NCBI GenBank assembly: GCA_905178155.1 | Contig: CAJINV010000013.1 | Coordinates: forward strand, 2,484,281 to 2,548,280 | Reading direction: 5' to 3' | Length of the DNA: 64,000 bases | Source of the DNA: Amoebophrya sp. A120 | Taxonomy: Eukaryota; Protista; Dinoflagellata | Shown: in pieces, positions 1 to 64,000 of the stretch | Numbering within the stretch: the first letter of the stretch is position 1 | Layout: each line of letters begins with the position of its first letter | Program-made: the position numbers and the translations under genes | Notes under the pieces: generated by a model | The model's database searches: none | What the model saw: the letters and a program-made list of their open reading frames with translations, nothing else | What the model was told of the DNA's origin: nothing

Positions 1-8
1 AGTTCAAA

Positions 9-1898
9 ATGGCTCAGGTTTATCCAGTGTCAAACTCTCCTCAGCCAAAAACTGTCATGCTGGCGACGTCTTCTTTTGCAGATCCACGACATGCATGAAT
101 AGCATGACAGATTTTGGCTGTGGAGAAAGTTTGCCATTGGATACGGACACCAAGAAACTGGTTGAGAACGGCGTTCTCTACCTGCAGCGCATGCTCGCCC
201 CGAGCGTCGCCTGCAACTGGCAGCGGCAGAAATTTCCCTTGCGGAAAAAGTGGGCCGAGTGGCGCTGCAAACTGGAGCAGGATGAGGTCTGGATCATGGC
301 TCAGGGGCTCAACTTGGAAGCTGGGTGCTGTAAGCGTGAGATGGGACAGGAGATGGCACAGCTGTCTTGTTCGTGTAGAGTTTTTTTGTTCTCCATGGGC
401 GTTAGCTTCAAGATCCACTGCTCACGTGATGTGCTGCTCTCCCTACATCGTATGAAAGGTTGAAAGTGCTTTGCAGAGGCGGCTCCGCTGTTTCCGCGTA
501 GCCTTTCGCCAACTCCACCAGCCTGGCAGGCAGCATTACAAATTCCCTCTCGATGAGAATTCCGCATGACAGATTTCATATTATGTGCTTTTCCGCATTA
601 CAAATTTTATCAGGCCCTGTTTCTCAAGTGGATGAAGTCGCGCGGGTACAGCGAACAGGTGAAGATGTGGCTGAACAGTGTCCGCTTCAAGCCCGTGGAC
701 CTCGATGACGACGACCGTTTGCTGCTGGTGTCGCAGGCACTTGAAAAGGCGTACACCGAGGACGAGATGTCGTACCACATGCAGCTGGTACATGTTTATT
801 CTGTTAAGGATTCCAATCGGTTCGTATTTCGTATTTGATGATAGCAGCCTTCGTTGATGCTCCTCTGCCGCTGAGCTGGTCGCATTTTCCCGCTTTTCCC
901 CGTGGATAGAAAAACAAACTGCTATCAGGTTTCCCTCGTTCGCGGTACGCTCGACATTGTGATCTTCATGTGCAACCTGCTCGGCAGTGCCCGCTTCGAG
1001 TACCCGGCCGAGTACAGCAAGATGAGTGACCAGGTGTGGCAAAAAACTTTGAACATTCAGACCGATGACAGCACCAAGGGACAGGAGAAAAAAACCTCCT
1101 TTGCGGTACAGTTCTTGCTTATTTTCTAGCTTGAAAACGTTTGAAGTTTAGATTTTGTGATGCAAAAGCGCATAGATGAAGATCGCGACATCATGCAAAT
1201 TGAAAAATCTGTCATGCACAACTCAGGTGTGCTTGACATTCCTGCTGCAGCCCGTCCGCAAGTACGTCACCTACTTCTACCCGTTGACTCTCCAGCGTCC
1301 GAGCCAGCGGATCCAGGGCGGGCGGAACCCCACCCACTCCACCGCGCAGGGCAAGGCCGTCGACCTGTTCCGGCTGATCCATTGGTTGGGGGGCGGGGCC
1401 TTGGTGAAGAAGTTGCTCGGGCCGTTTTCTTCCGGGTGGAGGCACACCGTCGTTATCGACGGCGACCAAGACGAGAGTCAAGTACGCAGCGGCTTGGGGC
1501 TTGGGTTGGTGTTATGCTCAGTCACGAGACTGGGCATACACCACCGCCTTAGCAACATCGTCAACCGCATCTACATCGGCCTCGCCCGGGTCCGCGAGTG
1601 TCTCCGCGACTTCCTGCGGGGGCAGTACGCCCGCAATTCGCTCCGGGGTGCATACGAAGATGCGCGGCAACGTTTGATCTCGAAGTGCCTGGACGAAGGG
1701 TTTCGCCTGCAGCGGGTGGAGCGGCAGACCGGGCTTTCGACCCTCGAAGCCTTGAAAAAATGTACTCTATTTATTGTGATTTCTAGCATAACAAACTCTA
1801 TTTCTAGCATAACAAATTCTATTTCCATCTCGCATGAACATGTACGAAAAGAAAAGCGCGCACTTCGGTTCATCGGAGTTTGCTTTTGGAAAAGCTAA
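9..1898 (+). CDS. Multi-exon hypothetical protein (gene A); 5' and 3' limits uncertain
   Basis: Coding-like segments joined in frame by phase-0 GT-AG introns 287-613, 788-928 and 1034-1250 (LEQDE|ALFLKW, YHMQL|VSLVRG, MSDQ|PVRKY), plus an IR-bounded intron at about 18-145. No family recognised. Confidence 0.6.
21..143. mobile_element. Introner-like TIR element (TATCC ends) in gene A
   Basis: TATCCAGTGTCAAACTCTCCTCAGCCAAAAACTGTCATGCT (21-61) is the imperfect reverse complement of 101-143. No clean TSD. Likely intron 18-145 (GT..CG). Confidence 0.75.
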
Positions 1899-2569
1899 AA
1901 GCGCAAGCTTTGTCATGCAAAGTTGCAAGCTTTTCCGTTTTCAAAGTTGCGCGCTTTCGACTTGGAGATAATCTCCAAAAAGTTGCTTTTTGGAAATGAC
2001 TTGTCTTCGTCACTCGGAGAAAAAAGGGTCAAAAAATTGTTTTGAAACGGGGCAAAAAGTGCAAAAAAACCAAGGTCTTTTGCTTTGGAAAATTGCGACT
2101 GACGAACTTTTTTATCCCGAGCTATTGCCAAAAAAAGCAACTGCGACAAACTTTCTAATCCCCACCTAAAACTGCTTTTTTTCCTATTTCAAAAAGTTGC
2201 TGTTTTTTTTTTCCCCCACCTATATGCAAACGAAAAGTGCTAAAAAAAACTGTCCGTCACTGCGAGAAAAATCGCGTGTACCGGGCGGATTCCAATTTCT
2301 TTATTTTTTTCATTTTCAAAAAGTTGCACTGTTTCAAGTAGCGACGAACTTTTTCCCCCACCTGAAACTGATTTTTTCTTTGCTCAGTCACTGCAAAAAA
2401 TGTGATGATTCGTGTTTCGGTGGGGGGTCCAAAAAAATTCCGAGCGCGCGAAAAAAAAACAGTCGAGTGACTTTGAAAATGAATGCTCAAGCACCAACTT
2501 TTGAAAAATCTTTTTCGATGTTTCGAATGCAAATAAAATCTCGAAATCACAGGTGCGTCGCTCACGAAC

Positions 2570-5500
2570 ATGGTCGAAGCGAGGTGGTTCGCCGAGTGGG
2601 CCGTTGCTAAATGGATGCTGCGGAACCGCGAGGCTGTCATCGCCATCCTGAAGGAAATGTTGTCGCAGGAAAAAGGAACCCGCGGGCGGATTGCGCCGGA
2701 CGAGAAGGGCTACCCGTCTCGATATGACGACGGTGAGCCCGTGGAGTTCCTGGATTTATTTCCGCAGCCGCTCGTGCTCACGGAGGAGGGCGAGGTGCTC
2801 GGGATGAGCACCGACGTTTTCAACGCCGACACAGGTCAGATGGTTGCCGCCGAAGCGGATCGCGACGCCACGATGACGGATTTCGAGAACCAGCTCGTCG
2901 TGAGTGCCAATGGCCAAGAACCGCTGCCGGGTTTTCTTTTGCCCCCGGAAGTCGGCGATGCGATGGAAGTCGATCAAGAGGCGGCTCCTGCTGCGCCCGA
3001 AGTTGCTGTTCCGCTGGAGGATGAACTGCTGAGCGAGAACGTTCCGGATCCCAACGATCCGGATCCGATTGCGGCGGAGGAGAATGTGGACCAAGAAATA
3101 CGAAGTGCAAAACTTTACCGCAACACTCCAAATTTGAAAACAGAGAACTAAAATCTCGCATGACAGATTCTTTCACTCCGAACTTCTGTTTTCAAATATC
3201 CGGGTGGCGGTAAAGTGTGCACTTTCATAACTTGAAAACGGCGACAACAACCGTCGCGGGAACGGCCGCCGCACCGACCGCCAGAGAACGCAGGACTTGC
3301 TCGATGCGCTGGAAAATGTCGAGGAGGACACCGCCCAGCACTACTCGAACTGCGTAAAAACCTACCACGACTTCCACAGCATGCACATGTCCGTGACCGG
3401 TGGTGCGCTGCAGGATCCGATCAAGAAGCAGGAACTGAAGGCCACGCACGGCGCAACATTCCCGTGGGCCAATTTGGAGGAAAACCACCACGAATTCTTG
3501 GTCTCCGTGGAAACCCACATGCCGGACTTCCTGCTGCAGGCCATGCGGGACACGGTGGAACACGTCCACGACATCCGGGAATTGTACGCGGTGATCACGA
3601 TGCTGGTGTTCACCATGAGGTATTACCTCTATGTGGCCTTTGATCCGTGCTACAATTTGTGGTATTCGATTGCGTACCGCACCGGATTGTCCGACCAGCA
3701 CATCACCCACGAAGCGGTCCGCGCCGATGTGCTCCGGGAAGAGAAGAACCCGCTGCACCGCCGCAAGCTCAGCGTTTTTGCCAAATACATGCGCAGCTTG
3801 CTCAATAACGATTATGAGCTTGCAGAGGAGGTGCTGAAATTGGTGTGCATCTCCGGCGCAACCGGGGACTTTGAAGGCGAGCGGCACTGGAGGTACGCCA
3901 GTGTCGCACAGAAGATTTTCCGCAACCTCGCCGGCCGGTTCCGTTTGAGCTTCGGCCGCCTCCGCTGGGCCGAAAAGTGTATGAATTTGTACGAGAAGAT
4001 TCCGAGCTTGTGGGGCTCGGAGACCCGCCACTCCCCCGCCCCGGTGTCCCAGATGCGCTCGATGTTGAGTCTCGTGACCAACCCGGTGTCCACGGAGTTG
4101 TTCAAGGATGAAGTTGCCCGGGTTGCGAAAACTTCTCCTCCGCTGCAGGCGCAGTTCAAAGCCCTCGAGGACCTGCGGAACAGCCACCCGCTGCCGGCGC
4201 CGATGCAGGAGATTTGCGACCGGGTCCGCTCTGAGAATATTCGATGAAAAAGCCTCCTTTTCCAAAAATCTGTCATGCAAAATAGTTACATCTTGGATTG
4301 GTACAAAAACCCAGTTCTGCATAGCTAATTCTTGGAAAAGGAGTTTTTAAATCGGCATAATTTCTCTGAGCACCGACATCTCGTGCAGCGCCATCACGTA
4401 TTTCAAGCCGGGCCTGGAGATCGCTGGCCATTTGAAAGCCAGCAGGGTGGAAGACGAAAAGGACATCCCGATCCTCGAAGAATGTGGAAAGCGGGTATGG
4501 GAGTGAATTTCTGGATCACCAAGCACACATTTGTCATGCGTAAATAAAACAGTCTTTTGCAATGCAAAGAAGCAAGAAGTGGTTATTTGTGTGTCTTGGT
4601 TTTCCAGAAATTCACCTGCGTATCTGGTTGATGATTTCCTCCGCCTCCGCCACCGCACCAACAAGCACAAGCCGTTGTGTGCTATCGACGAGGAGGACGG
4701 CACGCAGGGCATGGCCATGTGGTTGGTTTTGGGAATCACGGGGGGATGGTGGTTCGGAGTGTCCATGGCGCGCATGTTGGGCAACCAGTTGGTCTTCATT
4801 TTGGATCCGGATTCGATGCAGCCTGGCTGGGGTTTGACGGCCCACCTCTCCTTCATGGAGATACGAATTGAAAATTTGTGTTGCAGATTGTCAAGCTCCG
4901 TTTCTAGAATGTCCTGCATGAAAACCGAGTTTGTCATGCAAAAATGATATTTCTAGTTGCCTCCGCTGCTGCAACGCAAATTTGTAATGCATACCTCGAC
5001 TACAAGATCTCCTTCTTCCACGGACAGGCGCGGTTCCATTTCGATACTGCGAACTTCGTCGAGTTCAAGGTGGCTTTGATGGAAGCAGTGGGGCACCTGC
5101 CGTCCACCATCTTGAAGGATGTGGTGCGGATCTACACCGGGTTGGAGATCAAAAGCGAGCCCCCGGCGGCTACTCTGCGCGAGATTCTGATGCAGCTGGT
5201 CGACGAGTCTCGTCCGATCGAGGCCTGCAAGGAGCGGGTCCGTCAGCTGCTGGAGGACCGTGCCGTGGAGTTGAGCGGAATCAACGACGAACCGCTGCTG
5301 AAGCGCCGCCGCAAGGAGCGGATGAACAAAAAGGGATCGATTTTGGACTCGATCCCGGAAGCTGCCGGTGACCGCAAGGACCGCACCGAGCTTGGCCGGG
5401 TTATGAATACCTTGCAATGGGCGGTCGTCTGCACCTGTTGCAACGAAGATGTCTTCCTGGTCCGCCGCAGTATCCGCCGCACCGGCAGTGGCGGCGCGAT

Positions 5501-5777
5501 GTTGCGGTCCATCTGGCCGGCCAACGCCGACTTTTCTGTGCTGGATAAGAAGCCGCAGATGACGACCACCATCGCCGGACGCACGGACATGATCAAGATT
5601 ATCGAGAACACCTTCTGCTACGCCGCCCGCCGGTTCCACTCCTTGACCTGCAAGGACTGCGACGAGCTGATTGTCCAGGAGCGCAGCATGAAGAACCGCG
5701 TGGACGAGGTCCTGGACATGGCTGCGGATTTTCTCCCGGACAGTGATGACGATGATAATGAGGACCTGTTTGGCTAG
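2570..5777 (+). CDS. Five-exon hypothetical protein (gene B) with C-terminal CxxC...CxxC putative zinc-binding domain
   Basis: Long ORFs 2570-3094, 3234-4232, 4366-4500, 4618-4857 and 4998-5777 join in frame after removing four IR-bounded segments. CTCC and CKDC pairs near the C-terminus. Confidence 0.7.
3095..3233 (+). mobile_element. Non-canonical IR-bounded intron (introner)
   Basis: ~45-bp arms (AAGTGCAAAACTTTACCGC...TTTGAAAACAGA and its inverse), GAAA direct repeat; removing 139 nt gives NVDQ|ENGDNN. Confidence 0.8.
4233..4365 (+). mobile_element. Non-canonical IR-bounded intron (introner)
   Basis: Arms CTCCTTTTCCAA / TTGGAAAAGGAG; contains the stop of the 316-aa ORF; removal gives VRS|LSTDISC. 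Exact junction ambiguous by a few nt. Confidence 0.7.
4501..4617 (+). mobile_element. Non-canonical IR-bounded intron (introner)
   Basis: Arms GTGAATTTCTGGA..ACCAAG / CTTGGT..TCCAGAAATTCAC; removal gives KRVW|AYLVDD. Confidence 0.72.
4858..4997 (+). mobile_element. Non-canonical IR-bounded intron (introner)
   Basis: Arms GAGATACGAATTGAAAATTTGTGTTGCAG / CTGCAACGCAAATTTGTAATGCATACCTC; removal gives LSFM|DYKISF. Confidence 0.8.
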
Positions 5778-7340
5778 GCTCAGAGCTGCCTGCAGTGGTG
5801 GTTTCACAAGTAGATCGCGATCTACAGATGCGATCTACATCAAATAACGTATACAAAACTTCGATTTTATTTTACAACCAAAGATGGTTGCAGTTTTCCA
5901 TTCTGGTCTAGATCTCATGGTCGAGTAAAAACATATTTATTTTTTCTACCGACAACACAAAGACCAGATGGCCACTCAGCATGACAAATTCTTAGATTTT
6001 TTTGTACTTGTTATTTCTAGGTCCACCAGGCTTGCAGTCTTTTGCCTAGAAAGTCGCCACTGCTGCTGCTCTATCCGCAGCTGTTTGTGGTGGGGTAGTT
6101 GTGTCCTCCGGGGTGGCTTCTTTTCCGGTATTTGTATTGCGTAGAAGCAAACAAACTTATGAGAAAACGGCACCAGAATCGCACGACACCTTCACAAAGA
6201 GAAGTACGAAGAGTAAGAACCTAGACAGACTGCATCAAAACACTGCTCTTTTGCTGTTGCTGTAGGCCTAGGCTTCTCAGCACCGCCTCTGTATCAGTGG
6301 ATTTTCATTCAAGAAGAAACTACGCGTGAGATTTATTCGATTTGAAAATTTTCAGGACGACTTCGCTTCTGGTCCGTGAAGAGGTAGCTGGGGTGCAGCT
6401 GCTCTGTGGTCTCAAGGACCACGATGAAACTTTGGGAACTCAACATGAAGAACTTTTACGGGATTAGCTCGGGCATTTTTCAAATGAAAACACTGCTTGA
6501 GTTACTTGCTCGGAACCGCCTATGAGTATTTCCCTCCCGCCAGCACCTGGCGAGCAGAATCTGTCATGCTGCCACCAGCTTGTTTGTCGTCTTCTGCTTT
6601 CCGTTTCGTCTCTTGCTGGTGCGCTGTCTTCTGCTCCTTGATCCAGAAATTCCAACTCTTTCACCGAAGAAGCAGCAGCTCGACAGATAATGTGCTCGAT
6701 AGCATCGTAGGTTGTAGGCGATCCGGAAATATGGTTGTAAATTTTCCGGCTCCCATGTGGTACAGAGAGGGCTTCAAGTCATCAGATCTAGGGGCGCCAG
6801 CGGGTTGTTGGCATTGTCGATTTTATTCAGCATCTGCTCCAGGTTGTCCGCTTGACCGATTTCCTCTTTTCCCAAAAAATATTCTTCACACCAGGACTGC
6901 TTGGGTTTTAGGATGTAGCTGAGATGGTGTGGGTAGAGTGTGAGAGTTCCGGACCACCGTAGCCTGTGATTATGTTTGATAATTAATATTTTGCACGACC
7001 GTAATCCATAGAGTGGCTGAAACCCCACATACATGAGCCTTGCGATTTTTCCCATGGAAAAAGCCTGCATTTCCGGCGGTTACTGTAGCGGGGCGGTGCT
7101 GCTGCTCAAGCTACCTACGGTGACCAGCGCAGGACATAGTCATCACCTCCTGCAAACACACAAATCACGAAAAGAGTCCGTACATTGGGTCTGCCGGTGG
7201 TATGGAAATGAAAAACTCACTACCTACCACTGCTCCCTTCACTTCCGCCCCTTGAAAGGCGTCCGCTGGGCGCCTTTTTACTGCATTGTGCATGAGAAAC
7301 GGCCTCTTTGATGCGCTGCGCATGACAAACTGCCTTTTTA

Positions 7341-8466
7341 TCAGCTATTTCTGCATGACAAGCTGCGAACACATGCAGGCTCGCCGTGTTTTACTACTGG
7401 AGAAGTGAAAACGCAGTAGGAGGTAGTGGAATTTTTCAAGAGGTATGACTGGGGGCCAGGTTGTTGTTCACGAGCTCTTGAATCGGTAGAAAATAGGTCC
7501 CGGCATAGTCGTGGTCGGGGCCAGTGTTGCTCCGCACGTGGAGGAGAAGCACGTCCAGGCTCTGCACGGTGAAGCCTTGCCCACTCTTCCTGGTATTTTT
7601 GTTTTAATACATTGATACTTCGATGCTTAGAAACTGGTCGCATGCGTTCACTTTCCAGTCCAAAAACTATAAAAATATCAACTGCCTGCGCATCACAAAT
7701 CGTCTCGATTCTTTTTGCCCTAGAGCATGCAGCAAAGCCACGGGGTAAAGGGGCAATACCTGGCGGCACTGGCTCGGATGCCACTTACCTCGCCGTGGCC
7801 GTTGAGCTTGAGCTTTGCGGTTCGCTCCTGGCAGCGGAATCTTTGGCCTCCGTGGACGAGAAACCCGTCCTGCACGACAAACCCGATGGGGTTGGCAGTG
7901 TAGTGGTAGCCTGCGGCCGCGGCTTCTCTAGAGAACTGCAGCCGCATGCGCTGCTCCGCGGCCTGGTTGCGGGTGGTTACGTTGTTGTGCCCCAGCGCAG
8001 CCACGGCATGAATTCCGAACCCCTGCCAATGGCCGCGGAGCCGGTCCGCGACCTCGGTGATAGGGCACCACCACTGCGGGTCGCGCAGGTCCACCATCTC
8101 CCAGTCGTAGAACCGGCTAACCGGCACCACAATCGCGCGGCTCCGGCGCTTTGTCGTGAAGCCGAGGACGATCGAATTGGCGTAGTGGAAGCGGTTGCGG
8201 ATAATCATACTTTTAAGGCTCCGGAGCCACTGTTTCAGCTCGCTCCAGGAGCCTTTAATCTGCAGCATCATGCCCAGATTCCCGCCTAGCTGCGGGTTGT
8301 TTTGGTCCTCCATATTCGGGTCAGCGGGCGGGGCATTCAGGAAAGGGTTCGTGATGGCCAGATCAGCACGAAACTCCGGCGTTTCAAGGATGGTAAAATC
8401 CGCCTGCAGCAGGGTTCTGGCCTTCTCGATAGACCAGAGCTCGACACTCTTCGGGAAAGAGCCCAT
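7341..8466 (-). CDS. Putative PD-(D/E)xK-fold endonuclease, possibly two tandem nuclease domains; spliced, 3' end uncertain
   Basis: RADLAI...MMLQIKGS (D...QxK) and a second VQDGFLV...RCQERTAK pattern; GTAAGT donor near 7788; next segment contains VDIFIVF. Confidence 0.45.
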
Positions 8467-9116
8467 TTTGCGGCCGATTCAGGTGGGTCGGGCTGCTTCT
8501 GGGGTGGTGAGGTAGATACTAGGTGGGTTTGGCTTCTAAAAGGGTCGTATTTTGGTGAGCCTCTAGGGAGGGAGGCTTGGCTTTGGTGGTGCTTTTTCAA
8601 GGGATTTGCGGGCAAACGGAGCGCCAGCCTTACGGCTTTTGGGTCCTGTTGGCGTCTAGATATGATGTCCCCGTGGGGCTTAGGGTATTGCTGGCTCTAG
8701 GGCCAATATATAGTCGTATATAAGGCACCGATCCTCCCTCACCATAAATACACAGGTACCCGGCTGCTGTGCTCGGGCCCAGACCGACACTTCCTGCAAT
8801 AGCTCAAGCCGACCAGTATCTACTTCGCATGCGGACTCCGCCCGTGTTACGAGGTGGGGCCAGAAATCTGCAAGAGCAACAACTGGACTCGAAGCTTCCG
8901 GACGGGCCCAGGATGATCCGCCTCTCTCTTCTTAACTAGTTAAGGGAACCAGCTTCATCAAACTAGCCATGCAAGACGTGATGAAATAGATAGCTCAACA
9001 TTCAGAAATCAAAAACCAAAAGCTTACCTGAGCATCAAAATAAATTTTCAATTTACCTAATTTTTTTTTCGAAAAAAAAAAAATAGTGACTGTGACGAAC
9101 TTTTTTCTTTCAATAG

Positions 9117-9728
9117 ATTCACGACGAGACGAAGTTGGAACTCGTGCAGCTGTTGGTCAAGGAGTACCATGCCGATCCGAACCAACCCACTATCGGGGAG
9201 TACAAGCGCACGCCGCTGCACTGGTGGCTTTTTTCCGCGAGCGCCGACCGGGACAAGATTTTACAGTTCCTCATCGAGGAGGGCGGCGCGGACCCGTTTT
9301 TGTTCACGGAGAACAGTGCGAAAAACGAGGACGCGTTTCTGCTCGTGTTGCAGAACAACTTCGGTTTGATCGGATCGGAAGGGGGGCCGAACAGTGGCAG
9401 GGAGCTGGCTTTGACCATGCTGGACTGGTGGGCCAAGTGGAAGAAGAACGAAATTTCATCTGCGAGTAACAAGAACAACGGTGCTGGAAGTGGAACTACT
9501 TCTACGGGAGCTGGTGGCGCAGCTGCTAGTACAACTCGCGAAGGGGGAGTAGAGATGATGAACAAGAAGAATCAGTCGGAGCAGCAAGTAGCGGGCGATG
9601 CGGCTTCTGCTCTGCTTGCCCTGGAGCAAAGCACCGAGGAGCTGATCGAAAAGTTGCTGGAGAAGGTCGAAAGTAAGAAGAAACAAATCCTGTCGCACAC
9701 CACCAAGCGATCTGCGGATGATTTGTAG
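9117..9728 (+). CDS. Terminal exon of an ankyrin-repeat protein (5' exons not found)
   Basis: Polypyrimidine acceptor ending CAATAG at 9116; LELVQLLVKEYHADPN...RTPLHW...ILQFLIEEGGADP is ankyrin consensus. Confidence 0.75.
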   Translation: MHDETKLELVQLLVKEYHADPNQPTIGEYKRTPLHWWLFSASADRDKILQFLIEEGGADPFLFTENSAKNEDAFLLVLQNNFGLIGSEGGPNSGRELALTMLDWWAKWKKNEISSASNKNNGAGSGTTSTGAGGAAASTTREGGVEMMNKKNQSEQQVAGDAASALLALEQSTEELIEKLLEKVESKKKQILSHTTKRSADDL

Positions 9729-11574
9729 GAGACGAAGCGCATTCAAACAAGAAAGAAAAAGATTCGAGGATGATATTAAACTTCGTCGAGAACATACAAC
9801 TTCTGGCTCGGGGGAAGCAAGGGCCTGGAAAGCGATATACTTTTACGACCACTACACTGCGTCTAAGATGAGGGAGCTAACCACGTGTAATATCAAGAAC
9901 TTAATTACCATTACTTACCAGAAACGGCCACCAGACGTAGCAACCGGACTTTCTTCTTCGTGTGTACCACGATAGCAGAAAACGAACTGCGGCACAGGCA
10001 CCTCTGTCCACAGAACTTTTTTGATGCGATTTTTACGGCGTAAAGAAGTGGCAAAAAGATACTACCTATGGCGCAGCAGAGCATCAACCACAGCAACTCG
10101 CGTAGACAACCAGTTTTTCTTCGATCACAAATAACTCCTTTTCTACACGTCCTGCTGCTGCTCATCGAATCAAGCTTTTCTTGACTTTTCCTGCGAGGGC
10201 AGGGAGAAAATAGCACCATTTCTGCAGCTCAGATCGAGCTCATGTATTGCGACATAATAATATAGTCTGCTGCCGCGACGAGGCGCTGCGCGGCGCTAAT
10301 TATATCATTTGCATTTCAGCGACACTACTAATCTTCAACAACGGATGCTTCTGTATTGAGGCACAGGCATACTTACAGCGACTTTTTCCACTGGCGACAA
10401 CTCAACGAACTTTCAACAATCTGGAAGATTATCATGCGAATGTATTTTCGTTCCAAGAAGTAGACGAGCACCGTAGAAGCCACAAGCCACCAAGCGAAAA
10501 AAGAAGGCAGCATGATAGTTTGTTATTTCCCACGGTATAACACACTGTAGCTGTACACTATTTTGCAATCGGACCACTTTCATACTAGAGACTGAATCGC
10601 GCTATTTCATTTCCAAGAGGAAGAACTCCGTTCTCTCTCATCTTCTGCAGCTTTGTGTATTCCGCAGAACGTAGCAAAAGTCGCAGAACCACTGGATCAA
10701 GCTACTCCACCTCCGGCTTTCAAAGTAAAGCTTTGTGTATTCATGGAACTACAGTGCTGCTGGGGATCTTCGGGAACAAGAAGACGCCACGTTTTATTCT
10801 GTAGCAGCTACTTTTTGGCACCAGCGGATTCACCGTGATGTTCTTCATCCTACATGGTGCGCATACTATTTTTTACTTGTCGGTGGTGCGAGGACGTAAA
10901 AAAATGGGATTTTTTCGATATTTTGATCTTTTGCCAAGGTACGGCAGCGGCGCGTAGTTTTTTTTGCTTGGGTAATTTTCGCTTTCTGCCGCGATGGATT
11001 TTGACACAGATGTTGATCATTGCGTGGTCGTCTCGTTCTCGTCTCCACGACTCAGAATAAAACGCAACCGACGGTCGCATAATGATTTTTTGTCCACACA
11101 CGACCAAAAGCATCTGGACCGATCAATTTTCATTCACGACGCTACTGAAAGAAATAAAGATCAACTCTCGGTCAGAAGGTCCTATTTGTCCTCTTTGTTC
11201 CCACCGCGAAGATGATCCTCGAAAGTGATATAGCAAAGAAAATGTGCACGAAGGTATCTTTGTTCGGTTTGTACAATCGAGTTGCCGTTGCGGTATGGCG
11301 CGTTTTTGAATAAAATTCATTCACGTTTACCTCTTTAGCACAGACATGACATACAGTCAGCGACATTCTACTTGTACGTATGTAATATAAACATTTTTTT
11401 CAAAGTCAAGCCTTATTTAACAACCCCGTGTACTGTAGTGAGTGTTGAATTAAAACCCTATGAGTAGTAGAGCACGACGTGCAATAGATCGTGCTATTTG
11501 GACCACATTTAGTACTGCAGTAGGAATCGCGACTCATTCTCTTCTATCCGAGTGATAATTTTTTCCATTCCATC

Positions 11575-14481
11575 ATGATCGAGCACGCGGAGAGGCTCCG
11601 CGCTTACCTGATGGAAATCTCAGTCGAGGACGCTCGTTACTGCCTTATTGCCATCGTTCTGACGCAATGGCTCCTGTCGTCCACGGTGTCGATGTTGAAC
11701 GTCGGGAATTTGAAGCGCCCGCTGGACCCGCTGATCCCGAAATTGTACGGGCCGTCGGTCTTGGAAAAGTACGAAAAATCGAAGGCCTACATCATGGTAT
11801 GAAAGTGAAACTTTTAAATTGTACAACGTGTGCCTGCGAGTTGAAGTGTTATGCACAGTTTCCGACTGGTTCTCCCCTGGCCGTGGGGTCGGTGTACAAC
11901 TAGGTGTAAAAATTTGCCCACTGCGCAACCTATCTTTTTTGCTCAACAACAAACCTCCTGGTGGAAAAAAAAACACTAAATAATAATTCACATCAGGAAA
12001 AGAACACCTTCGGTGAGATTCACGGTGCTTGGGGCCAGTTTATCGCGTTTGCACTCTGGTTCGGCAAGGGATACCCCATGTTGGACCAGGCCCTGAAGGC
12101 GTATTTTAAGGACAGCGACCTCAGCCCCGCGACCTTGGGGACAATATACCTTTTGGTGTTGATGTACGCGACCAGTATCCTAGACCTGCCCTGGGGCTGG
12201 TACAGCAACTTTGTTCTGGAAGAAAAATACGGCTTCAACCGGATGACGCTCATGACCTGGCTCAAGGACACACTCAAAGGGTATAATTTTGTTGAGATGT
12301 TGCACGACATGCAACACAACTGTAGGAGAAGGATAAGGATTGACGCTAATGCGAAAGGCAAAGCAACTACAACCGCTAGGATAGTTGTAATGCACCAGCA
12401 AATTATTTGAAATTTGAATTTTTGAAAAGCAAAAGCGTCGAAGTCTGCATGACATTCACATTGTTGACTCATTGATAAAAACAAACAGTTGGGCACTCAC
12501 CCTGGTTCTTGGTGGCGGCTTTATGTACGTCTTCCTTTTGATCCTCACAAACTTCGCGGTGGAGCAGTATTGGTGGCTCCTAGCGAGCTTCATGATGGCC
12601 TTTCAGCTCATCATGCTGGTCTTGCAGCCGTGGATCATGAAGCTATTCCTGGAGTTCATCCCCATTGAAGGCGGGTTGGCGTTTGTCACAAGAGGGAAGG
12701 CGGACAAGTTCATGAAGAATAGGTGTTTGATAATTAATGCTTTTTTTGACATTTATCGTTGCTGGCCAGGAGGAAGAACAAGCTGTTCTCACGCTGAGTT
12801 GTTCTTCATCGAATTTCCGTTGTCGCTACTGCTGATCCAGATTGTTGAGATTGCTAGTACTTGAGCAGGACCCATCCAGCATTGCATTGCAATAGATACC
12901 AACAGGAACAAATGAAATTTAGCAAGCAGCCTGGTACTGATCCTGAGTTTGTCTTTGTCGAGAAATCGATGCACACCATATTTACGAAAAGGTATTTTTA
13001 CCCCTCTGCTTCCGGTGAGGAGAACGTTTTTGAAACCAGAGACTCTCAATACAAGGGCCAGGCGAAGGGGAGTTGTCTGCAGCTCCGGCAAATCGACAGC
13101 AAGTGGGTCATTTGCGAGAAGGATAACAACGAAACCGTCCACGCAACCGCTGCCTCAAGTAGTAGCTCCATGCCCCAGGACGTGTCCAGTTGGGACTACA
13201 AATGCACGGAGAAAAAGGACGACAAAGCGGCATCCGATAACGCCACGGATTCACTATTGGCAGAAAAATCCTCCGAAGGCGAAGAATCATCCGCGACAAA
13301 ACGAGCGGCCAATAACGACGAGGAGGAGTCAAAGCCGTTGTGGGTGAAAAAAATCGACATGGGCGACTTGAGATCACGACTCGAGTCCATGGCAAACGAA
13401 CACAAATTCAAATTCCAAGCCGTGTACAGTTGTGATTCTTGTGTTGTTTACTCTTTGTATTATAGTATTTTGGCAGCCTGGTGTCCACAAAAGTTTTTCG
13501 CGGCGGAAGAATGTTCTTAAGTAGGATAGAAGCGCAAGCGCACGAGCACGACGATGGTTTCCATGATCGCATTCGAGACTACTTACGTCAACATCAAAAA
13601 CGCAATCATGCACAGCTACATCATCGACGGCAGTACCCGGTCGGAACACTCGAATGCGTTTTTCATGGGTTTCGGGTGGTTCCGGAAGATCTGCCTGTAC
13701 GATACGCTGTTGAAAAACCTCTCCGTCGACAGCGTCTGTGGCATCATGGGGCACGAGATGGGGCACTGCGTCATGCTGCACATTCCGAAGAACGTGGTTT
13801 TTGCGGCCGTCCAGTCCTTTTTCATGCTCTACTGCATCGCACAGTTCTTGTACAACAAAACCCTGCACGCGGCCTTCTTCGTGGACGTTTCCGATCCGGC
13901 CAACATCACGCCCTGGATTGGCTTGATCATTGTGCAGAACTTACTCACCCCACTCTTTTTCTTCCTCGGTCTCTTGTCCAACTACCGAACAAGAAAATAC
14001 GAGTACGAAGCGGACCAGTTTGCCGTGGAAAGTTTCGAGAAAAACTACGCCCAGGACCTCATCACGGGACTGAAAGGTATTTGCTTACTACTGGCGAAGA
14101 TACACCAGCGTAGATGTGAGCATACAGCATTCGTGATCGTAATCTGTCGCCTCTGACTTCTAAAAACATTTCGTGGGGGCGGTGGAAGACAAATTTCTAT
14201 CGGCACACGCTGTTGCATGCATGCACAACTGGTGCAGCTTCAATGAAATATGGAGCTCCTGGTCTGCTCCCCTCCGCCTTTGCTTTATTTTGCGATAGAA
14301 TTTTTGCTGTCGAAATGAAAAATTCCTAGGTCTTCTTATGGAAAACAAGTCGCATTTGAACCCTCATTGGCTCTATGTGATGCTGAATCACTCCCATCCG
14401 ACATTGACGCAACGAGTCCGGTGGATTCAGTCCCTGTCAACGAAACGCGAGGGAAAGGACATTATCCGCCTGGACGCGTGA
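11575..14481 (+). CDS. STE24: CAAX prenyl protease 1 (peptidase M48A)
   Basis: Exons 11575-11796, 11997-12280, 12489-12722, 12896-13423, 13616-14076, 14330-14481, all GT-AG. Motifs FVLEEKYGFN, DGSTRSEHSNAF, HEMGH (HExxH), EYEADQFA, SHPTLTQRV. Confidence 0.95.
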
Positions 14482-15781
14482 GGATGAAACACCGCGGTAG
14501 CAGCGCCTGCGTAATTTCTTTTCGATGTAGTACGTAACAACCAGCTACAGTGGTCCTCGTGGTAAGGCAGCGGCCAAGGAGCTGGACGTGCTGGTGGGGA
14601 GAGTGGACGTCCCGGTAGTTATTTGATTCGAAATTGCCAAGCAAGCGGAGCCCGCACCGAGACATGAATTTGGCCCCTGCTGAGTAGTACCCTTTCGTAA
14701 GAAGTACTTATCCCAGCTCCGAACTACTACAAGCACAAGCTCGCCTAAATCTCCTTGTTAGTCGTGCTGCCCAGCAGCTCCCCTGCTATGCAATCTACGC
14801 ACGAGTGAGAGTATTGACAGCGCCAACGAGCACTGCAGTACGCGTGCTCCATCGAACACCGATGGCTGTTCGCGTGCGTCATAGAGACACAACAACGTGG
14901 TTTGATAGGCGGACTACAATCGTCATAATAGATTGTACTTCTAACAGAAACTCCTGACATGAGGCAGTTCTCGTGGTTGCCTTTGGCTGCATGCTTGTTC
15001 AGGGTTAAGATCTTCGCACTAAAAATGCACTTTCAAATAGTCACTCTCGGTAAAAGACGAAAAAACATTACACATAGCTTCATTTGTATTTCCGCCCTGA
15101 GTGGATCATGCGATCAAAAAAATTACGGTAGTGCTACGTTCGGTTTCACGAAATCAACTCATGCATGCCTAGTGCAAGAAATCTTCAAAGGATCATGACT
15201 AAGTAGCCAGAAGAAGTATGTCGCAGATTCGTGGCAAGTACTCGGTCGCAGTAGAAGTCGGTGATTGATCTTCTCGGTCGTTCAAGGGTGCATACTTATA
15301 AGATCAGTAGGTTTTGCTGCGCACGAAATGACAAGTAAATCCGTCGACGAGGATCCTATGGATTTGCATGTTGTAGTTGAAATTTATTCGGTTTCTCGGT
15401 CAATACTTGATGTAGGAGCTCCTCGGAGGGCTGTTCCTTCTACTCAGTGGAAATAGAACTAGAAGCGAAAATCGCACGAAGACATAAATATATCCAACGG
15501 AGCCTCTCCTCCAAACAATTTACAGGGAAACCAACAATCTAAAACTGATATATAAAGCGTATTTGCTTTTGCTTTGACACCAATCCGACTACAACCTCCA
15601 CTTCGCAAAGAAACATTTATATATCCTGGAAGAACAAAGTAGAACTCTTCTGCTTTTTCCGCCTCAAAGTCATTCAGTCGAAGTACTAACTACAACAAGT
15701 ACCTGTACCTCTTTATTTGTCGCTTGATTTCCATTTTCTTATCCTTTTCTAACCCCAAGAAGCCCAACACTTCTCTTGAAA

Positions 15782-18700
15782 ATGTCCGCCGCCTTCAAGC
15801 ACAGCAACATTGACGACGAAAAGGCTACTCTGCTCGAGGAGGGCCAGCTGAGCAACACGGTCTACGACCAGGAGCACCACCATATTGACGGGCACGACAA
15901 TATCACAAGAAAAAGTGTTTACGTTTACGGTTTTCCACCTTTTTTTGGAAAATTTTTTTTTTGTGGCTACTCAGCACTACCAATTTCGATTTTTTTTTTC
16001 TCGCAGCCGCGCAGCGATATCCTTCGCCCTTTCGGGGCTCTGAAGTAGTAAAATTGTCGGGACGCAGCTCGCGCGCAAGATGCGAAGACTATGAAGCGCC
16101 GCCGCAACATTGCGCCCCTTCAAACTTTGAAAGACCTGCCCAAGCCCTGTCCGGGCTCCAGGGCAATGATGGCCGTAAGCAGGTGACCCAGGGCCCCAGG
16201 CATTGGTGACGAGATCCGCCCCCGAAGGCGTCGTAACCATCGACACCGGAGAGGGACCTGCTTGGGTGAGGGGAAATGGATCATAGCGCGCTGTCTAGAG
16301 ATGACGTTTACGGTTTTTTAGGGTAGTGGAGAAATCCGAGGAAAAAAGCATGAACTTGGCACCATTTCGAGGCCAAAAATTGCAAATCCCAGAAAAACCG
16401 TAAACACCTTACCTAGACAGCACGCTATGATCCATTTGCCTCCAATAAAACTGGGGCAAGCACGGAAGCACACTTTTTGGACAGGGAAATCGAGCATAGC
16501 GTGCTGGCTAGAGAGGGCGTTTACGGTTTTTGGGGTCAATTTCATACAAAACAGCAGGTTTTCGGAGGGATGGATCGATCATACCGTCGTGATTAGGTGA
16601 CATGTTTGCGGTTTTTTGGGTGCCGGCAAATTTTGGGCTTTTTGGTGCCCAAAATTTGCCATTTTTGTACATCCTCAAAAATGCGACTTTTTCTCCAGTC
16701 ATGGAGAACATTTGGCTAGAAGTTCCAAAAGGTCCGAGATGGAAGTTAAGAAGGCCGCACAGCGATAAAGTGGTGGCGATGCCATGCAGATGCCAGCTCT
16801 TAGACTCACAAGTCCGTGTCACAGCCACTCCTCGGGGCTGGACCGTCCTGACCCGGGTCCAAGAGCCGACGTTGAGGGACGGGCACAGCATCAGGTGGCT
16901 CCGGTGGGCGACATTCCGCGTCGCCATACCTTGTGCACTGGCTAGATCCAACCCAGTGAGCTACTGCAGAGTCCCGCAATAGCTAACAGAGTCAACGAGT
17001 CAGCTTGAATGTCTAAAAAATGCCCCCAATGCACAGCCAAAAAATTTTTAATCCAAAAAACGACAAACCGTAAACGTAAACGCTTTTTCTTTCGATAGAC
17101 CAGGTCTACGACCAGGAACACCATCATGTTGACGGCCACGACAACGTCATTGTCACGGCCAAATCTTAACGCAGAGGCACCCGGCGCTAAATGTAATCGA
17201 AACGCAATTCAAATGAAATTCAAAAGTTCAGCAATTTCAGTTTTTTCGAGTAGGAGAGTCGTAGTGCTTCTAGGTTTGCAAGTATAATGAGTTGCATCAG
17301 TAGCCCTAGCCCTTACTAGATTCGCAAGCGATTTTCGTGCTCTTTGCGAGCATGCTTCTTTTCGAGTATTCCAGTCACACCGCCGAGCTTTCGCATTCCA
17401 GCTAGATCGCTTATTAGCGCCTCCGCAGCTTGTGTTTGACCATCGGCAACAAGGCCGGCTTTCCTTCTCTGATGGTCTTTTAGCTACGGTCTGCCCTTCC
17501 TCTTGCCTATCTAGTCCTGCGCGCGCCCCTTTATCGTAGTTCTTTACCCTCTCGGCATTTGTACAGGAGGATGAGCTGCGGCCTTTGCACATCTTGATAC
17601 GGTAGCGATATTTGCACGCTGTTTCGCCACCGTGGGCGAGGAACAGGCGATCTTGCAGTGAACAACCCCGCAGGGGAAAGGCCTCTTCTTTCCTCATCTG
17701 ATAGAGATATGCAATATCTGGTCGGCTGTATATCGGCTTCTGACATAGCGATTCTTTTATTGCCTCCTCCGTTTCTGTCGGGAATGCAGCTCCTCTGTTC
17801 TTGTCCTCCAAACGGAATCCAGGCATACGACACAAACGCCCCGACCGGTTTTCGATCGTTTCGGCTAAGTATTTTTTTTTTCGGCAGTGTGCCGCGCCAT
17901 TACGCAGGGGACGGGGTATGTCGCTTGATGGGGCCGGGCCATGCTTTATGGTGGGCCCCGCTGTGTCCGTTCGTGGTGGCGCGCGCGCACCTTTTCTGGT
18001 TTTCCTGCTCTCTTGCCCTGCTTGCCCATCCCGCCTGGGCAGCTGCACGTCGGTGTGTGGAGGGCGATGTGCCCGACGAAGCTCTGCCGGGCGGAGTTCG
18101 TATACTTCTTTTCATTCATTTCGATTTGGTCTGGAACATCAATGCACCAATCAATGCCAGATTGCCTCCGAAAGTTCAAAACTTCAAACTTTTGAAATTC
18201 GTTCGAATTGCGTGCAGATATGAATTAGCGCACGCGTCCTTTGGAGTTAACGGTCTACGACCAGGAGCACCATCATGTTGACGGCCACGACAACGTCATC
18301 GTCACGGCCAAATCCGCAGCTCCTACCTCGGGCGAGGTGAGTGTGGTGACGCGCCGGGAGCGGCGGGAGAGGCACAAGAAGTGGTTCTCTGACAACAGTG
18401 CCATTGTGCTGCTGTACACCATGATGCAACTTTCGTCCTTCGAGTTTCTCGTGGGGGGGTTTCTCACCTTCTTCGGGGTCCAGTTCGCGAACGAAAAAGC
18501 GCATTTCAGCTTTTTCAACAACATCCATTCCGGCTACGACATCCCAGCGGGTCTGCTCATTCCCGTCGGGTTTATCTCCTTGCTGCTGCTCCCAGCCAAG
18601 TACTACCTCATGGTCTACAAGTTCGGGGCCACTTTTTGCTCCTTCCTTACCCTGCTGATCGCCTACGGTCTGCAGCTCGTGTTTCTCGCCGTTTTGCACC

Positions 18701-18966
18701 CGCTGTGGCTGCTGTCCCCGTTGTTTTTCATCGTCGCCCAGTGCCCCAGCCAGGACGTCGCGTTCTCGTTTTTGCTGACAATCATCGTCCTGACGCGGTA
18801 CTGGATGCTGTTCCTGACGATCTACTCCATGTGCAAGGTCACGGGAAACCACGTCCACTACGGCAAGAGCCTGTGGCGCATCGTGCGCAGCGACGGCAAA
18901 AAGGTGGCGTCCGCGATGGAAGGCAAGAAGGAGGAAGTAGAGACGGAACAGATTGTGGAGTACTAA
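15782..18966 (+). CDS. Multi-pass membrane protein with triplicated N-terminal VYDQEHHHxDGHD segment, split by two >1 kb TIR elements
   Basis: Exon 15782-~15900, mini-exon ~17099-17165, exon ~18252-18966 with several hydrophobic helices. Confidence 0.75.
15901..17097. mobile_element. 1197-bp TIR element, TATC...GATA family
   Basis: TATCACAAGAAAAAGTGTTTACGTTTACGGTTT versus inverse TATCGAAAGAAAAAGCGTTTACGTTTACGGTTT; flanks GACAA / GACCA (5 bp, one mismatch). Confidence 0.85.
17166..18250. mobile_element. 1085-bp TIR element with TTAA at both ends
   Basis: ~65-bp imperfect TIR (TTAAC...GCGCTAA...ACGCAATTC...TTTCAAAAGTT); flanked by a 63-bp direct repeat of exon sequence. Confidence 0.8.
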
Positions 18967-20943
18967 TTCGGACGCATTGAGCATGTTGAGGACAACTAAG
19001 GGGACCACTACGACGATAAAGATTTAATTGTACACTTTCATCTTTCTAATTCTACTGACACTGATACTATTCTATTGACATCACAGCGAAGTTCTTCACA
19101 ATTGAGTTTGACAGTTTGAGATTGACACGTCAAAATGGAAGCAGCTTGATGCCACCAGTTGGTTTCTTTACGGCAACAAAACCAAGCGAATCGCAAGACC
19201 TCTATGGCGAATCGCAGGATAGCCTCTAACGAGCCTGAAACGATGATTATCATTCTCGCTACAGTATGCTACTAGGTCGGTAAACTACGCGAGATGATTT
19301 TTTAGATATCCCCTTCGGAAGATTTTTTTTAACAGAAGTGACATCTGACACAACTAAGATCTTTCGGAATAAACGAAGTCTTTAGTTCGAAGCTACACGA
19401 CATGTCAGTTCATAGTTTTTTTCGGGACCACGAGCCAGTGGAGAAGAAAAAATCCTATGATCGAAGGCTACTCCCACTGACTTGTTGGTGCAGTCGACAA
19501 AATTCATGAAAGTCAAGAAAAGGAATACTGTTGCCCTACAACTACCACCTTGGTACACCGGCAACATCAACAACAAAACGAGAACCGAAGGAACTCCAGA
19601 CGGAAACAAGGCTGCTCGTTTTTATAACCGTTTTTCTTCTTTATCAACAAACACAAAGTCGACAACAAATGAACTTGATGAAGCCTTACTCTACTTCGAT
19701 TTTTCACCAGATGGCAACATACAAGTTCAGTTCCGTGGCGTTTGAGCGCGGCTGAGCATCTTGGATAGGATATTATTTTAAGTACACAGCACATTGGTAA
19801 AAATGATCCCCCGGATCATTGTGATTTCTGTTGTTTAGCTGTCGCACGCGCCGCATGGTGATGTTGTTGAAAAAACCGCTCTATTACCTTGAAAATTGAA
19901 AGCAACGCCCCTTTTCGTACCGGCTTTGATGGACATCGGTCGAAGGCGCTTTCGTCTAGTTGAAAGCGCCTCCGATACTGAGCTCTGTCACGACCGGTGC
20001 GAAAATTTTAGACTGGGATAGCAAGACAAAGATCAAACTGTAAGGAGCTCGCCAGGACGAGTTGGCCTTCGGAGGAGCGGCTACTCAGGCGACAATAATT
20101 CGCGATTTCAAAAGTGTTCAACAGTAGACACTGCGCACAGGCTTCTGTTTTGGCTCCGTTCCGACGTGCTGCTTGCCCATTTGTTACCCTAGCATGGTGA
20201 TGGGGTCAATACACTCAAAGCTCACAAAAAATTGTAACACGAGTCGAAGTCCACGTCCAGGACCTGGACGTGAAGCGAAAGCATATGCTTCATTTGAAAA
20301 AGAAACCTTTTGCAATGCCATTTGACGTGCAAGATAAACCTTTCGGATCTTCTTCTTCATCAGGAAGCGCTCGCATACTCGCATAGCGACAGATCTTTTT
20401 CCAGTCTAGGTTTTTCCAGCACGAGGCCCCCACAGTAGAGGAAAGGTGGCATTTTCAGTATGAATAGGTTGGCACTTGATGAAAAGAACCGTAGTTCACG
20501 TTGTGGTAGCTGGCCTTACAGCTCATTTGACGGAAACTACAGAAGATGATCCAAGAAACACGGCAGAGTAGAGCAGCCACGTCGTTTGTAGCCACGAAAG
20601 GAAGATCGCGTCGCCATGGTACTTAGAAGTCATCAATAGTCAGTTTCGAACAAAACATGCCAGTCAAAGTGAGTAGAAGTAGTCGTGACGAAATTATTTG
20701 AAAAAATTATAAAAATCACTAGAACAAGTAATAAGCTACGAGCACGCAAGTTGAAGTTGAACTGCCGATGAGGTTCTTTAGTACTGGGTAGACGTCGAAC
20801 TGATTAGAAAACACCACCAACTTCTCCAGAAGTGCGGAGGTCTTGCAGCTCCCGATAAGTTGTACTTATGTAACTATAGCAACACTGTTAGCTAGTACTT
20901 CGTTCTATCCATCCGGGACCGGGAGGTCGTCCTCGTCGCCCCC

Positions 20944-23061
20944 ATGACGAAAGTCCCGGATTCGCAAGCGGGGTGCAAAGTTGCCGTCCGACTGTTGCCC
21001 CCGGAGCTGGACTCCGAGAGTTTCAAAACGTCCCTAGCCCCGGAGTTCGAGAAGAAAATCAAGTTCTACCGCTTCCAAAACGGGGCCAAGGGGGACAAAA
21101 CGAAAAAGCACGCTACCGTGTTTGCGCAATTTGACACGAAGGAGAGCGCTCGGAAGTTCATACGTACAGAAACTTCTTGATTTTTGTCCACGACACTACA
21201 CCCGGAGCACAATTCACGACTACCGTAGCAAAAAGAAGGGGTGAAAAGATTATAGAATTAATCATAGACACTACGATGAATGTTGACAAAAGCAACTTCT
21301 ATTTCTGTATTTGTATTTTATTGGCTCTGTATGTATCAATAAAACAGGTTCGTATAACGGGCACCTTTTCCAAGTCGAAGAAGGTGGGCAGAAGTATGAA
21401 AGGAGCCCTGACCAAGAGCATCTGTTTTCAGTGAAGAAGTTTCAGTTGCGCACTTCGCAGAAGAACGGGGAACTTATAGTTGCCTCCACCACAGGTTGTA
21501 CACACAAAGATATAAACACCAACTGCTTGCGCAGGTCCAGCTGCTGCTGCGTCTCTCTGCATGAAGAAATAAAGATGTAAAAGGGCGCTGATATTCTCCA
21601 TCATAATTCACGAAAAACAAGATACAATTATTTTCTCCAATCCATACCACGTACGCTGCCGTCGCCACGATGGCACCAAACCAGCGGCCGCACAACTACC
21701 GAGTGCCCCAAATGGAGGAGTGTGCCTTGCAGGAACTGGAAAAAGGCGGCCCACCTGAAAGTACGTCGAAGCCCAGCAGCAAGGGCGGCACGTCCTCCGG
21801 GGGTGGCAGCAGCGGGTCAACAGCTCAACAAACCGACGGCACCTCGAAACCGCCGAAAGTGGGCTGCGAGCAGAGCGGCGTGGACCTGTATCGCAAATTG
21901 GCCTACCTGAAGTCGCGCTACGCCTATGCGAAGTACGCGGGGCTAAAAGACGAAATAGACCCAGAGGGTTTGCACGCGGAGATGGAGCAGACCGCAGAAA
22001 AACTTGCGACGATAGAAAAGCAGCATGGCACACAGGGTAGTACAACTGGTGGCGCCGGAATTTCTTCTTCTCGGAAGGGCAAGGGCAAGAATCGGGGCAA
22101 GCTGCGCGATCAAAACAAGGGAGAACAGCAGGACAGTCCACGAAATATTAGAGACGACACTGCAAATGTTGACAATGACGGCGCGGCTTCCCAGGAAGTC
22201 TACCAACTAGACGGGTTCTTCCAGAAATATGACCCATCCGTGGACGAAAAGCGCATCTTCGAGTCCACACTAGTCGGGAAGTACTTCCGGCTCTGTCAAA
22301 AAGCCATCCAGGCTCAGATTGAAGAGTCGCAGAACAGCGCGAATGCGCTCCCTCCAGGTAAGCTGCCCCCGCCCCCGCCTGGGTTGAAAACGAAAAAACT
22401 GATCGACACGGAAAGGACCGTGGATGTGGAAGAGAAAAACACGCCGCTGCTGGTATCCTGAGTAAAAATATCCCCACACCAGAGTCAAGATGGGAAACCC
22501 GCTAGACAAATCAGCCACCTCTGGTTGTTTCGCATGACAAGTTGTGTCCTCGTAGTGTAATCCTGTTTAGCTAGTTCCGAAGCATGACAGATCTCGCATA
22601 TCATGCTGATTCTAGCATCACAAATTCGCTCACAGGACTACAAAACGGCTCTCATGGGGCTCCGCATGAGAAACTTTTTTGGCATGCAGATTTGCATGAG
22701 AACTCTGGGGAGGGGACATTTTTACTCAGGATAGCTGGCGCAAGTGAAGATCGACAGGAGTCGGTCGCGGAGGGAGAGGGACCGGCAAAGGGGAAACGCG
22801 ACGCGGGGGGGCAAGAAGATCAATCCTTTGGGCGAGATTCTGGAGGATGAGGAATTTGACGACGATGGGAACAACAGCGATGACGCGTTCTATGTGAACA
22901 GTGGCGCGGCCGCGGACCGGAAGGGCATGCAGGACGACGCAGATCTGTTTTCGTCGCGCAGGGACACGGGCCTCGCCACCGGCAGTAAGTCTGCTTCCGG
23001 GAACAAGAAGGAAAAGTCGCGGAATAGAAGAGGGAACAGGAAATCAGGTAAAACTACTTGA
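20944..23061 (+). CDS. UPF3: Nonsense-mediated decay factor UPF3/Smg4-like protein
   Basis: KVAVRLLPP, F..YNGHLF, KYAAVATMAPNQ and the TPLL motif are typical of Smg4/UPF3. Introns 21164-21347 (GT-AG), ~21394-21650 (GT-AC), 22453-22734. Confidence 0.8.
22454..22733. mobile_element. 280-bp introner, TATC family, TSD GCTGG
   Basis: TATCCTGAGTAAAAATATCCCC / GGGGACATTTTTACTCAGGATA; GCTGG at 22449-22453 and 22734-22738. Confidence 0.92.
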
Positions 23062-23242
23062 GATTAATAGACGAAAATGGTAATCGAGGAACAGACTATG
23101 ACTAGGGTCAGGAAAACAGATCAATGAAGGGAACAAGTACTATCGAACCAAATGAAGTACTGTTGTGTTTCACGTTTACAATCACATTTTTTTTCTTCCT
23201 GCAAAAACACAACATCTTGATCCTCCAACAACCCCCACGATC

Positions 23243-24530
23243 ATGGACCCAGGCGACCAGGAGCTCGTTCGTATCACCTGCAACGGTTGCAAGAAGCGCA
23301 AGCGTTGCGTGCAGGACAAGCAGACCGGCAAGTTTTACTGTCGCCGGTGCCGCACGCCCTCCACGACCGGAGGTGGAGGTGGAGCGACCGGAGCAGGCGC
23401 GACTGGCCAGAATATGAAAGCCGAAGCGAGCGCCGCCTCCTCTGCCAAGAAATCCCGCGGCGAGCGGTCGTCCACGGAACGGCGGGAACAGAGACGCGCC
23501 GAGCGGGCAGCCGCGAGGGCGGCTGGAAGTAGGGGTGGCCAGGGAGGTGCTGATGTGGACAGTTACAAGGACGAGCAGAAGAAGGGCTCTTCCTCCTTCG
23601 ATCCACCATCCCGGTCTACCGGCGGCGGAGCCGGAGGATCGTCTTCAAGCACTGGCTATGTATTGCAAAAGCAGATCGTCCAAGTAGCAGTTGCATTTAG
23701 AAGTACATCAAATTAATACAGATTTGCTCAGCATGATGTTCTTGACAACTTCCATTTGTCATGGTGGATTGCCTCAGAAACCAGTAGTTTTGTCATTATG
23801 CATAAATCGCAACCACTACTAGTACGATGCGACCTTTGCACAGGATACCGGCGGAGGCGGAAATGGACCAGGGAGCACGGACGCGGTACAAGATCTACTA
23901 TTGATCTGTTTTTCTTTGTCATGCAGGGATTCGCATAATGATAGATAAAGATAATCACAAACTTTGTCTATGCATAAACGAGATTTTATCCCACCAACGA
24001 AATAACAGTCCGACCGCCGACTCCGGGACCAGCTGCGAGATAGCAAACCGGCCCCGATCGTGCACATGCCCGGCGGAGCTTCACCACCGGCAGCTGCAAG
24101 CAGCAAGCCATTGAAATCTTCCCGTGTAGGAGCTGTTGACCACGACGAGTCGTATCCAGACAATTCAGGAACTACAACTCGCGGCGCTGCTACTGCAGAT
24201 AAAAACTCGTCGAACACGTGGACCAAAGCTGCAAGCACTAGTACAACTTCCGCGAAACAAGAAAAGAGCGGAACTAGTACAAGCGGTGGCAATTCATCCA
24301 CCTCGGAGCAGAAGTGTTCGGGCTGTGGGTCCTACAAGAAGAAAGTAGAAAAGGGGTACTGCATATCCAGGAAAAAACACCCATCCCCATCCATTTTTTG
24401 CATGGCAAATAGTGGACTTTATGCATGTTTTGCATCACAAATTGGATGGGGATGGGTGTTTTTTCCTGGATACTGCAACGACTGCTGGGACAAATGGAGC
24501 AGCTGGAAAAAGGATAAGAGGAAGCGCTAA
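23243..24530 (+). CDS. Low-complexity protein with N- and C-terminal C4 zinc-finger-like motifs
   Basis: CNGC...CRRC and CSGC...CNDC; GT-AG introns 23660-23822 and 23886-24008; introner at 24364. Confidence 0.75.
24364..24472. mobile_element. 109-bp introner, TATC family, TSD CTGCA
   Basis: Perfect 30-bp TIR TATCCAGGAAAAAACACCCATCCCCATCCA; CTGCA at 24359-24363 and 24473-24477; interrupts YCNDC. Confidence 0.93.
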
Positions 24531-25287
24531 ATTGGTATGGAAATAATCACTATCACGCCACGAACAAGCGACGCAGCACTTTTCAAGACACTGTATTGCC
24601 AGGAATGCGACGAAACCGTTGTAACCTGATTATACCAGCGAAGGAGCGATGAACATCACCAACAAGCGAAATTTTGGCACTCAGCGAACGATGTGAATGA
24701 ATCACATCGAAGATCCTGGCTCACCTTCACTGTAGATACATCTATCTTCAGATGATGATGTGCCATCGCGCTCGAAGCCTCGCTCGACGTCATCCACGCG
24801 AAACGAGGTCCTCCTGCATTGCTTAGTAAGCTTCAAGATAGCGCGTGAAACCTCACACTTAATTGGCCGCCAGATTATGGCAAAGAAAGTAGCCTCAGCC
24901 TTCGTGTGTTCTTGTCTCGATATTGGCGCATTGATATGGGTATTGGAATTCGATTCCAAACCAGAAGTGGAACGAGTGCTGGAACACAGCACTCACATCA
25001 TTCGGTGAACACCAGTCGGATTGCTGTCTTCGTGCAAGCACGTTTTTTTTTTTTCGAGTGGAACAAAGAGAGAAATGTAGGATGTTGATGTGCAAAGGAA
25101 GTTCTATCATGGCCTCACAGCTTCAAGACCACTAATCGGAAATCTTTGAAAGAGTACAAGACTTTTGCTTTAATAGTCCACGACCGACGTGCATGTGTCG
25201 GGTATGGCTTGTTACAACTTCGTGTGAAGAAGAAGCTAGCTATTATTTGATGTAAACAATATTTTCTTCTAATAAGACGGACCAAAA

Positions 25288-28200
25288 ATGGTAGACGTCC
25301 ACGGCACATCCTCGCCCTCGCTCGCGGTCCCAGAAGAGGAGAAACGGATTCCCGACATCACGATAGCCACGATTGGAAATGTAGACTCGGGAAAGTCGAC
25401 GTTGGTCGGGGTTCTTACGAAGTCAATCTTGGACGATGGCAGAGGTATTTTTATGCAGTTTTTCTTGCAAAACAAAAACATAAACAAGGAAAACAATAAA
25501 GGGGCGACTTGCTTAGTTACTGTGAAGTACAAGCACGCCACTACCCATGTTGAAGAACACAAGGAAATACTTCTGTAAAAACGACCATCTCCGTCAAGAT
25601 CATTTATATGGAGACGGTCTATTTCTCCCTGTCAGCATCTTTCTTTTGCACTTTGATTTTGCAAAAACTGGTCTACAACTGCAGGCCTGGCGCGTTCCAA
25701 AGTGTTCAATTTCGGACACGAGCAGGAAAATGGGCGCACGAGCAGCATCGCCCACGAGATCATGGGATTTCACACGTTGCTGGAAAAGGAGCAACTGCCG
25801 GCGGGAGGACCAGGACAAGCACAACAACCTCGTTCGTCAAACACAACAAAAAAGGAGTCTTCTTCAAGTGTGCAGCAGATGATGAAAACTACAGGAAACA
25901 ACTCCTCTTCAAGTACTACATCCCCGGGCGGAGACGAGGATCAGAGCACTGCCGCCTCGTCCTCTCGGAGTAATCAGCCGGAAAGCTGTGCAGGTGGAGG
26001 TGGAAGTTCTTCTAGCAGTTCAGCAGGGCCTACAACTGGTAACAGTAGCACAGGGACGACCTCCGCTACATCTTCCTCGTCATCAGCCGGCGCGTCAAAT
26101 AAGCCGGACCACCAGGATGATTTTCAGTCCTGCGGCGAAGACGAAAATAGTAACGAAAACAATGAAAAACTCAAGGATCATCCGGGATCGTCGAAAAAAC
26201 TGTCTCCTGCAAATAATATGAACAATGGCAAAGCCTTTTCGCCGGCAGCAAGATCAGACAAAGACAGCGGAGGGGGGACCACGACAACAGCAAAGTCGGG
26301 AAGTTCATCTTCTGCGCCGTCGGCCGCCACGACGCCGCCTACGACCACGAACGCGGCAAATAAGAGCCCCCCAGCGAGTTCTGTGTCCACCGCAACCGCG
26401 TCGACTGCCGCCGCCTCTAACTCCCCCAATTCGACGGCCAAGAAGCTGTTCCAGGTGGTCACTGTCGACTCGGAGCACCACGGAAAGAGGGGTGAGAAAC
26501 AGCAGGACCATCAGCATAACCACGACGAGAATTATTCTGCCGCGAATAATTATGTCGCCACGACCGAGCGAAAGAGCCACGTCGTGCCCCGCGGGTCGGC
26601 GTCGCACCCAATCAAAACTGGGGCGCAGAAAAACGCGCTGTGGCAGAAGATTCAGGAGCAGAGCGACCGGCTAATTCAGTTTGTGGACCTGTGCGGGCAC
26701 GAGAAGTACCTGAAAACCACAATATTTGGATTGGTCGGGCTGTGTCCCGACTACGCTATCGTCGTGGTCAACGCAAACGCGGGGTTGCAGAGGATGACCC
26801 GCGAGCACATTGGTATATTTTATTGACTGGGAGTTGCTCTTCATCATCTATTGGACATGTTCAGTATACCTCAAATTAAATTTTTGCCTATTACGGCTCC
26901 TGGTCGACGTGGAAGAAAAATTATCCAATGACACAATCAGAAACCAAACCATCAATCATGTTCGTGCACTGACTTGAAACACAAGCCAAAGCATAAGCAT
27001 CTTCTTGACGACAAGAGCCCAGCACTTGAAATACAAATATTTCTCAACGCCAGGCATCGCCATTGCCCTTCGTATTCCCATCATCATTGTGGTGACGAAA
27101 AAGGACATGACGCCCGGGAACGTCTACGACGCCAACATGCTAAACATCTGCAAAGTGCTATCAAAAGAAAAAATCCCCCCTCCCCATATCGAAAACGAAA
27201 CTTGTGATGCTGTATGTGAGTACACAAGTCGACTTGTAATGCTAGAAGGCCAGGAGCCGCAGTTGTGGCCTCGTTTGCAGGCAATTTGTCATGCTGCTTC
27301 CCACTTCCAGTTGCCTGCTTTCATGCTGAAGATGCAAGGCTTTCCCACGCCTGCCAGGAGTACAGTCCGCATCTTTTCCCTTCTAGCATGACAAAGCTGA
27401 TTTGTGGCCACAAATCTGCATCACAGATCTCCGGTTTGATATGGGGAGGGGGGATTTTTCTTCTTGATAAGTGCTCAAATCCAACGCGGTTCGGAAACTG
27501 CCCGTGCTGATCAAGCACGAAACGGACGTGGAGCACGCGGCCAGCAGCATTCTCAGCGAGCGGATTGTGCCCGTCTTTTCGGTCAGTTCGGTCACCGGCG
27601 ACGGGCTGGATTTCCTCCGGTCCTTCCTGTACAATCTGCAGCCCCGTGCGAAGGAATTGCTCTGCAAAAGCCCGTATCCCACGCAAAAGTATCGCGCTCC
27701 TAGTTAATCTCTTATTGCAATTATGCGCGACAATTTGAATTACTTAGATACAAACAAACTTGAAAATTTGTAAAAAGATGAAATTTCTACCAGTACGTAC
27801 CAGTCCCAGTGCGATACTTTGTTTTGCAATGGATAGCTTGGAAGACAAGCAGGTGGAGTTTCACATCGAATCAATCTTCCTAGTCGCCGGCGTCGGGGTC
27901 GTGGTGGCCGGATTCATGCGATCGGGTATAATATTTTGGGATTTTCCTTCCTTTTAATTTTTCCTCCTCTGGATTCCGTTTCCGATGCATCTTGGCTCCT
28001 GCAGGTTGTTTCTGTTTGTGCAATAAAGTTCAGCTTGCGGATAATTTAAGACACAACTCGTAGACGATCCACTGATAATAAGTCTAAGAACAAACCAACC
28101 GATCTGTCGGCACAAATAAATCCAACGGCAGGCACGGTGACAGTCGGATCGCACCTGTACCTTGGCCCGGATTCGCTGGGGAAGTACAAGCACCTGATTG

Positions 28201-29465
28201 TTCGCGGTATCCACATCCGGCGCGTGCCGAAATCCAAAGCGTTGTCGGGGGACCACTGCTCGTTTTCCCTCCGTGCCATCGACGCGAAAGAGAAGTTTAA
28301 GAAGTCGCATTTTCGAATATGGAAGTGAACAATGTGGTCTCAAGACGACTGGTCTTCGTTTTGTTCTTTGCCACCCAAAATCCTAGCAGGTGGAGTGAGG
28401 CAAAAGTATGTTCTTAATGACAGATGACATGCTGCCCGCATACGCAATTTTTCGCCCTGTCAAGTGAGTACTTCCCCGACATTGTATGTTGACACAGGAT
28501 TACAAAAGGAAAACTGAGACCACAACGTTGCTGGCGTTCCATACCACAAGGGCATGGTCCTCCTGAGCCAAATTAACACGGAGCCGGTGGCGTTTCGCGA
28601 GTTTGAAGCGGAAATCGTCATCCTGCACCACAGCACCACGATAAGGCAAAGGTAGACTCAAGTAGATATACATGGTGGATGACGAGTATTGAAGTAGTTC
28701 AGTCTAACTCTAACTCTATCTTTCGCAATGCACAACCTCGACGAAAGTGCACAACTACGACAGTGCTATCTATCTTCGCGGTGGTGCGCCAACATCTTTA
28801 GCAATGCGCTGTCTTCGTGATGTTGCGCCATGCGCAACCACGACAGTGCGCGATTCTTTACGTGCTAGTTGATGGGTGCTAGTCTGGTGCACGAAAAGGC
28901 GGCGGAATACAAACGAAACTCTGTCAGGTACCAAGCCGTAATCCATTGCGGCGTGATCCGGCAATCGGCCGAGGTGCTGGGCATGAGCAGCGAGCTACTG
29001 CGTACCGGCGACAAAGCCACCGTGCGGTTTCGGTTTCTGTATCACGTGGAGTTCATGCGCGTGGGTTGGACCCTGCTCTTCCGTGAGGGCCGCACGAAGG
29101 GGATAGGAAGGGTCACGAAGGTTCTGATTGGCGGCAACAACACGGTGTCTGGGCCCACAGCTCCGCGCTCGCCCACGACGCACGGCAGTGCGTCTTCTGC
29201 GGGTGCCAGTACTGTTGCAGTCGGGAGCAACTTGCCGCCGCCCGCGGGAGGTACTAGCAGTAGTACCACTGCCGGCGCAGTCGGTGGAGGAAGCGAGCCT
29301 GCAAGCTCCTCTACACGAGTTGACAATCCTGCGTCGACTTCCACTTCCTCGGACGCAGGAGCTGCAAGTGCGAGTGCACCCACTAGTGCGACCGGGAGTA
29401 GCACTTTCGCAGAGCGAAAAAGCAACCGAACGTCAGCGGCAGCACAGCAGGCTATCACAGCATGA
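25288..29465 (+). CDS. GTP-binding protein 1/2 family (EF-Tu-like translational GTPase)
   Basis: [62 protein letters not shown]. Introns 25445-25684, 26813-27053, ~27158-27470, 27674-27836, 27926-28131, 28317-28547, 28652-28927. Confidence 0.95.
27159..27469. mobile_element. 311-bp fold-back introner, TATC family, TSD AGTGC
   Basis: Arms >100 bp starting TATCAAAAGAAAAAATCCCCCCTCCCCATATC; AGTGC at 27154-27158 and 27470-27474; interrupts ICKVLKSN; no in-frame GT-AG at the ends. Confidence 0.93.
27675..27835. mobile_element. 161-bp older introner, TATC family, now a GT-AG intron
   Basis: TATCCCACGCAAAAGTATCGCGCT versus inverse TATCCATTGCAAAACAAAGTATCGCACT; flanks GCCCG / GCTTG; intron 27674-27836 in frame. 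Confidence 0.75.
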
Positions 29466-30639
29466 CCTTCGTTTTTTTCGTCAGTATGTTCGCTACGAAA
29501 TCAATATGTTTGTGCATGCACTAATATGGACACGGTGTCTGTTGTGTCTACTTTAGCTGCTGCTGCAGCGCCGAAGCTCTGCAGAAAATAGAAAACTTGA
29601 AAATGACTTGTAGGCAGCTGTGGAATATGTTTATGTAGAAGAACTCAGACCGCTGAAAAAGAATGCAAATGGAAATTTAAAAGGTCTCAAATCGTGGAGA
29701 GAACCGAAAAAACGAAAGAAAATTTCGCCTCCATACCCAAGAAGAAAGCAGGCAGCAAAGCGACAACACGGAACACAGTCGGTGGTGGCGGAGCGGCAGG
29801 AGAGAGCACCCACTCTTCGCCTAACGAAGCAAAAGCTCCCGAAAATGGATGATGTTCGGACATGAATGAAAATTGAAGTTTTTGAAGAAAGTGGAAGTGC
29901 CGCAAAAGAATATATAACAATAATCAAAGCTGCAAATGAAAATCAAATGAAAAACGAAGGGTCTGAGCCCATGGCCAAGGATGAACAAACCCTGCAAATA
30001 CAACTGCCTGCCTATGTGAAAATTACAATCATCACGTGGGCAAGCAGGAGCGCAGTTTTCATCCATTCACTGACTGTGCGTGCGCTCGTTTCCCGGTCAA
30101 GCAATTGTGTTCATTCTCGCTCCTATTGCCGTTCGGAAATCTAAAAAAATGAACACATAACTTTACTGCAGTTGCCGTTCTTTTCTGCAGTTGCGCATGT
30201 GCCTCTGCTGAAAAACTTGCATTCGTTTCCTGGCCCCCGTGGGCAGAATGCGGCGGAACTGTCGGAAGTGGGGCGATTTACTTTTTGCCATTTGCGCAAA
30301 CACTTTGGGAAGATGCGCAGCGCTTTTCGAGCCGGGCGACCGGGGGTCAGCCACGAAAATGGTTGTCGCACGCAGCACGCGCTTTGGCTTTTTACTTCGG
30401 AAGGGCGCGAGCGTCTTCTCGTGTTCTGCCTGCGCTCGGAGCCGGGAAAAGCCTTTTGCCTACCGCGCGCACCTATTTCGGCTCCATCGTTGGTAGTGGT
30501 GATGGTGTGCGTGTGGTGTTTTGTCGTTTAAGAGCGGGAAAAAAAGTCGGCGTGTTGCGCCCGCACAGGCGCCGTTGTTTTGGTACTTGCCTGCGATGTC
30601 CTTGTCGCGTTCGGCAATCGAGGGCCGCGGCGGGCCGAA

Positions 30640-31830
30640 AAAAAAATGTTGCGCGCTGCGCGCCCGCAGACGCCCTGATCTGCTTCGGTAGCTGCGGGCC
30701 GGAGCGAAAAACTTTTTTCGCGCGCTGCGCGCGCAGGCTCCATGACCTAGTGTTGGCGCCACGTTCATAGTCTTTTTTTCGCGTCCAGCAGTCGGGGCCT
30801 GGCCGAGCAAATTAGTTCGCGCGCTGCGCGCGCAGGCGCCCTGACCTGGTACGGGCGCGATAGAGTTTTTTTTTCACGTCCACCAATCGGGACTGGCCGA
30901 AAAATGCAATTTTTAGCGTGCGCCCTGCGCGCGCAGGCGCCCGGACCTGTTGAGGGCGCGACATTTAGTTTTTTTTTCGCGTCCAGCGATCGGGGGCTGG
31001 CCGAAAAAAATTTGTCGCTTGCTGCGCGCGCAGGTGCCCTGACCTCGTGAGGGCGCGACGGAATTTGCTTCACGCATCCACCAATCGGGGGCTGGCCGAG
31101 AAAATTTTTAGCGACCTGCGCGCGCAGGCGGTCTGGCCCGGTTTGGGCGCAACATTTACAATTTTTTTTGGCGCCCAGCAATCGGGGGCTGGTCGAAAAA
31201 AAAACTATCGCGCGCTGCGCGCACAGGCGCCCTGGCCTGGTGACTCCGCCAATTTTTTTGTCGCGTCGTCCCAGCAATCAGGGCCTGGCAGAGAAAAGAT
31301 TTTAGCGCCCTGCGCGCGCAGGCGCCCTGACCTGGTGAGGGCGCGACATTCGTGTGTTTTTTTTGCGCGTCCAGCAGTCGAGGGCTGGCCCAAAAAAATT
31401 CTTCGCGCGCTGCGCGCGCCGTCGCCCTGATCTGGTGAGGGCGCGATGGGTTTTTTTTACGTGCCCACCAATCGGGGCTGGCCGAAAAAAAATTCACCAC
31501 CCTGCGCGCGCGCGTGCCCTGACCTGATCGGGGCGCGACGTTCATAGTTTTGTTCTGTGTCCAGCAGTCGGTGGCTGGCCGAAAAAAAATTATTCGCGCG
31601 CTCGTTGCGCGCGCAGGCGCCCTGACCTGGTGGGGGTGCGACAGATTTTTTTTTACGCGCCCGCTCGTCGGGGTCTTGCCGCCGGGAAAATTTATTCGCG
31701 CGCCGCGCGCGCAGGCCCCCGAACCTGGTGGGGGCGCGACGCAATTTTTTTTGCTTCCAGGTGTCGCGGGTTGGCCGAGGAAAAAGCGATCGCGCGTTGC
31801 GTGCGCGCAGGCGCCTTGGCCTTGGAGCGG
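30640..31830. repeat. Degenerate tandem repeat, ~97-bp unit, about 12-13 copies
   Basis: GCGCGCAGGCGCCCTGACCTG core recurs near 30828, 30929, 31025, 31120, 31217, 31314, 31609, 31706, 31803, with alternating T and A runs. Confidence 0.85.
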
Positions 31831-32754
31831 GAAAAAATTTTCTGCGTCGCGCCCGGATGTCGGAGGCCTGGAGGCACCTGGCGCCGAACGTAGGCGCCTG
31901 CGTGCGCAGGCTGCTGCGCGCTGCGCGCGGGCGCACCTCAGACCGCGCGCGGCCGCAGATGATCCGCTTGTCGACAAGTGTGGGGACGACGACAAGCACT
32001 TCAGCAACTGTCACAGCAAGTGGCCCGCTTGTTTTTGTGCGAGTTGCCGCAGGCTCGCCCAAGTTAGTAGAAGGGGCGAAGAGAGTAGGTCTGTGCCTGC
32101 TGGCCGTTTTGTTCTGAGAGGAGGGTCGTTGCGTCAGTAGCTCGGGCCCCTATCTCGCCCGCGTTGGTTTTTGCGTTTCGCATGGGGAATAGATTCTGGG
32201 AACCCGCGGAATCTATGGGGCACACAGAAAAGGGCGGGAAGGAGACTAGGGAAGGGGGTAGCGACGCAGGTTGGGGGATCGGGAAGCGACGAGGTTGCGG
32301 GGATGTGGGCGTCGGGAATGAGGAGGCTGGCAGGCCTGATCATGAACTACAAGAAGATCTTCAACTGCGTGCAGGAGAGCCGAGGAGCTCCTCCCATCTC
32401 CAGGGTTCTCCAGGACCGGATCATTGAGGGGCCCTCCCTTTTCCAGGTAGGGATCCCGCCTTTTTCAAGGAGGGCTCCGCTCGCCCCCGTTTCGAGAGGG
32501 AAGAAGCCCAAGATGGAGCATCTCGGCTTCCTCAAGGGGGGGCGGCTATGGTGGGGCCATCGTTGGCCTACCTGCGGGTGGGATTCATTGTTGCACGCCT
32601 TCTTCGAAGGGGCACTCCACTGCAGCCGGTCCTTCGGCAAGAGGCGACTGCAGGCGGCCTTGCGTCAAGACGTGACTGCAGGGGGGCACATGGCAGGCCC
32701 GCCTGCGGCTTCGCAGAAGGCGAGGGCGGCGGGTCTGTATTGCAGAGCTGGCAG

Positions 32755-33115
32755 CTTCCACTGCCAAACAGATGTCCTCGACTGCAGAAAAGATGGCACT
32801 CACTGCAAAAAAGATGGCCTCCACTGCAAAAAAGATTGCCTCCACTGCAAAAAAGATTGGCCTCCACTGCAAAAAAGATTGGCTCCACTGCAAAAAAGAT
32901 GCGAGAGGGGCACTATGGGGGCGTGGTGGGCAGGCCGTTAGCCGTTACTCTTTGTTAAATCCGTTAACCGTTACTCTTTCTTCGATCCGTTTTCCGTTAC
33001 TCTTTGAAAACATCACTTTCCTGCAGTCCGTTCCATCTTTTCTGCAGTCAAACAACACTTTGCTGCAGTCGCTGCCTTCAGCATCATCTTTTTTGCAGTG
33101 CAACTGCAAAAAAGT
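32755..33115. repeat. 21-22-bp minisatellite (CCACTGCAAAAAAGATGG), short CCGTTA array, then inverted degenerate copies
   Basis: About 7 direct copies 32755-32900; CCGTTA repeated 32935-33000; ATCTTTTCTGCAG-type inverse copies 33010-33100. Confidence 0.85.
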
Positions 33116-33254
33116 TTAGTGTTCGAGCTTTTAGGACACGCCGTTCGGGCGCAGGGCTTGCCGGCCTACCCGTGGCGGACCCCGGGGCCCGCCCCCGGAG
33201 TCCTTTCAAATGAAAGCGGGCGGGCCGTCGTGGTTCGGTTTCCATCTCGCGAAG

Positions 33255-33630
33255 GGGAATTCTTCGCCCAATTCTTCGGGGAATTTTTCGCGCAATTCTC
33301 GAAAAGCGGAAAAAAATCAGGGGGAATTTTGCGGGAATTCGTAGGATTGGCCACGCAGTAAAATTGCTAATTTTGGGGGGAATTCGGTGGGGGAATTTTT
33401 TGGGAATTCGGGCCCCCGGACCTGTTTCATTGTATTCGTGTGCGATTTTGGCACCCCCCCGCCGGGGGTTGGCAATTCGCAAAAAATTGCACATCGAATT
33501 AAAGACGCAATTAGAGAAATTTTTTTTGGTAATTTCCCCGGTCCGGGGCGGAATTGCTCACCAAATTGAACAAAAATTGTACTCGGAATTGGCTAAAAAT
33601 TGAACACAAATTGAAACAAAAATTGCCCGA
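33255..33630. repeat. GAATT/AAATT-periodic low-complexity array
   Basis: AATT core roughly every 10-12 bp. Confidence 0.65.
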
Positions 33631-33871
33631 GTTGGCTGAGGTGTATGATGAACGGAGCGCGCCACCTTGAAAGGGGGGCCTTGGTGTGGGCCCATGTTTG
33701 GCGGCCTCGGTGTGGCTTCCCCTTCGTTCCTTTGGCGCGCCGCCGCGGGTTTTTGTGTAGGGTATGCAGCCGGGGCCTGGGCGCCGTTCCGGCGCCTCCA
33801 CATACAGAGCCTCGCGCGGCCTGCCGATTTTCAAAATTGCGCAAGTTTTGCGCCCAATTTAGCGCCTTAGG

Positions 33872-34645
33872 TTGTGCGGCCCCGTTCGCCTGAGGAACGA
33901 ACAGCGCAGCGCTTTCGATTACAAAACCCGGAAGACCAAACGGGATAGGCGGCTAATGTTGAAGCATCATCCCGACCAGGTGAAGAGCAAGAAGCTGACG
34001 GCAAAAGACGAATTTGCGGCGCTTGTCAACTGGACGGAATTTGAACAAGTGCGGAAGGAGGGCAAAGAGTTTGAGTGTTTTCGCTTCACCGTGGCTAAGT
34101 GTGCCGGGACGAGTTTGAAAAAGATAAACTGCCTGCAAACGTTCTTCCAGGTGGAATTAGTCGGGGGGAAAAACAGGCTCAGGCTTCTGGACAAAGCAGA
34201 GACGCAGGTATACAGGGGGACGCACGTCTACCGCGCCGGGCACTATGATCGCAACCTCGGGGAAGATGGTGGCGCCGGCGGCAGCATGGCCAAACGGCCG
34301 AAGTTTGCGGCGCTAACAAACAACATGTCCGCAGAGGAAGTAAAGGAGCAGGTAGAGCTTTCCATCCAAGAGGAGAGCCAAAACTTCTGGAAATGCCGGA
34401 AAGTAGTGGAGCGTGCTGAAGTTGAGGGAGCCATGTGCCAGAACCTCGAGGATCGGGATGATGTTGCTGCCCTCTGTGGTATTGCTTTACTAGCTCTAGC
34501 TCTACCGCTAGCTGCTGGCAGTGCTATAGTAGCTGCTGGAGGTTTAGGCTTTGGCTTTGGTTTACTTTTTGAAGATGGGTATGAGCAGACGAAGACTACG
34601 AGAGCGAGACGATGCAGCGTGCGAGCAGTTTTTGATTTTTTGTAG
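33872..34645 (+). CDS. ORF with partial DnaJ J-domain
   Basis: RRLMLKHHPDQ...AKDEFAAL matches J-domain helix II-HPD-helix III. 3' part changes composition and may be intronic. Confidence 0.5.
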   Translation: MCGPVRLRNEQRSAFDYKTRKTKRDRRLMLKHHPDQVKSKKLTAKDEFAALVNWTEFEQVRKEGKEFECFRFTVAKCAGTSLKKINCLQTFFQVELVGGKNRLRLLDKAETQVYRGTHVYRAGHYDRNLGEDGGAGGSMAKRPKFAALTNNMSAEEVKEQVELSIQEESQNFWKCRKVVERAEVEGAMCQNLEDRDDVAALCGIALLALALPLAAGSAIVAAGGLGFGFGLLFEDGYEQTKTTRARRCSVRAVFDFL

Positions 34646-34845
34646 ACAGCGCCTGCAGAGAAGAGGACGATCGAACTCATCTCACATGCGAAGAGCTTGC
34701 TGCGCTTGCTCTTGATCGTCGGCGCTGGGTAGTGAATAGAACAGCCGTGCTGTTGTTGCTCTTCATTCTCATACTCATCTTCGTGTGAAAGTGAGTGCGT
34801 CTGTTGTTTTTTTGATGCTCATAGCTCGCTCTCGTTTCCGATTCC

Positions 34846-37800
34846 GTGCTTCTACGTGTTGCAATCGTAAAAAATGGAACAATGAAAACAGACTCCGACA
34901 CTTCCGCCAGTCAACGCGTCGCGGTTCCCGTCTACGCCCCGTCCGGAAAGTCGATCATCACCTACGAGATGAGAGCCCCGCCTTCGCCTAAGGCGTCCGC
35001 GTCTAGTAGTCCTGCTCCCGGGATGCAGCAGCAAGGCGTGGCGTGCGCACCCGGGACGACAAACAAAGAAATTGCGGCGGCTGCGTTGAACAACCTGCCG
35101 GAGCAGGAGCGGACCCGTCCGGTCCTAGTCGTGAGGCTAGGACCGGACGCGACGCCCGACAGATCGGGCAAAAGTTTCGCGATAGAAGTGGTTCTCGTCA
35201 GGATGCAGAACTGCGAGACCGAGGAACTATTGCTGAGACAATGTGTTCCGCTCGCTTGTTCCCATGATGGTGGTCATATGAGTGCTCTCTCGGACCTGTG
35301 CGACCGCCTGGGGGACACGGTCCCACTCCCAGGGGACCGCGTCGCCGACTGGCCAGGGGACCCAGTTGCTGCGTATGCAGTTGCCCAAGACGCCGGCTCC
35401 GACATCGTAACAGCTATGCGCATCTTCGCCGAAGGCAGCGCCGCCACCAACATAGAGAGGGCGGAGCAGCAGCAGAACGGGACACCAAAACAGCAATGGC
35501 TCATAGAGACTTTTCATCTGCCGCTGTTATGCACGCGCCACCAGGCCAGCTTGCTCGAAGGCGAGCTTGTGCAAATAGTTACAGCCTACATGCCGGATTT
35601 CTTCCTCGGCCTGAGTGCGGTCGTGCGGTCGGTGAATTTGTACAAGGGCAAAACTATTAAAACAAGCGACCCGAAGTATTTCAACCTACGCGCTTACGCG
35701 GAGCACCGGTGGCAGACGCTGTGCGTCACCCTGGGCGACCTGATCAAGTACGAGAAGGAAGCGCGAGCAGTAGTAGAAAATACATCGGCGCAGAACAAAC
35801 AGGAAGAGCAGAAGAAAACCCTCGCTAACGCGAGGAAGGCGCTCGGGAGCCGGGAGCTCATGCATGTCGTTAAGAGTCTCGAGAATGCCATGGAGGCAGT
35901 GGAGCACGTGCGCAACGCGATCAAGCGCGACCAGGAGCTGGTCTACACGTCGGCCAAGCACACCGAAGTGAAGCGGTACACGCCGCCGACTCGGACACAG
36001 CTGGGCAACATGTTGATGAAGCGCCTGCTCATTCGCGAGGGGGATACTTTGGGGCTCTGCCTGAAGCTGGAGATCTATCATCGTCTCCCCGATAGGTTGA
36101 AACAAGTGCACAGCTATCCCCACCAGTTCCTGCCCTGGACAAGCGGCGACAAGCAATTGGTGAAGGAGTCGGCGAAGCGGTTTCTGAGCATCCACCTCAA
36201 CAACAAAGCTAACTTCCTGCGGTTTTTGCAAAAGAGATACAGCAACGAACTCACGAAGGGAGCGGAGGCGGGGCATTTGAGCAAGCGGCTGCGACAGCTG
36301 CTTGTCCCGGTGAACCGCCAAACAGTACCTAGCAATCAATACTGCGAAGCCTTGCAGTCCGCGCACCAACAAGAGAAGGCCTTGGCCCCCGCCATAAAAC
36401 AAGCCAGGAACGGAATCAGGGTGCAGCGGGCCCGAACGAACCAGAAGTCGTGGGCCAAGTGGCAAGAACGCAAAGAGCAATGGAAGAACCTGCATGACCG
36501 GCGCCGCAAAGTCGTGAAGGAAAGAAGCACACCAGTAAAAAGGTTTGCGCGGGAGGTGGACCCGCTCAATAAGGTCGCGCGCGATGAGGTTGGGCGCAGG
36601 GGTCGCATACACCCGAGTCTGGACACCTTGCTTACCATCCGCAATGCAAAAAGTACGACGCCACGGCTATCGGCGAAGAACAAAAAAGGGCTGGCGGCCC
36701 GTTCGGGAAGAGCGGAGCACTGGTCGTTGCGCCGGAGATCGCAAAAGACGAGCTGCTGGACGTGCCGCTGATCCATGACCACAAAAACGGGCGCGGTTGC
36801 TCTTTGAGCATGTCCTTGCTCGATGTGGTGCGCAAGCTCGAAACAAAGCCTGCTCCTGCACCCGCTCCCGCGCCGGTCATGAAAAAGAAACCAAAAGCCG
36901 CGGCGAAGAAGAAGGCGATGTGGTGGGTTAAGACGCCGGCTGACGATAGTAGTGATAGCGACGAGAAGATGTGCTCGAGAAGAAGAAGCGATCGAAAGAA
37001 GAGAAGAAACAGCAGAAACAGCTCGCCAAGGCGTTCGGGTGGTGGTTGTGTTTTAGTAAGAACGGGCGGAAGGGGAGGATGATTCGACTACAGGGGGGAG
37101 ACGACGTTGACCAGCGGGCGTTTGCGTTCTCCTTCCATCCTGACATGGAGGTCATCACCTTCAGCAAGTGGATAGAGATGTCGCAGGAGCGCGAAGACCT
37201 GCGGCAGAAGTTCAAGTGCGAGGTGCTGCAAGGCGCCTCTCCGCTCATCTATCCTTCCAGTTACTACGGAGGAAGCAGGTAATGATCCGCGATTCGGAAG
37301 TCAACTGTTCGTCCCCGAAGGACACACGTACAAACTTCAGCGGGCCGCGTATCTGCAGCATTCGGAAGTTTGTTCCAGGCGGGAAGTAAAGGAGGTGTCG
37401 CGGGTCGGGTTGATCGATGAACGGAAGCAGCAGGGTGACAGCATGGAGTTCGTCGCGCGTGATGGGCGGATCGAATATGTTGCCCGCGATGAAAGGGCGG
37501 CAAAGTGGAAGGACACCGTTGACATTTCTCGCGCGGTGCCCGAGTGCGGTCTGTGCAAGGACCTGAACAGCGCTTACCTCATCTACAGGCCCGAGCAGAG
37601 GACGTGGCTCTGCGCGGTCATGGCGAAGGGATCCGCCGAAGCACAGCAGACAGAGTGGAAGCGTTTTGGTGCTTCCACCGGCGGTGGTGTGTATGATCAA
37701 ACAAAGATCATGCAGGCGCGGAAGCGGCTGTTGCGCAGGATCTTTCTGCTCAAGGAGTGGGGTGATGTTCCGGAAACAACGGACGCTATGGAGACGCTTT

Positions 37801-37892
37801 CGTGCGGTGAGTTGGAGCCGTACATCCGCGCGACCAAGGACATGCCGGCTCCGCAGGCTGCTACTTACGACGATGGCAACGACATCGATTAA
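34846..37892 (+). mobile_element. Divergent hAT-like DDE transposase (641-aa open core 34846-36771, frameshifted C-terminal extension to 37892)
   Basis: Ordered motifs: RLGPDATPDRSG (D1), AVAQDAGSDI (D2), LCTRHQASL (CxxH), EHRWQT (RW), VPSNQYCEALQS (like PxSxxxERxFS). Downstream coding-like segments overlap in shifted frames. Confidence 0.7.
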
Positions 37893-39000
37893 GCATAAGC
37901 AGGATTATCATCAGCGTCATACTTCAACTACCAACGTTCACGAAAAAACCACGGATAGGAAGCAGCCCCAGCTCCGCCTACATGTCTTTCCACTTCTTCG
38001 CCATCCCCTCGCGGTTTGCAACTGCCGGCTAGTCGTGTCCGGGGCGACGTATTTGCGCCATGCCAGCACTGGACTCTCGAGCTTTTGACTTACCGCGTCG
38101 ACCGTTGCTTATCTCCACACTAGGAACACGTGACTGCGCGTCGGATTGCGTGGATTAGTGATCAGGCTTACTCCGTGTTTTTCTATGCTAATACTTGCAG
38201 ACGCACTGCGACTTCGCCTGCAGCTGTGCCCAGACATACACGCTACTTTGATGCGCTCTCTGCGGTCGAGGTATCTCGCTTCCGTTACTTTTTTCAAAAG
38301 TAACGATCTGCATATCTATCGCGAGCATCAGCATTGAGTAAGCACAGCATAGATCGAGCGTTGCAGTCACGCGTCGAGATTTTGCTTGCATACTGAGCAG
38401 CGGAGATGGCGGCGGTGATGTGGGAGGAAGCCGTAACTGCCAAGATGGCACGTTCTTCGCCGTGGGTTCCGAGAGCTATATTTTCAGTCTTCTCTTTTTG
38501 TTTGTTCTTGATCTTGTTTACAACATTTCCTTCCCAATCTCAAAACAAATACTTTATGGCAAGCACGTACGCGCTCACTTGACACAGAGAAGGTCTTCAA
38601 TAATTCATAGTAGTACTGCTTTCGTATCAATCGGCGTCGCACTTGATTGCGCCGCGCAAGCCAGGAAATATGTGCACGGATGTGCAAAAGCGTAGTGATC
38701 CCTCCGCAGTTTCGCACGCAAAAAAAGAAAAATAACAGCAAGTGCGTAGGCTACTGCGCTCCTTCGTCATCGCGCAAGAGCGCAATACAGCACCGGTAGG
38801 CAGCACTCTGCAACAACATAGCGCCGCGGATTATAGCAAAATATGTATGATGCAAGTGTATACCTCATTGAGAAATCGGCTCTATTGGCAGGCAGAGAGA
38901 GCCTTTTTACCTGGCAAAAGTGTCGGCGTTCTGCACAATCACAATGCAAACGATCCAGGAGAGAGAGCCCGAAACGGTCGGGGAAATTGAGAAAATTGCT

Positions 39001-39228
39001 GACATTCCGAGAAAAAGTGATGGCGTTCGTGAGCCTCCAAAGTTGACGCTCTGCAGAATCTTCAGAAAGCACGTGTTTTGAGGTCAAAAAATCCAAAATC
39101 TTCAAGATTTTGAGCTCAAATCCTGAAGATTTTGGATTTTTCAGTGAAAGCGAGGCCGTTTTCTGAAGAATCTTCAGAGCGGCGACTTTCGACACTCACG
39201 GAAGTCATCAACTTTTCACAGATTTCGA
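39001..39228. repeat. ~230-bp imperfect spacerless palindrome
   Basis: Centre GAG|CTC at 39114/39115; AAAAATCCAAAATCTTCA / TGAAGATTTTGGATTTTT; outer GCTCTGCAGAATCTTCAGAAA / TTTCTGAAGAATCTTCAGAGC. Confidence 0.88.
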
Positions 39229-39528
39229 CGAAAAAAATGATCCCGCTCCCGGGAAATATGCTCGCACAGAAAGAAAAGCGAACGCGTTTCCCCTTAGAAG
39301 TTGTCCCCTGATCATTAGAAGTTGCCCCCTGATCAACGTCGCGCGCCTCCTTGTCTGGGCCTTCAGAAGTACATACAAAATCACAAAACTCCTCTGCACA
39401 AGATCAAAAAACGCTGCTTCTTGCCTTCGGTTTTACCTTCGTGATGTGCTTCTCGCACCATTTTCCAATGAAAAAGCAGCAGCGTGAGGCGCGAGAGTTG
39501 TAGTTATTGTGCTCTGCGTACGCACAAA

Positions 39529-40253
39529 ATGGAGCAAGCGCGGCCGCGTTTCGACACCACGCCGAGCACGCTCGCCACCGATGAGGAGTGCGAGGAGTTC
39601 ATCCGCTTGGTCGCCGACGGCACGATCAAAAGCCACAAAGAAGTGCGCGACTTTGTGCGGATCCGGTTGCTAGACCGCTCCCGCGCGCAGCTGCTGGCGA
39701 TCGGGCGTCGCTTGTTGCAATCAGTGAAGAACCATGAAGGAAGCGAGGGACTTTTTTTTTAAAAAGTCTGTCTATGCCACCACAATTCCGCATCATCTGA
39801 CTTCGCATGAAGCACATCGCTCTTCATCCATCTTCAAGCTACTACCTCCAACACAGATACAAGCATCGCGCTCGCATGTGTTCCCACGTGGGCGGTATCG
39901 TCGATGCCTTCGCCGAGGCGCGGTTCGTGGCGCGTGAGCCCATTGGTGCCATCGCGAATCCGGAGACCGACACGTTCGAAGTGATTGATGGAGGGCATCG
40001 CGCGGAAGCGCTGAAACAAGGCGCGAGTCGTCATGGTCTCGACCCGGAAACCGTCGGACTGACGTACATTGTGTTTGCATACTCTTCATCTTCATGCTCA
40101 TCTTCGTGCTCGTGTTCACATAGGAACTTGCGCCCGAGGACGAAGCTGAGCTGCAAAGAACGGCCGTGGTCATCTTCTCCCGTGTATTCTCTCTGCGATT
40201 TCAGCTTCGCTCCAAGTTGTCACGCACGAACTTCGCGGAGCGTAGCGCGCTGA
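39529..40253 (+). CDS. ParB/sulfiredoxin N-terminal-like domain protein (spliced or degraded)
   Basis: VGGIVDAF...EPIGAI...FEVIDGGHRAEAL fits the ParB/Srx signature (PI.V...Y.IIDGxxRxxA). Confidence 0.6.
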
Positions 40254-40504
40254 TGTTTCTCCTTTTCGAGTCGAAACATGTAAAATCAAGAAACCTAAAG
40301 CAGGTTGATGATTTTTCACCCCAAGCTGTTAAAATTCCCGGCGATCATCGAAGTGTCCACGGCCGTGTGTAACGAAGGACAAACCGGGTTAGCGATGTGC
40401 TTTCATCAGAAAGCGCGCTCGTTCCGGAAGGTATTTCTATTGTCGCTTTTAGTTTCATGGAGGTGCAATCTGTGTCGTATGCAAGCTGAACATCGGGAGC
40501 ACTT

Positions 40505-41325
40505 TTAAAGCTTCATCCTGCTTGCAGCCTGTTTCTGATAATAGTTTGGCCTGTTGATGTAGCGCGTCAGCGTCTCAATACTTTGGTGACCAGTTATCTG
40601 CTTGATAGTACTAGGCGCGACGCCTGAGCGATACAAATGCCCCGCAGTGCTGCGCCTCGGTGTATGCGAAGTTATTAGATTCGCCGGTCATGATTCGGCG
40701 TCTTTAGGTCGAAGCGTCTTCCTAGCGATTCGAGTTTTTGCCTCCATAGCTTCGTAGCCAAAATTGAGCACCCTGCTACTTGCCGGCGCGAGCCCACTCA
40801 GTTTTTCTATTTGCTCCTTGAGAAAGGCCTTCGCGTCTTTCTCGGGCTCGATGCGCACCCATTTTAAGCGTCCTCTACCGCCCGGAGTGTCGGCAAGTTT
40901 CGAGTTGCCAATTGGGATTTTGTCTAGGTGGATGTCTCGCGCCTCGAGATACCGAACATCCATGCCGCGACGGCCTGTGAAGGTCTGTATCGTCCACGCA
41001 AGGCGATATAGTTCCCCGGCCCGTTTTTTGCGGCCACTGGTCGCCTCCAAGTGTTCCGCGAAGCGGTTACAGTCCTGCTTGCTTAGAGAACCACTCCGCT
41101 CCTCTCCGTCGATGTCTTGTTCTTGGTCCCGCACTGCCACTTCCGCTTTCCGCTTTTTCGTGATAGCGCGCATGGCCTTCTTCCTAGCCTTGCCCTTCTT
41201 CGTACTAGATTTGGGATGGCGGGCCAGTTCGTTGCGTCTCGGGTCGATCGTGATTTGTTAGCATGCCGCGCTGCCTTGCGGGAAGCAAGCTTCTTTTTCA
41301 TCGCATTGGCCTTTCGCTTTGCCAT
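40505..41325 (-). pseudogene. Tyrosine recombinase (phage-integrase fold), one in-frame TGA and a 5' frameshift
   Basis: FTGRRGMDV (catalytic R); reading through TGA at 40688-40690 gives SHTPRRS (HxxR), ITGHQS (H) and TLTRY (Y), stop at 40505. Basic N-terminus from ATG 41325 is in another frame; ATG 41173 is in frame. Confidence 0.88.
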
Positions 41326-41895
41326 CTTGTTAGTTTCTGTGATCGAAAATTCAAAGCGAGTTCCTGTGTAGCACTGCCTCGCTTGAAATGCGCCTCGTGT
41401 AGCGTAGCGCTGTATCTCCCTCCGTGGTTGCGAAATCAAAAACAAAGCACCGCATGAGTAAGAGTAAGCAGAGTGCGCCGATTTTCAAGTTCATAGCAAG
41501 CATGTCTACATGGCACGAAGTAGAAGTAACACAAAGCACCAACATAAGCCCATCGCTTCGGCGTCAGCTTTTTTGTTCTTTTTGTCGCTGGGAGTTGCAG
41601 TGTTTGAAAGAAGGGCCAGTGGGAGACTCGCATCGATGCAACTAAAGCTCATCACTCTCAGATCCGTTTCTAACTCGAGTTCTAATTCCTTACGTCTTAC
41701 ACTTACGGTTGCACTTACGCTATTTTTTTTCCTACATGTGCATGAGCATGGTCATGATATTACTAGCGGCGCTGTCAATACCAACTACAATTTCAATTGC
41801 AGACTCATGCTGAAAAAGTAAAAGATCAACTCACTCGCATGCTGAAAAAGAAAAACTAAAGCAGAGCCGTCGTCTCGCGGACCCACCCCGAGCAG

Positions 41896-44638
41896 ATGCT
41901 ATGGAACCAGCGCGAGTGCTTCCTGTCGGCTGTGTGGATTCTCTTTCCGGGTTCCAAGCGTCCGCTGCTGGGCCGCCTGCCCAAGGGGTGTGGTGACCTG
42001 TTGACGTACGAGGTGCTGATGGACCTGATGCGGCTCATCAAGTACAACAGCGACGCCACTCTGTCGGCCCGGTCCGAGTGCAACAGGATCCGCATCTCCC
42101 TGACTTGCCAGCGCGTCCGCAACTCGCTGTTGAACCACACCCCCGACGTACCGGCTTCGCAAGGAGCCACTGGCGCCACGCTCGACGCCATGAGGTCCCA
42201 CAGCAACGTGTGCACCGCCAAGGACCCCCAGAGCATCGGATTGCGGCTGCACCCCGTGAACGTCGTCGAGTGGGGGCACAGTGCCCAACAGGCTGCGGAG
42301 AAGAAGTCCTGCGAAGGTTACGTTTTCAAATTAAAGACGGTGATCAAGAACTGCCTGGACATGGAGACGGGCGCGTGGCTGCACTCCAGCTTCACACACC
42401 CTCCAGGAGCGGGGAGCTGCGCTTTCCGTCGCTAACAGCCTGAAGGTTGGTGACGTGTGTCGTCTGCACATGGACACTGACACCGCGTTGGGAGCCGGGT
42501 TCGCTGGGCGGCAGATCGAGATCAAGAAGGGCCACGCGATCAGCGTCGACTTGGCCGAGGTGAAGGGACGCAAAAACACCGCGCAGAAGGAGCATCAGGA
42601 TAAGGCTGACGCCGCGCAGAAGCGGCACAAAAAGACGAAGGGCGCGGAGTACGACTCTCCCGCGGAGTTCCAGAAGGCCATGGACGACTTGGACAAGGAC
42701 TGGAAGCGGCAGAGCGAGACTCTCGAGCGTCAGATGAACACTGCCAAGGCGCGCAAGTTTGTCAAGGGTATGGTCACCGCGACTGGGAAAGAGCTGGAAA
42801 GCGTATCGCTTTTTGTTTTTGATTTACAATTAGAATCGATAGCGCAAATACTGATAGTTTTGCTTTAGTGTTGATTTTGTTTCAGTTACGTCTACAGTGA
42901 GTTGCACACGTGGTGACTAGTTCTAGAGTTAAGGTTATGCTTATGCTGTTATAGTTTTAGTTTATGGCAAAGGTAATGGCGTCGGTCGTTCGCTTTTCGT
43001 TTTTAATTGCAATACAGTCTACAACTCCTGATACACAGTATCAGACTCCGCTCGACGCGCTGACCATCGACGACGTGCCTCTTTTATCGCGTGACTGATC
43101 GACCCGGCCAGCGTGTGCGAAGACTGGGAAGCTCCGAGCGACATGCCCAAGCGCTTGGGCGTCTTTGGCGTCCGCACCCCGATCCTGATGCTCGGTTGCA
43201 ATGGACTCCCGTATTTGGCGCGTATGACGTGCTCCAACTTGGACATGGCCTGGAAGTTCAGCGGCAATTTCGACAACCAGATCGAATCCATCATCTTCCG
43301 CCCGCGCCAGATCGTACAACTTTTCCCACTTTCGGCATTGTGTTGCTATTCGGGCTACTTTTAGTACTAATAACGCAGCAGCATCGTCTTCGTCTTCAGC
43401 TTCAACTTCGTCTACAACTACAGCAGCATCTACATCATCATAGACGAGCTGCAGTTCTTGTTTTTGCTGCTATTGCTACACAGAGAGCTTTGAGCTTCAG
43501 CATCAACATGGCGGGAAATTTTTAAGCTTTAACATTGAGAAGCAGCGCACAGCTGCGCTTCAGTGTTGGCTTCGAGTTGATCCTTGACGCAGCCGCTGCT
43601 AGTTGCAGTTGCTCTTGTTTTTTTAGTCGTTGCGAGCCTACAACGAACCAGCTGCGTCTTGATCTTCCTCTTCCTCTTCGACCATTTCATTATAAAGACT
43701 CTCAACCAACTCCAACTCTGACAACAGACCACCAGCAGCGACTTGGTCATCAACTTACTTCAAAGCTCCGGCGCCGCGCTACAGGGTCGCGGTGATTCAG
43801 ACCGGCACCGAGAAGCTGTCCAAGGAGAAGAAAAAAGAAGCCGACAAAGCCGCGAACGCGCTGAACCGCCTGACCAGGAAGACCGCTGACGAAGCCGACA
43901 AGGCTGCTTCTAAGGCTTCGAAGAAGCGCCCCAAGTCTTCGGCGTCCGGAACTGGTGATGAGGGCTCGAGTTTGGAGAAGGAGCAGCAGGACGTGGCGAA
44001 CAAGGCGCGCGCCGACTTGTTCTTCCGTCCGGTCGTGTTGGACGCGGACGTGGAGGAACAGGAGAAAAAGTAAGGAAAATGGGGGAAAGCGCAGTCGCGC
44101 TGGTACCGAGGAGCTTGCCTTCTGCAAGGAGGATTCTCCGTCTGGTAAGCGCAGCCGCGGACAGTCGTTTGAGGAGGCCGAGGAGCTGCTGAAACATGTC
44201 GCCGACCGCGTGTGGCAGACCCTGAAGGCCAGCATCGACTTGACCCCGGACGAGCTGAAGGCCATCTGTAAAAAGGAGGCCGAGGTCAAGGGCGCGCGTG
44301 CCAAGAACAGCGCGTACTGGGGCGAGCAGATCGCCCTGGCCATGTCTGCGTACACCATGATGGACGAGGAGAACATGGAGCGCATGAACGACTCCGACCT
44401 CGAGGGCGGGCAGTTGTTCCTGCGTACCGGCATGCCCGCGATGAAGTCCGCGCACGAGGAGTTGATGCGCCAGGCCCAGGGATCCTCCAGCTCTAGCTCG
44501 AGTTCGAGTTCTTCGTCCTCCACCAACAACAACAACAAACCGGAGGCGTTGTTGCCGACGGAGTCGGAGGCGGAACAGGAAAAGTCGAATTCTGATGATG
44601 ACGAAAAAGAGAAGTCATCTGAGAAGAAGAAAGAATAG
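41896..44638 (+). pseudogene. Multi-exon hypothetical gene with apparent frameshifts
   Basis: GC3-rich coding-like blocks 41896-42800, 43050-43310, 43765-44638; frame changes near 42415 and 44065 without room for an intron. Confidence 0.5.
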
Positions 44639-46274
44639 AGTCTATGTTTGTAGAACTAAAAGCACAGCTACTCTTTTGAGTGTCACACTCGCAGCGGGTC
44701 GGTGTTTTCGCTACTACTTGTTTGCTACCTTATTCGTTACATACTTATTGTGCCGGTAATGTGAATGCAAGCACGTGGCGCAGCTCGACTCGTGTTGTGG
44801 CTTTATGCTTTTCGCTCGTCAGAGCAGAACCCCTAACGCAGCCACATACTCGGTTGCATTTCGTTGTATTTGTATGCATCGAAAGCCATCTCTTGTCTGG
44901 CGCTGCTTCATAGCGATGCTTCTGCTGTAGCTTTGGAGCTGTTGTCAGTCGTCAAAACAATTTGTCACGACAGCTATGCTTCATGGGAAGGAAAAAATCC
45001 CACTTCTATGCTAAGAAAGGAGGAGGCATCGGCTTGATCTTCGTTTCGCTCTACCATGGTTGTACTACTTCGCTTGTATGTTAGAAGTGCATTACTATGA
45101 TTTCCAAGAACTTCGCGTTTGTTGTCCGAGCCTCCCCTTTCGCAAATACTGCGTCTTCTTTTTAACCTTCTCCGCTGGAGAAGGTATAGCAATATGCTAC
45201 GCGACACGCTGATAATTAAAAAAGCAGCGCAAGCACCAGCGTGACCACCTCGTCTCCATGGTGTGCGCATCGCTTTTTATAAGCCTCTTTTTCCGTCCCT
45301 TGTTAGGGGCTAGCTTCTAGCTCAACTCGAGTCGTTTGCTACTATTTTTGATAGCAGTACGACTACCACTATTCGGCGGATCCACCCAGCACTAGATAAG
45401 TTTGTTGCTGCGCTTGCAGGTTCATTTTTATCCTAGTGCTTTGAGCTTGTATATGAAAGCTTTGATCGGATTAGAAATTAACTACCTATTGTAGCAGCAT
45501 CGCTCTTCTTTGTCGAGACAGCTGGAAGACTGCGCTGAATAATCGGAACTCTGCGAGAGTGTCGGATCGGTCTAGCGAGCTCTTCAAGCTGTTGAGATGC
45601 ATCAATCTTTCTGGCACTACCATGATAATGAAATGCAAGCGATCGCGACCGTAATCTTTTGCATTCGTAGTAGTTCTCGAGCGCGCCGCGCATGCTATGC
45701 AATTCTAAGAGACCTCGAGCATTATTGCGAAGGTTTGTGCCTTTCGTGCGCGTCCTGCTCACGCCTGTGCTGCGCGACGCAAAAAACAAACGCTTTATCA
45801 AGAAGGCGAAGCTTTCGATGAGACAACGAATGAACGTGAGTTCATCAACTTGTAGCGAAAGCTGACACATACGAGCACAGTTGCTCCACCTTCGACGCCA
45901 CCGGGTATCGCGCGCACCCCCAAGCAAGTCGCGACTTTCTCGAAACGGCGAAAGCTTGTGGCTTCGCTTTAAACCACAAGTGTTCGCAAAGGTCACATAG
46001 AAAAGATCGGCGCGTGATCGGTGCTGCAAATGTGTGCTCGATGGCAAATAAAAGCCTTCGGTTGTTGATCAAGGCGTAGTCTTTATTTTCTCGGTGAATG
46101 CAAAATGTCGGCGAACTGCAAACGCAATGCAAAAGTTCTGCACACGTGAAAAAAAGAATGATCGTGCTACACAAACGAATACGCTTTCGATCGCAACTTC
46201 GGTATTTTGGTGAGCAAAGTCACATCCTTCAGTTTTGAAGTCTCAAAATAAATTGGATTTTTAAATACTCGTTT

Positions 46275-46880
46275 TTGACATTTTGTCCAGTCATATTGTG
46301 CGGTGAGTGGACGAGGAAAACGTACGCCTCGATTCCCGAAGCAGTGAGATTCGATATGAGGGACAATCTAGCAGAGGAGTTGCTTTTGTTCGCCGCCTCC
46401 GAGAACGTTTTCAGCCTTGCCCACGCGCCACCCGCGCTTCTTCGCGATCGTGAATTGATGCAAAAAATCGTTGCGATCCAGCAAGAAAACCCATTGTTCG
46501 CCCGAGTCGGGGAAAGGGAGGAACCCCTTTGTTTCGTTGACCGGGAACTCCGCGACGACCCTACATTCCTGCGCGCCATCTTTGAAGACGACGACCGCTG
46601 GAAGCAGTTATTGGCCCAAAAGAGGGAGCTCAGCTTTTTCAAGTGCATCAGCGAGGACTTACTGCGCAGGGACCGCCGTCTCGTCAGGGACTACGTCGCT
46701 CGCTTGCGCGCGGTCGCGAACGTACCAGCAGACGCGCTGATCGAGTACGACCGTAGTGCCGAGTCAGCTCTCGGTGGCAGTACCAGCCCAGATGATCGCA
46801 GACGGATCTCCTCTGCGGCGAAAGAGATCGGAGACAAGTACATTTTGCGGCCTGCACCAAGAAGAACGTCTGGCGCGTGA
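46275..46880 (+). CDS. DUF4116-like helical repeat protein (partial)
   Basis: Repeats LAHAPPALLRDRELM, LCFVDRELRDDPTFL, FKCISEDLLRRDRRLV. Confidence 0.5.
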   Translation: MTFCPVILCGEWTRKTYASIPEAVRFDMRDNLAEELLLFAASENVFSLAHAPPALLRDRELMQKIVAIQQENPLFARVGEREEPLCFVDRELRDDPTFLRAIFEDDDRWKQLLAQKRELSFFKCISEDLLRRDRRLVRDYVARLRAVANVPADALIEYDRSAESALGGSTSPDDRRRISSAAKEIGDKYILRPAPRRTSGA

Positions 46881-47639
46881 TGGTGGTGCGCTGGTCACAG
46901 ATCAATGAGGACTTCGACATGGATATGATAAAGCTATGGCGCGGCTCTTCCATCGACGGACCGAAAGCGCGTAAAAAATCAAGCCTCGTAAAGTGTATGA
47001 TTTTCTGTAGAAAAAAATTTGACGAAAAAACACGGCAACTGCTTCGAGAGCATGTTGCCATTACTTCCGCTGATTGTCATTGCTCACGACCCTCTCCGGA
47101 AGGTAGACAACTAATCGGCCAAGACCTAACAATCATTTTGAAAATCACGAATCCCGAACGAAACGGAAACGCTTTGTGTAACGTGTAAGATTAGACAATG
47201 CAAGAGAGTACGCAAACGCACTTTGTTGCGTCTTCCGTCGGGTTTTTGACAGGCAACGTCACTGCTGTACGTAGCACATGAAGGAAGAGGAAAAGAAAGG
47301 CATTTTTTCACTCACATAGAACAGCAGCCGCGAGGAGTTCCATCATTCAAGAACTATCGCATCAACATCTTGAAGAAACAACAACATTGCGTGACGCCAA
47401 AGTGTAAGATGAAAGCTCCATGCGATGTTTTGAATTCGCAATAAACTTGGAACATGGCGGGCATGGATTTTGCTCTGTCCGATGGACGGTACTGCAGCTG
47501 CTGTACTACTTTTTTCTCGCGGTGGTCGACTGCGACCCAATCATGGAATTCCGATGTTCGCTAAAAGAAATGAAATGCGCACTATTGTCCGTATTGCACT
47601 TGTCTTGCTAATATTTCATGCACATAATACTCTACATTC

Positions 47640-48340
47640 TCGAGATGTTGATGCCGATCAAATATTCCATGACTGAGAGAATATCGAATTCGATTTTCAT
47701 TTTTGTCTTTCTTGCTTCTCTCTCTCCATGCCTGGGCACGGCGTCATTGTTCGATATTTATTGCATATCATAAATCTAATCAAATCCTAATCCATAGATG
47801 TCATGAAATTAAATTTCGAAATCAATCTGAAGATGAGAATTGATTCATTTTTTTTTTTTTGTTGTGATCGGGTTCGGTATCTCAGGAAGATTCAATGGAA
47901 ATTGTCAATTTTATAACAAGATTTATTCAATTTCAATTCTATCTTGATATCTGGAATCTTAATTCGAATTATCTCTGTTGAATTTATTCTTTGAGAGAAA
48001 ATTATGAAATGAGGATGGAAATAGAGATAGATAATCATGGATTGGATCCTAGATTAATTTGAATCATATGCAGATATAACCGGAAAGAAAAAAAAAAAAT
48101 AAATTCATTCATTCTCGACGTCTAATGGTTTTGAAAAATATAGAAAATCTGATAAAGGAATCATAAGAAATTTATTCAAGAAAATTGATATTCTAGAAGA
48201 AATATTTTTTTTCGGCTTCCATATATCCAATTCATAAAATTATGAAATCGAAGACATCAGAAATTTTCGAAGAAAAAAAAAAAATTTCTTTGATTTACAG
48301 AATGAAAATCATTTTCAAATGAAATTTTTTATGAATATAA
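47640..48340. other. AT-rich non-coding block
   Basis: Sharp drop in GC, long A/T runs, no ORF in the track for most of it. Confidence 0.8.
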
Positions 48341-48454
48341 CTCCTATTGCTGAGCTGCGCGAGTTCAAACTTTGCGACGAGGAGGAAAATCGTCCACGCC
48401 GAAATTTTTTTGCCCGTTTTCAAACTTTCAAAAGCTGTCGCGATTTGCGAAATC

Positions 48455-49350
48455 GGCCAACGGCACACGGCGAACGGCCGACGGCGAATCGCCCAAGTCC
48501 CCTGGCAAACGGCGAATCGCCCAACGGCGAATCGCCCAAGTCCCATGGCCAGCGGCGAAGCGCCCAAATCCCATCGCAAACGGCGAACCGCCCAACGGCG
48601 AATCGCCCAAGCAAGTCCCATCGCAAACGGCGAATCGCCCCAGTCACGTCGCAAATCGAAATATTTTGCAAGCAAAAACATTTCGCAACTCGAAATATTT
48701 TGCAACTCCAAACATTTTGCAACTCGAAATATTTTGCAACTCCAAACATTTTGCAACTTCAAATATTTACTTGCGGCGCAAAATATTTCGCAAGTCCAAA
48801 TATTTTGCAACGCAAAATATTTTGCGACCCAAAATATTTCGCGACCCAAAATATTTCGCGACCCAAAATATTTCGCCAACGGCCGACGGCCAACGAACGG
48901 CCAACGGCGAATCGCCCAAGTCCCATGGCAAACGGCGAATCGCCCAATGGCGAATCGCCCAAGTCCCATGGCAAACGGTGAATCGCCCAAGTCCCATCGC
49001 AAGCGGCGAATCGCCCGACGACGACTCGCCCGAGTCCCATCGCAGACGGCGAATCGCCCAAGTCCCTTCGCAACCCGAAATATTTTGCAACTCCAAATAT
49101 TTTGCGACTCGAAACATTTTGCAACTCCGAACATTTTGCAACTTCAAATATTTTGCGGCTCAAAATATTTCGCAAGTCCAAATATTTTGCAACTCAAAAT
49201 ATTTCGCAAGTCCAAAAAAATTTTGCGACCCAAAATATTTCGCGACCCAAAATATTTTGCGGCCCAAAATATTTCGCGAGCGAAGATTTTTCGCGACGCC
49301 CAATATTTTGCAATCCCCGAAAAATATTTGCAGGCGAAAATATTTCGCAA
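48455..49350. repeat. Composite minisatellite: alternating GGCGAATCGCCCAA blocks and ~17-bp AAATATTTTGCAAC blocks (X-Y-X-Y)
   Basis: X about 48455-48655 and 48875-49070; Y about 48655-48875 and 49070-49350. Confidence 0.9.
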
Positions 49351-49389
49351 CAATCTGCCGAGACCCTGCCTCCCCGGTTTTGCAGCATA

Positions 49390-50060
49390 GGGAAAGCGGG
49401 AAGCACGGGGAAAGCGGGAAGCACGGGGAAAGCGGGAAGCACGGGGAAAGCGGGAAGCACGGGGAAAGCGGGAAGCACGGGGAAAACGGGAAGCAAGGGG
49501 AAAACGGGAAACACGGGGAAAACGGGAAGCACGGGGAAGCGGGAAGCACGGGGAAAGCGGGAAGCACGGGGAAGGCGGGAAGCACGGGGAAGGCGGGAAG
49601 CACGGGGAAAGCGGGAAGCACGGGGAAAGCGGGAAGCACGGGGAAAGCGGGAAGCACGGGGAAAGCGGGAAGCACGCCAAGCACGGGGAAGGCGGGGAGC
49701 ACGGGGAACGCGGGAAGCACGGGGAAAGCGGGAAGCACGGGGAAAGCGGGAAGCACGGGGAAAGCGGGAAGCACGGGGAAAACGGGAAGCAAGGGGAAAA
49801 CGGGAAACACGGGGAAAGCGGGAAGCACGGGGAAAGCGGGCAACACGGGGAAAGCGGGAAGCACGGGGAAAGCGGGAAACACGGGAGGCACGGGGAAAGC
49901 GGGAAGGGCGGGGAAAGCGGGTAGGACGGGGGAAGCGGGAAACACGGGGAAAGCGGGAGGCACGGGGAAAATTTAAGCGGGAAGCACGGGGAAAGCGGGA
50001 GGCACGGGGAAAGCCAGCGGGAAGCACGGGGGAGGCGGGAAGCACGGGGGAAACTGGAAG
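49390..50060. repeat. 18-bp purine-rich minisatellite GGGAAAGCGGGAAGCACG, roughly 35 copies
   Basis: Direct reading; + strand nearly T-free. Confidence 0.95.
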
Positions 50061-50939
50061 CACGAGCGGAGGGCGCACAGACGGCGGGGGGTACGCACGG
50101 CGAACGCCGCCGGCGGCCAAGCACCAGGCGAGCAGCTGCCCACCACCCTCCCCCGGCGCCCTCCCTCTGTTCGCGCAGGAAAAGCCGCGCCCCAGCGCCA
50201 GGCTTGCAGGCGAGCGGCTGCCCACCACTCTCCCCCGGCGCCCTCCCTCTGTTCACGAGGAGGCCGGCAGAGGGCGCCACCATCCGCCGTCTCTGTCTTG
50301 GAGGGTGCGCGCGAGGGAAACAGGCGGGGGCGGGACAGATTGCATGCCAGCTAACGCGGCGGGCGCCGTTGTTGCCCGGGGGTGCTGGGGGAGGGTGGTG
50401 GGCCCCTGCGCCTGGAGGGCAATGAATGCCCCGCCCCGGCGCCCGTCCCCCATCCACGCGCGCGACAGGGGCCCCAGCGCGCCCCTGCTCTGCAAGGCTG
50501 CGCGCGGGAGCAGGGCGGGGGGTGGCACCCACCAAGGCGCGCAGGGGCGGGGCACACATCCAGGCGGCAAGAACGGGCAACGCCACAGACGCGCGGGCGG
50601 GGCGTCACGCGCCAGCGCCTCGCATGGCGCGGACTGTAGTTCCCCTGCTTCCTTGCTCCGTCCACTGCCGCCCGCCCGCTGCCGCGCTTTGCGTTGCTGC
50701 TGGGGCCTAAGGCTTGCCGCCACGCAAGCGCGCGCCCAGTGCGGGCGGAGTCCTCGCGCTCGCACAACGACGGGAACTACGGGCGCCATGGCGCTCCGCC
50801 TTCGTTCTTCCAGCAAGAAGCGGCGCAGATGCCTGGCCCCGCCCTGCATCAAAAATTTTTTCCCTTGCCCACCCTCTGGCGTTTTTCTTTCCCCCCTGTC
50901 GACTCGTTCACCCTCCCACTGCGCGACATAAGCTGCGGC

Positions 50940-51360
50940 CTTGTAAATCTTGAAAGAATCCTCCATACCGATTCCCATCGATCATGACATATATTTAGAT
51001 TTCTTTTTTTCTATTTGAATTAACATCATTCCAACGAAATAATGACGAAATGATATGGGGTATTCCATGATGAATTAGATTTCGGAAATTCGGAGAATTT
51101 TTTTTTTGAATTTGGAATTATTTTCCGATATTCTTGAGAAGAGATCGAGAAATCAGAAAAAGATTTTCGGGAAATCATGTTGACTAAAAAGATTAAAAAT
51201 GATATCCGATTCCGATGGAGGGATATCAACACATCTAATTGCAAAAAATGATATTTGAATGATCATATGATTTTCGTTCTGATTCATTTTTAAATATAAT
51301 GGAATCAGAATTCTTCTTCATCTCGTCCTCTTTCTTTCATTTCCTTTCATCTCATCCTCT
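50940..51360. other. AT-rich non-coding block
   Basis: Same composition as 47640-48340; the two bracket the GC-rich arrays. Confidence 0.75.
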
Positions 51361-51650
51361 GTGAATGTTTGACCATCTAAGATGAGCACAATGCTCACAG
51401 CCATACGCGTATCCATATGTTCCGGATGAAGGAGTTTGTTATTCATCTCGTCATAAGTTACCTTGTTTATTTTTTTTGTTCAGCTTTCTCGTTTTCTTTC
51501 GTCGAGTGCAAATATGCCAGCACACGATGTAGATGAGCATGGTGTGACCTCCTGCCGATACTCACGCTAGCAATGCAGCGAGTGATCCTGAATAAGGCCA
51601 ACGGTGTAGGACACGCATTCGCGGCATGCAGCATGGCTTATTGTTTAAGC

Positions 51651-54233
51651 TTAGCTACACTGCGGGGACAATAAAACTGCAGATGCATGCAGGTCGGTCT
51701 CGATGTTGACATGACCAAGAGAGATGACATATTTGCACTCGCATAGATTTTCCCTCTCCTCCGGTTGTTGCAGCTGTTGTTTCCGTTCTTCCTTTCCAAA
51801 CCGAATCGCTTCCGGAGTCGGCGGACGGCCGTAAAAGAGCACGAATTCGTACCAGAAAGATTCCAGGTCCAGGATGTCGTTGTGTGACGCGGCAGGAGCG
51901 GCGTAGAAACTTGGACTAGTATAATTTTGAGTACTAGTGCCACTATTTATTTTACCGCTACCTTTACTACTTTTCGCGGTGGTCGTCCCTGCCGTAGTAG
52001 AAGTTCCTGTCTCGTCCGGAAGATCATGTCGATACCCGGCTCCTCCATTCATCGTCCCACCCAAAAGATGTTCCGCAAATTTTCGGTGCACTTCCCGGCC
52101 GTGCTCGATGGGACAGATTTCGTCCTGCGCGCCGTGAATCATGTGGATTTTTGTTCTTCCACCCTCACCCAACTGCGCAGTTCTTTTCTTTTTTTCTTCC
52201 TGATCCTGAAAACGCTCCAACTTCGCAAACAGCTCCTCCACCGCTTTCACGTTGTCCCACCGCTGCTCCGGCGGCACCGCAAAGTCCAGCACGAATTTTG
52301 GGACAGACTCGAGCTGTGGGAGCAATCTCTGTGCCATGTCCCGCACACTCGTGAACGGGGCCGAGAGGATCAGTGTGTCGAACTGACGGGAGGTCTTCGT
52401 CTTTCTCTTCTTCGCTGCTTCATCATTATCTTCGCCGGCCGCCGCAGTGGCTTGTTTTGCCAAATAATCCAGCAACGCCGCGCACCCGATGCTGTGCCCC
52501 AAGCCGTTGAACTGCAACTGCGCGACCGGTTCTGGGTCGCGCTCTTCCACGAGCTGCTCGAACCGGTTCAGGATTTCCACTATGCATGGCAAAAAGTTGT
52601 ACTACCGTACTAGTACTAGTTGCATCACAATGTTTTTTTCACAAGGAGAAATCGAAATGGAATTTGTCATGCTAACTCAGATCTACCATTACGTTACCAA
52701 GCCGATTTGTCGTGCATGACTGCGTTCTTTAGAAGTACGAGTACGATATACTTTTCTTCGCTGCGAGCGGATATCCACCGTGGACTGGTAAATGTTGTCC
52801 CGGTTCGGTTTGTATCCTGTGCAAAAGTATCGCATTCGTATAAATGCAAGTCTTGCATTTACAAATCTTTGTCTTCAGGCAAATCTGCATTACAAGCTGT
52901 CTGAGAAGTTACAAGCTGTCTGAGAACTGAGAAAGCACTTGCGCGAGAAAAAGAAGGCTGTACTGAACGAACAGGACGAGTTGTGAACGGGCCAAAGAGA
53001 CAATTGAGTCAAGCCCAGACAGGAAGAAGAAAGAAAGAAAGAAAGAAATCTGCATTACAAATTTTATTTCTCATGCTGAGGAAAGTTGTAATGCATTTAT
53101 ACGAATACGATACTTTAACTTTTGCAGTGCATAGTTTGTGCAGCGCCTCCGGATCGATTTCTTTTTCCTTCTCCGGTTCTACGTAGGTGCTGCCGTACCC
53201 CGGGTAGTCGGCAAAAATGAAGGCCGGCTTCTGGCGCGGCGTCGCCAGGTCCGGGAGGAGATCGGAGTAGTCCTTTTTCGCCCGTTCATCCGACGTTCGG
53301 CTCGTCCACTGAATCGCCGAAGAAAGCCACTCGAGCGCCACCATGCCGTTTCCGCCATACACCAACCAAACCTGTCGGATTGGCACTCCCGTAGTGCTAC
53401 TTGGGGGCCGCGAGGATGACACTGACGGGGAAGGAGCGGCGGCAGCAGAAGTAGTTTCTGATGCGGTTTGATGTTCATCTTCCGGAGCGTCCTTCACGGG
53501 AGGTCTGAAGTCGCGCTGGAAAAAATCAGTCGGGGCAAAGAGGAAAAATTTGCGGTGAGTGATTCTCTGTGCGCTGGGGTATGCATATTTTCCAAAAGTA
53601 GTTGTACCTCGTCAGCATGCGAAGCCGAAAGAGCTGAATCTGCGCAAGATCAAAATGATAAGTACTAGTACTGTGTCAACAATAAAATGCAAAGCGTCGC
53701 GCAGTGTTGTTGCGTTAAAAAAAAAAAGAATGCGCATCTACTGCGAAATCGTGTCGGGAAGGGAGCAAGGATCGGCGGTACAACAAAGGTGAGGGGAATG
53801 GCATGTCGATGCATGTTGAGACGCATGCAATACTAGGAATGTACTTCTGCGATAATCGGACAAATTGGTACCCTGATACCGATACCCGCCCGGCAGCTTA
53901 CAGTACGCATCCGATGAATGGCACAACAACTTTTGCAGAGGGTATATTACCGCCCCCGGATTGGGATTGCGCTGCTATTGGCACGGAGATTTCTTCCAAC
54001 TTGTAGTCGTTCCAGGTGACGTTGAGTAAGGGGGCGTAGCTGTTTTTTCCGTACGGCCTTGGGTAGTACATCAAGGACTCGATCAGTCGGCGCGGAATGT
54101 AGCGCAACACGAAGTACGAGGAGGCGGCCAGGGCGGCCACCGTGAAGGCGGTGGTCTTGCGGCCTGGAAGCCGGCTAGTGAAAGAACTACTCATGGTGAA
54201 GAAGCTGGAGGTGGAGCCGGGCTCGGGGGGCAT
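51651..54233 (-). CDS. Alpha/beta hydrolase, ABHD13/ABHD12-like
   Basis: N-terminal hydrophobic helix, LMYYP, YGGNG, DYPGYG, mini-exon GYKPNRDNIYQS (~52760-52823), GHSIG, SAPFTS, IHGAQDEICP, ASHND. 3' end approximate. Confidence 0.88.
52820..53126 (-). mobile_element. Non-canonical IR-bounded intron in the hydrolase gene
   Basis: Arms AAAGTATCG(C/T)ATTCGTATAAATGCA; TGCAC direct repeat; removing 308 nt gives KLCT|GYKP. A second IR-bounded intron lies at about 52588-52765. Confidence 0.72.
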
Positions 54234-55299
54234 GATCGTGAAAGTAAAACTTCTGGTAGAAGTGGACGAGTCACCGGTAGTTGCAAATGTTTTATTTTCT
54301 GCTGTTCTTTGAGGTTCGCTCAGTCTAGCACGACTACATGATCATGACTTGACAAATGTCGTAGTTTGACTCGGCAACCTCGTCGCGCTATTCGACCCAT
54401 AATGTGAAGAAGAATATCATGTTGGATGTTTTGTCTCTTTCTCGCCAAGGTCTCTGGTGTCTGCGTTACATCTAGTTCATCTGGGTCTACTACAAGTTGC
54501 ATCATCTTCATCACATTTGGCAAAAGAAACACGAAAAAAAGAATTTCTGCGGCCACTGCCAGCGCCACGGCCGATTCAATATCGCGGAAAAACGTAGCGA
54601 GTGTGTCTATTATCTCTGTTGTGGCGATTCATCTTTATTCATGATACAGTGCCATTGCTTCATCAATCTTCCTCGTATCAACAAGCTCGAGCTAGACTCA
54701 CCGCGACCATATCGGCAATACTAGCAGCAGAGTCAGTGCGTATGACATAAAATGAAAGTGCATTCGTGTCCTCGACAGGCTCTCCCCAATCATAACAACA
54801 AAATTCCATTTTGACTTTGGTGCTGAAACGTATATTCACAAAATTTATTTGATCAGAGTCAGACCCGAATACTTCGCAAATCATTGAAACACGGAAACAT
54901 TTTTCTAAACTCAAAATTGCTTGTGCGTTTTTCTCGTCGTAAAAACATGAATATCTTACACATCACGTAGCACCATCTGTGTGGTTTGTAGCGTATTTGT
55001 ACTTACTTTCATTACTTGCACTTGCTTATTGTTAGAGAAGGGCACGCTGTGGGACCTAAAAAACAACGGCTTCCGCTCCTGTAGCCTCAAAAACCAGCGC
55101 GGCCGCCGGAGAGTACTCCCGTCGTGTTGATTGGCCTCGTAAATGTCACGCGATTTGCCTCTTGTGGCGACGCAGTCCGCCCGTGATTGTGCTTGCTTTG
55201 GCGAAACGTTTCAAAACAACACAGAAAACGACCCAAGTGGCAGAGTCCCGTGCTGTTTGCCGCCGGATTGGGAGGCGCGGCAAACCGGCGCACTCCTGC

Positions 55300-56030
55300 T
55301 GTTTGGACCGCCTGGAGCGAGCGACCTTCCCCCGGTGGTACGGCCTCGATTTGACCAGAGGACTTCACAGAGGACCCGTCAGAGGGCCCGAAGATCCTCT
55401 GTCGGGTCCTCTGGCACAATTTGGAACGCTTCGGACGGCCTTTCCCCGATGGTACGGCCTCGATTTGACCAGAGGACTTTACAGAGGACCCGTCGGAGGA
55501 CCCGAAGATCCTCTGTCGGGTCCTCTGGCCCAATTTGCTTGGACCGCCTCGGGCGGCCTTTCCCCGATGGCACGGCCTCGATTTGACGTGACCAGAGGAT
55601 TTTACAGAGGACCCGTCAGAGGGCCCGAAGATCCTCGGTCGGGTGCTCTGGCCCAATTTGGACCGCCTGGAGCGACCTTCCCCCGGTGGTACGGCCTCGA
55701 TTTGGCCAGAGGATTTTACAGCGGACCCGTCAGAGGACCCGAAGATCCTCTGTCGGGTCCTCTGGCACAATTTGGACCGCCTCGGGCGGCCTTTCCCCGA
55801 TGGTACGGCCTCGATTTGACCAGAGGATTTTACAGAGGACCCACCAGAGGACCCGAAGATCCTCTGGCGGGTCCTCTGGCCCAATTTGGACCGCCTGGGG
55901 CGACCTTCCCCCGGTGGTATGGCCTCGATTTGACCATGGGATTTTACAGCGGACTCGTCAGAGGACCCGGAGATCCTCTGTCGGGTCCTCTGGCCCAATT
56001 TGGGCCGCTTCGGAAGGGCCTCCCCCGGTG
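55300..56030. repeat. 114-bp tandem repeat, about 6 copies, each with an internal inverted repeat
   Basis: CCTCGATTT at 55344, 55458, 55576, 55695, 55809, 55923; CCAGAGGA...TCCTCTGG in each unit. Confidence 0.92.
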
Positions 56031-56539
56031 GCATGGTCCGTCCCGATTTGGCCAGAGGCCAGAGGGCTGTGCACATGGACCGTCGAAGGGCTCCGCAGCC
56101 CTCTGATGCGGCACCACGGACATTGCGGCAAACCGGCGCACATTTTGAAACGCACTCGGGTGCAGGCGCGCGGCCTTCGGCGTGTCTGCAAGCGCGCTGC
56201 GTCAGTCTGTCTTAACTACACGGCCCGCGTTGTCCTCTCTTGGTTATCAAGACCCCACGCGGTTGCAGGCCGCCACATTTGCCGCGCTTTGGTTGTCAAA
56301 ACGCCGTTTAGACAACCACACAAACCACACAAGTTGGCAACTTGTAAGAACCAAGCCGAAGCAAGAAATGTGCGCCGGTTTGCCGGTGCCCGTGCTCACC
56401 GCCAACGCGGCAAGGGCAGGGACCCCTAGCTAAGGCCGGAGCCTCTGGCGCAAGGGCGCACCCGCCCCGGGCAGCCCGGGTGCCCGTCGGGGAGGGAGTG
56501 CAGCCCCGCAGGGCCGGCGCAGTCCGAGGGGCTAGCACG

Positions 56540-57660
56540 AATATCGGATCCCCCCTGGCAAGGGGAGATCCCCGGAGGCTGGAGCGAAAGCACCGGGGCG
56601 AGGGCGGATCCCCCGAACTGAGGAGGACCCACCCAAAGAAAGTTCGTAGGCTTGACCCCCCCGGGCAAAAGGTGCGATCCAGGGCGCGCGGATCCCTCCG
56701 CGGGAGGCGGACCGGCCCGCCGGGGCGAGGGCGGATCCCCCGAAGACCAGCCGGGTCCACCGAGGTGATCCCCGAGAACGGGCGGGCCCTCGGGGAGCGG
56801 GCGGATCCTCGGGGCGCGGGCGGATCCCCTGGGCGAAGGCGGATCCCCGAGTAACGGGCGGATCCTCGGGGCGCGGGCGGATCCCCGGGGAACGGGCGGA
56901 TCCTCGGGAAGCGGGCGGGTCCCCGAGTAACGGGCGGATCCCCTGGGCCAAGGCGGCTCCCCTGCGGGAAGGCGGATCTCCGGGAAGCGGGCGGATCCCC
57001 GAGGAGCGGGCGGCCCCCCTGCGGGAAGGCGGATCCCCGGGAAGCGGGCGGATCCCCGAGGAGCGGGCGGATCCTCGGGGCGCGGGCGGATCCCCGAGTA
57101 ACGGGCGGATCCCCGAGGAGCGGGCGGCTCCCCTGCGGGAAGGCGGATCCCCGGGGAGCGGGCGGATCCCCGAGGAGCGGGGAGACCCTCGGGCCGAGGG
57201 CGGATCCCCGAGTAACGGGCGGATCCCCGAGTAACGGGCGGATCCCCTGGGCGAAGGCGGATCCCCGGGGCCAAGGCGGATCCCCGGGAAGCGGGCGGAC
57301 CCCCTGCGCGAAGCCGGATCCCCGGGGAATGGGCGCCCGCGCTCCTGGGCGAAGGCGGATCCCCGAGTAACGGGCGGATCCCCTGCGCGAAGGCGGATCC
57401 CCGGGGAATGGGCGGGCTCCTGGGCGAAGGCGGATCCCCGAGTAACGGGCGGATCCCCGGGGCGAAGGCGGATCCCCGGGAAGCGGGCGGATCCCCTGGG
57501 CGAAGGCGGATCCCCGGGGAACGGGCGGATCCCCGGGAAGAGGGCGGATCCCCGGGGAAGTTGGCGGACCCCCGGGGGCGAGGGCGGATCCCCGGGGGCG
57601 AGGGCGGATCCCCCGGGGAGCGGGCGGATCCCCGCGGGCGAGGGCGGATCCCCCGGAGAA
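56540..57660. repeat. GGCGGATCCCC minisatellite, ~20-21-bp period
   Basis: Dozens of GGATCC-centred units. Confidence 0.93.
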
Positions 57661-57902
57661 CGGGCAATCTGTTTCACGGGCGATATACGTGCTTCACGGT
57701 ATTTAATTTCCCGAAAAATAACAAGCGGCCTTCGTAGTTCCGTCGTGTTTCGCGTTTTAGGTCTCAGAGCGTACCGGTCTCTATTGTTAGTAGAAGTAGC
57801 ACTGAACAGGCTTTCCTAGCTGCATCTTCTGTTCCTAGGTTCATCTCCTCTCACGAGGACCGGATGCCGTGGTCGACAGTCGTAGTTCTTCTTCTTTTAG
57901 TG

Positions 57903-60900
57903 TTAGGTCTCATTCGCTTCATCCGACTGCAGATCAATCGTTCTCTCCTCCTGAGAGTGCTGCAATATCAACACGGACTGTGAGTGCGAGGACGTCGTAT
58001 TGTAGTTCGGTACTACCGTAGCTTCGTGATTGTGCCTGTCCGCATCTTCCAGATCAACCGTAACCTTGCTGGACGGACTTTTTGTGGTGTGATTTTTATT
58101 GTTCACACCAGGTCCCCGTCCTCCACGTCGCTCCGTGCTACCTTTGCTAGACGAGGTGACTTTGCTTGTCGAGGGAGGTGGCAAGTTTCTAGGCGAGCAC
58201 GGGGAGGCAAGGACAACTGCTTGTTTTTCAGCTTGCGCAGAGCAGTAGGTGTTTACTCCGCTCTTAGTGGTAGTGATGCCAGGACCTGCTCCAGAGACGA
58301 CAGTCGTAGTTTCGGGGTTGTTCTTCATCATACCAATACTGGATCGCACCCCGATCCCGCCAATCGTCGCACGTGGAGTGCTCAACAGCGAGCTGACTCC
58401 AGGAGCTACTTGTCTTGTTGCATCACGCAAATGTTGATGAACAACTGCGGGATGATGTTGGAGTTGGGCAAAGCCAGCACTAGAGGAAGCACTACTAGCC
58501 GCCCCCGCCACGGGAGATGGAATATTTTTGACAACACCGCCGCAGGAACTCAAGTCCGCCTGCTTCAAGCGGGCGGAATTTGTGTAGTTCAACCTGGGGG
58601 TGAAAACGCCGTTGCATTTCTCCGTGATCCGCAGCTTGGGCATTTCGATCTTGTGCAACTGCTGGTCGTTGCTCGTTGTTCCTAAAGTCAGCATGTGCGC
58701 CACGGAAGAATTCGGGCTCCAGTATCCGGTAGCCCGGGTCCATTGTGTGTCGGCGGGAATGACGAGAGCAGTAGTGCCTTCTTCTTGATGTTGAAAGTGC
58801 TTCTGACCACTTCGCTTACTTTGCGGCTGCTCCTGGAACTGGTGCGCTCTAGTACCTGACGGCGAAGATGAGCCTGTTCCTCCTGCTGGGCTCGCCATGT
58901 TACTTGTAGTGCCGCCCACCACGTTTCGCGGCGGGGAAACTATCCTCCGTGCGGCGAGTTTTTCGAATTTGTTCGCAGAGGAAGCGAAGTTGCCCACGCG
59001 CATCTGCTCCTCCGCGAGCCGGGGGGAAGCTTGGACCGCGTGCACTTCCGTCACCAGGATTTCGTGTAGTTCATCGTGCTCCTGGTCATCTAAGTTGTAG
59101 CACGACTCAGAGGCGCTGTAGTTGTTTTCCGCATCAAGTGTAGCCTCATGCTGCCTACTGACTCTTGTCACGCCAGACTTTATGAGCAAAGGCTGGGTGC
59201 GTCGAGGGGTGTAGTTTCTGTTTTTCTCCGCCACGACGGCCACTGGTTCTGTAGAAGAGGTAGTTCCTGCACAATCATCGTTACAGCCAGCAGCGAGCGC
59301 AGAAGTAGAGAAGCTACAGGAATTAGAACACGCGACGTCGTCGTTTGCTCTGCCTACTAACTGGGGATCACGCACTCGCACCTCACCGGAAGTAGATGAA
59401 AACTCTTGCTGTGGAGGATCTTCGTCGTGTACCGCTATGGACGCACACTCATTTATTCCGGTACCATCGCGATTACGATAGCTATCGGGAAATAATCACG
59501 ATAGCTAGCGGAAACGAGTGCGCTGCCGCCGTAGGTTGTGCCGTTTAGAGCCCGACGGTGCACCTCAAACGCCGCAAAAAGGGCTCTGCGAACGTGCAGG
59601 CGCCGGCGCGGTTCACGCCCGATCGCGGCCTCACTACTTTCCGACCGCTGTTGCCAGGTGGGATTTACACTGTGGCGCCCCATTTGGAAATAAGGCTCTA
59701 CGCCCCCGGCAAAGAGGGCGGAAGAGAACATATAAACGACGGCCACCAGAGCAATTCACATGGCAAGACAAGCTCACGCATATCTATGTCCGCATACCAA
59801 ACGCAAACGGAGCATGCAGCCGCGCTCCATAGCGCGGCCGGGCGCCTTGTCAATACCGACTCGCCGAGCGCGTGCAAAAACAGGGCAGCTGGCTGCCGGC
59901 TTCGCGTCGGGCCACGGCTCCCTAATACGACTATACTGTCTGACAAGGTTAGACGGTCGGCACTGCACCGGGCTAGGTCCCCTCCGCAGCGAAATGCGCA
60001 TGCAATGCGCCGCTGCCGAGCTCCGGCGGCCCGGCCCAACGCACACGTTGTGCGTCGATTCTTGGAGAGGAGGGCCTGGGTCAGGCCACAGTCGCTAGAC
60101 CCACCCCCACGCCAGGCAACAAATAAAAGCAAAAGGACGAAAATTGGCCCGAGCAGTCCCCGCGCGCCCGAGGTTGCTGGCCTTCCATTCACCCCTGCCT
60201 ACCAAGAAACGCGTGGTGGTCTCGGTGGCCGTGAGCCCTACGGGCTCTGCGCCAACCATGATTCAAAAATAAGATGAACTGGGCAGGCACGCACGTTGTC
60301 GCACAGCGGCAGTGCGCGTCTCGCTCGCAGGGCCAAGCAAGGTGCGGCCCAACCTCCCACACAGAGCTATCGCCCACCTGGGAAAAACCTCTGGAACGAG
60401 GGCCGGCCAAGAAAAAAAAGGCTGCGCAGACGAACGCCAACCAGGCCGAGATTCTCGATTCTAGCGGCGAAACAGCTCGGGCGAAGGTGTTTCGACGTCG
60501 AAACACCTCCGCGCGACCTGTTTCGACAAAACGCCAGCGATTAAATCGGCGAAACACCTTGGCGCGACCTGTTTCGCCGATTGAATCGGGACGCTGGGCC
60601 CGCCGGGCCTGGTGCGCGGTGACGGCGCCCGCGCAACAGAAGCAGAACAGAAAAAGAGGGAACATCCAGCGGAATAGGGCCGCAGTTGTTCATAGCCTAA
60701 CTCTTGCTGCGGATCTTCGTCGTGTACCGCGAAACATGAAGAACTCGACGTAGTTGCATGTCTTGTGTGGTCGTCACGCGTTTTCATCTTGGACGGCGCA
60801 TTGTTTATTCTCGCTTGCTTCCCTGCGGTAGAGGCGATTCTCGCGGCGGTCCTGACACCTTTGTTTCCCGCCCCCGCTGCAGCAGCTCCCCGTGGCGACT

Positions 60901-63900
60901 GCCGTGCAAGAGATGCGGCGTTGTCGCGCGACAACGAAGAAGAAGTGGGGATCAGCCTACTGCTTCTCGAACTCTTTGGCTGGTGCCGAGCAGGTGCGAC
61001 TACATTCGAACTGGAGGTTGAAGATTGCGCAGCAGCTGCTCCGTCAATGGAGCTTGTTCCAGTTTTTTTTCTGTTACTGCGCGATGCCGTCGCGGTTCTT
61101 GCCCCACTCGGAGGTCTTGTAACACGTCCAGTTGTACCATTTCCATTAGATGCGTGATTCGCGGTACTAGCTGATGTTGCCGCGTTACTACAACCAGTTG
61201 GACCACCTGCTGCGTGCAGGTTCGTCATTTTTTTGTTCTTCTGCAGCACTTGCCGGAAGACTTTTTCCGGATTGGCGTTCGTCTCGAGGTCGGGGTGATA
61301 TAAGTCGTCGGAAGTTCTTGGTCCTATGGGCGAAACAGGATCGGTTGCTCGCTTTTCTTCTTGTGCAATGGTGGATTTTCTTTCGCGGATGCTGTCATGA
61401 TCTACTTCCGCTAACCCCCTTTTCTCACTCCGTGCGGGCGAAGAGAGATGAACCATTGCCAGCGATGGAGAAGGGCTGCGACTACTCTGTGCTTGCTCGT
61501 CTCTTTTGGTTCTTTGGCTTATTTTTCCGGCACCACTCCTCCGAGCAAACCCCGCCGCCTCGTCGGCCGCAAAGTCTAGATTTTTGATGATAAACGACTC
61601 CAACTTCCGCGTGTTTTTGTACCGCTTCCGCTCCGAGTTCGTGTGAAAGTTGCTGTCCGGGGACATGGCAGCCGGGGACGCGGAGAGAAGTAGATCGATC
61701 TCACCTGATGGGTTGTTAGAAAACTCAGCGTCATGATGTTGGTCCATGGTTGGACTGTCCGCGTCGATGTGTCCCATGAGGAGCTGTTGTTGGCGCTTCA
61801 TCTTCGCCTGCTGTTGCGCTTTGAGATTTTTACACTCACCGGAAGTTGTAGGTGAGGCTGCGTCACCGTCACCCGCTGAAATAGCTCTTGATATTTTTTC
61901 GGTTCTACTTCCGACTCCTCCTGGCGACGCCGAGCGTGACCTTGACCTGCCCCCGCTTCTTGTCAAGTCGGAGTTTGACACTTGACGCCCGCGGAGCCCG
62001 TTCCCCTTCAAGGTCTTCAAACTGGAGTTTTTGTTCCTTGATGCTGAAGAAGTTGCCAACACGTCGTCTTCCTCTCCTTGTCGTGCTCCACCGCCGTCGT
62101 TCGTAGTTTTTGGACTACTACTAGACACAGTTGCGATTCGAACACTGGTTGTGGACGATCTTTGAGCACCATCTAAACCACCACCATTTTTCACGGCGAC
62201 GCTGCCACCTCCCGCCGGTCCCCGCGGGCTCAACCGCACCCCGACCACGTTCCGCGACTGCTGCCGCGGACTCAAGCTGGTTGAGGAGCGGTACACGACA
62301 TGACTACTGCGGCTCGTCGTGGTAGTTCGGGGACTACTTATCAACATCGACACGGGTTTGATTCTCGCAGGCGCAAACTGCGGCGTGCTCAGCGGCACCC
62401 GGGGAGAGTTGATTGGTTTGGATTTGTCGTAGGGGTTGTGGGGATTGTACCCCATTGTCATGCCGGGCTTCATGGGCAACGGAATTTGTCGTGCGGAAAT
62501 ACACTCCCGCGCCAGGTCCTTCAGCTGGCCGGAATGCTTGATTTTTTCCAAATTCGCACTCAGAGTGGTGGGCACCAGATTGACGTCGGGCGTGTCCAAT
62601 TCCGTTTTGTTCGTGTACTGCAAGGGCTCTTTGCGGAGGATTCTGTTGATTTTTGCGTGAGTCATTTGGTTTTTTGTGCTGACTACGCTCATTCACGTCT
62701 TTAGTGATCTTGACAGACTGCGGCACTGAGCCGGCTGGGCCAGCATTGGTGAGAGGTTCATCTAGTACCTGGTAGAATGATGTATGACCTCACTTCATAT
62801 GATTATCATCATCATCATCATCTTCATCATGCAGCATGAACTTACTTGCGTTCATAAGAGAACTGTAACGACGAGTACAACATGTGAAGTGATTTTTCTA
62901 TTGACTTTTAAGTACTTTGGTTCCTGGTGTACGTCCACCCCTTCCGTCCGCGTCGCGTAGTGTTCTTTCCAAAGCTGGAACTCCGGCAGCTCGTTTTTCT
63001 TCGGTAAAATTTTCATCACCGTCTCCTCCGTGACCAGATCCTTGTCGAAAATGGTCAATTTCTTCGGCGGAATCTTGCTCGCGATCAAACTTTTGTTATT
63101 CCCATTGGTGGTGCTTGACGATGTCGATGCCTTGTTGCCAGTCCTTGTTGTGCTGAAAGGCAAATGCTTCGCGGCTTCCAGCGTGGGTAAATCCTCGGAA
63201 ACAACCGGGACTTCGCCTGTCAAATTGGGATAATAAACTCGTGAATTCTCGTCCTAGACAGACATTTTCGCTGCACCTCTCATGCAGAACATAAAGAGAG
63301 AAGGAAAACGCTCCAGAGATAGAGATCGTAGTGATCCAGGTCAACGATGCATGCGTTTGCTTGTCTGTGGGTCCTAGCACGCGTTTTGTCCCGCCTACTT
63401 CTTCCATTCGAGAAGGATCATCTGTTAGCACATCCTATTGTATTGTTTGAAGAAGACAAAACCATCCGAAAACTGTAGTGCATAAGTAGATACGCAGTCG
63501 CTCCACCAGCTCTAGATTTTCGTCTTTCAGTCTTCTCGCCTCTTCTTCCAGATCCAGCTCCTGCTGCTTTTTCCAGGCGTCGGATCCAACCGGGACCACG
63601 TCCTGGCTGAGCATCAGCCGTAACTGCCGGGCCTTGTCCTCCAAGGCTCTCCTGCTCTCCTTTGCCTCCACGCTCTCCAGCTTTTCTGCGATGTGCCGCT
63701 CCTGTTCCAGCAGTTCCGTCTTCTCTTGGCTGATTTTCAAGAGCTTGTTTTGCTCGTTCTGTTCCTTCTGGAAAATTCGCTCTTGGATTTGCTTCTTCTT
63801 GCCTTCCAATTTCTCGTTCTGCTCCCTTTCCGTTTTGAGCAGCAGCTCAATCTGCCGCAGCTCCTCGTTCAGTTTCTTCCTTGCCAGCTGCTCCACGTGC

Positions 63901-64000
63901 TGGGAATAGTTGTTTTCCAGCGATCTCTTCGCCCGCGCATAGTAGTCCTTCTTCAAAGAATGGTGCGCACTGGCCGCCGTGGTGGATCCTGCTCCTGTAG
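57903..64000 (-). CDS. Large coiled-coil plus S/P/R-rich low-complexity protein, 5' truncated by window edge
   Basis: Exons about 64000-63494, 63216-62906, ~62770-60697, 59434-57903; GT-AG intron 63217-63493; GC-AG intron 59435-60696. Frame near 62670-62770 unresolved. Confidence 0.7.
59434..60696. mobile_element. 1263-bp TIR element acting as a GC-AG intron
   Basis: GCTATGGAC...TATTCCG at the left end and inverse GCTATGAAC...TATTCCG at the right; flanked by a 32-35-bp exon direct repeat. Confidence 0.75.

What the first reader, a model, noticed from the sequence alone, without database searches (positions are those of the whole stretch)
22449..27840. TATC...GATA introner family with 5-bp TSD and a possible fixed N|TATC...GATA|N splice rule adding one codon
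Seen: five exon-interrupting elements (15901, 22454, 24364, 27159, 27675; a sixth TATCC-ended one at 21) of 109-1197 bp share TATC/GATA ends and 5-bp flanking duplications. Cutting one base outside each TIR keeps frame in all five and adds exactly 3 nt, giving GT-AG (22453-22734, 27674-27836), AT-AC (24363-24473), AT-AG (15900-17098) and CT-AA (27158-27470). The diverged TSD pairs (GCCCG/GCTTG, GACAA/GACCA) fit both copies being partly coding. Known: IR/DR-bounded non-canonical introns are described in Amoebophrya. Inference: splice sites are set by the hairpin rather than by terminal dinucleotides, and GNNNG targets convert the element into a canonical intron.
Basis: partly seen in the sequence, partly recalled or inferred. 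Interest (0 to 1): 0.8.

Follow-up and report, generated by a model that had tools for sequence, protein, structure and literature searches.

The report
Transposon introns leave no extra codon
These are the already published hairpin-ended transposon introns of the marine parasite Amoebophrya A120; transcript assemblies lack each element plus exactly five flanking bases, so the proposed extra codon is absent, and the cut skips usable GT-AG ends at a position likely set by the paired element ends.

Summary
The five elements are real (TATC...GATA ends, 5-bp target duplications), and the host is Amoebophrya sp. A120: two spliced genes match named A120 proteins at 829 of 829 and 298 of 298 residues. 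The proposed +3-nt rule is refuted. RNA-like contigs skip element+5 nt at all five elements and at two more found here (7 of 7), giving TPLLAQ, YCNDC, KVLKS, SPEDK and HDKVY. Orthologs have no extra residue at the 3 sites tested. Where the duplication copies differ, the 5' copy is kept (4 of 4 elements); three of these pin the cut to -1/+4 or 0/+5 around the element. Two elements offer an in-frame GT-AG pair, which the assembled transcripts do not use. The class is published (Farhat 2021, borders called variable or unknown); -1/+4 appears in 3 of 58 A120 rows of a 2025 supplementary table, and this scan reported the same register on other pieces of this genome (8 notes seen). A TTAA-ended element at 17166-18250 is removed with +1 nt, so the spacing is class-specific. 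The splicing machine is inferred, not shown.

The parts
15901..17097 (+). TATC...GATA element, 1197 nt; flanks 15896-15900 GACAA and 17098-17102 GACCA; intron 15900-17101 or 15901-17102
   Evidence: joint 15899->17102, skip 1202, 1 ambiguous base, run X3 only, depth 196.6, side 47; HDKVY in named protein P0005; another copy ends at 17097 (X1 record 2)
22454..22733 (+). TATC...GATA element, 280 nt; perfect flanks GCTGG (22449-22453, 22734-22738); unused in-frame GT-AG pair 22453-22734
   Evidence: joint 22448->22734, skip 285, in X1, X2, X4, not in X5; TPLLAQ; GT-AG list
   Evidence: joint 23653->23850, skip 196, in X1, X2, X4; keeps the 5' copy's T
24364..24472 (+). TATC...GATA element, 109 nt, 30-nt perfect arms; perfect flanks CTGCA (24359-24363, 24473-24477)
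   Evidence: joint 24356->24471, skip 114, in X1, X2, X4; YCNDC; 11 further 109-nt copies L001-L011
27159..27469 (+). TATC...GATA element, 311 nt; perfect flanks AGTGC (27154-27158, 27470-27474)
   Evidence: joint 27152->27469, skip 316, in X1-X4; KVLKS in A120 protein and orthologs
27675..27835 (+). degenerate TATC...GATA element, 161 nt; flanks GCCCG/GCTTG; intron 27674-27839 or 27675-27840; unused in-frame GT-AG pair 27674-27836
   Evidence: joint 27673->27840, skip 166, 1 ambiguous base, in X1-X4; SPEDK, no extra residue in orthologs
   Evidence: joint 28316->28548, skip 231, 1 ambiguous base, in X1-X4; HFRKGM in A120 protein and 3 orthologs
17166..18250 (+). different long inverted-repeat element with TTAA ends, 1085 nt, removed with 1 extra base; exception to the +5 spacing
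   Evidence: joint 17164->18251, skip 1086, X3 only, depth 174.1, side 29; arms align over 64 columns; AKSVY in P0005
   Evidence: arm score 54; fold z -7.7
3099..3229 (+). candidate old element (TAC...ATA), flanks AGAAA/ACTTG; fifth flank base differs, so it can decide the register; splicing not tested
   Evidence: read; arms; frame open across it
4238..4359 (+). candidate old element, flanks GAGAA/ATTTC (0 of 5); can decide the register; splicing not tested
   Evidence: arm score 32; frame open across it; fold z -5.5
52813..53133 (.). TAT...ATA element, 321 nt, perfect flanks GTTTG; splicing not tested
   Evidence: arm score 42; related sequence in L006, L010, L011
15782..18966 (+). host gene 1, 298 aa, no Pfam family; holds elements 15901 and 17166
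   Evidence: spliced product identical to P0005, named Amoebophrya sp. A120
21670..24530 (+). host gene 2 (645 aa open from this ATG; the transcript extends upstream of 21651); holds elements 22454, 23657, 24364 and two GT-AG introns
   Evidence: open frame after joining RNA-defined exons; loose end before 21651
25288..29451 (+). host gene 3, EF-Tu-type GTP-binding protein (continues past 29451); holds elements 27159, 27675, 28318 and four GT-AG introns
   Evidence: 829 of 829 residues identical to P0001, named A120; PF00009 E 3.4e-25

Best explanation
These are short inverted-repeat transposon copies (TAT...ATA ends, 5-base target duplication) in Amoebophrya A120 genes that are missing from transcript contigs together with exactly five flanking bases, so no codon is added, and the cut is likely placed by the paired element ends on a relaxed spliceosome rather than by GT-AG. 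Shown: skip = element+5 (7 of 7); the 5' duplication copy stays in the mRNA and bases 1-4 of the 3' copy leave with the element (4 of 4 informative elements); the cut is -1/+4 or 0/+5 (pinned in 3, compatible in 4); in-frame GT-AG pairs are passed over (2 of 2). Predicted by folding: the terminal TAT pairs with ATA even in old, weakly folding copies. Inferred: the register is -1/+4 (about 80%), so the intron reads N-TAT...ATA-NNNN and its start mimics the local GTAT donor with the first base relaxed; the terminal stem acts as a ruler for the 3' site; catalysis is spliceosomal. Because one base of the 5' copy plus four of the 3' copy equal one duplication, any exonic insertion in any target would be silent, which would explain how these elements spread through coding sequence.
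For: Six junctions in 3 of 3 RNA-like runs and 0 of 1 DNA-like run; the seventh in X3. The same contigs skip 11 GT-AG introns, and bin 24904-25139 has depth 0 in X1, X2, X4 but 50 in X5. All 7 differing flank positions follow the 5' copy; a cut free to fall anywhere in the duplication would do so with p about 0.025. Orthologs from A25, AT5.2 and Ameob2 have no extra residue at 27159, 27675 or 28318. For -1: 6 of 11 GT-AG introns here start GTAT and 10 of 11 GTA; all nine top A120 non-canonical pairs in Farhat Table S4 start NT; fam56, fam74 and fam160 of Gozashti Dataset S2 list -1/+4 with a 5-bp duplication; Polarella class 12 uses this geometry with NNAGG targets. Old elements 23657, 27675, 28318 fold no better than shuffles (z -0.7 to -1.2) yet keep TAT:ATA pairing at P 0.78-1.0. 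Target is free: 11 of 11 other copies have different flanks, 8 perfect at 5 bp.
Against: All RNA-like runs are one sample, are contigs (rare isoforms are dropped, strand is not shown) and are only guessed to be RNA; the named A120 proteins may rest on the same RNA data. The fifth flank base is the same on both sides in all 7 spliced elements, so -1/+4 and 0/+5 cannot be told apart here. The TTAA-ended element 17166-18250 is removed with +1 nt, so +4 is not a general property of every hairpin. In three large published A120 families 65-69% of annotated 3' ends read AN, while only 1 of 7 does here under -1/+4; I explain this by placement of ambiguous junctions, which I did not test. Farhat reports no U1 snRNA and calls the sites variable; 55 of 58 Dataset S2 rows list other offsets. 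Nothing here tests which machine cuts.
Confidence: 0.62

Rival explanations
1. Same fixed cut, but made by a second, non-spliceosomal route that reads the terminal stem (as proposed for Euglena nonconventional introns) and releases a linear or circular element.
For: No dinucleotide is shared at the 3' end under either register; GT-AG pairs are skipped; U1 was not found in A120; Euglena uses fixed spacers of 3 and 5-6 nt around a short paired motif and its authors suggest non-spliceosomal factors; a second end type (TTAA) is also removed.
Against: N-TAT matches the local GTAT donor; A120 keeps U2, U4, U5, U6 and nearly all spliceosomal proteins, and 15% of its canonical introns have the same repeat layout; both intron kinds alternate in the same transcripts.
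Confidence: 0.27
2. The joined forms are artefacts: reverse transcriptase jumps the hairpin between the two direct repeats, or the RNA sample carries element-free alleles; both give element+5.
For: Hairpin plus short direct repeat is the known trigger of template switching (established knowledge); the DNA-like run is a different sample from the RNA-like runs; no raw reads were informative (6 and 4 reads laid).
Against: 28318 has only 2 of 5 matching flank bases and a weak fold (z -1.1) yet is removed at the same offset; 4 of 4 informative elements keep the 5' copy; skips of 316 and 166 nt are not multiples of 3, so retention would break a conserved GTPase; listed exon pieces of the RNA-like contigs have 0 differences from the window and X5 contigs run from flank into element.
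Confidence: 0.05
3. A divergent minor (U12-type) machinery recognises the element start, since the -1 register gives RTATCC in three elements.
For: 22453, 24363 and 27674 start GTATCC, ATATCC and GTATCC, like the U12-type donor RTATCCTT (recalled); 28317-28547 reads AT-AC; transposon-like U12 introns exist in Physarum (passage).
Against: Four of seven do not fit (ATATCA, CTATCA, CTATGT, ATATGG); 3' ends are CC, TG, GG, GC, TG, TT, AC; Farhat found no U11, U12, U4atac or U6atac.
Confidence: 0.04
4. One reading: cuts one base outside each end (N|TATC...GATA|N), adding one codon per element.
For: It keeps frame in all cases; two elements would give GT-AG; published top A120 pairs are mostly NT-AN, the pattern this rule predicts.
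Against: 0 of 7 junctions fit; named proteins and orthologs lack the extra residue; the rule needs about 100% NT and AN, whereas three large families show 68-71% and 65-69%.
Confidence: 0.02

Closest known systems
Introner elements / non-canonical introns of Amoebophrya sp. A120 (Farhat et al. 2021, PMC7789003; seen: abstract, sections 10 and 16, passages of 11 and 32, supplement part 3 and figure legends, not the figures)
   Same: Same strain; inverted repeats starting TAT, 3-5-nt direct repeats at the exon border, non-GT-AG ends, MITE-like, many families and singletons.
   Different: [quoted passage not shown] Figures S19-S23, which I could not see, may show part of this.
A120 introner families in Gozashti et al. 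2025 (PMC12130899; seen: passages, SI part 1 of 2, all 58 A120 rows of Dataset S2; files 13 and 14 not searched)
   Same: TIR DNA elements that co-opt both splice sites; fam56, fam74, fam160 list -1/+4 with a 5-bp duplication; fam38 is noted as 5-bp TSD with TA/TA termini.
   Different: The other 55 rows give other offsets from automated calls; no general register is stated in what I read. I did not assign window elements to these families.
Polarella glacialis introner-like class 12 (Roy et al., bioRxiv 10.1101/2020.10.14.339549; seen: passages)
   Same: 5-nt duplication; in NNAGG targets the last base of the 5' copy starts the intron and the 3' site lies in the 3' copy, which is the -1/+4 geometry.
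   Different: It needs AG and G from the target; the A120 elements take any target.
Euglena nonconventional introns (Nomura et al. 2025, PMC12501133; seen: abstract, sections 8 and 12)
   Same: No terminal dinucleotide rule; short paired end motifs; fixed asymmetric spacers, longer on the 3' side; MITE origin proposed.
   Different: Motif CAG/CTG with spacers 3 and 5-6, shown by knock-in; here TAT/ATA with 1 and 4 (or 0 and 5), inferred from natural mismatches; unrelated lineage.
Fritillaria borealis noncanonical introns (seen only as passages of the review PMC11282704)
   Same: MITE-derived introns with inverted repeats and duplications, said to be removed by an adapted spliceosome.
   Different: Preferred AG-AC and AG-AT ends; no such preference here.

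Membership tests
Amoebophrya A120 introner elements (Farhat 2021) | lies in the A120 genome | tested here: met
   spliced window genes equal named A120 proteins P0001 (829 of 829 compared) and P0005 (298 of 298)
Amoebophrya A120 introner elements (Farhat 2021) | 8-20-nt inverted repeats at the two ends | tested here: met
   arms; degenerate in 23657, 27675, 28318
Amoebophrya A120 introner elements (Farhat 2021) | repeat starts TAT, seven loose bases, then at least three A | tested here: met
   6 of 7 left arms; 28318 has only two A (read)
Amoebophrya A120 introner elements (Farhat 2021) | 3-5-nt direct repeat overlapping the exon border | tested here: met
   5-nt flanks match 5, 5, 5, 4, 4, 3 and 2 of 5; cut falls within or at the edge of them
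Amoebophrya A120 introner elements (Farhat 2021) | removed from RNA with non-GT-AG ends | tested here: met
   7 of 7 in RNA-like contigs; contigs, one sample
Amoebophrya A120 introner elements (Farhat 2021) | repeated elsewhere in the genome | tested here: inconclusive
   yes for 24364 (11 copies in another assembly), 22454 and 27159 (summed depth over 11000 against about 43, loose ends at the element edges) and 15901; no sign for 23657, 27675, 28318 at 97% likeness
MITE (non-autonomous TIR DNA transposon) | terminal inverted repeats and a target duplication of fixed length | tested here: met
   8 of 11 further copies have perfect 5-bp duplications of different sequence, 3 are diverged
MITE (non-autonomous TIR DNA transposon) | no transposase inside | tested here: inconclusive
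   six spliced elements are 109-311 nt; ORFs inside 15901-17097 are at most 150 aa and were not scanned against families
MITE (non-autonomous TIR DNA transposon) | autonomous partner with the same ends | not testable with these tools
   no genome is held
Canonical U2-type intron | GT (or GC/GA)...AG ends | tested here: not met
   no allowed register gives GT-AG, GC-AG or GA-AG in any of 7
Canonical U2-type intron | lariat with branch-point A, U2/U6 dependence | not testable with these tools
   needs lariat reads or inhibition
U12-type intron | RTATCCTT donor and AT-AC or GT-AG ends (consensus recalled) | tested here: not met
   RTATCC in 3 of 7 but none of those ends AC or AG; the one AT-AC case starts ATATGG
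Euglena-type nonconventional intron | N3-CDG...CHG-N5-6 signature | tested here: not met
   ends are TAT/ATA with 1 and 4 (or 0 and 5) spacer bases (signature)
Self-splicing or other curated RNA family | match to an Rfam model | tested here: not met
   0 matches at gathering score in 15700-28700

The most novel reading that the evidence does not exclude
A120 has a splicing route that ignores both terminal dinucleotides and measures from a three-pair TAT:ATA stem (-1/+4), so strongly that it passes over a perfect in-frame GT-AG; the 1+4 spacing equals the 5-bp duplication, so the host machine makes any insertion of these transposons silent. A second element class (TTAA ends, 17166-18250) is read with its own spacing (+1 nt), and such elements sit at junctions of in-frame exon duplications (42 and 63 nt), which would make introners a source of protein repeats.
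Probability: 0.35. Interest if true: 0.75.

Novelty: already known. Interest (0 to 1): 0.45.

Why it matters
The element class is published for this very strain, and the surprising claim in the finding (one codon added per insertion) is wrong. What remains useful is a precise, testable description of how more than 60% of this parasite's introns might be removed without GT-AG and without a detectable U1, a question Farhat et al. left open. The window adds natural controls: two in-frame GT-AG decoys that are skipped, old copies that lost overall folding but keep the terminal pairs, three unspliced-as-yet-tested elements whose fifth flank base can settle -1/+4 against 0/+5, and one element with other ends and another spacing. 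I did not find the fixed register stated as a rule in six searches of the paper library, though it stands in 3 of 58 rows of a supplementary table.

Tried and rejected
No whole genome is held, so no genome-wide scan. One search showed 15 of 24 joints; one search recovered those in 21600-28660 only. Joint 27195->27396 (24 other letters between, side 21) is taken as another copy of the 27159 family; X5 joints 22735->24363 and 24473->27159 (side 24) as matches between element ends; neither was counted. A paralog inside the window as the source of the joined forms: no junction word is present in the window on either strand. Register test by an annotated protein of the gene at 1-5780 failed: no hit for exon 149-328, best representative 33% identical; relatives from A25 and AT5.2 are too distant to tell T from N or E from K (P0013, an unrelated GTPase, entered that alignment by my filter and was ignored), and the frame is open under all three registers. 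The idea that the fifth flank base must match on both sides (7 of 7 spliced elements) is not supported: too few cases, and it differs in 21-143, 3099, 4238 and L008. Pattern scans of viral contigs and genome contigs gave 0. Rfam gave 0. The first census at a low threshold was swamped by noise and was redone with shuffles. P0004 was dropped from two of three junction comparisons because it misaligns there.

Full report
Observation. With the tandem repeat at 48401-49400 masked, the window has 6 TAT...ATA pairs with arm score >=20 and flank match >=4 of 5, against a mean of 0.1 (maximum 1) in 20 shuffles. 27675 is weak by sequence alone and is carried by RNA. The sixth element spans 21-143 with flanks that match at 2 of 5. 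The elements are not one sequence family: 12 window elements gave no pairwise blastn hit at E<=1e-3. They share the end motif.

Organism. No genome is held. An exon of the gene at 25288 found a protein named Amoebophrya sp. A120; joining the RNA-defined exons gives 829 of 829 identical residues over the part compared. The gene at 15782 gives a 298-residue protein identical to another named A120 protein. The first is an EF-Tu-type GTP-binding protein (PF00009).

RNA test. Eleven runs were listed, none on record as RNA holders. Contig sets X1-X4 behave as RNA: they skip 11 GT-AG introns and X1, X2, X4 have depth 0 in bin 24904-25139, where X5 has 50. They are one sample. X5 behaves as DNA, with contigs running from flank into element and none of the splice joints. 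Six junctions stand in 3 of 3 RNA-like runs; the 15901 junction stands in X3 only, X1 not covering that gene. The peptides are HDKVY, TPLLAQ, YCNDC, KVLKS, SPEDK and HFRKGM, not HDNQVY, TPLLLAQ, YCCNDC, KVVLKS or SPLEDK. Proteins from A25, AT5.2 and Ameob2 have no extra residue at the three GTPase sites, so the RNA form is the ancestral length. The +3 rule is refuted as the main form; contigs cannot exclude a rare isoform.

Where the cut lies. In four elements the two flank copies differ, at 7 positions in all, and the RNA follows the 5' copy at every one; a cut free to fall anywhere in the duplication would do this with p about 0.025. Three elements differ at position 4 and leave only two registers, -1/+4 and 0/+5; the other four allow these among others. 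At 15901 the 5' copy is also the likely ancestral one, because it completes a 42-nt tandem duplication of exon sequence (38 of 42 identical). The fifth flank base matches on both sides in all seven, so the last base is open. I favour -1/+4 by inference: 6 of 11 GT-AG introns here start GTAT and 10 of 11 GTA, while the -1 starts read ATAT, GTAT or CTAT; the nine top A120 non-canonical pairs in Farhat's Table S4 all start NT; three families in Gozashti's Dataset S2 (fam56, fam74, fam160; 3 of 58 A120 rows) list exactly this offset with a 5-bp duplication. A test set down beforehand on elements 3099 and 4238 failed for want of an annotated protein.

GT-AG decoys. At 22454 and 27675 the G before TAT and the AG formed by the last A and the next G give an in-frame GT-AG intron three bases shorter. 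The assembled transcripts do not use it. So a GNNNG target does not make a canonical intron; under -1/+4 the target that would is NNAGG, the pattern described for Polarella class 12.

Mobility and age. A 29-nt arm of 24364 found 11 copies in a metagenome-collection assembly; all are 109 nt, at 11 different targets, 8 with perfect 5-bp duplications, 0 in GNNNG. In X5 the summed depth rises from about 43 to 11061, 6572 and 17014 in bins holding 22454, 24364 and 27159, but stays at 46-51 over 23657, 27675 and 28318 (not a copy number). The first three have perfect flanks and strong folds (z -6.8 to -10.9); the last three have diverged flanks and folds like shuffles (z -0.7 to -1.2), yet their terminal TAT:ATA pairs are still predicted at P 0.78-1.0. 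I read this as young and old insertions, with the outer stem kept after the rest decays; two untested candidates (3099, 52813) do not show that end pairing.

An exception. Joint 17164->18251 (X3 only, depth 174.1, side 29) removes a 1085-nt element with TTAA ends and arms that align over 64 columns, plus one base. It restores the frame and is in P0005. The +4 spacing is therefore tied to the TAT...ATA class. This element lies at the junction of a 63-nt exon duplication (61 of 63 identical), as 15901 lies at that of a 42-nt one; I cannot explain this.

Mechanism. Most likely: a non-autonomous TIR transposon inserts with a 5-bp duplication (shown by flanks; the transposase is unknown); in the pre-mRNA the arms pair (predicted); the 5' cut falls one base before the stem at N-UAU, close to the local GUAU donor, and the 3' cut four bases after it (offset shown to within one base); 1+4 equals the duplication, so the exon is restored (shown). 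That a relaxed spliceosome does this is inferred from the donor likeness and from the retained U2, U4, U5, U6 and proteins in A120. A separate stem-reading route as proposed for Euglena is the main rival. Template switching gives the same length but fits poorly with 28318 (2 of 5 flank match, weak fold) and with the constant choice of the 5' copy. Against my reading: published 3' ends in three large families are 65-69% AN, only 1 of 7 here; placement of ambiguous junctions could explain it but was not tested.

What is known. Farhat et al. 2021 describe these elements in this strain, with TAT starts, 3-5-nt direct repeats and no U1, and call the sites relative to the hairpin variable and the border unknown; I could not see their figures S19-S23, which may bear on the offset. 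Six library searches gave no paper stating a fixed A120 register; passages of two reviews (PMC11282704; PMC11453091) repeat Farhat, and passages of a third (PMC12787238) add nothing on it. This scan has reported the same -1/+4 offset on other pieces of this genome (8 notes seen; unreviewed, not counted as support); my offsets were noted before those look-ups.

Verdict. Observation partly confirmed, +3 rule refuted, class already known. The fixed offset, the skipped decoys and the TTAA exception sharpen an open question. Interest 0.45.

Noticed in passing
window 15859-18314: Three in-frame copies of one exon segment (42, 63, 63 nt) with a long inverted-repeat element exactly at each junction (15901-17097 and 17166-18250); the protein carries the repeat VYDQEHH three times.
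   Followed up: partly
window 17136-17678: An X3 contig (543 nt, depth 9.3) runs unspliced from the exon into the TTAA element, where an in-frame TAA follows; a retained or short form may exist beside the spliced one.
   Followed up: no
window 16271-16531: Internal inverted and direct repeats of about 50 nt inside the 1197-nt element, possibly nested ends.
   Followed up: no
window 1-5780: Intron-rich gene of an Amoebophrya-specific family (7 relatives at 23-33%, five named A25 or AT5.2), no Pfam hit for exon 3234-4235, no A120 protein returned; holds several old elements.
   Followed up: partly
window 11797-28927: 8 of 11 GT-AG introns are followed by an exon starting with G, and donors are mostly GTAT.
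   Followed up: partly
L001-L011: The 1.2-kb loci around the 24364-family copies hold further TAT...ATA elements of other families, several with perfect 5-bp flanks (L001 290-551, L005 48-330, L009 83-460, L011 119-267 and 321-532).
   Followed up: partly
window 48500-49400: Array of about 17-nt AT-rich units in both orientations.
   Followed up: no
window 30700-31900, 55340-56060, 56790-57630: GC-rich repeat arrays, among them palindromic units spaced about 114 nt apart at 55368-55990.
   Followed up: no
window 39006-39222, 47759-48076, 60444-60600: Further inverted-repeat stretches that may be elements with other or decayed ends.
   Followed up: no

What the first reader, a model, noticed from the sequence alone, without database searches (positions are those of the whole stretch)
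29600..51600. Candidate giant cargo element combining hAT-like transposase, tyrosine recombinase, ParB-like domain and a long palindrome
Seen: between two intact host genes lies ~22 kb with no housekeeping gene, kilobase repeat arrays near both ends, a DDE/CxxH/RW transposase, a J-domain ORF, a 230-bp palindrome, a ParB-like ORF and a convergent tyrosine recombinase. Known: hAT enzymes integrate with 8-bp TSDs; tyrosine recombinases resolve or integrate circles (Crypton, DIRS, fungal Starship captains); ParB/Srx domains are typical of plasmids and phages. Inference: this could be an undescribed large eukaryotic element with integration plus episome-like resolution/partition functions. I could not find its termini, so a nested pile-up of unrelated elements is equally possible.
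Basis: partly seen in the sequence, partly recalled or inferred. Interest (0 to 1): 0.85.

Follow-up and report, generated by a model that had tools for sequence, protein, structure and literature searches.

The report
hAT transposon with recombinase and ParB
An 11-kb decayed block in a likely Amoebophrya marine parasite joins a cut-and-paste-type transposase, a plasmid-style ParB-like gene and a Cre-type recombinase, a gene set whose pairs likely also sit together in another strain, so it is likely an undescribed composite transposon family whose recombinase would act on a lox-shaped site hidden inside the transposase gene, while the flanking repeats are separate elements.

Summary
The parts are real, but the 22 kb is not shown to be one element. 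The core (33.9-44.6 kb) holds a ~1,300-aa hAT-fold transposase gene (model matches Hermes, E 7e-6), a ParB-like gene, an antisense tyrosine recombinase (YR) and a further gene. The 'J-domain ORF' is the transposase's N-terminal piece. The nearest relatives are Amoebophrya AT5.2 proteins: 3 of 8 transposase gene models end in the same ParB-like domain, and 2 of 3 YR genes lie two gene numbers from a transposase (chance about 1e-5). The gene set is therefore likely inherited as a unit. This copy is dead (nonsense codon in YR, frameshifts) and has no relative of 80% identity or more in the genomic contigs laid. Its ends were not found. The flanking arrays belong to separate multi-copy repeats (A 30129-33144, B 33146-33894, C from 48336). 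New detail: a perfect 13-8-13 lox-shaped site lies inside the transposase ORF, over its first catalytic Asp. The closest known elements are Tec/Sardine and MarCry, which have Tc1/mariner transposases. The scan had already noted hAT+YR elements elsewhere in this genome (unchecked notes, none mentioning ParB).

The parts
29740..30008 (+). Last exon of the host GTPase (EF-Tu-like GTP-binding) transcript; not part of any element
   Evidence: Spliced contig in run X7, 0 mismatches; GTP_EFTU E 3e-8 upstream
30129..33144 (.). Element A: ~3-kb non-coding multi-copy unit with imperfect ~40-bp inverted ends (30136/33139) flanked by GCCGTTCG on both sides; holds the 97-bp and 21-bp arrays
   Evidence: Only hit of an 8-bp-DR + TIR scan, 23/35, 0 in 30 block shuffles. 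Contig break at 30129 with depth 107 vs 46. Other copies diverge after 33144 or 33148
33146..33894 (.). Element B: ~750-bp multi-copy unit rich in GGAATT motifs; may be a separate element or the worn left arm of the composite
   Evidence: Several contigs at depth 99-143, one 85%-identical copy that diverges at 33894; motif density
33983..34480 (+).
   Evidence: BLASTP to 6 of 8 relatives, E 1e-11 to 5e-3
34882..37892 (+). Transposase core and C-terminal pieces (ORFs 34825-36771, 36588-37082, 36959-37282, 37176-37892); hAT/Hermes fold; reading frame changes at least twice after about 36.6 kb
35116..35149 (.). Perfect 13-8-13 inverted repeat (loxP/FRT geometry) inside the transposase ORF; its right arm holds the first catalytic Asp codon (35146-35148)
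   Evidence: 13/13 arms; 0 of 200,000 synonymous resamplings reach 13/13 at this place and 0 of 300 whole-ORF resamplings hold such a site anywhere; no second copy in the window
39006..39222 (.). 217-bp imperfect palindrome, centre 39114, between the transposase and ParB genes
39529..40432 (+). ParB-like gene in three coding pieces (39529-~39700, 39801-40082 with the DGGHR motif, 40299-~40432 with NEGQTGL)
   Evidence: Matches the C-terminal domains of AT5.2 g18063, g14887 and g14525 (E 1.5e-6 to 0.09; shuffle z 6-9 for 4 of the 5 pairs tested)
40505..41257 (-). Tyrosine recombinase pseudogene (R-K-H-R-H-Y present; TGA at 40690-40688); lies between ParB and gene X, possibly within an intron of one ParB-X gene
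   Evidence: GT donor at about 40432 and CAG acceptor at about 41863 seen in the sequence, not tested on RNA
41860..44638 (+). Gene X pieces. 41860-42435 matches the domain after ParB in g14887; 42344-42868 matches weakly; 43696-44638 is not significantly matched
   Evidence: E 7e-6; z 3.9, then 0.8 and 2.2
46239..46880 (+). DUF4116-like ORF; cargo or host gene, unresolved
   Evidence: E 0.003-0.005, below cut-off; run X3 has contigs only over 46033-47816 within the single-copy core
48336..50990 (.). Element C: high-copy repeat starting TATAACTCC and holding the 28/43-, 17- and 18-bp arrays; right end inferred from composition only
   Evidence: Summed depth about 4,000 at 48366 vs 42; other records start at 48336 with other flanks; no matching right end in the window
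51651..52601 (-). 3' ORF of the host alpha/beta hydrolase-like gene; convergent with the GTPase
   Evidence: Hydrolase_4 E 0.003, below cut-off

Best explanation
The block 33.9-44.6 kb is a decayed, single-copy member of a likely Amoebophrya-specific composite DNA transposon family in which a large hAT-fold DDE transposase would move the element by cut-and-paste, while its tyrosine recombinase likely acts as an accessory resolvase on a lox-shaped 13-8-13 site inside the transposase gene and its ParB-like protein likely binds DNA, perhaps the central palindrome. Shown: the identity of the transposase and YR, the non-random site and palindrome, the decay, the lack of close copies, and ParB fused to the transposase in relatives' gene models. 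Inferred: (a) that neighbouring gene numbers in AT5.2 mean physical linkage; (b) that the DDE enzyme, not the YR, integrates; (c) that the YR recombines two copies of the site, as in tandem copies, sister copies or circular dimers, and an exchange in the 8-bp core between identical copies would leave both transposase frames whole, which would explain why a site can sit in the ORF; (d) that the ParB-like protein organises the element or brings its ends together. Elements A, B and C are younger, separately repeated units gathered at the convergent border between two host genes; the composite's own ends are lost or lie under them.
For: Hermes fold. All five hAT/MULE-type motifs in 6 of 9 aligned proteins, RW in 9 of 9. 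ParB-like C-terminus in 3 of 8 AT5.2 transposase gene models (g14887, g18063, g14525), in the same order as in the window, and g14887 continues into gene X. YR g2071 with transposase g2073, and YR g1758 with transposase g1760, both in the order YR-one gene-transposase; P about 9e-6. Perfect 13-8-13 site not explained by the protein sequence; YR sites are 11-13-bp inverted repeats around 6-8 bp (PMC3212892, passages). The same paper calls the YR of the DDE+YR Tec elements a probable resolver of transposition intermediates. Core single-copy, flanks multi-copy.
Against: No AT5.2 locus is shown to carry all three genes. The in-between genes g2072 and g1759 were not retrieved (no hits), and 5 of 8 transposase models lack ParB and 6 of 8 have no detected YR neighbour. 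The fusions may be gene-model merges of adjacent genes (still linkage). No termini or TSD for the composite. The site occurs once and could not be checked in relatives' DNA, and another perfect 14-8-14 palindrome lies at 16625 in a YR-free insert. Canonical hAT cut-and-paste makes no cointegrate to resolve (recalled). ParB assignment is weak (no Pfam hit). The tree does not firmly group the window's transposase with the YR-linked ones (long branches, support 86/86).
Confidence: 0.55

Rival explanations
1. One giant element of about 18 kb (30120-48109) includes A and B as its left arm, with an 8-bp target duplication CATTCTCG and the palindrome at its exact middle.
For: A 10-nt direct repeat (30110-30119 and 48108-48117) lies symmetrically about the palindrome centre (midpoint 39113.5-39114.5 vs 39114), within 9 nt of the contig-defined border 30129. 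Depth over A and B is similar (about 2-3 times the flanks), so one near-identical copy of A+B may exist.
Against: No inverted ends at 30120/48109. The right copy of the repeat lies in AT-rich single-copy DNA and in the arm of a local inverted repeat, where such words are about tenfold more likely. Other copies of A stop at 33144-33148. Copies of A and B are 99% alike while the core has no copy at 80%.
Confidence: 0.13
2. The YR is the integrase (Crypton- or Starship-like): it inserts circles at a short CCGTTCG core, and A, B and the core are tandem cassettes, with the hAT-fold gene as passenger or second mobiliser.
For: CCGTTCG is the only 7-mer shared by all three contig-defined borders (30129, 33146, 33894); 0.24% of the window lies within 15 nt of one, and 40 of 200,000 random triples share a 7-mer. 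Other copies of A include 7 of the 8 'TSD' bases on the left and 5-9 on the right, which a random target duplication would not give. The junction at 30107 has the form GTGTTC-N15-core-N15-GAACAC.
Against: Two of the three cores were picked by my own TIR/TSD scan, so only the third is an independent test. The flanks of the other copies on the left were not displayed. The arms of these junctions do not resemble the 13-8-13 site. The YR is internal and antisense, not at an end. Target preference or co-duplication of A+B can give the same pattern.
Confidence: 0.15
3. A pure pile-up: transposase, ParB-like gene and YR are unrelated insertions that met here by chance.
For: True for the flanks. The YR interrupts what is one continuous ParB-X sequence in g14887 and g18063, as an inserted Crypton-like element would. 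One AT5.2 YR (g1514) has no detected transposase neighbour.
Against: Transposase-ParB fusion in 3 of 8 relatives and transposase-YR proximity at 2 loci of another strain. No short repeats or inverted ends around the YR stood out in the scans.
Confidence: 0.1
4. A remnant of an endogenous virus or Polinton-like element that uses a hAT-fold integrase.
For: The ParB+X region of g18063 is nearest to Nucleocytoviricota hypothetical-protein clusters and a phage ParB_N cluster in the ESM Atlas (0.94-0.95, 135-143 of 256 features shared, a lead only).
Against: No capsid, packaging ATPase or polymerase hit among 11 ORFs scanned in PHROGs or 20 in Pfam. No relative of g18063 in phage records or IMG/VR.
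Confidence: 0.05

Closest known systems
Ciliate Tec1/Tec2 (Euplotes) and Sardine/Thon (Paramecium) transposons (PMC3464196 and PMC3212892, passages)
   Same: [quoted passage not shown]
   Different: They use IS630/Tc1 DD35E enzymes with long palindromic TIRs and (Tec) TA targets; Sardine is about 6.7 kb. Here the transposase is a ~1,300-1,500-aa Hermes-fold protein, a ParB-like gene is present, the core is at least 11 kb, and no long TIRs were found
MarCry-1_FO (Fusarium Mariner-Crypton fusion; PMC3212892, passages)
   Same: DDE transposase plus YR in one element, moved by the DDE enzyme
   Different: Mariner-type, 16-bp TIRs, TA TSD; no ParB mentioned in the passages seen
hAT superfamily (Hermes)
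   Same: Fold and D-D-CxxH-RW-E motifs (H268 and W319 roles in PMC5225508, passages)
   Different: About twice the usual length (recalled); no Pfam hAT domain in 8 of 8 relatives; extra YR, ParB-like and X genes; TIR and 8-bp TSD not found
Tn3-family Tn4430 (TnpA + TnpI) and plasmid Par/Xer modules (recalled, not from a call)
   Same: Transposase with a tyrosine resolvase and one internal site; ParB with a palindrome
   Different: Bacterial and replicative; no ParA or replication gene was found here
Cryptons and Starships (PMC3212892 and PMC11162782, passages)
   Same: Eukaryotic YR elements with hard-to-find ends; Cryptons have 4-6-bp terminal direct repeats, recalling the CCGTTCG borders of A and B
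   Different: The YR is their mobiliser. Here it is a 250-aa phage-integrase-type gene, internal and antisense, beside a DDE transposase, and no host-derived cargo is shown

Membership tests
hAT superfamily | RNase H DDE triad with helical insertion (Hermes fold) | tested here: met
   D1 8/9, D2 8/9, E 8/9; Hermes top in Foldseek (E 7e-6, TM 0.28-0.31) and VIA-align (Z 9.9, rmsd 8.1, 292 aligned); model pLDDT 63
hAT superfamily | CxxH and conserved (R)W in the insertion domain (CxxH and W are shared with MULE, PMC5225508) | tested here: met
   CxxH 8/9, RW 9/9; the MULE-related ISCth4 ranks far lower, E 0.08
hAT superfamily | Short TIRs and 8-bp TSD bounding the transposase-bearing element (recalled) | tested here: inconclusive
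   No convincing pair for the composite; the copy is decayed and flanked by younger repeats; the only 8-bp DR + TIR bounds element A
hAT superfamily | Pfam Dimer_Tnp_hAT / BED / DUF659 domains | tested here: inconclusive
   No hit in the window ORF or 8 relatives; Atlas hAT clusters only at 0.81-0.83
Tec/Sardine/Thon | DDE transposase and YR in one element | tested here: met
   Both in the window; two gene numbers apart at 2 AT5.2 loci
Tec/Sardine/Thon | IS630/Tc1 transposase with short D-E spacing | tested here: not met
   D2 to E spacing is 319 residues with a helical insertion (positions 103 and 422)
Tec/Sardine/Thon | Long palindromic TIRs | tested here: not met
   No long inverted repeat joins the left and right parts of the region
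Crypton | YR as the only mobilising enzyme | tested here: not met
   A DDE transposase is linked
Crypton | 4-6-bp terminal direct repeats, no TIR | tested here: inconclusive
   CCGTTCG at the borders of A and B, but A has inverted ends; ends of the core unknown
Starship | DUF3435-type captain YR as the first gene (recalled) | tested here: not met
   P0001 and three relatives hit PF00589, not DUF3435; the YR is internal and antisense
Starship / cargo-mobilising elements | Faithful carriage of host-type cargo genes in several copies | not testable with these tools
   No whole genome held; the core is single-copy; the DUF4116-like ORF is unassigned
Tyrosine recombinase (phage integrase family) | R-K-H-R-H-Y catalytic set and profile match | tested here: met
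   TGRR, SKL, HTPRR, TGH, RY conserved in 6 of 6 rows; Pfam above cut-off; this copy has a premature stop
ParB/Srx fold | GxxR nucleotide-binding motif and profile or structural match (motif recalled) | tested here: inconclusive
   GGHR in the window, GSHR in 2 relatives, GRHS in 1; PHROG ParB-like E 0.007 in 2 of 7 rows; Atlas ParB_N cluster 0.94; no Pfam ParB hit; not folded
ParABS partition system | ParA ATPase and a parS site bound by ParB | tested here: inconclusive
   No ParA-like hit among the ORFs scanned; binding to the palindrome not testable
J-domain proteins | Full DnaJ domain above the Pfam cut-off | tested here: not met
   14.6 bits over 26 residues vs 27.8; the ORF is transposase N-terminus

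The most novel reading that the evidence does not exclude
Amoebophrya carries a family of 11-18-kb elements with a true plasmid-like stage: the hAT-fold enzyme excises and integrates them, the circles persist in the nucleus, the YR resolves dimers at a lox-like site coded inside the transposase gene, and a giant-virus-like ParB clamps onto the central palindrome to hold or partition the circle. The same YR also stacks non-autonomous cassettes (A, B) at CCGTTCG cores, like an integron.
Probability: 0.15. Interest if true: 0.9.

Novelty: new variant of a known kind. Interest (0 to 1): 0.64.

Why it matters
In the papers found, DDE+YR transposons in eukaryotes have Tc1/mariner transposases, and the YR's job is still a guess. 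A hAT-fold version with a ParB-like gene would be a second, independent assembly of that design. The perfect 34-bp site gives a concrete substrate with which to test the YR, using intact AT5.2 enzymes. The transposase family is invisible to Pfam (0 of 8 relatives), which may explain why a domain search reported only two putative transposases in A25 and none in A120 (PMC7789003, passages), so autonomous DNA transposons in these introner-rich genomes may be undercounted. A link to the 5-bp-TSD introners is not shown. A small Cre-like enzyme and site from a protist could also be useful as a tool.

Tried and rejected
No whole genome was held, so co-occurrence was tested through protein relatives and Logan contigs. 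The word-based search with the 629-aa ORF found nothing within 345-1101 aa; the relatives are longer and came from the full HMMER scan. The search for stand-alone ParB/X genes (37-539 aa) found none, so g2072 and g1759 remain unseen. YR patterns found no relative in JGI metagenome contigs or GTDB genomes, and one 40-aa, 40% match in IMG/VR (L001; not followed). The transposase and ParB alignments were too divergent for the search for related loci; g18063 alone found nothing. The single-sequence fold was unusable (pLDDT 37). The transposase profile had no significant PDB sequence hit. No Rfam hit in 29400-51700. TGA read as a residue was rejected: it aligns to Cys in 5 of 5 relatives, and the neighbouring host exons read under the standard code. 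A second copy of the 13-8-13 site (invertible-core model of earlier notes) was not found: best other match 20/34. A right end for C and for B was not found. Loose-end motifs of other copies have no match in the window (best 15/20). Expression: no RNA holder was listed for 33700-43000 (no evidence either way). The joint 39111 to 48336 has only 20 letters on one side and was not taken as a deletion form. Literature: no paper held ParB + tyrosine recombinase + hAT transposase + eukaryotic, hAT + tyrosine recombinase + giant transposon + cargo, Amoebophrya + AT5.2 + transposable elements + transposase or ParB + sulfiredoxin + transposon + eukaryotes + lineage-specific expansion. One search gave one paper whose passages were unrelated. 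One search gave one paper (PMC12130899) whose passages do not describe this element. Supplements of PMC7789003 (Fig. S4) and PMC12130899 (Dataset S2) were not opened and could list these repeats.

Full report
Host. No genome was held. The window is likely from an Amoebophrya species. The named relatives of both the YR and the transposase are Amoebophrya sp. AT5.2 proteins, apart from unnamed records and two MMETSP transcripts. A host intron at 27159-27469 has TAT..ATA inverted ends, a 5-bp direct repeat and very many copies, like the published introners (PMC7789003, passages and section 5). At 48-54% YR identity the window is not AT5.2 itself.

The genes. ORF 34825-36771 carries D, D, CxxH, RW and E motifs. 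A full HMMER scan of 1.84 billion representatives gave 8 relatives (E 2e-42 to 2e-6; seven of 1,272-2,239 aa, one 204-aa fragment), each being or clustering with an AT5.2 gene. Across the window protein and the 8 relatives the motifs are kept in 8, 8, 8, 9 and 8 of 9 rows. An AlphaFold model on this alignment (pLDDT 63) matches Hermes best by two methods, though with low TM-scores (about 0.3). The first break is likely an intron; the later overlapping frames are frameshifts. They are not assembly errors of the window alone, since the Logan contig has 0 differences and 0 gaps over 33864-48361 (this run may be the window's own source). The YR has a full catalytic set but a TGA where 5 of 5 relatives have Cys. 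The ParB-like gene is in three pieces that match the C-terminal domains of g18063, g14887 and g14525. The ORF at 41860 matches the next domain of g14887 (E 7e-6). The ParB call itself is weak.

Do the genes travel together? In AT5.2, 3 of 8 transposase gene models run on into the ParB-like domain, and one into gene X, in the window's order. Of 3 AT5.2 YR relatives (5 hits in all), g2071 and g1758 lie two numbers from transposases g2073 and g1760. With 8 transposases among at least 18,063 genes (19,925 in PMC7789003, Table 1) the chance is about 9e-6. This assumes that gene numbers run along scaffolds, which I recall as usual for such models but could not check. Against: no AT5.2 locus is shown with all three genes, the in-between genes were not retrieved, five transposase models lack ParB, and g1514 has no detected partner. 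Still, linkage at about 28% transposase identity is not what a chance pile-up gives.

Is the 22 kb one element? Laying genomic contigs (run X1, from 80% identity) gave one 14,498-nt contig at depth 42 over 33864-48361, equal to the unique host flanks (43-46), with no long second copy of the transposase, ParB, YR or X (the tool warns that summed depth is no exact copy number and that some records are filtered). In contrast 30129-33894 is covered by several contigs at 2-8 times that depth and 48336 onward at up to about 95 times. Other copies leave the window's sequence at 30129, 33144-33149, 33894 and 48336. A spliced contig in run X7 shows the host GTPase transcript reaching 30008 and has no depth over 30386-32674 or 33983-34300. 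Unit A (30136-33139) is the only 8-bp-repeat-plus-TIR hit in the region. However, other copies share most of that 8-mer, and CCGTTCG marks all three left-hand borders, so it may be a conserved core rather than a random duplication. No TIR/TSD pair bounds the composite. A 10-nt direct repeat at 30110 and 48108 is centred on the palindrome to within 1 nt, which keeps an 18-kb single element alive at low odds: it has no inverted ends and its right copy is in AT-rich single-copy DNA.

DNA sites. Keeping the protein and resampling codons never gave 13/13 in 200,000 trials (best 12, 23 times). It is single in the window, so the invertible-core model of the earlier notes does not apply as such. One other perfect palindrome of this shape lies at 16625 in an unrelated insert, which weakens the link to the YR. 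The 217-bp palindrome at 39006-39222 is real (z -7.8) and lies between the transposase and ParB genes.

Mechanism. Most likely the hAT-fold enzyme mobilises the element and the YR is accessory, as proposed for Tec1/Tec2 and as seen for MarCry-1_FO (PMC3212892, passages). One site per element points to exchange between two copies (resolution of tandem copies or circular dimers) rather than inversion, and such exchange would leave both reading frames whole. The ParB-like protein likely binds DNA, perhaps the palindrome. None of these steps is shown. Rivals are YR-driven integration at CCGTTCG cores (0.15), one 18-kb element (0.13), a pure pile-up (0.10) and a viral remnant (0.05).

Comparison and novelty. 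It works like Tec/Sardine/Thon (PMC3464196, passages) but fails membership: no Tc1 transposase and no long TIRs. It has the hAT fold and motifs, but the end features could not be established. It is not a Crypton or Starship. Ten literature searches found no description of hAT+YR+ParB elements; subscription papers and the supplements named above were not seen. This scan's own unchecked notes report hAT+YR elements of 12-16 kb elsewhere in this genome. Sequence look-ups with the YR, the palindrome and the left end of A found no look-alike, so whether they are the same family is open. Papers seen as passages: PMC12130899, PMC3464196, PMC3212892, PMC5225508, PMC11162782, PMC4738411; PMC7789003 as passages and section 5. 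The others were seen as search listings only.

Verdict. A dead copy of a likely undescribed composite transposon family, buried in younger repeats: new variant of a known kind, interest 0.64. The confidence that the core gene set is inherited together is about 0.8, and that the whole proposed mechanism is right about 0.55.

Noticed in passing
window 27159-27469: TAT..ATA introner with 5-bp direct repeat AGTGC in the GTPase gene; absent from the spliced X7 contig, with well over a thousand contigs of X1 laid on it (summed depth above 100,000).
   Followed up: partly
window 15901-17097: 1.2-kb TAT..ATA insert with internal inverted repeats and a perfect 14-8-14 palindrome at 16625-16660; coding repeats at 15857, 17103 and 18250 flank it.
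   Followed up: partly
window 30120-30129 and 48341-48350: The same 10-mer CTCCTATTGC stands just left of element A and at the start of high-copy element C; these are its only two occurrences in the window.
   Followed up: partly
window 33573-33607: Element B holds a sequence resembling the left end of element A (CGGAA..CTAAAAA.TGAACAC), hinting that A and B are related families.
   Followed up: partly
window 46033-47816: Run X3 (kind not on record) has four low-depth contigs here and none over 33000-45800 apart from a short palindrome match; the DUF4116-like ORF may be an expressed host gene.
   Followed up: no
window 39088-39112 and 48336-48355: Contigs from elsewhere in X1 and X3 carry the palindrome's inner arm followed by the start of element C, so the inner motif may recur in C-family elements.
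   Followed up: no
window 55060-57700: Another array-bearing insert outside the finding (114-bp x6 and 19-bp x47); such inserts are common in this window.
   Followed up: no
window 47814-48137 and 60444-60600: AT-rich 324-bp inverted-repeat unit left of element C, and a 157-bp inverted repeat near 60.5 kb.
   Followed up: no
P0008 and P0017 (MMETSP cluster members): Relatives of the YR and of the transposase N-terminus occur as MMETSP transcripts, so some family members are likely transcribed.
   Followed up: no
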